Shown: positions 1 to 64,000 of the stretch, piece after piece | Numbering within the stretch: position 1 is the first letter of the stretch | How the letters are laid out: each line of letters starts with the position of its first letter | NCBI RefSeq assembly: GCF_000002075.1 | Contig: NW_004797314.1 | Coordinates: forward strand, 1,432,736-1,496,735 | Reading direction: 5' to 3' | Length of the DNA: 64,000 bases | Source of the DNA: Aplysia californica | Taxonomy: Eukaryota | The notes under the pieces: generated by a model | What the model was told of the DNA's origin: nothing | Seen by the model: the letters and a program-made list of their open reading frames with translations, nothing else | Database searches by the model: none | Position numbers and translations under genes: made by a program

Positions 1-358
1 ATAAAGACTGTCATTGTCATATCATTTTCAAGTGCTTTCACTTTAAACAAAGCTAGTAGGGGCCTACTTGTGCTGAACATGCTTTACATTGACGCCGTGG
101 TATCTTAACTTATGCGCCTAAATTGCTATTTGAGTTAATGGATTAAAATAATACAGCATTAGGGATTCAACGGTAACTTTTGGAACAGCTGTGACCATCA
201 CGGACGATGCTGGGTAGGCAAGTGTAGTAGTGTTCAATTAGCCTATTTTATCGAACGTTAACGCCGTATGGCTGGCTGCTATATATTTTGGTCAATGCCT
301 TGACTGGGCGTATATTATAATTCTCGGACAAAGTTCAGTTCTCTTCTCTGATCATTCT

Positions 359-408
359 CCCCGCCCCACATTTGCGCTCTGCAATTTCAGAGCAACATAA
401 TCGGAAGT
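359..408 (+). promoter_or_regulatory. Possible THNSL2-like promoter elements (GC box plus ETS-type CGGAAGT)
   Basis: CCCCGCCCC at 359-367 and CGGAAGT at 402-408, upstream of a first coding exon that is preceded by an acceptor. TSS unknown. Confidence 0.25.
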
Positions 409-960
409 AAAAGATGCAGTATAGGTCTAGTACACTTGTCGAAAGTCTAGTGTGTATACGTATAGGTGCAAGCGTCGCTGTCTTTAGGCTACTATATAGT
501 ATGTTGGGAAAACAAGGGAGGGTAGGGTATATAGTTGCAGTGTTACATTATTAATTTCAGCTTGCATGAGTCAAGTCGAGACTTCACATCGACTAGCCTA
601 TATTACATAGCCTATGGGTTGATGTGCAGTCAAGCGGTGCAAGTGTGTCAAAGTCAACGCAATGTGTTATAATTTAAAACTATCACAATATAAGGGCTTT
701 CGTCTGTGATTGTGAGGGTGAGTGCTATATATTGTGATTTTGTCTTTATTGTCAAAGATCCCTCACTTGTCCTCCTCCTCTGTTCCTGACAGTTGTCACC
801 AACGTGACAACCTGTTACATGTAGCCTATTATTAATTTATCACAGTATGGGTGCTGCATGTGCTTTGGTGAGACAAAACAACGTCGTCTGTACCATGTTA
901 TAGACCAACGGAACATTAGATCTAGGCTAACAATTATTTATTTAAATTACACCGCTCGTT

Positions 961-961
<1 letters not shown>

Positions 962-1038
<77 letters not shown>

Positions 1039-1055
1039 CGCGCGCGCGTGTGTGT
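962..1055. repeat. (GT)n-(GC)n-(GT)n microsatellite
   Basis: Directly visible. Confidence 0.97.
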
Positions 1056-1517
1056 CTTTTGTTTGTCTTTTATAAGGGGGGGGGGGTAAATCTACATTTA
1101 GGTGCAGTGTTATAAGTAGCCTAGGTGCATGTGCAGGAGGAGCTGAATGAGGCACCAGAGCTGTGGTTGTTCCGTGAGAGGAACGGTGAAATGACAGAGA
1201 GTAGGCAAACAACACTTTGTATCAGTTGGATTTCGCAAAGAAACGGATTCAAGTGGAATAAAGTAAAGTGTGCATAATCAGCATCTTTAAAAATAAATCC
1301 GAGTCTGGCCCGTTCAGAATCTATAGTAAATGTTGCATGTCATTGAAAGTAATGATATTGGATTTTCAGGCCCAGTAGCCGCATTTGTGGGCCCTCTCTT
1401 GCCTGCTTTTGAGCGGTTTAAAATTGTTCCTGAGTCAACTGACCTCGGAGAAGTGCGTTCAAAGTTCACGGCCCCTGTCCTGTGAATCACCACCAGCCAT
1501 AGGCGAGGAGTAGAGGG

Positions 1518-1567
<50 letters not shown>
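1518..1567. repeat. (GA)n/(GACA)n compound microsatellite
   Basis: Directly visible. Confidence 0.95.
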
Positions 1568-1997
1568 TAACTGGGCTTTAGCCTAACCCTGAGTGTTTCC
1601 ATTCTCAACAGGGAAGATTACATTCTCAAGAGTGAAGGTTGATGTCATAACAGGAAACAGGTCAGTATCGCCCTGGAAAGACATGGACTGGTCTCGCCCT
1701 CTCTCCTGGAGAATATAAAGGCCTGTAGAAAACTGTGCGATATCAGTGCAGTGATTGATAACAGGCCGTGGCCTTCTGAATCCTGTGGGTCTGTTCTCCC
1801 GCCATATTTTATAGCCTACGTTATTGTAAGTAAATGATAAGTGTATGTGAGTATGAAATCCTCATAGCATGTATGTTGGTAGTCTTTTCACAATATGAAC
1901 GTGTTAAAAAAACCAGTGTCATTGATAGGGTATCCTTTTCATATGGCTTCGTTTTGAAAACCTTGACATTGCATATCGTATGCAAAAAAATCAGGCA

Positions 1998-2171
1998 NNN
2001 NNNNNNNNNNNNNNNNNNNNNNNNNNNNNNNNNNNNNNNNNNNNNNNNNNNNNNNNNNNNNNNNNNNNNNNNNNNNNNNNNNNNNNNNNNNNNNNNNNNN
2101 NNNNNNNNNNNNNNNNNNNNNNNNNNNNNNNNNNNNNNNNNNNNNNNNNNNNNNNNNNNNNNNNNNNNNNN
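1998..2171. other. Assembly gap
   Basis: Run of N. Confidence 0.99.
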
Positions 2172-2548
2172 ATAACCACTTTCTTATTCAAAGCTCAAGT
2201 TAGCAACATCGATGCATCAAAAGAAGTGGCAGCTGCTGCAATATTCACAACCAAATAATGCTCTTGAATAAAAATGAAAGTATAATTATAATAGTGATGT
2301 TTGTTAATTTATTTGATTTCAGACAATTGTATCTGTCTCTTGCCCACAGTGTGGTGTGTATCTCAAAATTACCCCACTTGTGATATCTCTTTTTTGAAAG
2401 TTTGTAATCCCCCCTCATCCCTTCATGAATGTTTTTTTTCTTAAAATATGATAGGCCTTTGTGTATTCCTTTATTGGCTTTATGTTTTGCTGTTGAACTT
2501 GAACTTTATTTTGTTGCTCCACAGAGCTGACAGAGGTATTTGCTGACC

Positions 2549-2771
2549 ATGAAGTACCGAAGCACTCGTGGGGATGTGAAAGGTGTTTCCTTTAAGGATC
2601 TCCTCCTCTCTGGATATGCAAGCGACGGCGGCATGTTGTTGCCTGAGAGTTTTCCTCAAGTGTCCACCGAGTCACTGAGAAGCTGGGCCGGACTCACATA
2701 CGAGCAACTTGCTTATGAGGTGATCTCTTTATTCATCACTGAGGAGGACATTCCAGCAGATGATCTCAAAG
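2549..2771 (+). CDS. THNSL2: THNSL2-like coding exon 1
   Basis: ATG at 2549 (MKYRSTRG...DDLK). An acceptor cag at 2522-2524 implies an upstream UTR exon. Donor gtagat at 2772, phase 1. Confidence 0.9.
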
Positions 2772-5700
2772 GTAGATCTGAACTCAGGTTTTGATTATCA
2801 TCATCATCATTGCCTTTCTCACCCTGCACCATGATATGCCATGGACAAAACTTTCCACCTTTCTCTATCATGGGCAGGCCTCTTGATGTTATTCCATGTC
2901 TTTCCACTTTCCTGTGTATATTAATTTCTGTGATTCCCTCCCAGAATACAATACTTGTTCCCCCGAGCTGAGCTGCTTCTGTCCAGACTGTATCCAGTGT
3001 GTTTTGCTTTTACTCCTAGTATGTGCAGCCTTTATTTCTTCATCTCTTGGACTACTAGAGAACTCTTTCCTACTTCATACAAGGTGCGAACATCCCACAA
3101 TGCAATCCTGAGAGACTTGTTTGACAGAGAAGGTTTCGGGTGAGGAGAGTCTTTCAGGCTCTGTCCACTGTCCTTCATTGTTCCTGCTGGTGTAGAAGCT
3201 CCTACTCCCAAGATCGAAAAATAAAAAGCCGTGTTTGTCCGTGTTTCTGTAATTGACTGTTTTTACTGGGTCGGGTAGTTGACCCTCCGCAAACTGGCAT
3301 TTTTCGGGCGACCAGACCTATGCACCTTTAGTCGCCTCTTACTACACGCAGTATCATGGCAGGTGTATTCTTTGCTTCCCCATAGTAAAACTATGGGGCC
3401 CCCCCACATGCAGAGGTGTCAGGTTTTGAAAGTAATCTTTTATTGTTACCTGGAGATCTCAACCCACCTTTTTTATAATCTTGGAATTGATCCAGTGACC
3501 TCAGAGATGCAAGTTTCGCTCTTGACCTCAGGGCCACTGATGTTAGTAATCTTATATTAGCCTATTACAGTAAAATCTTTTTAGACTGTCCCTTATAATA
3601 CTGCAAATATGACTTACAACAAGTTCAGTAAAATCGTTTCCCTTGACACTGGGCTGTCAGAATTATTTAGCGGAGGCAGAGGACAACATTAGAGCCCCGT
3701 TATACTGCCAGCCCCACTATATAATATTAAATATTACCGATTATGAGATATATATATATATAGAGAGAGATTTTTAGTCAGAACACAATCTACTGTTACT
3801 ATTGTATTTTTGTAAACACTCAGAGCTTGTGATCTTTAATCGGGGTTGAGGGTTATATATATATAAATGTCATATATTATCATTACTAGATCTATAATTA
3901 TTATGGCCTACTATTATTATTGCTATTATTATTATTGTTATTATTATTACCATTAACTCCATGCTCGTCCCAAGGTTGGCAACAATGTTTGACTGTATTT
4001 CTATAATACTAATACCCTCTCACCATTCCTCTGTTATCTTCAGGTGTGCTACAGAGAGCCTTCTCCACGTTCACAGTTCCTGATGTTGTCCCCTTGACTC
4101 ATCTGGCTGATGGTCTGACAGTTGTGGAGTTGTACCATGGCCGGAGCCTTGCCTTCAAGGACTTAGCCATGAGCTGCATGGGCCAGTTCTACAACTATTT
4201 CCTCAGCAAGTCAAAGCAGCACATGAATCTAGTTGTCTGTGAGTACAATTTTAAGGTCATTCTAAGTGGGTAAACTGTAAACCCTTTCACAACGGTATGT
4301 TGAATGTGTTTGATACTAAGGAAAGAAAAAAAAATGTGATAGCATAGTGGAAGTATCAAATTTAGCATCTTTTAGGGATTGAAAGTGTGCCAAAGGGGAG
4401 AAAAATGAGGCTAAGGCTTGGAGTACTGTTATGGTTTATAGTGTGGTATTTTGTATAAGTTTATCCTGAAGCATTTTACAAGATACACAACCTCCATGTG
4501 GTATTTGTTTCAGAATTAAAGCATGCAGAGAACAAGCTCAGAGTTGGGTAAAGACATTTTTTTAATGTCAGTCTTTGTGCATGTATAACATAGATGTACA
4601 GTCCATGCTGGCTTTAAGCACGGTCGTCGGGAGAAAGCTTAAAAGTGTGCTTAAAGCCAAAGCGTGCTTGAGTGCAAAGTAGGCATAATCCCGAGGTTTT
4701 CATACATGTAGAAAATTTCCCGTGCTATTTCCCTTTGTTTGTAAGTAGGCCTATAGCGGTCACGCAAAAGTGTGCACTGTTATTTAGACACCCGCCATGG
4801 TAGTTTTTGTTCCCTTGTTTGTTTTTGTTTTGTGGTCGAATGGGAAATGAAAACTTAATTTAGACGGCCAGTCACCATACAGCACATTAGGTCTACACAC
4901 TGCCTGTGCGTACCACTGCCCTCTGTGCCACTCATACCACCGCCTTCATCCCACCTCGAGCATGATACACAATCAGGATTAATGGATAGCGAGGGTCAAA
5001 GGTGAAATCGCAGTCAGCCTCCCTTTCTCGTCTCCCCGATTCTCTTTGTATTTTTTTTTTGGTCGTGTGTAGCTTTGCCCTAGGCCTAGGCTAGATCCCA
5101 TGTCCGCGCGCATGGCTGTGTGCATCTGCCTTCCTCTCCGCCCGTGTGAGTGTGTGTGTCCATCACTTGCGTTCTTTGTGTTTCTCTTGACACACTCCAC
5201 TGCTGCGGTGTAGACTGTGTTCGAACTTCGATGGGTCATCATGAAAATATTGACTGTCTTGTAAATGAAGCGTGCTTGAAGCCGAAGTTACCATGCTTAA
5301 AGGCGTGTAATTTATATAGCAAAAATTCGGTAAGAGCCGTTTAGCGTGCTTGAGTCCGAAACGTGCTTTAAGCCGGCGTGCTTAAAGCCGGCATGGACTG
5401 TATTTAATTTATTCATTTGTACCTTACCAGCTGGTTGAAGTGAAGAGAAAGNNNNNNNNNNNNNNNNNNNNNNNNNNNNNNNNNNNNNNNNNNNNNNNNN
5501 NNNNNNNNNNNNNNNNNNNNNNNNNNNNNNNNNNNNNNNNNNNNNNNNNNNNNNNNNNNNNNNNNNNNNNNNNNNNNNNNNNNNNNNNNNNNNNNNTGTG
5601 TGTACATTGAGTTAATTTGAGAGAAAATTATAGAATGAGTAAGCGAAAGTATGAGAGTAGATGGAGGCCTATGTGAATGTAAGATTTTTATGGGTGGGGA

Positions 5701-8700
5701 AATATGCATGCACATGATACAGTTTTTAAGAAAGGAAGGAAGAAGAAGACAAACAGGTGGATATGGAAACAAAGAAGGACAGTAAAGTAAAGAAATAGAG
5801 ACATCTTTTCCTTTGTTTTGTAGTTGTTATTCAGCAGCCTTTGTGCAAGTAGCCCAATGCCATCCATTCGAACCTGATCTAAAGGGCACATAACACTATC
5901 ATTTGTATAAAAATTCACTTCCCATTTCCTCCCTTGCATATTCTTTAGCTTACAAAAACACAGTATAAAACAGCCCCCTGTCTAAGACGGCCACTATTCT
6001 CCTCCACAACGGGTGGCCATCTTAGAGTAGACAGTTTCAATTGTACTTATCTTGTTTTATGAACATTCCTGTGGTACAGGCACCTCGGGAGACACTGGTA
6101 GTTCAGCCATTGAGGCAGTGCGAGGCATGAGCCAGGTGGACATTATGGTAATTCTGCCTCGTGATCGCTGCACCGTCATACAGGAGCGACAGATGACCAC
6201 AGTTTTGGACAGCAATGTTCACGTCTACAGAGGTAGATGCTTTTTTATTTGTTATTCTAGCAGAATGTAAGAAGAAACCCTTCATACTATGAGTGGAGTA
6301 GTTGTGTCATAATCGAGTTTGATAAATTTGTATGAATAGATATAAGTGGGAGAACTGTAGAGATGTAGGTTTCATGCAGTTTCCTGGTAAGCAGTGCTAA
6401 AGACAACGCAGTAGTCTTTCTTGCATCTGATTTCATATTGCTTATATTTTCTATTTTGTGTTCAAAATAATGGCTTTTAATATTTTCCAGCCATCCCTAT
6501 GTATAATACAGAATCTTCCAAATTTTAGTTGTGATGCCCATTTGAAGATTTTCTTTTTGTGCAGCAGCACTGTGACTTTGCAGCACAAAATATAATTCTG
6601 CTTGGTAAAAGTCAAAGGCAAATATATCAACTCTTGCAAATAAAAGTTCTAGAGAATTGATTTTTTAAATGGTTTTGAATGTGATTTATTTTTAACTGTG
6701 GATTTTTTTATACAGGCATCTTCTGTCCGGATACAGAATACAAATCAAAAGGGATGGGTGTAAAATTTGATAGCAAAAATGAGCGTCTATAATTGTGTTC
6801 TGTTGTTTCCTTTTCTCTGTTCAGCTGATGGAAGTTCTGATGACATTGACATAGTTGTGAGGAAGCTATTTGCAGACACGTCTTTTGTAAGCACCAATAA
6901 TCTTGGCTCTCCCAGCTCTCTCAACTTTGCTCGGATCCTGATACAGCTTGTGCACTTCTTTTATACCTATTTGAAAGTGAGTTCCCTTAACAATAAAGTG
7001 TTGAAATAATAACCAGCCGTTTTTGTTTCATAATTTACTCTTCAGATAAAAATGTTATGCTTTACAGTATATTTCTGCTTCCAGTACGTTTTACAATTGC
7101 TTTCCTGTATGTAAACGTATACAATAGTTTTTCTTCAATAGGGCCTAATGATCACTTTGAGTAAAATTAAAATCAAGGTAAAATTTGTCTCCTATGTCTG
7201 TTGCTGTTGTGTAGCCAATTATTGAGTCTTGTTTTGTTTTTTTTGTTCAGTTGTGCACTTTTGTAGACAAGCCAGTAATTGAGTATTATTTTTTTATTTT
7301 TTCAGTTGTGCCCTTCAGCAGACAAAGAGGTTGAATTGATCCTCCCGACAGGTGGTGGTGGGAATGTGACAGGTCAGCTCTCACCCTCAATGATACTTGG
7401 GAGTATATCCTCTTCAAAACATGCTTAGTTATTTATAGCTTAACCTGTAAAATTTGTAATAAGCCTGAAATTTGGAAGTTTAAAACAAAATTGCAGTTTC
7501 TCAATCTGGAGCTCCCCAGTTCGAGGTCATCTGGAATTGGCCCACAGGTGACTTTGCCAGTTTGTATTTTTGTCAACTTTTAAAACGATATAGCTTCCTC
7601 CGCTATCCCACATTTCTTCACTGCTTTGCGTTCTCCTTTCCTCCCTTAACTCATTCGCTACGTATTATTTTCGGCTTGTGGACGAATTCTTTTCGGGAGG
7701 GCGAAATGAGATGATGACTAGTGCGCAGTTCGCAGGTCTTTGGGGCCATAAATTCAAATAAATATCAACATATTATATACCAACATTTTCAGTATGGTTT
7801 GTAGAATACACCTGCATTATTTATTTGCGTATTTTTCAACGTTGGTTCCTGTAAGAGGCGATTATGCAACACAATTGTGATTGGATGCGGATAAAATTGG
7901 AAAAATAAAAAAATTTATAATCTCAGGTGAAACTAAAAAAACATGTTTGCACCTAGTCAAATGATACCTCAAAATAACCATAACTGTATATAGAACAGGA
8001 AAATATTGAAAAATGTGCAGTTATTTACATACATTCCATAATATTTGTACATTTGGATCATAACATCCGATATTGGAAAAAAATAATTTTTAAAATAATT
8101 TTGAAAAAGGATCACAAACTGAAAAAAATACGCGTAACTTATATGGAATTATTCAGAATTGCACTTGGAATAAACCTATACATGTCTTGAGTGGTACTTT
8201 TTGATTAATTTCACCCAAAAGTAGTGATTTTGGAGAGATAAAAATATTTTGACTATTTAGATCTAGGCCTAGATCTAGCACTCAAAAATATTGATTTCTC
8301 AATTACAGTGCACCGGCAATTTGCGTCCAATAGTATCAATATTATAAAGAAGAGTCCTACACTTCTTTAGTGAGCAAAATAATTATACATTTTGTTGTGT
8401 AAAAGTACTAAGACTGGTGTCTGGGCTATAAGTTGGGCTTCGCGATAAAACAAAGTCGAATAAACTACGAAATCATGTTTCAAAACTGAATCAAAACTTC
8501 CGATTTTCGGTGGAAACGCTTGACCCGGAAGTCAACATTATATTATGACCTTTATTTTAACATGGATAAGTGGATTGGAATAGAAACCAAGCTAAAATTG
8601 AACGTCGGTTCTCGAGCCGCCGGGGGCGGCTTAACGTACTGACGGCACTTGAGCCGCGCCGCCCTCCACGGCTCGGCGTAGCGAATGAGTTAAACACCCG

Positions 8701-11431
8701 CAAATGCGTTTTAATGTTGAGTGTGATAGTTAATAATAGTAAAATTCAGTGGTCTCTGCCTAAGAATCTGATCATTGAAAGACCCAAAAAAGCATGTTGA
8801 CAGGTGTTTTTCAAGGCTCTTACTGGATCATATGTTTTATGATGGAATATGACCCAATCATGAAACAGAGCCAATCACTACACTACAAAAAGGAAAAGAA
8901 GTAATATTCTGTAAAGACAGCCTTATGTAAGACTATCGAACACTTTGACCTCGTAAGAGGAATGAGTGATCGAACCAATTGAAAACCTTTCAGCGATTGA
9001 TCCTCTACGCAAAGCTCATGTGTGTGCGTAAGAAAAGAGCTGTTAAATTTTATGTCAGAGCTGTCTCTCTTTCTCTTTAGCTGGGACAATCACCAGGAAA
9101 ATGGGTCTTCCTGTGCGGTTTGTGTGTGCAGTGAACAAGAACAACATCTTGTCCCGGATCATGGACGATGGTCAGTGCGAGCTTGGCGAGGTTGAGGGCA
9201 CCCTGGCTCCTGCAATGGACATTCAGGTGAAAAATGAGTTGTCAGTAGGAAGTTTGATTCTCTCCTAAATTAATTGCTACTTTTGTAGTTTAAGATCATG
9301 TCTTTTCACCAACTCCGATTTGTTTTGATTCTGTTATCGTATTCTTTGGTTGACATGCTTTGCCAGATGAATTTGATTTCCTGGATAATTTGTACTGAGA
9401 GTAATAAGAAGAAAAGTTTCTGTTAATTTCTTTGATTTGACAGAGAAAAAGTCTATTCCTCTAGAACCCCCAAAAAATTATATTGTTAAAAATAGAGATT
9501 TTTAAAATGGTGCATGGAAATATATGAAACAGATAAACTTCCCTCCTACGTTAGAAAGATTTGTCATGGGTGTGTTTTTAGACAGCAAGTTAAAGTCTGA
9601 TTGAGAACACTGAATATATGGTCCATCAAGGCTAACTGTTTTCAGATATAGGTCATGCAGCTCCTGAGGGTTAAGTAATTTACCAAAGCTAGCTTGTACG
9701 GACTCGGTCAGGCATCCCCTGATTAAGATCCATAGACATTTTTTTACTTTAACTTGTTTTGTGGCTTCTTCTGTATTTTTAATATTTTATTTTTGCGTGG
9801 GTTAGTTGAAAAGAATTTCATTGCTGACTCTGTTTTTTGTCTTCCAGTTTGCCTACAACCTAGAGCGTGTGTGGTATTTATGCAGTGGTGAGGACGGAGA
9901 TGCCATTAAGAAAATCATGGCCCAAGTGGACAATAACCAAGTCAGGATTCCTGCCAATATTTTGAATGAGGTAAGTTTGACAAAAGGGCTGATTTTTTTT
10001 GCTTTTGAGATAGACTGAAGTGTAGATTTTTGCAGCGGTTGTTACAGCTATACTTTGAAAAAAATCTCAATACTTTTGGAAATAGTTTTGCTCAGAATGA
10101 TGTGCAGCTTTTTTAGTGGTTGTTACAGTATAAATACTTTTAAAAAAATCTCTGCATGTTTATCATTAGTTTTACTCTTTTGTGATTTCTTGTAATGAAG
10201 ACCATATTACTCACTTGTAATTTAGTTATTTCTGATGTAGCTGCAAGGTTTTAACAGATGGAATTTTGAAATGAGATTTCTCAGTAAAGTGTTTTAAATG
10301 AACCAATACATTTTAACTTATTTTGTAGTTTACCTATCAATGATTTCTCTGGTATATTTCGTGTATCCTCTCATCTTTTAGTGAGTGAATTATTAATTGC
10401 CTAAAAAAATAGTTACTTTCTAGTGNNNNNNNNNNNNNNNNNNNNNNNNNNNNNNNNNNNNNNNNNNNNNNNNNNNNNNNNNNNNNNNNNNNNNNNNNNN
10501 NNNNNNNNNNNNNNNNNNNNNNNNNNNNNNNNNNNNNNNNNNNNNNNNNNNNNNNNNNNNNNNNNNNNNNNNNNNNNNNNNNNNNNCCCCCACGCCCGCA
10601 CACACATATAACAAAAACATCCAATGCATTCATGATGTAGATCCAAACACTTTCAATTTCAATGCTAGAAACAGAGCTTCATTTTTGAAAAATGCTTTGA
10701 ATAAATTTCAAAGAGCAGATCTACTTTCATTACTAAGTGAAGTTGTTCAAATTTTGTGTTTGTTTTTTTTCAACCTCAGATGAAATCCTTTGTGAAAGTG
10801 TACACCGTGTCTGGGGATGAAGAAATCAAGACAACGATCAGTCGCTGTTGGCGAGAGAATCAGTACAACATTTGTCCTCACACTGCTGTTGGAGTTTCTT
10901 ACTTTTACCAGAAGCTCTCAGATGGGTATGTCAGATCTTAAAAGCCAAGTAACATTCTATTTCTTTCTGACAGTAATTTTAGAAGTTCACTGGGCTATCC
11001 TTTGTGCTTTCTGTTATGATTTTTTTAAAATTTCATTTTTCAAATTTTTTTTTTCTCAACGAAGCTTCTGTGTTCCTAGAGTAATATAATTTTCCCTTCT
11101 TCTTTTTTTGACACATAACATAAAAAGTATTTTGGCTTTTCCAATTGCTCCAAACTTAACTGTAATCCTCCATCATACAACATCAAGTAAAGATGATGCA
11201 TTGAAACTACAGTCTTGCATGCACAACATAGTGGACATGCGCAAAGCAAACAAAGCAGTAGGTGATCAGAATTTCAGTCACAAGTTTTTTGTTAGGCCCT
11301 ATACATTCTTTGTATTTAAAACATGCGCATAGCTTAAACTATTTGTACATAGTGAAAAAATTGGTATCAGCAAGGGCAGCTCTAATTGAACAAGATGGCA
11401 GATTTCATTTATCAAAACAGTCATGATATGA

Positions 11432-11464
<33 letters not shown>

Positions 11465-12487
11465 GGGGGGGGGCAGGCATGGTAGGCCTTATGAGTGTCC
11501 CTGTGGCTTTATGCACCCTGCATAATTTAGCGAAATTTGATCATTTTTTTCATAATTTCTGATTATTTTCCTTTATCATTCTTTGTTAAAGTTAACAGAA
11601 TCGCATAATTTCACATTTTTGGGCTCAGTTTGCATAATTTAGGAATTTTTCTTGCGTAAAACGACGGAGACAGAATGTTTCTATAAGCTGAGGACAAAAG
11701 TGTAGGCCAAGGACGTGTTCACAAATATATCACTAAAATCAGCAGTAATCTAGCCTGCACTCTTCATTTGCTTGTTGGGAGTCTGTGGTCAGACCAAAGG
11801 CATATAGTTATATTGTATTTTCACCGCATTTGTCAGCGTGCTCCCTTTTGAACAGAGATTATATGCTATGTGACAGCTTGGTGGTGTTTTACAGATAAGA
11901 CTAGGTGAAAGAGTACAATGTTGTTGAGAATTGACCATGCCAGAGCAAAAGAAGTGGAAAGGCTTTTCAGTCGAGGAAAAACAGCAGAGGTGAATAAAAA
12001 ATAAGCATCAGTAACACAAATTTGCAGATCGAAGTGACTGTACTATGAACCCAACCTGCATGTTAATGTCGCAGAGGGGGCATAATTCATGTAAAATTTG
12101 GACTCAATTGTCCATCTCTCTTGTTAGTTATAGCCTGAAATTCAAAGTAGCGAAATTTACATAGAAAAGATTTCGGCATCTTGCAATATGTGTGCTGAGC
12201 TGTATTCTTTCACTTATATTTCTCAAGGATTTTATGATTTTTTAACATATTTTATGTTGTTGTCTATCAGCACCAACAGCAGTTCACCGTCTGCAGTTCT
12301 TGCCACAGCATCCCCACTCAAATTCCCAGAGGCTATCCGGGCATCCGGCGTTCCCGCTCCGACATCAGAGAAAATAGAAACTGTCCTTTCAGCTCCAACC
12401 CGCTTTGTGGATCTGGAAAAATCACAGGACTGGACGGAAATTGTGAAACAGAAAATGATTGAAGCAACCAAGAGCTATGGTTGTTGA
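2549..12487 (+). CDS. THNSL2: Threonine synthase-like 2 (PLP-dependent, fold-type II), complete spliced CDS, 9 coding exons, 473 aa
   Basis: join(2549-2771,4044-4238,6080-6232,6825-6976,7306-7372,9081-9226,9848-9970,10780-10925,12271-12487) = 1422 nt, all GT-AG, phases consistent. Motifs: MKYRSTRG...[23 protein letters not shown] (PLP lysine), [55 protein letters not shown]. No N-terminal kinase-like domain, which favours THNSL2 over THNSL1. Confidence 0.92.
3270..3540 (-). mobile_element. tRNA-derived SINE remnant
   Basis: Minus-strand head CAGTGGCCCTGAGGTCAAGAG...GGATCAATTCC (A/B-box-like); body has GTAAGAGGCGACTAAAGG, reminiscent of a conserved SINE central domain (MetaSINE-type, from memory). 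Confidence 0.5.
4044..4238 (+). CDS. THNSL2: THNSL2-like coding exon 2 (PLP lysine)
   Basis: ttcag|GT GTG...; [17 protein letters not shown]; donor gtgagt. Confidence 0.92.
4597..5402. mobile_element. Non-autonomous Tc1/mariner (pogo/Tigger-like) element
   Basis: TA + 24-bp TIR CAGTCCATGCTGGCTTTAAGCACG ... CGTGCTTAAAGCCGGCATGGACTG + TA (1 mismatch); subterminal GTGCTT repeats; no transposase. Confidence 0.85.
5452..5596. other. Assembly gap
   Basis: Run of N. Confidence 0.99.
5865..6045. mobile_element. Degenerate family A MITE
   Basis: cattcgaacctgatcta ... gggtggccatcttag..acagtttcaattgta matches family A ends and core. Confidence 0.6.
6080..6232 (+). CDS. THNSL2: THNSL2-like coding exon 3
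   Basis: [15 protein letters not shown]...QERQMTTV; acag| and |gtagat. Confidence 0.92.
6825..6976 (+). CDS. THNSL2: THNSL2-like coding exon 4
   Basis: DGSSDDID...[20 protein letters not shown]; ttcag| and |gtgagt. Confidence 0.9.
7306..7372 (+). CDS. THNSL2: THNSL2-like coding exon 5 (not in ORF track)
   Basis: [22 protein letters not shown], the Gly-rich PLP-phosphate loop; phase 0 in, phase 1 out. Confidence 0.88.
7646..8693. mobile_element. TTAA-flanked non-autonomous DNA transposon (piggyBac-like)
   Basis: TTAA-CTCATTCGCTACG ... CGTAGCGAATGAG-TTAA, perfect 13-bp TIR, about 1.05 kb, in a THNSL2 intron. Confidence 0.82.
9081..9226 (+). CDS. THNSL2: THNSL2-like coding exon 6 (not in ORF track)
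   Basis: [23 protein letters not shown]...TLAPAMDIQ; tttag| and |gtgaaa. Confidence 0.9.
9848..9970 (+). CDS. THNSL2: THNSL2-like coding exon 7
   Basis: [11 protein letters not shown]...ILNE; ccag| and |gtaagt. Confidence 0.9.
10426..10586. other. Assembly gap
   Basis: Run of N. Confidence 0.99.
10780..10925 (+). CDS. THNSL2: THNSL2-like coding exon 8
   Basis: MKSFV...[17 protein letters not shown]; tcag| and |gtatgt, phase 2 out. Confidence 0.9.
11430..11473. repeat. (GA)n plus poly-G
   Basis: Directly visible. Confidence 0.93.
12271..12487 (+). CDS. THNSL2: THNSL2-like last coding exon
   Basis: [14 protein letters not shown]...KSYGC, TGA at 12485-12487. Confidence 0.9.
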
Positions 12488-12662
12488 GAATTATGAAGTT
12501 CTTCTCTAAGTTAGCAGTAAAAAAGATGGACTGTCAACTTACATTTTTTTAAACTTATGATAGAAAACAGCTTACATATATTTTTTTATGAGTACCTTTT
12601 ACTTATATGAGATATTTTGAGCCAAGGTATATGATTTTAAAGTTTTGAAATGACAATTGTGC

Positions 12663-12985
12663 AATAAATGATATGACGAAAAGATGTGATATGTTTATAT
12701 TTAGCCTTGAATTTATCATGTGAAGATACCAGTATAAAATTGTCAGGTCCCTCAGCTTGACTGCTGTACTTGGTTTTGACATCAGTTTGGAAGTTTGATT
12801 TGGCAGTCTATGTGGGTTTTGTATCTTGTTATATGTTGCACAATCCTACATGAAAGGAATTTTGCTGTTATACTTGTAAATCTTGTGCAGAGTGCTTTGG
12901 TTGTGATCAGTACCTCAGAGTCAGATTACAGGCTGGCTCAGACTGGAACTAGAGAGGAATGCATATATGAATGCTTAGCAATAAA
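12663..12985 (+). promoter_or_regulatory. Candidate polyadenylation signals of THNSL2-like
   Basis: AATAAA at 12663-12668 and 12980-12985 downstream of the stop; common by chance in AT-rich DNA. Confidence 0.35.
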
Positions 12986-13230
12986 CATGAAATGATTACA
13001 CACCATCCGTCTCTGTTATTATAGCCACTAGAGGCTTTTAGAAAAAAACGTGTAGTGCACCATGAACTCTTTGTTTCCAGATCCCCACTGAAGTGGTATT
13101 TTGGGGGTACTGATTTCATCAACCCCCAGATCCTTACCTGGTCCTGTGCTACTTTAATTACCTGTTCTCACCGGTATTGTGATTCTCTGTCTAATTAAGA
13201 ATAGTTTGAGTGCTCACACAAACAAATCCA

Positions 13231-13498
13231 TTAACCCTTTGAGCCCTGACTTCCTGAGGCTACCGTGCCCCTCTGCCTGAGCTCCTGAGCGATATATTAC
13301 TAACATTCATGTGATCATCAGAATCTAATTCAGAAAGATCTTCAAAATAATCAATAATGTCTTGTGTGGTAAACGCTGTTTTCTGTACACGTTTTGTCTC
13401 AGGCGGGCAGGGTTGGGGATGGGGGTCTCGCTCTCCAGTGTACTGGTGGCTTAGCATACGGACCGGTTTTACCAGTGGCAAGGGCTCAAAGGGTTTAA
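13231..13498. mobile_element. piggyBac-like MITE
   Basis: TTAA-CCCTTTGAGCCCT ... AGGGCTCAAAGGG-TTTAA. Confidence 0.78.
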
Positions 13499-14418
13499 CA
13501 TTTGACTTAAGTATAGCAGTTTTAAGTTAACACCTTCAAATTGGATGCGTAAAGTTGTGGTATATCTTTTGTACAAATAATGCTTTAATAATTTTCATGT
13601 CAGTCTTGTCACATGAACGTATTTTGCCTCTGTACGGTAATCTCATGACTCTGGACTTGATGACAATTGGATTAGAAGTACAAGGTGGAGAGAGGATTTG
13701 AGCATGAAATTGAATATTATTCACTGAAGGAATCAGTTTTTGGCTATATAAGGTATTGAAGTGTAATAACTTTGAAGCTGATATTTTCAAAACTGTCTAC
13801 CTATCTTTTTTTCTTGTTAAAACATCTCTCAAGACATCAGAGAACAAATGCATCCCAGCTTCATCTCAAATGTCCGCTTGAGAAAGGTCAGAGACACTGG
13901 AAGCCTGTATGCATACACAGAAAACATCGTGGATAGGGAAGAGAGGAGAGATTTGTGCGCTAAAAGAAGGAGTGCGTAAGAAGGGAAAAAAAAGAAAGGT
14001 CAAGTATCGGGGGGAAAAAAAATTAAGACAAGATCTTTAAAAAGGCTCATTTTTAGTGAACATTGAGCTAGTCAAATGACAAGATGTTAAGCTCGTAGTT
14101 TACTAATGAGTTGGGTGAAAATATTTGGCGACTTGTGTATAGAAGCGAGAGTATCTGAGAATGGTCCACTGAAATGTGTTAAAGACTCAAAATTTCTGCA
14201 ATATCAAATGTAAGCGGTAATGTTCTTAAAAAACAATTCTTATTATCCTTTTTAGAAATGAGCATGCAGCCAATATGAATCTCCAAATTCGTTTTTGAAG
14301 ATCAGTTTCCACAGCTTTGCTTTCATTAAAAAAAATGTCATTTTGAGGTATTGCAAAATGCAGAAAATAAGGCAGGACCACAGGACTATATCAACAAAAG
14401 CAGAAAGTTCACACAAAC

Positions 14419-14600
14419 TACAGCTGAACCTGCTCTAGGGACCATCTGTTCAAGACGATCACCTGTACAAATGACCACTTCCCACTTCGTCCCTCGCATT
14501 TTTTATACAACAAAATGACACTGCCCAAGATAACCACCAGTCTAACACAACCATTTTTTTTCTTGACAAAGGGTGGTCATCTTGGACATTTTCAACTGTA
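14419..14600. mobile_element. About 180-bp TA-flanked MITE (family A)
   Basis: TA-CAGCTGAACCTG ... CATTTTCAACTG-TA; internal GACCAC/CACCTG repeats shared with the other family A copies. Confidence 0.75.
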
Positions 14601-16807
14601 TATATATATTATATTAGTTGGTACATGCCATGTCAGGGTGTCCATGAGGTAGGAGGCTATTACTTCGTTTGGCCTCATTTTCATATTGCTCTGAGTGAGC
14701 TGCAGTGGGCATATTGTGGAGGTTTGACTAAGCACCGCTTTTGCCATACAAATAATCCAAGGAAACTCTCAATTTGAAGACTAAAAATGAGCAAAAAACA
14801 CCAACAGGATAACTGTGTGAGACCAAAGTAATGGTGTATTTACACAAAATCTTTCTTTCCTATCAAACATCTATTGACCCTATCTCTCCTCCTATTTTGT
14901 GTTTGTTACTCTCTTGTAACACCTCTAATCTTTGGCACTTATATGACATAGTGTTTCATGTGCCATAAAACTCTTATTAAAACTCAACCATGCATACCAG
15001 AGAGAGGTATTATTGTGTGCTCAATTGCCTGTCTCCTAATGGACAATATACTACGGCGCTAGAAATATTAGGATTAAAAAAAAACTCTTTTATACAAGGT
15101 GAGCAAGAAAATTTGTCGCTCATTTTTCTTAGGATGATTACAGTAAGATTGTTTGGCTCAAACATCCTTCAGTTATTTAAAACCGCAGGCTTTAGATTTC
15201 CACATCGATTGCAGTATCTGAAAGCAAATTATGCTAGTCAACCATTAATCCGTGTTGAGCACTATATAAATGTCATTTATTATTATTATTATTATTATTA
15301 TTAACCATCCTTGTCACTATACGGTATATACCGCCAGAAAAATGAAGTTAATTTCTAGCATTCACAAAAATGTCAGTACAAACTGTTATATTGTTGGTGT
15401 TAATGTTCAATCACAACACAGACAAAAAGACTGAAAGGAATAAGACTCTAAAATTTTTATAATTTTGCTGTATATTTTATTAGCACATGATCGTGACAGA
15501 GTCATTGGTCAGATATTAAGTCGAGTAAATTCTGGACGGAAAAAAACAATATTTTCTGTACACAACAAGAGATAAAAAACAAATTCAACAAGACGGTTGC
15601 ACTATTATTAACAACATCAGCTGAAGAAAGTTAAAAAATTAAAGAGCATATTAAAATTGTAAATGCATTTTGGTCACAATTCCTTAGTGTATTTTTTTTC
15701 TTCTAACCCACTTTTATACTACTAACTGCAAAGAGTAATAGTTGAAAGTAGGATGGACCTAACTAATGACTAATGGTGAACAGGTGTCTCTTGAACCTAA
15801 AATTACAGAAACTACAACATTTGTAAGGTGCATGCCTGAATGGAATGAATGTGCCATGAACATGAAAGGCCAAAAACTATGAACAAAGAAATCCCATGAC
15901 ACTTATCTGCATTCAGCACAAAGAAAAGGGTAGTTAAATTCTGTATTGTATAGTTACATTACCTAAACAGATCGATGAAACTAAACTTATAATAATAATA
16001 ATAACAATTATAGCAATGCACTTCTACAGACACCAAAGGATTGATGTTGCTGAAATATTTAACACACTCTGCGAAAAACAGTAACAATAACACAAATTTC
16101 TCTGATGAAATAGAACTTAAGTTCAAATGTTTACATGGAATGTGCTTTCAAGTCATATCAGGCAAGACATATGTAAAACATGAAGAGGACGGAAAAGCTT
16201 TAGTAAACAATAAAAAGAACTTAGTAAATTTATCACTGTCAAAAAATAGATAAAAGGAAAAATAGATTTTAAAAAGTTAATCTCACAAATACAAAAATAT
16301 GTACAATTTCAGCCTAACATTCTGATTTTTACCCTGTTGGGTTAAAATCAAAACGTTTTCCTTCGTCCATCAGAATAATACCTTTATGTGAGCATCTTAT
16401 AGGCACTTTGATCACAGTTATGCTGCATTAATGTAAATATGTATCACATAAGGGTAATAAAATCCCTCTTGGACTTTAAAAAGCTTAAGAAAACATTGAA
16501 ATATAATTTCAGACCCAGCTTCTTCAAAAATGTATTGTATGCAAGTCATCACCCCACAGTTAGGGAAAAAATGCAATCAAATGAGGAAACCATGAGGTAC
16601 CATACAGTCTGATGTGAGGAAAAACTATGATACTTTCATCAATTTAATCCATGTCTTATCTCACCTGTTTATTCACCCCCTTTCTTGAGTTGTTTTCCCC
16701 CTGATATCTGTTTCTTCCTTTTCCTGCTTCGTCGTATTCCGCCTAGTTTCTAATTCACACCATATCTTGATACAATAGCTTTCCAGGATGTCCACTTCTT
16801 TCCTTCA

Positions 16808-17057
16808 CACAACTTATTTATTTTTTGCTCCTCCAATTTCTTTTCTTTTTCTTTTTGTCCCTGATATCTGTTTTAACTCTTCACTAAGAAATCTTTATTC
16901 TTGCGTTCTTGTTTTAGTATTTCATATTATGTATTTTTTTCTCCTTCAATTTCTTGTCTTTACTGGGTTTTTTGTCCCTTGTACACATGTTAACTCTCAC
17001 AAACAATCTTTACTCCCATATATTAAAAAAAATGTTTTCCACATTATTTATTTTTTC
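16808..17057. repeat. Degenerate tandem repeat, about 116-bp unit, at the giant gene's stop codon and 3'UTR
   Basis: Units start near 16808, 16923 and 17040 (CA.ATTAT.TATTTTTT...TTTTGTCCCT...TTAACTCT.CAC...AATCTTTA). Confidence 0.7.
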
Positions 17058-17389
17058 CCAGACTTTTGTTGCCTCCCTCTCCTTGGGGCGGGCTGAGTGG
17101 GTTCTTCCACTGTTGCCTGTTTGTCTCCTCCGGCCTGAGCCTCGGACAACAGCCTCACTATCCTGTCCTTGTTCATGGTCAGCTGACTGGTCTCCTGGCG
17201 GGCCTCAGCCAACTGTTCTTGAGCTGTGGTCAGTTTGTCCTTGTGAAGACCTTGGTCCTTCCCTCGGCTGCTCTCAAGGAGCTCCAGTTCTGCGCTGACC
17301 TCTTCTTCCAGTGCGCGAATCTTGTCCTGCTGTTGGATCAATTGCTGGTTAACTCTGGCAAAGTCTGCACTGAGCTCATCCACTTTGTC
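17048..17389 (-). CDS. Giant TM protein last exon v46 (terminal coiled coil, basic tail)
   Basis: DKVDELSADFARVNQQL...PRRGRQQKSGKK, TAA at 17048-17050. Confidence 0.86.
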   Translation of the reverse strand, partial: DKVDELSADFARVNQQLIQQQDKIRALEEEVSAELELLESSRGKDQGLHKDKLTTAQEQLAEARQETSQLTMNKDRIVRLLSEAQAGGDKQATVEEPTQPAPRRGRQQKSGKK

Positions 17390-20300
17390 CTGTGGATAAA
17401 TGGTTTTAAAAAATTTTGTTTAATTGAAAACAATTACACAAAGGAATATCACTTATAAGTACCAAAAAAAATTATGAGTTGGAAAAGAAGGCACTTAACA
17501 CAAATTTTCCTCACTTCACCCAGGTGTGAATGGGTACCTTGCCATAGACCTGTGAAAGATTTTTCAGTATTTTAGAGCCTGTATAATGGCAGCGTGCACT
17601 GTATGTTTTCCACGAAGTTAAGATTGTTTCCCAGTTGTTTATTATTGAAAATTTTACTAAGATCTACAACATGTTTACCCTTTACTTTCTACTGGCGGCT
17701 AGCATTCCCTGCCCATGCACCAGAGTCACTATTAATAAATATACAGTGTAGTCTGCTGTTAGCAAAATTTGCAGGACCACCTAATTTTCTTTTGATTAGC
17801 CGAGTTTTTGGTTTAGAGAGGTTGCTCAAATGCAAAAAAAATTTTTTTTCGGATTGATCGCGTTTGATTTAAGCAGACTCTACTATACATAGTGCAAGAC
17901 AAAAGTAACTTAAGACAGGTTATTTGACCTATTAGAGGAAACTTATAGGTATTTTTCCCAAGGGTGCTGCTTTTCATTGTAAGTAAAGAAACAGCTTGAG
18001 TTATTATTTTGGCACTACTTTCACCACAGTGTTGGTTATTTGAATGGTAGAGCTTCAGAACCTACAACCATCTCCAACAGGATGTTGTACAAAATAAATA
18101 ATCTTCTTTCAGAACCTTGGCCAAGAAAAGCTGCCGAACGTAAATTTGAACCTAGATTGGCAGTACTGGCAATAATATTAGTGTAAAGGTGCTTATATTC
18201 AGACGAAAAGATGATTCATAACCAAGCATGTCAAAATAAATATGCTATACATGTATAAATAAGAACTACAGCTTGATGATTGGTATACATCCACAAGCCA
18301 TGACAGTCTTCACGTTTCTGGAGAGTGCTACAGAGCACCAACTCTGAGCATTGCCAAAGTGCACAGGTCACCCAGTATAGAAACAGACAATATTCAGTCA
18401 AAAACTTGTAGGATTGAATCCTTTATCTAACCTTGCAGTCCTAATAGCAAAGCAATAACAAATGAAAACCCAGAAATATTTTTGGGAGTCTCTCTGTTAA
18501 CTGATCTTAACAAGAAATTAATATAGCATTGTCATACTTAATTCAGGTGCAGCCATCATCAGATATAAAATAACATTGTTGTATTGAGTCATAGCCGTAC
18601 AAAGAGATGGGTAAATAATAATTACAACATAACACGAATAGGTCGAACACAGCAGACTCGAAATCACGCATCCTTCGAACCATGTCTGCAGTCCCATTTT
18701 TCTTCTTCTTTATCTCTGTAAGATATCCTACGAACTACGGATCCCTTGAACTATTGAGGCTGGTCCTGACAAATTCGAGCTATCCGTGTCATAGTGTATG
18801 TAGGAGAGAAGCAGAAAGACCATACCATACCTAGACAGCTACCAACCACCCATAGAATAACAAATGGGTAATTTTAGAACTCCAAAAAGAAGGAGACAAC
18901 ACAAAAGTTCCATGCATTGTCAAGAAGAGAGCAAAAAACCGTAAACATTCCAAATTTTACCTGAGCAGAGTCTGGGGTTGGAGCAGCCTTCCGTGGTTTG
19001 TCTGTTTTGTCAGCTCCGTCTCTGTCCAGTGAATTCTCAAATGTTTGATACAAGGCGTTGCCACTCATATTTGCCATCACAAATGATGGAGCAGCCTGTT
19101 CTTGATTGGCTGCAGAGTTTCCTGAGGTAGCAGAAAACAAAAATAGCACATACATAACTTAGAATCTTGAGGAAGAGTAAAAATACTTTAAAACTCTGAA
19201 ACGTACCTTTAGAAGGAAGTAAAAGGAATCATCTTGACATGAATGTTTAAACAGAATACTGCTGCCAGTACCATTTTCACTATGCAAAGTTTTTTTCTGA
19301 CTGATAAGCCATTGGTGAACTTGAATTTTGTTATTTTGTTTAAGCTTCTGAACTTTCACAGCACTTGACATGCAACTAAAATTAGCTCACTATTCAGGAA
19401 TTTATATTCAAACAGACAGTCTTTACAACTGTATCTGTTATCCAATCTATTGCTGCATGCAAGACACAGACAGTAAAGTGTGGTACTGGTATAAATAAGG
19501 GTAGGTAATGTGTCCTTTCTATCCCTCTGTTATTTCTGTCATCGTCACCTCTTTTACTTCTTTCAACACTGCAGGATCACCAAATATCGATATTCCTCTC
19601 ATCAACTCAAAATAACACGAGTGAAAAGAAGCTTATTATACCCTCACCTGACGTCGAAAATTTACTGCTCAGATTTGCCATTTGTGACACAACATTTTCA
19701 TGTGATCCTTGACCTTTAGCCTGATGAACTTTGTCCTCCATGTCTCCCAGCATGCTCTGGAGCTTGTTCAGAGAGGCAAAGTCATTGTACTTGGCAATTC
19801 TGTTCGTGGTGGTCACGTGGGCAGGGAGAGAAATAATAAAATATAGCATTTTGGGGGAATTTAGCAACATGAACTAATAGGATAACAACTTTGAGATCTT
19901 TTTTAATAACCAAACTTCTATGTCTCTCTATATGAATACTGTTAGTACACTTACGTCCACAAAAATATTTTATAGGAGCTTTTTTCAGTGACATAGTAGG
20001 CCTTTACACTTGCACAAAGAGAGGCTTTGTGGCTTAAGGCTTACCCTTGGGACGGGAGCTTTCAGTTTATATCATTCCTTCCCATGGAGCTTGCATCATG
20101 AAATGCAAAAATATGAGAGGCAAACACCCCTCAAAACAGACATATTTTGCTCATTTCCAATATTAAATTTAACTTATAATCTCACTTCTTGTATCAGCAT
20201 TTACTTCTTTAAAAAGTCAATTTACACGACAAGCAGGAATAAAATAAGAACAAGAAGACACAAAAACTAACTTTTCTACACCTGAACCTCCACTAAAAAG

Positions 20301-23300
20301 CAAGCACGGTACCTGAAAGTTTTAGTTTTAGTTAGAGTTTTAAGACATTGGCAACATAATTAGATTACATTAAATGCCGAGGATTAGAGAAGTAATAAGA
20401 CAGTAACAAACAAAGAAAAGAAGGAGGACAGATAAGGACAATAAACATTTGATAGGGAAGGAGCAAACCACACCATAACATACAAACAAAACATCATTAA
20501 CTCTTTTATCTCCAGCAAGTTGCTCCCAGTGGCTCGTGGTTGGAACTGTCATTCCGGTGAGCCGATCAGCAGCTCCGGCACATTCTTTTAAGGTGACTTT
20601 GACATCAAATTACTTTTCGGTATTTGCTGAAAACAGGTCTCTTTTATCGAGATTCCATTCATTAGATGACACACTATCAAAATAGGTTGACTTGTTTGAT
20701 GTAATGATCAGTTTAGTGACGTTTTTGTCATTTTTAGATTTAGTACCACAATAGGGCCTCGGCATAGTGGGTTTAACCCCCTCAGAGATAAAGAGTTAAA
20801 CATCTTTACATGGGAAAACCTTTACACAGTACCTCTGAGCCATTCTTTCCTTGGTCAGCTGTGCCCCATCTCTCATGGTATCAGGCATGAGACGCACGTC
20901 CAACAACTCCTCCATCATGCGTGTCCGGGCGTCCTCGCTCGGGCAACTGTCAAACATGGACTGGAGAAGCTGCTGAGCTTGGGCAGGGCTGAGATTTGAG
21001 CCAGGGTCTGTTGCATTGTTCTCCACCCGCCTTGTCTTAGACATGAACAAGTCATCACAGACCACAGTAAGGGCACGCTGGTATTCCTTCTGGAATTCTG
21101 GCGATGTGTCGTCCCTGAGGTCACCTGGATAAAAAAAACAAAACGCATCACTTTTGAGATATAGTGGAGTCAGTTTAAACCAAACACACTTAATCTGAAA
21201 AAGCAGTAAACCAAAATAAAATAAAATCACTGATCTTGTTTTTTCTTTATATATGAGCAACCTCTCTAAACTGAAGGTGTCAGGATAGGCAGATTTGCTA
21301 GAGATGCTCTTTTCAACATCTTATTTAACCCCTTCACTGCTGAAAAATTTCCATCAACATCTGTACCTAGAAAGTTAAATGTTAATTCAAGGAATATTTA
21401 AACTCAGAGAATGGTTTCAGAATAAGCAAAATCACAAGCTGTAACTAAAACAACTAAAACATGTGTCAACCAGATGAAACAATACGAGTGGAGAATACAA
21501 GCCAGAACCTACGTCTACCCAGCAGTGAAGAGGTTAAGCTAGTTACATCATAAACTGTAGTATAGGGCTAGAAACCACTATTATTTCCAAATAAAAAGAG
21601 ACAGACTGGAAGCGCCAGTGAAGACTTCAGATAAGCCCTAACAAAATCAAATTGACATCAAAGTACAGGTGAGGAAAGGCAGGCTAAGGCAGACACGAAG
21701 AACATACTCTCTGGGAAGACACAACAGTAAAATAAAGCTCAAACCATCAACTTTTCGGTGTTGTTAATAGCGTAACAGTAACATACATTGCTAGATTGAT
21801 TATAGCAACGATAAGTCTCAACAGCAATTCACAGCCAACTTACCAGACTTGATATGAGCCAGGCAGTGTGTCAACACAAGCACGTACTCTCCCACCGTCT
21901 CCAGGCGAGCAGCTCGGAGGTACAGGATCCTGTTGTTGGCATCGAAAGCAAAAGAGTTCCGGTACATGTTGCGAGAGAGCTGAGGGCTGCTGGGAATGCT
22001 CTCCGCCAGCAGGATGTTGACGGGTGCATGCTGGCAACGGCGAGCTATGAGCTGAGCAACATGGCAACCAAACTTGTAGATGACGAGAGAGCGAGCATTC
22101 AGCTTGTTCAAGTCCATGGGCTTCAGTTCTTTGTCGTTCTCCCAAGACTTTTCACGCTCGTCTACAAAACCATCACCTGGAGGAGCAGTAGGGTCAGGAA
22201 TAGGAACACCATCGTCTAATAATAGTGGGAAGTTATTTAGTACCTAGTACCTTACATGGATGTTGCGTGAAAACTAACAGTGAACACTCTTTTCAAAGCA
22301 TACACATCAGGCATCTGAATGACATTCAAATATGTGGCTTGTTATATTCATTTATAGCCTACTTTTTGAATACTGTGATATTTGACTTTAATAATAGGCC
22401 TACCTAATGATGATTCTTTCGCACACAAGTCAGACAAACATTTATACTAGATACTAGTACAGTCACTTTCTCCCCCATTCTAGCCACGAACCACTCACCT
22501 TCTGGCACACTCGGTGCAGACCTAAGACTGCCTCCAGCCACCGCCTGTTTCATGTTCTCCAGTTTCTGGTACAGCGGGGAAGCCATCAGCAGAGACATGA
22601 GCTCAGCCTCGTTGAGTGGAGCGGCCATTGCGTATGCTGGGGGCATCTCCTGGCTGCCCTGAGGCTGTGCTGGTTCGTCCGATGCCCCAGAGGTGGGCGC
22701 TGGTAGGGCTGCTGCAGTGAGCAGAGGCATTGACTGCTTCTGAGCACTGAGACCATCTGAGTTTAGAGCCTGGTTCAACGCCAGAATCTGCAACAAAATC
22801 CATTATATATATATTATCAGTTTCAAGAATTTACACCAGCCTATTACCATCGAAAGGTACAAACTTTAAGGACAACATAAAACACAAAGCAAAAGACTGG
22901 ACTATTGTCCATATCTAAAAGCATTTTTTACCACAAAAGTAAAAGAGAAGCGGCAGATAGATCCATTCATTTTCTTTTCCTATAGAAACCCATAAGGAAC
23001 TGTCCTACAATATCAGCTCTTTCAAAGCCCCAATCGGCGAGACATCTTGCTACATCAACCCCCAACCCTGGAAATAAACAACACCCATAAACTGAAATTG
23101 ATTACATCTTGAAAAGACTTCCCCTTTCTATAACATGGCATCAAAGCCAAAGGGCACAATCCAAAACAACAGCTGGGTTAGCAATAAATGGAAAAATCTA
23201 AATGAGAGGAAACTTCCTCTTGGAAAAGCAGAACAATTTAGAGGTGACGTCCCCTCTGCCAAGCATGTTAAAAACACATCAGCAGATTAAGGTTAAAATA

Positions 23301-23520
23301 GAGCAGGAAACCCAAAACTGAAGAAACTCCAGTCAGTATTATCAGAGATACCTTCATGGCCTTTAAGATTTAGAGCAAAAACAGAACATAAACAAACAAA
23401 TCAGTTCAACTATGAGTTGAAGACCATGTAGTGAGATAGGCCTACCCTTAGATCTAGTGGGTGTGAAGCGTGTGTGTTTGTTTATATGTGTGGGTGAGTG
23501 TGTTTTGAACATGTGAGTGT

Positions 23521-23572
<52 letters not shown>

Positions 23573-26500
23573 AGCTGGGGATGATACAGAAGCAGTAGAA
23601 CAGCTCTTTTAACACAACACAAGGACTCTCACATACCTCGTCATTCTGCAGTCTGTCTCTCTCACTCCTGAGCTGAGCCTCCATGGCCATCTTCTGCTCC
23701 GCCACATTATCCTTCACCTCCTTCTCTCTTGCCTTGAGCTTCTCTTCCTTGCGTTTCTTGAGTTTGTCCTGCAGATTACTTTGAATGCGCAGCCTGTCCG
23801 CTTCCATCTTGGTGACCAGCTGGTTCACTGACCGTTCGTGTTCCTTGATCAGTCGGTCTTGCTCATCCTTACTTGCTCCGTTAGCCTTCATCTTTTCCAG
23901 ATCGGCCTGGGTAAACATGAAATAAATATCTTGCTTTAACTAGTCACTTCTAACTATGCACTTCATCATCAGTTGATGTACAATGAGAATACAGTAGTCT
24001 CCGCCTAAACGCCGGTGCTCGGGAGGGCTCATGAGCATGTGTTTTCACGGAGCGTGCGTTTACATGAACCTTTGCAAGGGGAGGAAGGGACGTAGTCATC
24101 TCAATTCCTTATTACTCTAGTAATCTCCCTTGAAGGAGGGGGTCATTTTGGCAGATAAGGTGACGACACCTGACCGTTTTTTGAAGGATTCCCCGACAGG
24201 GGTTAAGAACACAAAGGCGTTGAATGGGGGGGGGGGGGGGGGGGGGGGGGGAACAAACTCAAAGTAAGGAATATGTACTATAAACGTCGGGAACAGATAG
24301 CCTAAGAGAAAACTGTTGGCGATAGTCATAGAGTCGACGGACCAGCCATGTGGCTTTCCAAGCGACCGTCCACGACCGTAAATTCATGCAGAATCATCCT
24401 CGAGAAACATTTTCTCTTGTGACTCGTTGAACAAGTACGTTATAAGTTCTTTAAAAGCAGCTTATTAGGCTTACTTGGCTAATCTTTAATCCTATAGAGG
24501 CCTGTCTAGTGTTTTACGGCATTTACGCATTTCGCGCATCAGGCCTAGATCTAACTAAACCCTCTCTGATCTAACTAAACATTACATGCAATCACTCAAA
24601 CTCAAACACCAGTCAGAAACCTTCTCTCAAAGATACATTTCCAGTGACCAATCAAAAAACATTTCAGTCCCCCCAATCCCCCCCCCCCACCCAACATTTA
24701 ACCGACCAGCCCGAGACCGAGACCTATGCGTCAGTGGAAAGTAGTGTGTGTAAACGCTGTCTATCACTCTCTTTGTCCGGCGTGAGGGGCACTCTCACCA
24801 AATATCCGGTTTTCTAGTAAATTCTAGCTTGCCGTATGCAGTCTGTGCAGGTTATTATAAGTTATAGTGAAAATTTCCCCTTGCCAAGCTTAACTTGTCG
24901 GTGTGTTTCGCGAATCGGAGCGTACATTTAGAGGGAGTGACCGTGCGTTTGTACGTCTAAATCATATAGTAAAAAAAACGTCAGATGACGAAAGCGTGCG
25001 TTTGAGTGGAGCGTGCTTTTGTATGGCGTGCGTTTAGACGGAGACTACTGTACCTAACTGTATGAACTAACATCTTTCATTAGCTGATCATTTCTAACTG
25101 TTTACTTCATCACCACTTTTGGTACAGCAAGAATACCATCATGAACTGAAACATTTTTTGTTAACTGGCCACTTTTAACTGTTATCTTCATCACCAGTAG
25201 AAACACAATGAGAATACCAACTCCACATCGTTAGTACCAAAAATGTTGTCACATTAACATTGGTCGAAATAATGAAAATGCAATGGAGTCTGCATAACAG
25301 CAATCTGCGGGACTGCCTAATTTTCTTTGGTTTAGCCAGGTTTCAAATTTAGAGAGACAGCTCAAATTAAAGAAACAAAATAATTAGAGATTTTCTTTTC
25401 TTTTAACTTTTCGATGTTTTCGGATTAACAGTGTTTTGTTTAAGCAGACTCCACTGTATATTCATGGTGAAAGATTGGCTACTTATAAAACTTAAATCTT
25501 TAAATCTTTGGTTTAACACAATTCACTATGCGTTGCCGCGGCAGTGCACTTGTGTCCACCTGGCTTTCCACGAGCCGGGGGAAAAAATCGGTCTGAACTC
25601 GACATACTAAACTCAGACACGAACTGTGTCCAAACTATTCAAGCTATTAATATGAAATTTAGCTTAGATTTTACTTAAAATGTTCTTTCAATATTATTAG
25701 AGAGAAAGATGAAGGAAAGAGCAGAGAAAACTATATAGCCTTCATCTGACTGCCACTCATCGGCACTCCAATTAGCCATAGCAATTTATAGTAAATCTAT
25801 GGTCTAGATCTAGCTTTTCTTCGACCTTTTCAAGGCTCTAAAATCAATCCGATCCCCTTGTTTTTCTAGACTTATGTCTACTCACTTTCTTTGCCGCTTG
25901 TATCTAAAACAAAGCTCAAAACATGCTCCATGTAATTTAACAAACACAAAAATAGCTGTGGCACTATTGTTTTTAGCGGCTGTTTTTTTTGTTCTTCTCG
26001 TCCATGAAGATTTCAGTGCTCGCTTTCTTGCCATGATTGGCGGTGACAAAACAACAAAACTAACTCGTACTTGGAGAAAAACTGGATCAGAACAAGCTGG
26101 CAAAAGTTTTTACAAGCCACAAGTGACCTATTTTTTTCAGTAGAAACCTGGATAAGTGGTTCGGGTTCAATTTTGTAGACTGGTGTTTTGATATGACTAT
26201 TGTCGTAGCTCGTGGACGGAAGCGCGCGGTAGCTACAAATATACTCGTAATAAGGGTACAATAGATTAATCAACAGAATCTACTTAACTATTTCAAATTA
26301 CAATTTATATCACGACAATTTGCACAGATTCAAGAGGTTTTGCAAAATAGTTATTAGTTTTGGAAGAAACAAATGAAACAAAACTTTATGAATTTCTCAA
26401 CAGTTCACTGAACACTTTAATTCTTACCTTCATTTTCTCCTTCTGCTCCTTCAACATTTCCTCTTTCCTCTTGTTCAGAGCTTCAATGTTCTTCTCCTGC

Positions 26501-38500: not shown

Positions 38501-41500
38501 CATCAATTCAGTCTCTGCAGGCCTACTCAGCCAAAGAAACAACATTTATATAAATTTATAGGTTTACTATTTACGCCCTTTTATTCTCTCCATCCGTGGA
38601 CCAGAGCAAAAGGCTGAGCCTCACAATCTTGCATGACAATAGTCTTAATGTCCCTGAAAGTGGAAGTTATCTGCAATTAACATCTGCACTGTTACTTTTG
38701 CACACTGCTGATGTTCTGTTAACTTATTAACCTACTCCTCCTCGATGTTTCCTTAATCTTGAAATTCTTGAACCTGGTAAGCCCCAGGTGTGCCAACCTT
38801 ACAGAAATAGCTCTGAGCTGGGTTACCGGCCCTACAGAATTCCAAGAAATATGCTCCACACCCGTTAACCAGCCTTATGGTATACCAAGAATTACACCTC
38901 AGGTTGGCTTACAATCCGAAAAGGTTCCGCCCAAACCCAATATTTAAGGGAAAACTTTCTCACCTGCATGTGTGCAGCTCCGCCGGTGATGTTGACATTC
39001 GTCACTGTGCTTGCCCCAGCAGCCTTCCCACGCTGGAGCTGTTCCCACATTTCTGGGCTGAGCGGGATGTTGCCAGAGTTGAGTTTATCCAGCAGGATTT
39101 TCAGTGCTGCCATAAGGTCATCCTCACGGCCTTGACTTGTGCCTGGGATTTTCATTACAATTTTAAGGGTCTGACACATGACGCATATATACCTTTTTAC
39201 TGGACATTCAGAACATTGTTGTGGGATTTTTGTAAAATAAGGAGTTCTTGTCTCTTGCAAAAAGTTGGCCATAGGGCAAAAATCATTCAAAAGTACATGT
39301 TTCTCCCAAAACCTAATAGTGTAACCACCCCCTAGAAAAAGTCCTTCAACTGATAACCTCAGTTTTCAGGATATTTGTTCACTTCAAATTGCACATATCA
39401 ATGAAAGTTTACTTTTGTCAAAGTAATTACAAACAATGAAAATGTACTTGAGGATAGTAGCTGAGATTACCCTCCCCTGAGCATTGTGCAAATGTGGCAA
39501 AAAATGTCTTTGACTGCCACATCCATAAATGCACTATATACACTTTGGGGTACAGTGTCTTCTAACATCTTTTATCTCAGACCTTTGGTGCTAATGGTGA
39601 GCTGCTAGGTCGGCAGAAAGGAGAGCGCATACAGCTGTAGCAAGAGTTATCCCTGGAGGAGCAAGATTTCTAAGTCTAAAACTCACCGGCAAATTTGCCC
39701 TTAGTTCCGCCCTCTCCCATCGTGAGACTGGCTCCGACAATTGTGGCACCAGCAGCAGCTGCCGCAGCGCCTTGCAGACCGTCCTTCTCAATGGCTGCTT
39801 GGCGGGCTTCAAGAGCAGCCATTTTCTCTGGGTCAAGGTCATTGAGCAGTTTTTTTAGTTCTTCATTTTGCTGACAGATGCGGTTGTAGAATGACTCGAG
39901 GTCTTCTTGTTGACGGGCCAACTGAGAGGCCAGATGTAGATTCTGATCTTCCAACTTGTCATACAGAACCCGAACATTGAAGTCATCCAGATCGTCAGCA
40001 GATTTACCTGTTATAGAAGCATTTACATATTATCAGGTCACAGAAAGATGACAGCCAATAGACAAGCTGAGCATAAACTGCACTATCCAGAAAAAAACCT
40101 AACTCTTTATATTAGACATTACTTAACAAAAAATGTCCAGCAGTTTAGCAGCATTTTCAGCATTTTTTAACAAGCCTAAATTAAGCTCATGACTTTCACC
40201 TTTGTGAAAACAACTTTTGAAGCTAACAAGCATCATTCTCAACACTTGCCCTGGGTACAGCTTTCATACTCTTCACTGTGTCATAAATAGTACAGTGAGA
40301 GGCTACATTCCCATTGCTACTTGATTACCAGCGGACTTCAAATTTACACATGAGCTTGCTTTTTTCAGATACCAGGGATCATAACAGGTGGAATATGCGT
40401 TTATTCATTTATCTGATAAAAGCAGAACTAGTGCTGACAAAGGTTCCAAAGTAAAGATACTATGCTGGTATAGAATTGTTAAAATAACAGTAAATACAGA
40501 GTACATAGCACAGAGCAAGGCCTACCTTTATCAGCCAGAATGGGATCAGCCTCAGCTCCCTCCACTCCTGGTCTGGGGCCAAGAGCATCAGTTTTACTGA
40601 AGATCAAATACACAGTTATTTTGTAACGAGAAAGCCTGTCAAAAGAGAAGGAGCTTGACTGAAAATAAAGAACAGCCTTGGACAAATTTATAGAATTCTG
40701 ATGGGACCTGAAGTATTGTCTGATTCTTCTCAGGCTATCTTTGTTTCTTTGTTTCTAATCTACACACTCTTTCTCTTTATTTTAATCCTCATTTTCTGAA
40801 TTCTCCCCCCCACCCCCACAATTTTAGTAAAAAGACAAAACAACAGAAGACAACAACACTAACTGTGTAACTGATGTTATGAACACATTCTGCTTCATTT
40901 CATTGCGTTCATGCATAAGAAGTTTGTATAAAAACATGTAATCACCTGATATATCTCTCTGGCCAGTTATCTGGATCATAACGTAGGTACGATGGTACAG
41001 GTGGCGGCAGACCAAGTTTCCTGTACTGTGGCTTCCAGTGTTTGACTGGATAGATTACTGAGTCATGAGGACGCCAGACAATGACTGCCACCACAAGAAG
41101 CAGTACCAAGGCAGCGAAGAAGGCAATCAAACCTGTGTAGTGAGGGAAACAAATCTTTCATAAATCAATCTGAAAGTTTCAATAGGACAAGTCATAAAAA
41201 AGATAAAAAGTGTTATAAACGACCTATCACACCCCCTTTCCATGCAAATTGTAAGATCATGCAACGGCAGATATGTACCTCTATAACCAAAGAAAGAAAG
41301 GTATAAAGAACTTTTTTAACCATCTACCATAAGGCTATTGTCAGAATAAGCATCAATGTGTATTGCTCTTTCGAGTATGTATCTATATAACTCTATAGGT
41401 TTTGTAATTAAATTCCTGCATGTGGTTGAATGATGCATCTGATATGATATGTACATTTTGTCAGCTTTACTTTTCTTTACATATTAAATTTTAATTAGAG

Positions 41501-44500
41501 TAATATACAATATAGATTTTTATGTATACCTGCATGTGTTTATACGGTCCTGTACAGCCAAGAAAAATGTTCCTCTGGGATAATAAAGTATTATCTTATC
41601 TTATCTTAACTTGAGTCCTTAGGAAAGTAAAACAGTTGTCAGATACATCTATCTGGTAATGTAAGGCTGACATCAATATCTAAAGACCCTCCTAGTGTCT
41701 AAGAAGATCTTTATAAACCCAAACAGAAGTGTTACGCTTAATGTTTGTTAAACTACGCTTCTACCGACAACAATTGTCTCATAAGAAATGACATTTCAAA
41801 TACAAACTTTTAAGGGACAAATGCTTGTCAAGGACATATGGGTCAAAAGCCCTTCTTTTCTTTGATCAAGGGGGGGGGGGGGGGGGGGTAAGAAAAAATG
41901 GGAAGGGAGAACTATCACCTCATCACTCATCACAATTTCAAAATAGCAATCGTTAATTTCGTGAGGTCTCATGACACTTTTCTCAACAACTGATTAAACA
42001 TCTTCTTTGAATGGTTTATCTTTTGCTATCTTTCTGGTTAATTCCTTTTAAAATAATGTTCAAATATCTTAAAAGAGAGAACATTCTGTTTCAACTTATG
42101 ATAACCAGTCCACGTTTAGAAAAGCTGTATTTCTTGTTGAAGGGCATAATGGGTCCGTATATGACCTTTTGGCATGATGGGGAAGATATTTACTTCAAAG
42201 TGAAAAGTAGAGCCATTTAAAGGTTACTCAAGGCCAAAAAGGGATGAATGGAGTCAAAGATACCCTCCAAAGAACAACATGAAGATCCTATGAGCAATAC
42301 ACCAGGGTCACATCCGACAATCACATCTCCCCTTGACACCTCGTAGCGTAAGAGGACAGAAAAGGTAAAAAATGAGTAAGTCTAATTCTCTACTTTATAC
42401 TCGCAGTTCTTTAGGTATTTTTCCAGTCTCACTACCCTGCAGAGACAAAAATCTCACCAACAATAATTCCCCAGTCGGGCTCCTCGTTGGCCACACTCTG
42501 CTTGTAGACCCCAAGTCCCACCAGGTTGGAAGATGTGGCCGGCATCATGCGGGCTGAGGTGGAACTACAGGAAGTACCAGTCGCCTTCACTTCAATCGTC
42601 ACCTCCCTGCAGATAGCAAATTATTCTAGTCACATTTGTTTCTTTAAACAACAGGTCTTCTTATCTTCTGTTACAGTTAGCACTGGACATGAAAATCTAT
42701 TAAACGTAAACAACTATCAAGTAGTTCTGTGAGACTTTAAGATCACATGCAGCTCAAACAAAACAAAACCAAGGTTTTTGAAAAAGGGTGCCTCAATACC
42801 TGACTAAATAACCTTTCTTTTCTACCTCCCTGACAGAATGCACTTTAGCACTTTTTACAATTTGAATAAAATATAGATCAATACTCGCTATACTATTTTT
42901 TTAAGAGTTAAAAACTATTGCAGTATGTTTTATGTTCGTACCAAGAAGGCTCTTGCGCATCAGCAAACACATAAGTCCCAGCAGCTGTGAAAGCATGAGC
43001 AAAGGATGTGATGGAAGCATTGGTGTTGTCAATCAGGTTCTGTAGCTGCGTGAAGGCACCATAGTCAAAGGTGGGGTTGGAGTTGTACAGATGATTCTTC
43101 ACATATACCTGAAAAAATTCAAATAAAGACAGTCTTAGAAAAAGGTTTTAAACACATATATCAGCTAATCATCATTAACAAAAACAGCAACACTTATTGA
43201 AACATATTAACAAAATTCACAACAACAAAATTTCAAATTGCAGAAACAACTGAAAGATATTGTCGAAAGAAAATTCACATTTCATCTTTTGAAGAATCCT
43301 ACATCAAAGAAGTACAATGTTTAAGGCTCTTTTTTTTTTATCCAATACGCCAACAATTTTTTTTACAAAAGATCGGATAGAAGGGAAAAGATGCCCACTG
43401 TCTAGACAGAAGGACATTGCACGTTAGCAAAAAGTTAAAAACAGGAGAGGGGCTTACAAATCCTAAACAAGACTGGCCCACAACTTAGACCCCTGAAAAC
43501 TTGTAAAACAGTGTCTATCTGATGTGTTAAAACTTGCTGCACCACTCTAGAGCACAAACATGAAGTCAGAACGCTAAAACTCACAGGATAGTGGCTTGAC
43601 GCACGGTCGGTGGAGTTGATCCAGACATTAAAGAGAACAATTTCTCCCAGCTCCAGACACAGGGCAGGATTGGTGATCATGTTAAAGGGGATTGTGGTTG
43701 ACAACAAACGTCTTCTTCCTATCGGCACACCAGAGCCCAGTGTTGGCAGGTCATCTGTAAGGTGGGTCAGAAAAGTAAAACACCATTAACTTGTAATCAA
43801 AGAATTCATTATGATCATGATTCTAAAATTATAATTTATTCACGCACGTTTGAAGAGACATATCTGAATATTTATCACTATCTCTAAGCTTTTGGAAAGC
43901 CTGAGCATGAACAGCTGCTGGCATGTAACCAGCCTCAGTGACTCTGTTAATCAAATGTCTCATGACAGTAATAATGTTTCATTTGATGGGAATGATGTAT
44001 TCATCTCCTTTTATCAATTTTAAACAGTCAAAAATAAATCTAACTAGTGGTTGTTTTTTTAAATTTTCTATTTTCCACAATAAATTTAATGTCCTTAATA
44101 AAACACCTTTCACAAGGATCATAGTCTCTCCTTGCTGAGCCAAAAATTGAACTCATAATCATAGGGTTGTGGGTCTGATGTCATAACTACAAGACTTACA
44201 CCCCCCCCCCCTCCCATGTCACTATCTAAAACATAATATGAAAACATGGATGATACAAAATGCATACTGATAGAGGAGACACCTCCAGAAAGCTATGATT
44301 TCTCTGACTTGATCATGTAACCAATAATCATATTTACACAATATATCTTGGGCAGATGCAGCATCAGTGTACACGGAGCCCGCCACACCGGTGTCAAAGA
44401 AGTTGATGACATAGACATTGCTGGAGCCGGTGGTGGCCTCGCTTGGCCCGTACACATCCGTCTTGGTCTACAGTCACAGAAAAGGGAACAGAATTTCAAT

Positions 44501-46916
44501 ATTATCAGAACAATAACAAAATAGTATGTGCATAGCACATCTCTTGCTTGAGTTTCACCAGATATCATTAACGATACATTATTTTGATTATTTGTCTTTG
44601 TACATTTCTTTCATCATACCAGGTTATTTGAGAACAATAAAGAAGAGCAATTTTGACTTTCAAGTGAATCAGTGGCTTGGTCAAGCTGTAACCACTAGAT
44701 TTACTTAAAAGTATGTTGTGAACTTGATGCAGCATTTTCTAGCTGCTTATACTCCAGTAGTCAGCCATAAAACATGTATAATAGTCTTTTAATTACTTTA
44801 CGTCCACTTTCAGTTTTGCTCTTTTATTAGTCAAGAAGTACCAAGATGATAGTAAACATTCAGCCATGATTTCATAGGGAAGGGAAGGGTATATTTTCTT
44901 ATCGAACATCTTCACTATATTCCAGTATAAGTATCGAATATCATGACAGTCAGTACATATCCTACTTTAGCATTCCTATTCTCCCTTTTCTTGGTTCATT
45001 TTTCATTTCTATCCTCTTTTGAAACCAATTTGGGTTTTTTTCCATTTGTCAAGCAAGTTTTCTAAATATCACAAAATCAGTGCATTTTGCAAACTTACAA
45101 AAGCGGTAGTTGTGCCAGTGACAGGATCAGTGATGGAGATACTGATGGTTCCATCCGAGGCCAGCTCTAGCTGTACGCCCGGCTGAGTTGTGCTCTGACA
45201 CGTGATGTTGCAGATCTCTGTGTAGTCTTTGTAGTTGTCACATTGGCAGCTAAGCAAGACAAAAAAACAAGACATAGCATATGGGGTCAATAGGTTTTTA
45301 ATTTTCATAGCATAAATAAATTTCAACAAGATTCTGACTTGATGAAAAGTAAGACTAATCCAGTAAGCAATATTTGATAAAGTTTTAATACACTATGGTA
45401 GAATCTTTCAATTTTATTTACATCAGTTAAGAAATGGTCAATGAAGATACTTGAGATATTAAAATCGACAGAAGTAGTAAGCAAAATAGGCCATAAACTT
45501 GGAAGTCAGTTGAACTGTAGGCGGAAGAGCACAGGGTATACAGGAGGAGGAGGAGGAGGAAAAGAAAAAACAAACTACACTGTACTTACTATCCCAGACT
45601 GACTTGCACCGATCCTCCATTAGGGCAAGTTGTGGTACAGTCCACAGCACTGGGGTTCTTGCAGGTTCTGTCACTGGCCCAGCGTACCTCCGTGGTGGAA
45701 CAAGAGCTGTCCACAACCTGCTGGCAGTTCGCATCCGAGTCTCCATTGACCGCTTGACCCTCCGCCTCGTCGTAGAAGATGTAGCCCGAGAGACACTCGC
45801 AGCTGCCATCAGAGGGCTGGTAGTAACGGTATTTGCCGATACATGAGCACATTGAGCTGCCCACACTTGATGTTGCCGAGCTACCACAGACCCGACAGTA
45901 CTGCTGACCTTCAAGGTCATTGTAGGTACCCTCTGGACAATTGGTGCAATCCGCATACTCTGTGGCTAGTTCTCTGGTTCCATACATGCCCTGGAAGTTA
46001 ATATGGTGTAATGAAACTAGGATGAGATATATTTGAATCGAAGCAATCAACAGTAACAGTGTGACTACTTAATCCTACTTATGATAAGTTTCAATTGGGT
46101 AATAAAAGAAGTCTTAGTAAATTATTTTTTTTTAAAATAGGATCATATTAGATTTAAAGACCATAGTACCCTAAACATTTAGAAATAAAGTGGCATAATC
46201 CTGGGGAAAGAGCAGTATTTTTTTTGTTCCAGGAACACACTTGATAAAGGATACATGTTTAAGAAAATGTTTTTTCATTCCCCTTGAATGAATATATGAA
46301 GTCGGTTAGAAATAGAATGATTTTAGATAGAAATTCACTAGCTATTATCCTCATTTAAACATCATTTGTCATGACAATTTTTCGTTGCTGCAAAAACCAT
46401 TATCTTTCCCTACCACAAGGAAAAGTGCTAATCAAATTGTACTTTGAACAATCTTTGTACTTGAGAACAAGGTAACTTTGCTGTGTAAACAGTGGGGTTT
46501 TTTTGTTTTTGCAAGTCTTACCGCAGGACATGGCAGATACCATGGGGAACCTTCAGGACAATAGGAACCTATAGGGCATGGGTTGTCAGTGCCATGGTGA
46601 GTCATCGCGGGACAGTAGTAGCCCGCAGGGCAGATGTAGCAGTCCGCTCTATCCGTATCATTGCCATAGTAGCCGGCAGGGCAAGGGGAGCAAGATTTGG
46701 CCAGGGTGTCTCGAATGCCACTTGGGTGGTCAGCCTTGTATCCTGGACGCAAATAGAAAATACAATTAGCAGGAAATACGAACCAGACAAAAATGTTTTT
46801 CAGAAAAGTATATTTATAATGCTGGAACTCTATATCTGATATATCTGTCAGTTTTGTTTGTTTGTTTGTTTGTTTGTTGAAATTTATGCATGTCGTTGTG
46901 GTACTGAGCTTTAGAG

Positions 46917-46981
<65 letters not shown>

Positions 46982-49900
46982 GTGAGTGTCTGTGTGCGTG
47001 TGTGTTTTGTAAGCACCACCGAGCACTTTTTATGGATTCTGGCGCGTTATAAATTCATTTATTAATATTATTATTATTATTATCTGCGTACAAATATACT
47101 GGTATTGCCTTTACTAGTATAGTGAAATTGTCCAAGATGACCATCCTTCATCGAGGTGACATGCGATTGTCTTAGACAGGTGGACATCTTGGGTAGTATC
47201 ATTATAATAGTTTTAAAAATGCAAGGGTGGAAGTTGGAAGTGGCAATTTATGCGGCTAATTATCTTGGACTGGCGGTCGTTAAAGCAGATTCGACTGTAT
47301 TTTTATTTTGTTAGTAGTCGACTCAAACTTCCTCCTAACATTTATGTAAATAGTAGGGTGAGTACCCCTAAACAGTCTCACAGAAGGTGCTACTGCAGGC
47401 ACCATTCCCACTGCCATTCAGCCACCAGTTTGCTTCACATCTGGAGGCAAACACAGTATATCATAGCTCCAGGCTTCAGTGCAGACAGAAAGTGTATGAG
47501 TTCACCAGCAGCTGGACTTCACTCGATCGTTTGCAACAGCGATTATGTGTAATTGAGAATTCAGGATAAATCTGATAACTTGGTTCGTGAGAAATATCTT
47601 TTGTACATGCTTATCCATTATCTTTTATTAGTACTAGATGTTCAAAACTGTCTAACATTAAAGTTTTTAAAAAAAGTTATTGTTCACAGCTGATTTTTAC
47701 TTCACAAGGAAAAAAGTAGAAAAATACCTAGTGGGCACATTAAGCTCATGTTGCTGCCCTCGGGACAGTAGAACGGGTAAAGACACAGTATGGGCGTGTC
47801 TGTGGCGTTTGGACACTTGTAGCCACCGGGGCAGATGTATGGATCTCCAGTTGTTCCATTACAGAAATATCCTGGCCGGCAATCGATTTCAATTGAGGCC
47901 CCTGTAATAAAAAGGAAATAATTGAAACAAGAGTGAATTATTCGAGCACATAACAAACAACAAAAAACTTGAAAACACGAGACTGATTTGTGGAATCTAA
48001 AAAGATTAGAGTTGGAAATTAGCAGTTTAACAAAGTCAGCATAATAACAGTCACATTTCACTCCGATGTAATTAAATTAATAAAAACAGTGGAAAGAACT
48101 AGAGAGGGCAGATCACACAACAGTCCCTACTTTTTTGTTTTAGTAGAGGTTTTACGGTACTCGAATAATGAATTTTCATAAATCAGTTTTATTCTCATAG
48201 CAACCTACCCTCTGGACACTCAAACGTCTCTCTGCAGGGTATGCCTTGAGTGTTGTCCGTGTCATTAGGGCAGTAGTACCCTGGTCGACACAGGGGACAG
48301 TCGTCAGTTGATCCTGCCCCAGGTGTGTCCCTCATGCGTCCCGCTGGACACAGGCGAGGCTCATCTCCCTCCAGACAGAAGAAGCCGGGAGGACACAGAT
48401 TCCACTCATAGCTTGCCATACCTGAAGACACACAGAGAAAATAACCAAAGGGATACACTGAATTAACACACACATATTGTAATATAAAGCTGGCTATACT
48501 TGTACAATGTTGTTGGGGAGTTAAAAAGGGCAAGAGAGAGATACTTGTACATAAAGAACAAAAAAATGACAAACCCTACAGGAACATATCATGATACAGC
48601 TTTTTTGTTTAAAAAAATCCAAAAGATAAGTCTCTATAGAAATTCAAACGTAAAGCTAATTGAGAACATCATTTGCAAACTTTGACGTATTCAATTGGTA
48701 AAATAAAAAATTCTAAGACTAGTTGAACAATTCAATAGTGTGATGGTTTTTGTGTTCTTGTTTCCACATTCTTGTGTGCATATTAGTTATTATTCCTCGA
48801 GCACAGACATGAAATATTGATGTTTTGAGACAGTGTATAACAAATTTAAACAAATGTAATCATATAACAGCAGTCCGACAGTATCAAATTGTTACGCCAA
48901 TACAGTTCAACCTGCTCTAATGGCCACCTGTATGAGACAATCACCTGTACAAATGGCCACTTTCCATTTTTCCCCTTGCATTTTTTGGGGGCATTATAAT
49001 GACACTGTGAGATTGCCTCTTGTATAAAGTATCCTCTTTTCTCTTAGACAATTTTGACTATATCTCCATACCAGTGTAGTTGCACCAATAGCCAGCTGGA
49101 CAGGGGAAGCAATCAGTGATGACAGCTGCTCCGGTAATGTTCCTGTAAGTCAAGCGAGGACAGGGCTCAGTGCCGTTGCCTTTCAGACAGTACTGGCCAA
49201 CAGGGCACGGCTCTGGGTTGGTGGTTCCTGGGGTAGAGAAACATATGTTCCAAGTCTTGTGAAACACAGCTCGCTCGGGTGAAGGGTTTAAATCAGCACA
49301 TCTCATAATTCTTAAGTCACCCTTAAACTAATGAAGTTTGTAAATACTCTATCTGCCTTAATTTTAAAGTGAAAAGCTCGGCATTGCGCCAAGTAATTTT
49401 ATTCTATTTATTAGATGATTTATTGACACTCAGATGAATATCAAATTAGCATTATCATCTGCGGAACAAAGATCAGAGTTGAAGACAATCAAATCATGAA
49501 CAGAGTAAAAAAAAGAAAAGTTAAATACAGAAGAACATACCTCTATCAATAAGTTCAATGATAATTTGTGTAGCAATAAGAAAAAATTGTGTCACTTGTT
49601 GCTCTGAGTTGGCTCGAGATATCTGGCCAAAAGCCTCGATTTTCTCATAACCTAGTGCTCCTGACTCCCCTGTTTTTATCAACTTTTAGGGCTTGAACAG
49701 ATCTATAATTTGATACCACATTGGTACACAGTCAAAATGCAACAAATGACTCATTTTGGCGTGAAGTTTTGCACATATCACCCTGCATATAACCGCCCTT
49801 AACACAATCTCCTTTTACTGTAATCTTAAACTAAAAACTAAAACCACAGCTACCTCCTTTCAAAATTCACATCTCCATGGGGACAATCTCCAACAAAATT

Positions 49901-52900
49901 ACTGAAATACTGTCATTAACAAGGTGCATGCACCTCACAGCTATTTGAAGGTAAACTGATTAAGTAAAGCCAGTGCTCTTTGAGAGAAAGAACAATGGAA
50001 GAAACTCATATCTAAGAGCTTAAATACCTTCAGGACAGAGGGATCCGGCAGGACAGCTAGCGCAGTCTGACTCCTGAGCAGCTCCCACTGTGTCCCTGTA
50101 TGTGTCGGCAGGACACGGCACTGGGAGCTCTATGCCGTCAGGGCAGTAGGAGCCAGTGGGGCAGAGGCCAGCACAGACAGTGTCAGCAACACATGCGGTG
50201 AAGTCTGATGTGGAGTTGGGCATGTTCTCCAATGAGCCTGACTTGCAGTAGTAGCCAGCTGAGCAGTTGCCATACAGTTGGCCGTTTCTGAGAAAATAAA
50301 GAGATGTGGTAAGAATGTAAAATAGTAAAGCATTGAGCTCAGAAACAAGAGAACAGAAAGACCACTTCAGTCGTCCTTTTTGAGAATTTATCTTTTGTTC
50401 CTTCTTTTCACTTAAACATTTCTGAGCAAGTAAAGAAACGTTGGAAGTTACAATGATAAAAACAACACTGCAGAGTAATGAAAAACTGGATCTAAAGTAA
50501 AAGCAGTTCAAGTAAAAACAATTGTGAGGCAGTGTGGTGAAATCAGGTGCTCGTCAATATAATGAAAGTGAATAAACTAGCATTTTTCAGCAGGTTTATG
50601 GATTTTTATCGAATTTCGTATTTTGGCTCAACACCTTTCATGCCCACTAAAGAACACATTTCTGAGTGGATTTTACTGGAAAAGGTTGATTAAAGACACA
50701 AAAAATGTAAATTTTGAGTTTCCACTGACTCTCAAGCTAAGGATATTATAACTAATCTTTGGCAGCCATTTTCTCACTAATTTTATCTCTGAAACCAGGT
50801 GACCCCCACCTCCTTCGTTTGCAAATATCTGAACTTCAATTCAAGAGAGAGGGGTATTTTTTTGCTAGAAGCAAGACAAATGAACAAGCTTTATGACAAT
50901 ATTAATAACTCCATATGCCCCAAAATTGACTAGCGCCTGAATCCACCGCGTCGTGACACAATTGTTCAATTGAACCTTTTAGTTTGTTAACAATATTCCA
51001 ATTTAAAAGATAAGCATAGAAATATCAGTCTTCACCTGCAAAACTGCCCAGCCTCACAAGGCAGGCAATCTGACTGAGACTGAAGTTTAGTCATGTTGTC
51101 GTATGTGAACGTTCCATCTGCACAAGGGATTGGAGTAACAGTACCTACAGAGAAAATACAAAAGAATACATTTTATGTCATCATTTCGACAAGCTATGCC
51201 GGTATACAAAATTTTGTTTTCTCCGCATTTCTTGCAAGGAGGGTCCACCTAAAGGACCATTCGTTTCCTACTGATCATCAGACATGAAAACCAGTTTGTA
51301 CTCTTAGACTATACAGGCTGATTCTCAAAGCTACAATGATTGCACATCTAGATATCTTTGGATATTGCTAGAGCAAAAATTTATTGAATTTTTGTCAAAA
51401 GATAAGTCACCAAAATACTTTATCTTCCTTAGTTGTTTGATACTGCACCAGTTGATGAGATGGTACTATGTAAAATTTACAGGTTTTTAGCACTGGATAT
51501 GGGATAAAGTATGCAAGGCTGTTATATATGTCTGGTTTGGATGATGAAAGACTTGCGAGTTGATTCTCTACAGAAGGATGGTATATCAAGTTAAAAGAAC
51601 AACCCATTATAGTCTTTCATTAAAGAAATCACAACATTAACATCTGAAACACAGACAGCTTATGAAATTACCAGTGTAACTAATAGCTCTGCTTACCATT
51701 TGGACAGAAATTGTATTGTGGGCAGTCCTTCAGTTCTGGAGGAATTGTGCTTGGGCAGTAGGAACCTGCCGGACATGAGTCACATGTCCACTGACCGCTA
51801 CTAATTTGGAACAAGCCTGGTGGGCAAATATTAGGATCTGCAGTGCCTTCAGGGCAGTAGTAGCCGACAGGACACAGATAGCCAGACGGTGTCGGAGAGA
51901 TGATGCTGTCGTTAGCTGGACAATAGTAGCCCTGTGTGCACAGACCTGCTGGATCTGTCTGGCCGTCCTGGTCACAGTAGTAGCCACCAGGGCAAGGCAA
52001 ACAGTCTGTCTCCGCCTGACCACCTGTGGAGAAAGATACAAGAGAAGGAGCCTAAGTTCATCGACGTGGAGTTACTTTTTCAGTCTTGTATCTTATCAGA
52101 CACAGACCAGTCATTTTTGGAATTGACATATTACTGTAAGTTTGATTTCAACCTACCTTGTCTGTTTCATAGTTATAAAATTCTTTGCTTTGATGCAACG
52201 GACAAGAGGATCTGAAAACTGATACTAGGAGCACTATTTGTCCATTGTACTGGTTCATTCTCCGGCAGCAGATTGCCACGACCCACTGGGATAAGATATT
52301 GAGAAATATGTACAAAGTGTCTAGACCATGTTAAGAGGACAGAAAATATAATTAAAACTGAAAACTTTTCTTTCAGGCTTATCAATAAAACAAACACAAG
52401 GAAAAGGATGCTTCTACAATGTGTGTATTACCAAGTTAAAACTACAGTTAAAGCTCCAGTTCCCACTGAAGTTTTAAATGAATTCTTTACAACAAAGCAA
52501 GACATTATTCAGTGGTCCCACTCCCAGACAGTTTTACAAAAAACTTCACAGATCACCTGCTTTGATTCTTGATTACTTGATTCCAGAACTGGGGTCTTCA
52601 GAGACGGATTCTATCCATAACGCCTAACCCCTCCTCAACAGGGTTGAAAAATTTGATTCTTTAACTGATTCAGCCCGCAGCACCGCTCACAGCGGCTGAC
52701 AATCTCCTGTGTTTTGACGAAGAGTCACTCAGAGCAGCTCTTATCTATTGCTCCCTTTTCTTCGCATCACTTTCCTCTCGTCTTTTTTCCGAACTGCTTA
52801 CATTCCAACCCTTTATTCTGGTTTTATTGAATATTATTTTGTATTCTGAACATTTTTGTATGTCACACATAAGGTTTTTATCAAATTAAGATATTCCTTT

Positions 52901-55900
52901 ATCAATTTTTTGTGAGACCACTTGTGAGGTCACGTAGCAGTCACAAATTATTTGTGTCCGCAGTCAAAATTAACTGCGGGCTGAATCAGTTAAGGTATTA
53001 ATTCAGCGTAAATATTGTTTCTCTACCTGTGTTATTCCTGATGGTACCAGCCGGGCAAGGCACCATGATGGTGGTGCCCTGGGGGCAATAATGGCCAAGG
53101 ATGCACTCTCCATTCAAGGTGTAGGTCATGTGGATGGATGGAGCTTGGCTGTCCGCACCACCCTCACAGAAGTAGCCAGCATCACAATCACCTGTAGGTA
53201 GTCATTTTATTTATCATAAGCAAAAAATAGGGAACATTGTAAGGGGTTGCACTTCGCTCTGCGGAAAAAAGTCAGATAGCTGTTCTCCATCCACCCCCCA
53301 CCCCCAGTATGGGTGTACATGATGCATGCATGTGTGTGTGCGTGATTGCATATGCAAGTATGCATGCACGCACGTGTGTATATTTATCTGTGATTGAGTT
53401 TTATTGAGTTTTTGTTCAGGGCGTGTCAATGCAATAACAACCATGTCTTGCAAAGGAGGAGATAAGGACAATAATGACACTGAAAATAAGTACAAGGAGC
53501 AAATCACCTACTTAACAATAAGCTTGTGAGTGAGTGAGCTCACTTATGCATGAGTATGTACATATGTGAGAAAGCACAAAAGTATTAAAACATGTACGTG
53601 TGCAAGTTTGTCTGATTACGTGTTCATGTATGAAACATAAAACAAAATATACTGTGACCACCTAGCCCTAACCTAATTATGACAACTTGTACATTAAAGC
53701 ACACCTGTAGGGAAACTGTTGCCAACGCCTTGACAGTACTGGCCGGTGGTGCAGTCCGTACACTGGGAGGCCAGGGACAGACCTGTGATGTTGTTGAATG
53801 TTCCAGCGGGGCACGGCACCAGCTGACCCTCAGGGCAATAGTAACCTGGTGGAAAAAGAACAAAACAATTCACAGTCAAGTGTCATTATAACGTGTCCTC
53901 TTTAGCAGAAAAAAATAGGTTTACTGATGCTATGATAAGCTTTAGTCCTGGTATTTTGTAGTTGTAGTATTCATCATTTCACCCTGTAGTTTTTATTCTT
54001 AGACTTAAAGCAAAGAAAAAGAAACATGGAAATGAAATGTATACTATATTCTAGAAAGCACATTTCTAAGACTTACCTCATACTGCAAATTTCTGTAACT
54101 TATTCCGTCTTTTAATAGAACCAAAGTTATGTCAGCAAACATAAAGCATCATTATAATGTCTTAAATATAATTGATACTCAAATGCTTGTACATATCACA
54201 AGACATATTTATATCTGTATATGTGTTCAATACTATGAATTTCAAATTTATAGAACAGAAAGCAATTATCAACTTCCAACTAGACGAAAAAAATAACCTA
54301 TCCTGCCTTACCAGACTGGCAGGGTTCAGCCATCGTCATGTTCATAGTGGGGCACATGTAACCAGCGGGGCAAATGGTACAGTTGTCCATGCCTTCGTAT
54401 GGCTGGTATGTGCTGATGGGACAGCCTTCCTCTATCAGAGCTCCCTCAATGCAGAAGTAGCCAGCAGGACATATGTAGCCTTCACTGGTGTTATTGGGCG
54501 TAGGTACGGTGCTGCCTCCAGTACAGACATAGCTGAGGACCAGAGACTCAAAGATTGAGTACAATATAACTTTCAAAACATGCATTGTTTATATACATCC
54601 TAAAAAACTGTCCAGTACAACAATACTCCAAAATTCTAAAATATAGAGTAAGAAACATGTTGATGAAGTAAGAATATAAAATAAACATTTAGATAATCGT
54701 TGATCAGATGCTACATAAAAACCATAAACCCACAAGTACATTATTAATTAAACAAAATCCTTAAGAAAGATAAAAATTACAGAAAGACAGAAATAATAAT
54801 GCATTATAGCCAAGCTGATAATTTCCTCAGGCTACTCTCCTTGAATTGCCTAATTTATTAAGAAATGTAATGCAACTGAACTTCAATCTCATGGATGTTG
54901 CACTCATATATTTTTTAGAAAATCCTAGAATCCTACTTCAAATAAACTTAATGCAGTCAGGCACGGAAAACTGAAACGTGTCAGGGATCAACAAACTTGT
55001 TTGACATTCATAATGCAGGTTATCCCATAACGAGAAATTAAAGAGATATCAGTTCGGGAATGACAAATTGTCTGAGCTATCAGTGATTTTGAGTTTCCCA
55101 TGTTCATGTTATCTGTACCCAAGTGTACCAAGTCATCACATACCCGGGTGAACACAGTGGAGCATCATCCACCTTGGTGAAGGCCTTGATGTTACAGTAG
55201 CGACCACGGGGACACGGCTCACAGCCATCGGGACTGGTCACTTCCCTCTCTGTGGAGAAAGTCCCTCTCGGGCATGGGATCGGGTAGCTTGTACCGTTGG
55301 TGCAGTAGTAGCCGATAGGACAGCGGTCGTTGCCAGTGAAAGTGGAGTTGTCGGTGGTGTTTACCTGTGAAAGAATGGAAAGGTAGTTGATGCAGATTTC
55401 ATGTGTGTGTGTATGTGTGTGTATGTGTGCGCGCACATGTATGTGAGTGCGTGCATATTTGTCTGTGCATGTTTGTGTGTGTATGTGCAGGTAATAGTAC
55501 TTATATATGTAAACACATGTAGGGGTGAGAACTATAAGACAGAGGGTTGAAAAAAAAATTATAATCATAAAAGTTCTTTATAGATTTTAGCAGACAGTAG
55601 CAGCTGCTTCACTGTTGGCTTACATTGTCAAAGACAGGAGTAGGAGAACTGGCTCCACCAGTACAGTAGAAGCCAGCCCAGCACTCGCCAGTGGGGCTGT
55701 CCAAGCCGTCCCGGTCACAGTAGTAGCCGGAGGTACAAGACGTGCAGTTGTCCACGGAGGAGTAGTACTCATCTGGGCCAAACGTTCCAGCAGGGCACGG
55801 GAATGACTGACCAGCTGTCGTCTTGGGTGGGCAGTAGTAGCCGGCTGGACAAGGGGTTGGGGTGGACACTGGACCTCCTGGAAGCAAAAACAATACCATG

Positions 55901-56258
55901 TGTGTCAGCAAATTTGTATTGGCATGTTACTGCTTTTTAAAAAATGCAGTAGCCAAGTGCACAATTAAATGAAGATTACCAAAATGATTGTCAAGTAAGT
56001 TAAGGTAAATAAGAACAAACTTAGTATAAGAAAAATTGCAAATATTGTACTTTCATTCACACCAGCTTTTTACTTTATGAAACGTTAACACATTCACCAT
56101 TACATTAGCCAGCTCATAAATATATAATTTGATTGTGAAAAGTCCAGCCATGAAATGACCTACGTCTTCAGTATCATGCCCTTTCTGTCATTGATATAAT
56201 GATCCATGAAATTTGACAGCAAAGATAACAAGATAATGAAACTTTTATTTTTACATGG

Positions 56259-56303
<45 letters not shown>

Positions 56304-56790
56304 GACACACACACACACACACATATGCAATCAAATGTTTCAATGATAGAGGCATGACTCTAAAAGAGAGCCCTATGGGCTAACAAAATCTGTTCCCTAG
56401 CTTTTGAAATTAATTTTTCATTCTGAATTCTAATCAGACGAACCAAGAGACAGTAGAATACTAAAAAAAACTACCAGTTTTTGATAGGAAATGTTCCTTC
56501 GTTAAAGAGCCCCATACCTTAAAAATTTGTACTTATATTTNNNNNNNNNNNNNNNNNNNNNNNNNNNNNNNNNNNNNNNNNNNNNNNNNNNNNNNNNNNN
56601 NNNNNNNNNNNNNNNNNNNNNNNNNNNNNNNNNNNNNNNNNNNNNNNNNNNNNNNNNNNNNNNNNNNNNNNNNNNNNNNNNNNNNNNNNNNNNNNNNNNN
56701 NNNNNNNNNNNNNNNNNNNNNNNNNTGTGTCAGTGTGTGTACATGTATGGGTGTGTATGTACACATGTGTGAGTGTACGTGTGTGAGTGT

Positions 56791-56860
<70 letters not shown>

Positions 56861-59800
56861 GTGTGTATGTGCTTTGATTAAAAGAAAACTGTTATCAGAT
56901 ATACTCCTGTAGAACAAAAACAAGAACATAAACCACATACATTACTTTCATGACAACATCACAGCGAAAAAATGAAACAAAGAATACGAGGTCAAGTCAG
57001 CAACAAAAGATTTGAGCTGAGACCTACAATAAACAAAAGGTTAGCTTAATTTTCAGCACAACAAAAGAAAGGTTGTTAGTAATTCCCTCCATTTAGGCCA
57101 CAAAATACACTCTCAGACTGAAAAAGATGCAGTCAATCTGAACAAGCAAAATAAATGTATTGACACATAAACATAAATTTTCAATAGGAAAAAAGATATA
57201 TCTATAAGCACCTTAAAAAGTTTGTGGGTTGGCACAGAAAAGCCCATAAGTTCCACAATCATTATTGAAATCCTTACCTATTTAAAGTCTTATCCAGCCA
57301 AATACAAGCACTTTACTTTTTACTTGAAGTCATATCCTTGTTTAAGTATAAAGTTCTAAAGTTTATGAGACATTACAAGTAACATTTCCCTTTGAACAAA
57401 AAAACAATTTAAAAACCAACTTATCTCTATGTCAACATAAACTTGCAAATTTTGATAGGCTTTTCTGTTCAATCACAAATTTTCTGAGTACATGATAGAC
57501 CTGTAAAAAATTCAATAAAAAAAAAAAAAACAAGAAACAAAAACAAAGCAAAGAGTACTTTCAAGAAAAGAGTAATACTTTCATTTGTTCTAGTTTCTTT
57601 CACAATATCAACACATGTGAAAATACTTTGTTAGAAAAATTTTAATGAAGAGAACCACAGACAATAAAGTTGTCCTTGCAATTTATACATGGTTGTTTCA
57701 CTAAGTACTAGGCAATTGATTACAGAATATATACCATCAGCCTGCTGTGAAAATAATATGTTAAGACCAGAATTTTTTTGGTCTAATTGCAGTTACTTAA
57801 CCTATGATATCAGTTACATGTGCTCAAGAAATATTTTGTGGAAATTCAAATTCTAAATGTTGAAAAAAGCAAGAGACAATATTTAATGTCGGTACATACA
57901 ATTGTTAAACAAACAAAACACTTTGTCTTTCTCCTGTAAAATTTTGCTTTCTTGGCTTAGTACATTTAACAATTTGCAAATGATATTAAACATTTTTACC
58001 CACCAGTATACCTCATGATGCCTCCTAAAAGAGCTGTTGTTTTCGGTTACTTTTTTCTGAATAAAAACCCTTTCCTGAAACCTTTTGCAATACAAAAAAA
58101 TCTTTTATTTGGCGAGTAAGTTTTGCTTGACAAAAATAAGGTGTGGCAACCAATATGGAACAAAAAAACATTTAACTTTGGATTCAAATTTTCAATTCTT
58201 TGTATTTTGTATTTCAATTTATAGATCTGAATTGCTTAAGGCATCAATTTAACAATCAACTCCACCTTGTCAAAGATGCCAAAGACCAAATTATGTCCAC
58301 AGAAAAACAATATATATAGATTTTAAAAAGAAAACAATGTAAATCTGGGGATTTGGGATGATAGGTCATTCCATGGAAACGAAAAAGAATTCTAATTGGA
58401 AAACGTACAAGAAAACCATACTTTTAAATCAAAAAGACACACCAAAATCACACTATTTTTGTTTTTACGCTAGAGCCTTACTGGACACATAAAAAGTCAT
58501 TTCGAAGATTGACACTCATCCCACTAGGTAACGGTAAAGAAGAAGAAAACAGGAAAGAAAGAGTGGCAAAGATGAAATACCAAAGAAAACATCAATAGCA
58601 TACGACTGAGTTCAGACGTGCAGGTGCTCAGTTTTTTCCTACCACATTCTACCAAAAGGAGGATTGCACCCTCTACTGGTGTACAATGGGTCTATCTAAA
58701 ATTCTGATCCCCTGAGGGACCAAGATCTAATTCTTTGTCAAACAGAAACAGCACAGACTAAAAACATAGAAAGTTTATAAGAATTCACTTCACTAAAAAG
58801 TATTTTATAACACCCTACGACTGAATCGTCTAACAAATACAACATAGTTTTAAATCCAAAGGAGTGTATGCTGTACCATACTTAGGACTTCAGTCTTGCA
58901 CGGAAGTCATATCAAGTTCGTTGGTGAGAGTGGGTTTCACTGCATTTTTTGCAAACCAGCTTAACTCTTTATCTCCGGCAAGCCGCTCCCAGTGGCTGGC
59001 AGTCGGAATCGCTTTGCCGGTGAGCCGCTGAAAGCGGCTCTGGCACATTACTTTAAGATTACTTTTCGGCAATTGCCAAAAACAGGTCTCTTTTACCGTA
59101 AGTTCATTCATTAGATGAAGAACTATCAAAATAGGTTTGCTAGTTCCGCTTTAATGACCCATTTAATGATGTTTTTGTCATTTTTAGATTTAGCACCAAA
59201 AAAGAGCCCCGGTGTAGTGGGTTCACCCCCCTCGGAGATAAAGAGTTAAATATATATTATATATATGAATATATATTGATGTAATAATCAGACAGCAACA
59301 ATATCATACACGAAAAGCGTATTAGTGATGTAAACAAATACAATAACTGTAAACAAAATGATGCTTGAACTCCTGATAAGTTCTCTTTGTTTTAGTAATG
59401 AATCAAGCAGCCATTAAAATACATTGCAATATGTGCATTTAACCAACCAAAATCCACGCCATCGTTCAACACCCAATTGCTATGGATCCACAGCATAACA
59501 ATAACTTCCACATGCTAGATGCAAAAATCCACATAGAAAGGAACGAAATGACCAAAACACTTATTGTGTGGGTTTTTACCATTTATGACTGTAACATTGG
59601 CTGAAGAGAAAAAATGGTTTTATTAAGGTTAAATTGATATGAGATGAGTAATTTGAAAAACCCCCCAAAATAATGATTTTAATGAGAGGTGAAAATAATC
59701 TAGTTTTAGACATGAAATAAGGAAGTTGTTAAACAATTAATAGCTCTTGCAAGTGCATATTTATTAACAAAGGTGAGAGGAAAAAGTAATCAGTATTATA

Positions 59801-62800
59801 GAAGGGTGGGTTCAAAGAATAGAGACCAAAACAAATCATGCATGAAAATTACAGAAATGTTGGGGTACAAAAAAGATGTGGAAAAATCCACAGTTAAAAT
59901 GAAAGGCATTTATTATGAGGAAGGTTTTACAGAAGAATTTCATGTCCATAGGATGTTTTTCAGAACGGTTAAAAGAAATTATCATCAACATATTATAGAG
60001 AATCAGTTTGGCAAGACTCCAAATAGTATGTTCCCATGAGGCATAAGCGTGTAAGTCAATGAAGGAACAGTCTACCAAATACAGGAAAACATTAAAGGGT
60101 GAGATGAAGTATTTCTGGTTTAACAAACAGTATTGAACAACAGTGTACCAGAAGACACAATCAAAATCTTCCAATCTCTAAAAACATTTTGCAGAAAAGC
60201 TATCAAATCCTTAGCTACTTCATCTTTAACTTTGGTGTCTAGTAGTAGTAGTTGTAATGTTCCATGCTTCATCTTTCTTACCTGCATTGGGATCACAGTA
60301 GTAGCCAGCTGAGCAGTCTACGCATGTGCTCTGTCCCTGGTTTGGCTGGTAGGTTCCGTTGAGACAAGATGTAGGGATGACCGCTCCTGCCTCACAGTAG
60401 TGACCGGCCCAGCACAGATAGGTTCCAGGTGTTGGTGTGTCTTGACCACCAGGACAGTAGTAGCCAGGGTCACAGAGGGCAGTAGGTACAGTGTTGCCCA
60501 GACCTATTTCATAGGACAAATAGTTAACAAATTGTATGAGAGACACTATAATATACGTATCTACTCACAATGTTGCACTACATGGATGCTCAGCTTTTAT
60601 AATGACCTATTTTTTTCCCCCTGTAGTAGAGCTCTTATAACTCACTAGTATCATCACATATTGTTGACTGTACATGTTAGTCCAGTCAAAAAGGTGTCAA
60701 CTCACAAGTGAAAGACTGAGTATCTGATTTCTTGCTGTTCCTGATTAAGACATAGCATTTATGGGAAAGGTTCTTTGCCTATCTGACCAAGTTTCTCCTA
60801 TGAGAAGAGACCAAAAATATCAAACAGAGCCTTGGAGATAAAAACAGAAAGTTGCAATGAACAAGCAACCAAAGTGAGTTGAAGCCATAAGACACTTCAG
60901 TGGAAAGGGACACAAGTCTACAATATATCTCTTCAACTTGAGAGAAAAGCTAAACAACAAACATTTTGACCTCCTACTTATGCAATATTAAATTCTTTTT
61001 GTTAAAACTACAAATAAAACCAATCTCACCTTGACAGTAAGATCCAGCGGTACAGTTGGTGCAGTCTCCCACACTCTGTCCCTGTGGGGAACCAGAGAAT
61101 GTTCCGGCAGGGCACGGCTCAGGTACACTGGTCCCGACTTCACAGTAGTAGCCCACGGGACACACCCACTGGTTGGCTGAGCTGCTGGTGCCGTTACAGT
61201 AGAAGCCACTGCTGCAGTTTCCTGTTATCATAAGTGAGTTTATTTTAGATGACAGAGCTGGAGGATGACCAAAAAGGAATCCAAAGATCATTAAGTGCTG
61301 AATGAGAGTAAGGGAGTCTCATATAGCCTGTATCATTAAGTATTGAGAGTGTAAAAGGATGAAGGACACAAGAATATTGAAGGTCTGGAGTCCAAGTTGT
61401 GTTTGTAAAAGTCACCTTGTTAAGGGAAGGTAGAAGAAAACCAGGTCTGCCTAGAACAACAACCCACAGCAAAAATTAATAATCAATCTCCATCCAATAA
61501 CAAAACATACCCTAGCATGGAAAGGAATACTATATTCTGGTATGAAAATGGGTAATATACATTACAATCAGCTCCACTGCTAGTTGCAAAACCTAATGTC
61601 GATTACCCCTGAGATCACAAATATTGTTTTCTCTACCAGAATTTACGTTAAGAGCCCAGAACTGTTTGTACATGGGAGTAGGCGCAATAAAAATTATCTA
61701 CATCATCATTATTATCAGTATTTTTTAAATCATTATTTTCACTATTTTCTTCATAACCAAGAGATAGTTTGACCCTGACAAAGGCAGCACCCACCTGTGG
61801 GAATGGCCAAGCCTGGAGTCTCACAGTACTGTCCAGGGTCGCAGGCTGTCGGTTTAGCAGAGCCTTGTGGGCAGTAGTAGCCGATGGGACACAAGCCACC
61901 ACTGGTCATTTGGAAGGCTGAACACACACAGTCCCACATCGGAGTGCATGTGTCGTTGGAGTACAGATCACTGGAATTTTGCAGTAAGTAATCAGATAAG
62001 AAGAGTGATGTATTTTTCGAAGCTCAAAGCACTTTCCTGTGTATTCTCTTATAAACATGTAGCTGCTGCCCTTGTTACTGTCCAATAGCTCATTACCTAA
62101 GTCCATTGTCATGAAGTAGACGTAGCATCACCAGGTGCACAATGATATAACTGATGGCTAAAGTGAAAATAAAACACTGGCTTAAACATCTCAATACGTT
62201 GACATTAGAAAACAAATTCAAGCAATCAGAATGTGAGCCACACTTTGGGCCTTCTACACTTCAACAAGTGAACCTGATATTGAGACTTGAACAAAATAGG
62301 TAAAGAAAGCTTAAGCACTTGTGTTGGAACAAAGCACAGGTGAATTCTGAGTTTGCAACAGAGATAAGGATATGCTTCTTTTAATATCACAATAAAACCT
62401 TCTTTCATTTGTCACATCATATAGCCAAAAGAGACTTTTCACATGTTTAAAACTACTCAAAATGACTTCTCTTCAAGACAAATTTACGAAAAGCCGTTGT
62501 CATCACCAAATAAGACTGTTAAAACTCCAAAAATGCAGACAAATTTATTTCCAAAAAGTAGAAAACTGACTTGCAATGTTGTAGTTCAATAGGGGTAAAA
62601 GAAAAGAAAAGAAATGTAATGTGTTCGTGCACACGATGCGAGTTCATTGTGAACACAGCAGAAAGTAAAGTTGTAACAATTGCTTCCTTCACATCTTTTC
62701 ATATGTTTATTCTGTACACAGTTGAAACAAAAGCTAATAAGAGTTGCCATTATCTCCACAAACTAACCTTGTTGTTCCATTGACTGTAGTGAGGTTTCCA

Positions 62801-62939
62801 GAGTCATAGGGCCTGCGCTGGAAAGACTTGCCGGCACAGAAGAAGCCCTCATCACAGAGTCCAGTGGGGATCACATTGCCATGTCCCTCACAGTACTCAC
62901 CAGGAGGACAGTCCTGGCAGCTGGTCTCATTGGTAGCAC
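17048..62939 (-). CDS. Giant uncharacterised type-I membrane protein: Cys-rich GCC2_GCC3/Ephrin_rec_like repeats, one TM, long cytoplasmic coiled coil, C-terminal zincin-like domain; 5'-partial (46 exons, about 3,150 aa visible)
   Basis: 46 exons (listed individually as v1-v46) total 9446 nt. Every junction is GT-AG and phase-compatible, giving one open frame to TAA at 17048-17050. The first visible exon begins in phase 1, so the start codon and signal peptide lie beyond the window. Confidence 0.88.
17490..17630 (+). mobile_element. SINE central-domain fragment (Nin/Deu-type)
   Basis: CACCCAGGTGTGAATGGGTACC ... TGGCAGC..CTGTATG resembles the Nin/Deu-SINE core (recognised from memory). Confidence 0.5.
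17742..17887. mobile_element. TA-flanked MITE (family B), copy 1
   Basis: TACAGTGTAGTCTGCT ... AAGCAGACTCTACTATA; colinear with 25279-25458. Confidence 0.7.
18961..19121 (-). CDS. Giant TM protein exon v45
   Basis: NSAANQEQAAPSF...TPDSAQ; phase 1/0. Confidence 0.82.
19648..19799 (-). CDS. Giant TM protein exon v44
   Basis: IAKYNDFASLNKLQSMLGDMEDK; phase 2/1. Confidence 0.85.
20497..20799. mobile_element. piggyBac-like MITE, family copy 1
   Basis: TTAA-CTCTTTTATCTC ... GAGATAAAGAG-TTAA; colinear over its length with 58961-59249. Confidence 0.85.
20833..21124 (-). CDS. Giant TM protein exon v43
   Basis: DLRDDTSPEFQKEYQRALTVVCDDLF...ERMAQ; phase 1/2. Confidence 0.87.
21325..21537. mobile_element. 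piggyBac-like MITE
   Basis: TTAA-CCCCTTCACTGCTG ... CAGCAGTGAAGAGG-TTAA. Confidence 0.8.
21844..22176 (-). CDS. Giant TM protein exon v42 (C-terminal globular domain)
   Basis: DGFVDEREKSWEND...NMYRNSFAFDANNRILYL...VLVLTHCLAHIKS; phase 1/1. Confidence 0.88.
22499..22787 (-). CDS. Giant TM protein exon v41 (Pro/Ala-rich linker)
   Basis: ILALNQAL...LMSLLMASPLYQKLENMK; phase 0/1. Confidence 0.86.
23518..23569. repeat. (GT)n microsatellite
   Basis: Directly visible. Confidence 0.93.
23637..23906 (-). CDS. Giant TM protein exon v40 (coiled coil)
   Basis: ADLEKMKANGASKDEQDRLIKEHERSV...LQNDE; phase 0/0. Confidence 0.87.
23990..25052. mobile_element. Non-autonomous Tc1/mariner (pogo/Tigger-like) element
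   Basis: TA + CAGTAGTCTCCGCCTAAACGC ... GCGTTTAGACGGAGACTACTG + TA; subterminal GCGTGCGTTT repeats. Confidence 0.87.
25279..25458. mobile_element. TA-flanked MITE (family B), copy 2
   Basis: CAATGGAGTCTGC ... AAGCAGACTCCACTGTA. Confidence 0.7.
26428..26591 (-). CDS. Giant TM protein exon v39 (coiled coil; not in ORF track on this strand)
   Basis: FEKSEGKRVEAEVVSFAKELELETQKEKEKQEK...KEKMK; phase 1/0. Confidence 0.86.
27056..27203 (-). CDS. Giant TM protein exon v38 (coiled coil)
   Basis: EFAEALRQFSPD...MRREQE; phase 0/1. Confidence 0.87.
27805..27993 (-). CDS. Giant TM protein exon v37 (coiled coil)
   Basis: KLPLSPDEKAERRAALLNEQQ...LKEKHYK; phase 0/0. Confidence 0.87.
28400..28556 (-). mobile_element. 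tRNA-derived SINE remnant
   Basis: Minus strand ...TGGTGTAGTGGTTAGACAC...AGTTCAATTCG (A/B-box-like) without a complete cloverleaf. Confidence 0.4.
28853..28993 (-). CDS. Giant TM protein exon v36 (coiled coil)
   Basis: ELRDLEDEFATRKR...RHEQELAALE; phase 0/0. Confidence 0.87.
30207..30311 (-). CDS. Giant TM protein exon v35 (not in ORF track)
   Basis: AVQIEQKAIEEGIRENGEEDSDKVVEAVLARRHAQ; phase 0/0. Confidence 0.85.
31357..31560 (-). CDS. Giant TM protein exon v34 (coiled coil)
   Basis: LMAAHAQEVDALTERL...VRLKQ; phase 0/0. Confidence 0.87.
31986..32166. mobile_element. About 180-bp TA-flanked MITE (family A)
   Basis: TA-CAGTCGAAATTGTCT ... GCAGGTTCGACTG-TA; opposite orientation to 14419-14600. 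Confidence 0.78.
32172..32378 (-). CDS. Giant TM protein exon v33 (coiled coil)
   Basis: ERAQEELKKRHQTERDQL...QDEMAA; phase 0/0. Confidence 0.87.
33413..33754 (-). CDS. Giant TM protein exon v32 (coiled coil)
   Basis: LIALTPEADRLTAQRIVDQHRRRL...AMKRQQ; phase 0/0. Confidence 0.87.
34759..34965 (-). CDS. Giant TM protein exon v31 (coiled coil)
   Basis: LSSQLTQEGRHQDKERAL...KLSDQ; phase 0/0; an alternative in-frame acceptor would start the exon at 34953. Confidence 0.82.
35651..35854 (-). CDS. Giant TM protein exon v30 (coiled coil)
   Basis: EAVGTQGLVSEEKVKDL...QHDQERGQ; phase 0/0. Confidence 0.86.
36366..36560 (-). CDS. Giant TM protein exon v29
   Basis: ALEAGLPPPVRG...LTDQM; phase 0/0. Confidence 0.86.
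36564..36930. repeat. Degenerate tandem repeat, about 57-bp unit
   Basis: Recurrent CACAG(A/G)AAAATGAT..GA.A.AAAC unit; two clear copies (36564, 36621) and several decayed ones. Confidence 0.7.
37059..37234 (-). CDS. Giant TM protein exon v28 (coiled coil)
   Basis: DLKDGEIKEILSQHEKDL...RQMEDLRQKLAERRR; phase 1/0. Confidence 0.87.
37565..37875. mobile_element. piggyBac-like MITE
   Basis: TTAA-CCCTTCGAGCCCCA ... TGGGGCTGGAAGGG-TTAA. Confidence 0.8.
38213..38387 (-). CDS. Giant TM protein exon v27 (correct frame not in ORF track)
   Basis: ASGANGELLGRQNGERIQLEQELSREERDAMENLL...LESKLQ; phase 0/1. Confidence 0.85.
38964..39142 (-). CDS. Giant TM protein exon v26
   Basis: TSQGREDDLMAALKILLDKLNSG; phase 1/0. 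Confidence 0.85.
39562..39667 (+). pseudogene. Inverted, decayed duplicate of the acceptor and first 29 codons of exon v27 (pseudo-exon)
   Basis: Plus-strand ctaacatcttttatctcag|acctttggtgctaatggtgagctg... aligns without gaps to minus-strand 38406-38301; 88/106 identical by hand count; GAA>TAG stop in the copy. Confidence 0.9.
39687..40007 (-). CDS. Giant TM protein exon v25
   Basis: [40 protein letters not shown]; phase 1/1. Confidence 0.88.
40526..40596 (-). CDS. Giant TM protein exon v24
   Basis: KTDALGPRPGVEGAEADPILADK; phase 2/1 bridges its neighbours. Confidence 0.82.
40946..41132 (-). CDS. Giant TM protein exon v23 (transmembrane helix)
   Basis: LIAFFAALVLLLVVAVIVW then RPHDS...KHWKPQYRKLG; phase 1/2. 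Confidence 0.9.
42458..42606 (-). CDS. Giant TM protein exon v22 (not in ORF track on this strand)
   Basis: EVTIEVKATGTSC...NEEPDWGIIV; phase 2/1. Confidence 0.86.
42942..43108 (-). CDS. Giant TM protein exon v21 (membrane-proximal domain)
   Basis: VYVKNHLYNSNPTFDYGAF...FAHAFTAAGTYVFAD; phase 0/2. Confidence 0.88.
43585..43754 (-). CDS. Giant TM protein exon v20 (RRRLL site)
   Basis: DLPTLGSGVPIGRRRLLSTT...NPALCLELGEIVLF...SHYP; phase 1/0. Confidence 0.87.
44338..44467 (-). CDS. Giant TM protein exon v19
   Basis: TKTDVYGPSE...VINFFDTGVAGSVY; phase 0/1. Confidence 0.84.
45099..45249 (-). CDS. Giant TM protein exon v18
   Basis: CQCDNYKDYTEICNITCQ...GTTTAF; phase 2/0. Confidence 0.86.
45590..45990 (-). 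CDS. Giant TM protein exon v17 (Cys-rich)
   Basis: GMYGTRE...CPEGTYNDLEGQQYCRVCGSSA...CECLSGYIFYD; phase 0/2. Confidence 0.88.
46522..46742 (-). CDS. Giant TM protein exon v16 (Cys-rich repeat)
   Basis: YKADHPSG...CPAGYYG...CPIGSYCPEG; phase 1/0. Confidence 0.88.
46921..47005. repeat. (GT)n microsatellite
   Basis: Directly visible. Confidence 0.93.
47118..47299. mobile_element. About 180-bp TA-flanked MITE (family A)
   Basis: TATAGTGAAATTGTCC ... GCAGATTCGACTG-TA; colinear with 31986-32166. Confidence 0.72.
47728..47901 (-). CDS. Giant TM protein exon v15 (Cys-rich repeat)
   Basis: ASIEIDCRPGYFC...CLYPFYCPEG; phase 1/1. Confidence 0.88.
48209..48421 (-). CDS. Giant TM protein exon v14 (Cys-rich repeat)
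   Basis: MASYEWNLCPPGFFC...CRPGYYCPN; phase 1/1. Confidence 0.88.
48901..49062. mobile_element. About 160-bp TA-flanked MITE (family A)
   Basis: TA-CAGTTCAACCTGCTCTA...CACCTGTACAAATGGCCACT as in the 14419 copy; ends GACAATTTTGACTATA. Confidence 0.72.
49072..49227 (-). CDS. Giant TM protein exon v13 (Cys-rich repeat)
   Basis: TTNPEPCPVGQYC...CPAGYWCNYT; phase 1/1. Confidence 0.88.
50028..50287 (-). CDS. Giant TM protein exon v12 (Cys-rich repeat)
   Basis: NGQLYGNCSAGYYC...CPAGSLCPE; phase 2/1. Confidence 0.88.
51036..51144 (-). CDS. Giant TM protein exon v11 (Cys-rich repeat; not in ORF track)
   Basis: TVTPIPCADGTFTYDNMTKLQSQSDCLPCEAGQFC; phase 1/2. Confidence 0.86.
51697..52023 (-). CDS. 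Giant TM protein exon v10 (Cys-rich repeat)
   Basis: GQAETDCLPCPGGYYC...CPQYNFCPN; phase 1/1. Confidence 0.88.
52661..52993. mobile_element. piggyBac-like MITE
   Basis: TTAA-CTGATTCAGCCCGCAG ... CTGCGGGCTGAATCAG-TTAA, perfect 16-bp TIR. Confidence 0.85.
53027..53191 (-). CDS. Giant TM protein exon v9 (Cys-rich repeat; not in ORF track)
   Basis: DCDAGYFCEGGADSQAP...CILGHYCPQGTTIMVPCPAGTIRNNT; phase 1/1. Confidence 0.87.
53705..53845 (-). CDS. Giant TM protein exon v8 (Cys-rich repeat)
   Basis: YYCPEGQLVPCPAGTFNNIT; phase 1/1. Confidence 0.88.
54312..54532 (-). CDS. Giant TM protein exon v7 (Cys-rich repeat)
   Basis: YVCTGGSTVPTP...CPAGYFC...CPAGYMC; phase 2/1. Confidence 0.88.
55144..55364 (-). 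CDS. Giant TM protein exon v6 (Cys-rich repeat)
   Basis: VNTTDNSTFTGNDRCPIGYYC...CPRGRYC; phase 0/2. Confidence 0.88.
55624..55877 (-). CDS. Giant TM protein exon v5 (Cys-rich repeat)
   Basis: GPVSTPTPCPAGYYCPP...CWAGFYCTGG; phase 1/0. Confidence 0.88.
56260..56323. repeat. (CA)n microsatellite
   Basis: Directly visible. Confidence 0.93.
56541..56725. other. Assembly gap
   Basis: Run of N. Confidence 0.99.
56726..56871. repeat. Imperfect (GT)n microsatellite abutting a gap
   Basis: Directly visible. Confidence 0.92.
58961..59249. mobile_element. piggyBac-like MITE, family copy 2
   Basis: TTAA-CTCTTTATCTCCG ... CGGAGATAAAGAG-TTAA, perfect 13-bp TIR. Confidence 0.87.
60282..60503 (-). CDS. 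Giant TM protein exon v4 (Cys-rich repeat)
   Basis: LGNTVPTALCDPGYYCPGG...CSAGYYCDPNA; phase 1/1. Confidence 0.88.
61030..61221 (-). CDS. Giant TM protein exon v3 (Cys-rich repeat)
   Basis: NCSSGFYC...CPVGYYC...CTAGSYCQ; phase 1/1. Confidence 0.88.
61795..61970 (-). CDS. Giant TM protein exon v2 (Cys-rich repeat)
   Basis: DLYSNDTCTPMWDCVC...CPIGYYCPQG; acceptor ttccag at 61971 gives the phase 2 needed; phase 2/1. Confidence 0.82.
62768..62939 (-). CDS. Giant TM protein exon v1 (Cys-rich repeat)
   Basis: ATNETSCQDCPPGEYC...CDEGFFC; phase 1/2. Confidence 0.88.
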
Positions 62940-64000
62940 CTGAGTGCAGACAACAGAATGGTACCTCAACACTGAGTAACATTTTACCTTCACATGCCAC
63001 AGATAGAGCAAAATTCTATGTTGCATCAGAACAATTTATAAAAACCCTCCACTTCTAGAAACATGCTTTGGGCCACAGTGCAAAAGTTCATTATGGGCTG
63101 ATCAGTTAACAACGATTAACAACAAAAACAACAAAAAGTATTGAGATATAAACATGGATCATGAGACAACAAAAATATTTCAAAGTACAAGGAACTACAT
63201 GAGGCATACAAAGAGAAAATGGTGATTAATTTTTAAAAATGGGGGTAAAAACCATGATGGACAACTAGAGCATAACATTTTTTCTAACAAATGGCCATTT
63301 ACCTGTTGATAAATTATTGCAAGTCTTGTGCTGTGTGCCAGCACATACAGTTCAATAACGTCAGTCTTAAAGTTACTAGAGTGGCTTTTTTCCACATAGC
63401 ATTTAGTGCTGTCAGCATACTTTGAAGAGAAATTGGAGAAATTCGGGCTCATACAACCTCAGCGACATTATTCTCCTATGACAGGGGTTAAGCAGAAACA
63501 TAAAGATCCCAAAACATAATAATCCATGATTTAGCTGTTGTAGTGAAGAAGATTGTGATTCAGGCATATACAGCCAAGCGAAATGTGGTGATCTTGGCTC
63601 TGTTCACATCAGCAAAAGATTTTATTGAAGTTTCAAGGCCAAAAGTCCTACCTCTAAATAAGTGGCTAATAATGTGTTCCACAGGCCCCTTTTCAGGTCA
63701 AAGTAGAGAAAAACTTTCATCAGACTGATGTCGGCTGATATGAGAGAATAACTTGACAGTTTGGGACAGAAACAATAGTAAGATGGACTACCTAAAAGAT
63801 CTTACTAAAGGTTTTAAAAGTTAGCACTCTCTCAACCAGACCCTAACTAGTGAAAAGGTAGAGGAACATCGGATCCGTCACCCTTATATTTGCATGCATC
63901 TGTGTCATAATAGTAACTCTTTTTGCCTTGCACGCAAAACATATTTAATCTATCCACAACATTGGAAGATACTTTATCGAGTATCACAGCCTTTCTGGTG

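What the first reader, a model, noticed from the sequence alone, without database searches (positions are those of the whole stretch)
17048..62939. Giant orphan receptor-like protein: Cys-repeat ectodomain, single TM and about 1,650-aa cytoplasmic rod
Seen: the scattered ORF fragments splice into one 46-exon frame (>3,100 aa, 5'-incomplete). It has about 1,460 aa of ectodomain with dozens of CPxGxYC units and many N-x-S/T sequons, a single hydrophobic helix (WGIIVGLIAFFAALVLLLVVAVIVW) followed by basic residues, then a very long coiled coil and a terminal globular domain. Established: CPxG(Y/F)C units are typical of GCC2_GCC3/Ephrin_rec_like repeats, which are abundant in ciliate, apicomplexan and stramenopile surface proteins. 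Inference: an ancient, functionally uncharacterised surface sensor or tether linking an extended extracellular rod to the cytoskeleton, possibly ciliary or gamete-related. From memory and unverified, it resembles uncharacterised vertebrate predicted genes such as mouse Gm9195/Gm32742. Automated annotation would probably split it into two genes.
Basis: partly seen in the sequence, partly recalled or inferred. Interest (0 to 1): 0.8.

Follow-up and report, generated by a model that had tools for sequence, protein, structure and literature searches.

The report
Giant conserved single-pass surface protein gene
The window holds the last 46 exons of a real, very large sea-slug gene for a membrane-spanning protein with a long cysteine-rich outer stalk, a long charged inner helix and a protease-like end lacking the catalytic residue; this family runs from protists to mammals and has never been studied.

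Summary
Observation confirmed. An independent splice-aware chain gives 46 GT-AG exons on the minus strand (62939 to 17048). Elysia chlorotica's protein matches all 46 exons. One uninterrupted 2,174-aa ORF on a contig from a close relative spans exons 16-46, so both "halves" are one gene. The assembly gap lies in an intron beside a microsatellite, and the flanking exons adjoin in orthologues.

- It is not an orphan. Uncharacterised relatives occur from Discoba to mammals, including hamster "putative gene 9195".
- The gene is far larger. At least 41 more exons (about 3,400 residues) lie upstream of the window, and Cys-repeat exons continue for about 90 kb.
- The "coiled coil" looks more like an ER/K-type charged single helix.

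New here: the C-terminal domain has a Wss1/minigluzincin-like zincin fold with conserved H-x3-H-x8-D and never the catalytic Glu. The juxtamembrane ectodomain is cupredoxin-like. Function is inferred only: a transmembrane tether or spacer. A sibling note on this same window (s1-765325) had proposed the pseudo-protease; no notes on other DNA.

The parts
46522..62939 (-). Exons 1-16 of the in-window model (62939-62768, 61970-61795, 61221-61030, 60503-60282, 55877-55624, 55364-55144, 54532-54312, 53845-53705, 53191-53027, 52023-51697, 51144-51036, 50287-50028, 49227-49072, 48421-48209, 47901-47728, 46742-46522): Cys-repeat (CPxGxYC-type) ectodomain stalk
   Evidence: Exon chain. Sub-threshold Ephrin_rec_like hits per exon, 19.5-22.6 bits against a cut-off of 23.1. 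All 16 exons collinear in Elysia at 71-93% identity.
56541..56725 (.). Assembly gap (N), inside intron 4
   Evidence: Flanked by (CA)n at 56260-56323 and (TG)n at 56733-56871. Exons 4 and 5 adjoin in 6 orthologues. Junction residues conserved in Elysia.
45099..45990 (-). Exons 17-18 (45990-45590, 45249-45099): distinct Cys-rich domain conserved across the whole family
   Evidence: Matches at 30-47% identity in protist, reptile and fish members. In the model of a homologue the first ~80 residues align to the EphA2 cysteine-rich domain, Z 6.5.
42458..44467 (-). Exons 19-22 (44467-44338, 43754-43585, 43108-42942, 42606-42458): linker plus cupredoxin-like juxtamembrane beta-domain; the end of exon 22 starts the TM helix
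   Evidence: Alignment A2. AF2 model pTM 0.75 with domain pLDDT 92-97. Pseudoazurin Z 7.2 and plastocyanin Z 7.1. Foldseek plastocyanin TM 0.59.
42458..42473 (-). First part of the TM helix (WGIIV + split Gly codon)
40946..41132 (-). Exon 23: rest of the TM helix (41132-41074) and basic cytoplasmic juxtamembrane segment
   Evidence: Junction e22-e23 adjoins in 8 orthologues.
40526..40596 (-). Exon 24 (corrected acceptor ttgatcttcag|T): short linker
   Evidence: The 40635 acceptor gave 13 extra codons against Elysia and the Logan ORF. The corrected length matches both exactly.
39687..40007 (-). Exon 25: conserved cytoplasmic motif (DLDDFNVRVLYDKLEDQNLHL...) found 85-190 residues after the TM in all members
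   Evidence: 29-63% identity from protists to reptile.
23637..39142 (-). Exons 26-40 (39142-38964, 38387-38213, 37234-37059, 36560-36366, 35854-35651, 34965-34759, 33754-33413, 32378-32172, 31560-31357, 30311-30207, 28993-28853, 27993-27805, 27203-27056, 26591-26428, 23906-23637): highly charged helical rod
   Evidence: 43-62% E/K/R/D/Q, heptad a/d occupancy 0.25-0.6, 0.1-0.35 i/i+3,4 opposite-charge pairs per residue. No Pfam family. The homologue's equivalent segment is modelled as one long helix.
22499..22787 (-). Exon 41: Pro/Ala-rich linker, then conserved helix (LMASPLYQKLENMK) leading into the globular domain
20833..22176 (-). Exons 42-43 (22176-21844 with corrected acceptor, 21124-20833): zincin-like (Wss1/minigluzincin-like) domain
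   Evidence: 342 cluster representatives. AF2 core pLDDT 95-98. Wss1 5xbn_A Z 9.4, rmsd 3.1 A, 108 residues. Selecase, jannalysin and Wss1 top Foldseek. Acceptor correction.
21854..21868 (-). H-C-L-A-H: HxxxH site without the catalytic Glu
   Evidence: His 127/140 and 128/140 conserved. Second position is A/C/T/S and never E. 96% and 93% in 94 homologues.
21108..21110 (-). Conserved Asp nine residues after the second His (candidate third metal ligand)
   Evidence: 90% conserved in 94 homologues. Present in the window as the second D of RDD.
18961..19799 (-). Exons 44-45 (19799-19648, 19121-18961): variable tail. Exon 45 has no match outside the close relatives
   Evidence: Elysia 58% and 46%.
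17048..17389 (-). Exon 46: terminal helical segment, TAA stop at 17050-17048
16894..16899 (-). First AATAAA after the stop (151 nt downstream; others at 228 and 377 nt)

Best explanation
The stretch is the 3' part (46 exons, 3,147 codons) of one very large protein-coding gene on the minus strand. The genome is that of a heterobranch sea slug, Aplysia californica according to earlier notes. The gene is a member of an unnamed, uncharacterised protein family with a fixed module order: signal peptide, a variable number (0 to over 200) of TNFR/Ephrin_rec_like-type Cys repeats, a distinct Cys-rich domain, a cupredoxin-like juxtamembrane domain, one TM helix, a conserved cytoplasmic motif, a highly charged alpha-helical spacer of very variable length, a zincin-fold domain with H-x3-H-x8-D but no catalytic Glu, and a short helical tail. 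Shown: the gene structure, its continuity across the TM, the family, the two folds and the missing Glu. Inferred: the topology is type I, with the Cys-rich, sequon-rich part outside. The protein most likely acts as a transmembrane tether or spacer. A stiff disulfide-rich glycosylated stalk would project far from the cell. The conserved membrane-proximal modules on both sides would form the functional core. The ER/K-like helix (about 1,000 residues here, roughly 150 nm if fully helical) would hold the zincin-like head at a set distance from the membrane. That head would act as a metal-dependent, non-catalytic peptide- or partner-binding module rather than as a protease. My confidence is about 0.9 for 'one real gene of this family with this architecture' and about 0.3 for the tether/spacer mechanism.
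For: Gene and continuity: the 46-exon GT-AG chain. All 46 exons are collinear in Elysia with adjoining junctions. The single 2,174-aa ORF P0278 on a 7.5-kb Logan contig spans exons 16-46. Uninterrupted ORFs or transcripts in protists carry both halves: Fabomonas Trinity ORF of 7,499 aa and L019 of 4,706 aa. Forty of 45 junctions adjoin in at least one of nine orthologues. Topology: 136 Cys and 34 sequons before the TM against 6 and 6 after, with basic residues after the TM. N-terminal signal-like segments occur in Fabomonas, Chromosphaera and L019. Family and fixed order. Zincin fold. Glu absent and H/H/D conserved. Cupredoxin-like domain. Spacer: composition; its length varies from about 150-250 residues in vertebrates to over 2,000 in Fabomonas while the end modules stay. 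Convergent neighbour gene and polyA signals bound the 3' end.
Against: No experimental data exist for any family member. Both fold matches are moderate (Z 7-9.4, Foldseek E 0.009 and weaker for the zincin domain) and were obtained on homologues (45% and about 50% identical), not on the window's own joined sequence. A conserved H/H/D triad could also support catalysis by an unusual mechanism. The spacer idea rests on composition and length variation alone. My heptad measure is crude and cannot exclude a dimeric coiled coil.
Confidence: 0.6

Rival explanations
1. Two genes: a Cys-rich surface or secreted protein gene and a separate cytoplasmic coiled-coil gene that only appear to join.
For: Some database models cover only one part: Acanthaster 'trichohyalin-like' 1,949 aa, B. 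floridae 1,869 aa and Saccoglossus 1,326 aa. There are no reads from this species.
Against: Those short models still contain the juxtamembrane ecto-module and the TM. P0278 is one ORF from exon 16 to exon 46. Protist single ORFs carry both halves. The TM helix itself is split by intron 22, and that junction adjoins in 8 orthologues.
Confidence: 0.03
2. The C-terminal domain is an active intracellular metallopeptidase with a non-canonical general base, so the protein is a receptor with proteolytic output.
For: Zincin fold. H-x3-H-x8-D conserved at 90-96%. About a third of members have Cys after the first His.
Against: The catalytic Glu of HExxH is absent in all 140 homologues examined, and the position is A/C/T/S with no single conserved residue. 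The vertebrate branch has largely lost the His pair while keeping the domain, which fits a binding role better than catalysis.
Confidence: 0.1
3. The cytoplasmic rod is a canonical dimeric coiled coil, so the protein is an obligate parallel dimer.
For: Long uninterrupted helices are predicted. Weak hits to coiled-coil proteins. Exon 46 and parts of exons 25-26 and 36 have higher a/d occupancy, 0.5-0.6.
Against: Exons 27-40 have 43-62% charged or Gln residues, 13-28% hydrophobic residues, a/d occupancy mostly 0.25-0.5, and dense i/i+3,4 opposite-charge pairs typical of ER/K single helices. The only Pfam hints are compositional, such as Arg/Glu-rich.
Confidence: 0.3
4. It is specifically a cilium-, flagellum- or gamete-surface filament protein (mastigoneme-like hair or sperm-surface tether).
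For: The named protist members come from flagellates, plus Chromosphaera: Percolomonas, Fabomonas, Diphylleia. Foldseek's best hit for the Cys part is the Chlamydomonas mastigoneme protein, E 5.6e-4. Zebrafish si:ch211-286b4.4 is in a testis-over-ovary gene list.
Against: The mastigoneme match is only to generic Cys modules (TM-score 0.05-0.12). The taxon sample is small and not a systematic presence/absence test. One list entry is not localisation.
Confidence: 0.2
5. The Cys-repeat exons beyond about ext-102 kb (52 further exons reaching about 152 kb) belong to a separate upstream gene rather than to this one.
For: Exon-for-exon collinearity with the longest orthologue starts only at ext-101,599. 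No known member has an ectodomain over about 4,900 aa.
Against: Intron sizes stay uniform (253-2,263 nt) with no intergenic gap. No signal-peptide-like start exon lies at 101.5-108 kb. The genome has only one other, divergent copy of the C-terminal domain, on contig C341, and no second TM or cytoplasmic exon set lies upstream. Orthologue models lack signal peptides, so they are themselves 5'-truncated.
Confidence: 0.45

Closest known systems
Uncharacterised predicted genes of the same family: Elysia chlorotica EGW08_011303, Anneissia LOC117121631, Asterias LOC117306372, Glandiceps LOC144439946; vertebrate 'si:ch211-286b4.4', 'zonadhesin-like', hamster 'putative gene 9195'
   Same: Same module order. 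All 46 exons are collinear with Elysia, and 39-44 exons with echinoderm, hemichordate, amphioxus and mussel proteins. Vertebrate members share the exon 17, 20-22, TM and exon 25 modules, plus exon 42 in non-mammals.
   Different: None has any described function. Vertebrate members are 2,200-2,700 aa with a short spacer and a mostly degenerate HxxxH site, and the mammalian ones checked show no exon-42-like match. This gene is at least 6,500 aa.
Wss1/SPRTN (WLM/SprT-like) proteases and archaeal minigluzincins (selecase, jannalysin, abylysin)
   Same: Fold of the C-terminal domain: helix, three-stranded sheet, then a helix carrying H-x3-H. Wss1 Z 9.4 over 108 of 128 residues.
   Different: No detectable sequence relationship. 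The catalytic Glu is replaced by A/C/T/S family-wide. The candidate third ligand is Asp at +9, not the His or Glu seen in other zincins [from my own knowledge]. The domain sits at the end of a giant membrane protein, not in a small soluble or DNA-repair protease.
Ephrin_rec_like / GCC2_GCC3 (PF07699) and TNFR-type cysteine-rich modules: Eph receptor CRD, ELAPOR1, 4-1BB, Chlamydomonas mastigoneme Mst1
   Same: CPxGxYC-type units. Per-exon PF07699 hits lie just under the cut-off and orthologues lie above it. There is structural similarity to the EphA2 CRD, ELAPOR1 and the mastigoneme protein.
   Different: Most units are too divergent for the Pfam model. None of those proteins has the cupredoxin-like module, ER/K rod or zincin-like domain.
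Cupredoxins (plastocyanin, pseudoazurin, amicyanin)
   Same: Beta-sandwich fold of the juxtamembrane domain: Z 7.1-7.2 covering 91-99 of 98-123 residues.
   Different: No conserved Cys-x(n)-His-x(n)-Met copper site is visible in alignment A2. The domain is extracellular and membrane-anchored and carries a long disordered insertion.
ER/K single alpha-helix spacers (myosin VI/X, MAP7/ensconsin type)
   Same: Composition and charge pattern of exons 27-40. A sea-cucumber orthologue was auto-named 'Myosin-10', and a weak PDB hit was to ensconsin.
   Different: About 1,000 residues here, much longer than the ER/K helices I know of [from my own knowledge]. There is no motor or microtubule-binding domain. 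Single-helix behaviour has not been tested.

Membership tests
Unnamed giant family (Gm9195 / si:ch211-286b4.4 / LOC117121631-like) | Collinear module order: Cys repeats, exon-17-like Cys domain, exon-21-like module, TM, exon-25-like motif, charged rod, exon-42-like domain | tested here: met
Unnamed giant family (Gm9195 / si:ch211-286b4.4 / LOC117121631-like) | Significant sequence similarity of the C-terminal domain | tested here: met
   phmmer: 342 cluster representatives at E<=1e-3, 17 at E<=1e-30.
Ephrin_rec_like (PF07699) | Profile score at or above the gathering cut-off (23.1 bits) | tested here: inconclusive
   Five hits over four window exons scored 19.5-22.6 bits, all below the cut-off. 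Exons could only be scanned singly. Orthologue P0017 scores 28.6 bits, and PF07699 is precomputed for several others.
Ephrin_rec_like (PF07699) | Structural resemblance of a unit to the Eph receptor cysteine-rich domain | tested here: met
   EphA2 CRD Z 6.5, rmsd 2.4 A, 65 residues, on a homologue's model.
Zincin metallopeptidases (WLM/SprT-like, minigluzincin) | Zincin fold with an active-site helix | tested here: met
   Wss1 Z 9.4, abylysin Z 8.0. Foldseek top hits are all small zincins. Model of homologue P0020, core pLDDT 95-98.
Zincin metallopeptidases (WLM/SprT-like, minigluzincin) | HExxH with catalytic Glu | tested here: not met
   H-C-L-A-H in the window. Position 2 is A/C/T/S and never E in 140 homologues.
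Zincin metallopeptidases (WLM/SprT-like, minigluzincin) | Third metal ligand downstream of the motif | tested here: inconclusive
   Asp at +9 is 90% conserved. Whether it binds metal cannot be tested with these tools.
Zincin metallopeptidases (WLM/SprT-like, minigluzincin) | Sequence-profile match to a curated peptidase family | tested here: not met
   No Pfam or PDB sequence hit for the domain.
Cupredoxin | Greek-key beta-sandwich fold | tested here: met
   Pseudoazurin Z 7.2, plastocyanin Z 7.1, Foldseek TM 0.5-0.59. Z values are moderate.
Cupredoxin | Type-1 copper ligands (His, Cys, His, Met) | tested here: not met
   No conserved C-x(n)-H-x(n)-M pattern in alignment A2 (by inspection).
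Canonical coiled coil | Heptad periodicity with hydrophobic a/d positions | tested here: inconclusive
   a/d occupancy is 0.25-0.5 in most rod exons, measured with a crude home-made score. Oligomeric state is not testable here.
Auto-assigned names (zonadhesin, MEGF6, Notch, SCO-spondin, myosin-10, trichohyalin) | Their defining domains (VWD/TIL, EGF, Notch/LNR, myosin motor, S100) | tested here: not met
   No such Pfam family in any window exon or tested orthologue.

The most novel reading that the evidence does not exclude
This is a LECA-age transmembrane 'ruler'. One polypeptide of roughly 6,500 to 10,000 residues (up to 139 exons over 135 kb here) would couple a sub-micrometre disulfide-rich extracellular filament to a roughly 150-nm cytoplasmic single alpha-helix. 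That helix would end in a metal-binding pseudo-zincin that docks on an intracellular partner. The protein could be the self-anchored counterpart of flagellar hairs, retained in the ciliated or germ cells of animals. If the whole array is one gene, it would be among the largest single-pass membrane proteins known to me.
Probability: 0.15. Interest if true: 0.85.

Novelty: new variant of a known kind. Interest (0 to 1): 0.62.

Why it matters
This protein family is conserved from Discoba, ancyromonads, CRuMs and ichthyosporeans to molluscs, echinoderms, chordates and mammals. It has no name and no Pfam model for its two best-conserved modules, and I found no paper on it. Public annotation is a patchwork of truncated and misnamed models. 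The analysis gives the family a defined architecture and two fold assignments (a Glu-less zincin and a cupredoxin-like juxtamembrane domain). It also yields testable ideas: zinc binding without catalysis, an ER/K spacer whose length varies more than tenfold between lineages, and genetically tractable members in zebrafish and, by name, mouse (Gm9195). For genome annotation, it shows that the gene here extends far beyond the window and that the two 'halves' must not be split.

Tried and rejected
- The first exon chain used strict splice thresholds and skipped real exons, so it was replaced.
- ESM Atlas on exon 42 returned only unnamed phage and bacterial clusters at scores that shuffled sequences can reach.
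- A profile search of alignment A1 against PDB sequences gave only coiled-coil noise.
- Pfam on every cytoplasmic and juxtamembrane exon and on five homologues gave nothing above cut-off.
- Literature searches for Gm9195, Gm32742, dkey-103g5.4 and ch211-286b4.4 found only gene-list mentions. A keyword search on the architecture found nothing.
- A hidden exon in the assembly gap was rejected.
- Recent exon duplication in the rod was rejected: only two weak pairs, e28/e34 and e40/e34.
- Complete tandem paralogues upstream were rejected: the C-terminal domain has only one other, divergent copy, on another contig.
It was assembled only inside scripts to check frame, TM position and composition. 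Whole-protein scans of the InterProScan or DeepTMHMM type were therefore left out.
Full report
**What is in the sequence.** The Cys motif CxxGx[YFW] occurs 53 times in the three minus-strand frames and 5 times in the plus-strand frames. I wrote a splice-aware dynamic-programming chain using GT/AG site scores, open-frame and phase consistency, and a codon log-odds trained on the obvious exons. Comparison with close relatives then showed two acceptors 39 nt too far upstream. Exon 24 is 40596-40526 and exon 42 is 22176-21844.

**Final in-window model.** The model has 46 GT-AG exons, 9,446 nt, and 3,147 residues plus the stop. Introns range from 259 to 4,404 nt with a median of 611. Before it are 1,458 residues with 136 Cys and 34 sequons. 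After it are 1,664 residues with 6 Cys and 6 sequons, beginning with a basic stretch. The joined frame was built only inside scripts.

**The assembly gap.** The N run 56541-56725 lies in intron 4 (60281-55878). That intron has no open frame with Cys motifs, and the gap is bracketed by (CA)n at 56260-56323 and (TG)n at 56733-56871, a usual cause of assembly breaks. Exons 4 and 5 are phase-compatible. In six orthologues the residues matching them adjoin. In Elysia the junction residues (window NA-G-GPVSTP, Elysia NAGPVVTP) are conserved, and an 8-residue Elysia indel lies upstream of the junction. No coding sequence is therefore expected in the gap. Its letters were neither filled nor looked up.

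**One gene, not two.**
- The crinoid protein P0017 (3,985 aa) is collinear with 39 exons across ectodomain, TM and cytoplasmic part.
- With nine orthologues, 44 of 46 exons sit in collinear chains and 40 of 45 junctions join residues that adjoin in at least one species. This includes the junction that splits the TM, which adjoins in eight species.
- The sea slug Elysia chlorotica (P0302) matches all 46 exons at 36-93% identity.
- P0278 is one uninterrupted 2,174-aa ORF on a 7,551-nt Logan contig (SRR22428379; L027). It runs from exon 16 to exon 46 at Elysia-like identity. Because this genome has 30 introns over that span, the contig behaves like a spliced mRNA of a close relative.
- Protist members are single ORFs or Trinity transcripts carrying both halves.

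**The gene is much larger than the finding.** The window is G000:C44:1432736-1496735. I fetched 120 kb upstream. Minus-strand Cys-repeat exons continue to about ext-152 kb (window-extended coordinates), giving about 340 units against 53 in the window. Upstream there is no second set of TM, juxtamembrane or cytoplasmic exons, and the C-terminal domain exon has only one other, divergent match in the 927-Mb genome. A frame-consistent chain of 139 exons (about 9,800 codons) can be drawn from ext-151,932 to 17,048. Its introns are 253-2,263 nt upstream of the window (intron 4, at 4,404 nt, is the longest overall), with no intergenic gap. Because most repeat exons are symmetric phase-2 modules, frame continuity alone is weak evidence.

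**Collinearity with the longest orthologue.** The stronger evidence is exon-for-exon collinearity. Exons x53-x93 (ext-101,599 to 64,132) match acorn-worm (Glandiceps, P0173, 6,496 aa) residues 111-3402, with 40 of 41 neighbouring pairs adjoining. So at least 41 more exons and about 3,400 residues belong to this gene, giving at least 87 exons and about 6,500 aa. Whether the further 52 exons up to 152 kb also belong is open. I find no signal-peptide-like start exon at the interior points where orthologue models begin. A classic-looking candidate lies at ext-168,212, among unread or masked stretches. The animal orthologue models I examined lack a signal peptide, so most or all look 5'-truncated.

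**Not an orphan.** phmmer with exon 42 found 342 cluster representatives, 17 of them at E<=1e-30. Named members come from:
- crinoids, sea urchin, starfish and sea cucumber;
- acorn worms, amphioxus, a mussel, an annelid and Elysia;
- the ichthyosporean Chromosphaera (two paralogues of 6,410 and 7,076 aa);
- Fabomonas (7,499 aa), Diphylleia and the heterolobosean Percolomonas.

A search from the compact reptile member listed 135 relatives, almost all vertebrate: sharks, teleosts, amphibians, reptiles, birds and mammals. All are 'uncharacterized' or auto-misnamed (zonadhesin-like, MEGF6, notch 3, SCO-spondin, si:ch211-286b4.4). All members share one order of modules, while the number of Cys repeats (0 to about 220) and the length of the charged region vary widely.

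**Domains.**
- Cys repeats. Per-exon PF07699 (Ephrin_rec_like) scores are 19.5-22.6 bits against a cut-off of 23.1. Orthologues pass. A modelled unit aligns with the EphA2 CRD at Z 6.5. Foldseek lists the mastigoneme protein, ELAPOR1 and 4-1BB.
- Juxtamembrane module (exons 19-22). I cut this region from nine uninterrupted homologue ORFs by reference, aligned them with the window exons (A2) and modelled it (pTM 0.75, domain pLDDT 92-97). Both aligners give cupredoxins: pseudoazurin Z 7.2 over 99 of 123 residues, plastocyanin Z 7.1, and Foldseek TM 0.5-0.59. No copper-site pattern is conserved.
- Rod (exons 27-40). It is 43-62% E/K/R/D/Q, with low a/d hydrophobic occupancy and dense i/i+3,4 opposite-charge pairs. 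No Pfam family matches. This favours an ER/K-type single helix over a classical coiled coil, but the point is not settled.
- C-terminal domain (exons 42-43). The model of homologue P0020 with alignment A1 has a core at pLDDT 95-98. VIA-align ranks yeast Wss1 first (Z 9.4, rmsd 3.1 A, 108 of 128 residues), then abylysin and S. pombe Wss1 (Z 8.0). Foldseek's top hits are selecase, jannalysin, abylysin, Wss1, IrrE and BlaR1. There is no sequence-level link to any curated family.
- The metal site. Both His of H-x3-H are 93-96% conserved, and an Asp nine residues later is 90% conserved. The position of the catalytic Glu is A/C/T/S and never Glu. This supports the sibling note s1-765325 and extends it to the whole family.

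**How it most likely works (inference).** The protein is a type-I membrane protein. The conserved core lies on both faces of the membrane: the Cys domain and cupredoxin-like domain outside, the exon-25 motif inside. At the far cytoplasmic end is the zincin-like head. The two elements between and beyond, the Cys-repeat stalk and the charged helix, vary more than tenfold in length between lineages, which is what one expects of spacers. I therefore favour a tether or ruler. The stalk would reach outward and the helix would set the distance of a non-catalytic, probably metal-stabilised binding head from the membrane. I put about 0.3 on this mechanism, 0.1 on an active protease and 0.2 on a specifically ciliary or gamete role. 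The hints for the ciliary or gamete role are the flagellate hosts, the mastigoneme-like modules and a zebrafish testis-over-ovary list entry (10.1101/650218).

**Context.** A plus-strand threonine-synthase-like gene (Thr_synth_N at 2540-2794, E 3.6e-26; THR4_C at 12188-12487) converges on the 3' end. AATAAA signals lie 151-377 nt after the stop. Earlier notes on other windows name the genome Aplysia californica. That fits the close match to Elysia but was not tested further.

**Verdict.** The gene is a member of a real, ancient, unstudied family with an architecture not described in anything I could search. I score interest at 0.62 and rate it a new variant of a known kind (giant single-pass Cys-repeat surface proteins).

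Noticed in passing
G000:C44 upstream of the window; L002-L010 (ext 64001-152000), minus strand: About 93 further Cys-repeat exons, including one 1,353-nt exon at ext 94180-92828 that is 61% identical to the acorn-worm protein over 451 residues. The window holds a third to a half of the gene.
   Followed up: yes
L012, about position 4212 (ext-168,212), minus strand: A short ORF with a classic signal-peptide look (MKRLVIFASLLWLATG...), 16 kb beyond the last mapped repeat exon and between N runs. It is a possible first coding exon. Eight N runs of 0.1-2.7 kb lie between ext 148,702 and 170,320.
   Followed up: partly
G000:C341:256148-259841 (+); L024-L025: A second, divergent gene carries the zincin-like domain, here split over three exons (39-47% identity to family members). 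It may correspond to the second vertebrate paralogue, 'si:dkey-103g5.4'.
   Followed up: partly
window 2540-12487 (+): A threonine-synthase-like gene (Thr_synth_N, THR4_C) convergent with the giant gene. Three N gaps (1998-2171, 5452-5596, 10426-10586) lie within or beside its span.
   Followed up: partly
window 23512-23569 and 46921-47005: (TG)n microsatellites lie directly beside exons. One lies about 70 nt downstream of the exon 40 donor, inside the same open frame (read as HTHTHT in the ORF list). The other is upstream of exon 16. They inflate raw ORF lengths.
   Followed up: no
P0094 (L018), P0136 (L014), P0083 (L015): Minimal family members from metagenomes have almost no Cys repeats but keep the cupredoxin-like module, TM, charged rod and zincin-like domain. 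The repeats are therefore an expandable accessory, not the core.
   Followed up: partly
P0218 (cat), P0271 (hamster), P0109 (reptile): In the vertebrate branch the HxxxH site is mostly degenerate (reptile N-A-M-A-H). The mammalian members checked show no exon-42-like match at all, which suggests loss of the cytoplasmic head in mammals.
   Followed up: partly
L017:1-264: In one metagenomic member an ORF with a faint Ephrin_rec_like hit overlaps the start of the main ORF, so that gene appears split by a frameshift or intron in that assembly.
   Followed up: no
window 38877-39335 (+): A 152-aa ATG ORF lies antisense to exon 26. It is the subject of sibling note s1-765331 and was not examined here.
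   Followed up: no

Follow-up and report, generated by a model that had tools for sequence, protein, structure and literature searches.

The window analysed here, a stretch of 64,000 nucleotides from the genome of Aplysia californica, encodes on its minus strand a real, conserved and unannotated domain, namely a predicted variant of the zincin fold that lacks the catalytic glutamate and is carried by an ancient giant membrane protein. Zincin proteases require this glutamate as general base, and as none is present, it is unlikely that the domain cuts peptides in the usual manner. The protease glutamate was likely lost before the major eukaryote groups split. Across eukaryotes, two histidines, one aspartate, two or three arginines, an asparagine and a serine have been conserved, a pattern which suggests that these residues are unlikely to be idle. 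We consider the chance about even that the domain is a repurposed zincin, binding or sensing a metal and an anion without turnover. With this work, a domain missing from Pfam is defined and six of its residues are singled out (His0, His+4, Asp+13, Arg-16, Arg-31 and Ser-29, counted from the first His of the HxxxH motif), providing a first functional handle on giant membrane proteins so far annotated only by their Cys repeats. Members of this protein family occur in Discoba, in CRuMs, in ancyromonads and ichthyosporeans, and in animals.

Gene model and architecture of the giant protein

The motif HCLAH is encoded by CACTGCCTGGCTCAT on the minus strand at 21868-21854, as reported in the first-pass annotation. 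The GT donor (phase 1) of the exon 22176-21844 leads to the AG acceptor of the exon 21124-20833, and the spliced peptide across both exons reads ...HIKS-G-DLRDDTSPEFQKEYQRAL. This splice, to DLRDDTSPEF, had already been written in that annotation and is borne out by the exon ends and by the joint 21124/21844 (CT..AC ends), which is present in Logan contigs of two runs belonging to separate studies, X4 and X5, both presumed to be RNA, although no listed run is recorded as such. A single X5 contig of 20,796 bases spans the joints from the 3' UTR up to the Cys repeats, and two poly-A read sets (2026, tissue unspecified) gave almost no reads over the exons of the giant gene. In total, 30 exons from 45990 to a stop near 17050 form one open frame of 2,073 amino acids, with a lone hydrophobic peak at residue 387, the HCLAH motif at residue 1751, two HxxxH and no HExxH. 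The HCLAH is not a chance occurrence, as the HxxxH at this place is conserved family-wide. The domain had been placed at 21080..21960, a range that includes the motif but begins too late: the domain starts about 215 bases earlier, where the exon opens at 22176, and its backing helix and first strand occupy 21960-22176. The features of the gene are as follows.

21844..22176, minus strand: exon A, with the N-terminal D-x-x-D/E segment, the backing helix, three strands, N-x-[YF]-R-N-S, R-x-x-R and the active-site helix with HCLAH (splicing; model pLDDT 93.5)
21854..21868, minus strand: HCLAH, with His0 at 21868-21866, the Cys replacing the catalytic Glu at 21865-21863 and His+4 at 21856-21854 (alignment)
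21905..21916, minus strand: Arg-16 and Arg-13, after the strand preceding the active-site helix (245/269 and 247/269 rows)
21953..21970, minus strand: N-M-Y-R-N-S motif (Asn-34, Arg-31, Asn-30, Ser-29), lost jointly with the His pair (alignment)
21108..21110, minus strand: Asp+13, candidate third metal ligand (230/233 His-intact and 0/9 His-lost rows)
20833..21124, minus strand: exon B, with the Asp+13 loop, the SPEF cap and the domain's C-terminal helix (to about 21020), then the start of the tail
17048..19799, minus strand: last three coding exons, the C-terminal tail (19799-19648, 19121-18961 and 17389 to the stop near 17050)
To about 15540, minus strand: 3' UTR of the giant gene
22499..40007, minus strand: 17 exons of a Cys-free predicted coiled-coil stalk of about 1,100 residues, rich in E/K/R/Q, with a Pro/Ala linker
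40946..42606, minus strand: single predicted membrane helix over two exons (42606-42458 and 41132-40946; Kyte-Doolittle 3.25, sole hydrophobic peak of the 2,073-residue model)
42942..45249, minus strand: predicted extracellular membrane-proximal region with the RRRLL word and with HYPxY, a conserved motif
45590..63015, minus strand: Cys-rich CxxGxYC repeat exons (Ephrin_rec_like / GCC2-GCC3 type), in an array that continues at least 50 kb past the 64-kb window

The domain comprises about 145 amino acids and lies roughly 1,250 residues C-terminal to the single membrane helix, which is followed in order by about 110 conserved residues, the charged stalk, the linker, the domain and a tail of 281 residues. 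The stalk itself covers about 1,040 residues, 42% of which are E/K/R/Q and none Cys. The CxxGxYC repeats of the upstream exons match Ephrin_rec_like with E-values between 9e-5 and 3e-4, which do not reach the Pfam cut-off. More than 50 additional Cys-repeat exons are located at G000:C44:1496736-1546735 and the 5' end of the gene lies further out, so that the full protein must be longer than about 6,400 residues. In nine out of ten representatives longer than 3,500 amino acids, Cys repeats (26-123 matches) are followed by one internal membrane helix, a charged stalk and, near the end, the domain, while the Diphylleia record among the ten begins at the membrane helix. Several of them open with a hydrophobic signal-like stretch, and Pfam searches with 13 long members returned only Ephrin_rec_like in eight and nothing in five. 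From the order of repeats, helix, stalk and domain, the giant protein is predicted to be a single-pass surface protein with the domain at its cytoplasmic end, in agreement with the cytoplasmic tail proposed at first.

Contig C341 encodes a paralogue that shares this layout and has the motif HSLAH...DD. An exception to the layout is the 1,823-residue protein P0089 / P0168, which features two worn copies of the domain, both preceding the hydrophobic stretch, and no Cys repeats; one of the copies has Asn at His0 and His at +14. The RRRLL word (43585-43754, minus strand) precedes the membrane helix by about 130 residues and occurs at a similar place in the Anneissia and Fabomonas members; it is possibly a convertase cleavage site, at which the Cys-repeat rod would be shed. 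On the cytoplasmic side, the juxtamembrane stretch with LYDKLEDQ (39687-41132, minus strand) is conserved to Chromosphaera and Fabomonas, and we know of no family for it. Long extracellular arrays of ephrin-receptor-like Cys repeats are likewise a feature of the apicomplexan CRMPs (GCC2/GCC3), which have nine membrane helices (10.1101/2022.02.24.481622), in contrast to the one helix followed by a coiled coil and a zincin-like domain described here.

The Aplysia californica genome is 927 Mb in size and intron-rich. Within the window, a threonine-synthase-like gene is encoded at 2531-12484 on the plus strand (Thr_synth_N E 4e-26, THR4_C E 3e-5), and with its 3' end near 13000 it stands tail to tail with the giant gene, whose 3' end is near 15540. 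Between the two, a short element at 14870-14950 attracts most of the aligned poly-A reads with poly-T loose ends, and is a repeat frequent in the 3' ends of other transcripts.

Predicted fold and conserved residues

The first-pass annotation had suggested a zincin-like C-terminal domain by eye, and this assignment is upheld by structure prediction, in which the best matches are Wss1 and the minigluzincins. For the spliced relative P0016, which is 55% identical to the Aplysia protein over exon A, an AlphaFold2 model from 94 rows reached pLDDT 94-98 across residues 21-140, in the order helix, three strands, His helix, loop and long helix. When this model was compared with 48,161 chains using VIA-align, Wss1 came first (Z 9.3, rmsd 3.0, 108 residues aligned), followed by rows for S. 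pombe Wss1 (8.0), YbeY (7.7), abylysin (7.3) and 6mdx (6.8), the last of which we take to be SPRTN. Chains of YbeY rank third, seventh and ninth (Z 7.7, 6.6 and 6.3). We take all 24 of the top 24 rows to be zincin-type folds; the first unrelated row has Z 4.8, and a single chain reached Z 8 on the whole model. Exon A of Aplysia alone gives the same topology (pLDDT 93.5) and the same neighbours at Z 5-5.8, and the final residue of this exon falls on YbeY 120, so that His0 would sit on YbeY His114 if the helix is ungapped. Based on these models, the domain is predicted with high confidence to be a minimal zincin fold.

By sequence alone, the link to YgjP, SprT or WLM suggested in the annotation is not significant: profile comparison gave probabilities of 2% for YgjP and 0.5% for YbeY, no better than the 6% and 0.2% of the reversed control. 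A 57% HHalign match to E. coli YgjP was dropped since it vanished with a 23-row profile. Foldseek against the PDB produced no match at E <= 0.001, the top row being selecase at E 0.03, and sequence searches of the PDB yielded nothing significant. No family for the domain was found in Pfam, PHROGs, NCBIfam or PADLOC, where the best zincin-type hint was phrog_87 (E 0.14, 1/57). The Pfam families for WLM, SprT and YgjP-like proteins were absent both from the listed matches of 94 members (E <= 0.5; 25 of 50 families listed) and from the matches of 10 members at E <= 5. That the zincin link is invisible to sequence profiles explains the absence of the domain from annotation libraries. A full-text literature search found no published description of the family or the domain, although supplementary tables could still name the latter.

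Outside eukaryotes, the neighbours in the ESM Atlas are unnamed phage proteins (features 0.92-0.94), and in BFVD the phage protein A0A3G3BWI8 was matched at E 1.6e-5 and 3.1e-4. A relative bearing the glutamate was found neither among 62 candidates in viral contigs, with phage tblastn giving only E 9-10, nor in 401 Bacteroidota genomes, a search run without a positive control. Of 97 candidates in genome contigs, two were put down to chance, one lying outside any listed ORF and the other within a long RHS-like ORF.

The predicted fold is shared with Wss1/WLM, SPRTN/SprT and the minigluzincins (abylysin, selecase/jannalysin and the YgjP-like PF01863), all having a backing helix, three strands, an HxxxH helix, a short loop and a Phe-capped helix; Wss1 is described as a minigluzincin in PMC4559962. 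In contrast to these proteins, the present family lacks the Glu and the third His, has a loop about four residues longer with an invariant Asp, and features in addition an Asn/Arg/Ser motif, an N-terminal acidic segment, a location on the tail of a membrane protein and no Pfam match. Whereas YgjP rows read H-E-x2-H-x5-H, the Aplysia family is without the third His six residues past the second. The YbeY endoribonuclease (PF02130) is likewise a zincin fold without the catalytic Glu, with a small residue at +1 and, in Bacteroidota, Asp at the third position; YbeY is however small and soluble, its third position is +10 instead of +13, and there is no significant sequence match. Altered proteolytic motifs on a kept fold are also seen in PrpR (IrrE-like) and in substituted CLCA and ADAM domains; PrpR lost the HEXXH residues and the CLCA losses are scattered and recent (PMC6765138, PMC3650047), whereas in the present family every lineage examined has lost the Glu alone and kept the His pair. 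Taken by motif and profile, the domain falls outside the WLM, SprT, YgjP-like and YbeY families, and in its working it would probably be closest to a repurposed minigluzincin or to YbeY.

Residue conservation was assessed in an alignment of 276 domain rows, which were drawn from 275 proteins and include many near-copies, with gapped rows excluded per column. The annotation had proposed aligning orthologs for both His and the Glu, and the result is as follows: His0 is present in 257/267 and His+4 in 256/267 rows, while position +1 never holds Glu (0/267) and is occupied mainly by Cys (158), Ala (56), Thr (22) or Ser (19). Beyond the arginines listed above, Asn-34 is kept in 243 and Ser-29 in 256 rows, Asp+13 in 230/242 and Phe+18 in 229/241. 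The non-redundant set, covering the best 150 of 537 clusters, gave the same picture (His0 138/144, His+4 136/144, Asp+13 120/129, Glu+1 0/144), so that both His are conserved at 94-96% in all lineages examined within these 150; among the other 387 clusters, Glu-bearing members might exist. The three His-intact rows without Asp+13 resemble exon-only calls running into the intron. Asp-97 and Asp-94 of the N-terminal segment are found in 214/218 and 210/223 His-intact rows, respectively. Column +14, which matches the third His of YgjP once the two sequences are aligned on the next Phe, is variable, with His in 4/129 rows. In Aplysia this register holds Thr, in line with the Asp/Thr given in the annotation: the third His is gone, but a nearly invariant Asp directly precedes its position.

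Family extent and a vertebrate lineage without the site

A 10-row profile search recovered 537 clusters at 50% identity (E <= 0.001), and the family thus counts at least 537 clusters of relatives, from Discoba to vertebrates, a spread that suggests an origin near the root of eukaryotes. Thirty members were looked up, of which 18 had an organism name and all were annotated as uncharacterised. The named ones include the protists Percolomonas (Discoba), Diphylleia, Fabomonas and Chromosphaera (2), the invertebrates Intoshia, Anneissia and Saccoglossus, and among vertebrates a shark, lungfish (2), three ray-finned fishes, two frogs and two turtles. Two of the three ray-finned fish members are named si:dkey-103g5.4; this fish protein carries the same domain and belongs to the family, as do uncharacterised LOC proteins from other animals and from protists. 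All 18 named organisms presumably possess flagella or cilia, which would be compatible with a link of the family to cilia. We also assume mouse Gm9195/Gm32742 and zebrafish si:ch211-286b4.4 to be members, and these names were absent among the 30 members looked up. Expression of si:ch211-286b4.4, the putative zebrafish member, is reported to be higher in testis (10.1101/650218).

In a tree of 37 chosen rows, seven vertebrate rows form one clade (100/99), which is placed on the side of the Aplysia protein of a 100/99 branch, with a second paralogue group and the protists opposite. Six of the seven rows have lost one or both His, while the shark row retains both. Together with three look-alike rows outside the tree, these six make up nine His-lost vertebrate-type rows, in which Asn-39, Asn-34, Arg-31, Asn-30, Ser-29 and Arg-16 are kept in 0/9 and Asp+13 in 0/5, and in which Leu-77, Phe-67, Gly-66, Leu-59, Ala-45, Pro-41, Leu-19 and Gly-8 are all kept in 9/9. 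Seven other His-lost rows are also without Asp+13 (0/4) and have Arg-16 in 7/7, Ser-29 in 6/7 and the Arg pair kept; the N-terminal Asp pair is retained in 5/5 and 3/5 of the non-vertebrate His-lost rows. The joint loss of His, Asp+13 and the Asn/Arg/Ser residues with the core kept points to a site under selection, and the polar residues behave as one dispensable site upon a persisting fold. As the His-lost rows are mostly one clade, the joint loss amounts to about one clean event. The site-less vertebrate paralogue represents a natural control for a eukaryote-wide zincin that lost only its Glu. In lungfish, turtle, frog and fish (P0078, P0131, P0135 and P0140), the polar site is lost and the core kept, and the si:dkey-103g5.4 paralogue retains the site.

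Possible roles of the conserved site

Concerning function, the domain had been described as catalytically dead or repurposed. Dead as the default fits poorly with Asp+13 tracking the His pair (230/233 against 0/9 rows) and with the joint loss, and repurposed fits better. In the metal-and-anion reading, the two His and Asp+13 would hold a divalent metal and the nearby Arg, Asn and Ser would grip a partner bearing a phosphate or carboxylate. The Cys-repeat rod would extend outward from the cell, the coiled coil would space the domain away from the membrane, and the domain would dock the giant protein on, or report to, an intracellular partner with no peptide being cut. The bound metal, the anionic nature of the ligand and the role of Asp+13 as third metal ligand are inferred, and Asp+13 might alternatively be paired with Arg-16 or Arg-13 in a salt bridge. 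A precedent for Asp in this role is given by the Bacteroidota YbeY rows (L047-L076), which have Asp at the third position, against the third His of E. coli YbeY, in 20 of 21 cases, the remaining one being mis-parsed; these rows carry Gly at +1, as does E. coli YbeY.

The main rival, tentative and to our mind possible, is an active non-peptide hydrolase akin to YbeY, in which the metal would activate water and Arg, Asn and Ser would bind the phosphoester of an RNA, a nucleotide, a phosphoinositide or a phospho-sugar. The high ranks of the YbeY chains, the Gly at +1 of YbeY itself and the clustering of about eight invariant polar residues, as active sites look, all agree with it, and a conserved Arg serves the RNase activity of YbeY (PMC6943124). 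The family [YF]R...SF is set on YR...SF of YbeY, with Arg-31 opposite YbeY R59, in a profile alignment that is non-significant (probability 0.5%). This hydrolase reading is weakened by the higher score of Wss1 (Z 9.3), by the spacing H-x3-H-x8-D as compared with H-x3-H-x5-H/D in YbeY, and by a context that points to no substrate. If it holds, the giant protein would be a receptor-like enzyme. A wider form of the idea, which we regard as doubtful, is that a so far undescribed class of receptor-like enzymes, single-pass Cys-repeat proteins of 4,700-7,500 residues, has existed since the last eukaryotic common ancestor and persisted into vertebrates, with a Glu-less His-His-Asp zincin as its cytoplasmic output hydrolysing or sensing a phosphate-bearing molecule in the fashion of YbeY and with a second vertebrate paralogue turned into a true pseudo-enzyme partner.

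It is unlikely that the domain is a dead protease fold serving as a protein-binding or structural cap, its His, Asp and Arg being kept for hydrogen bonds and salt bridges. Such a cap would be compatible with the complete lack of Glu (0/267) and with the persistence of one vertebrate paralogue without the site; zincins with substituted motifs are frequent, and their role is unknown (PMC3650047), and PrpR, also a structural neighbour here, retains an IrrE-like fold without HEXXH (PMC6765138). However, purely structural residues should persist with the fold, whereas the polar set vanishes jointly while the core stays, and both His are 94-96% conserved over the lineages examined. Decidedly unlikely is an atypical protease whose general base was relocated, for example to a partner protein or to the D-x-x-D/E pair of the N-terminal segment, and which might cleave the stalk that carries it: the conservation of Asp-97 and Asp-94 and the predominance of peptidases among the closest folds speak in its favour, but the active-site helix is without an acidic residue, the cleft is lined by Arg and Asn, and the Asp pair is kept in the non-vertebrate rows that lost His. 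Highly improbable is a common helix-sheet arrangement without zincin homology, to which the lack of useful matches to the zincin families of Pfam, NCBIfam and PHROGs and the Z below 6 of exon A alone would lend themselves; against it, all of the top 24 structural rows are zincin-type with the first unrelated one only at Z 4.8, and the conserved HxxxH coincides with the zincin His helix.
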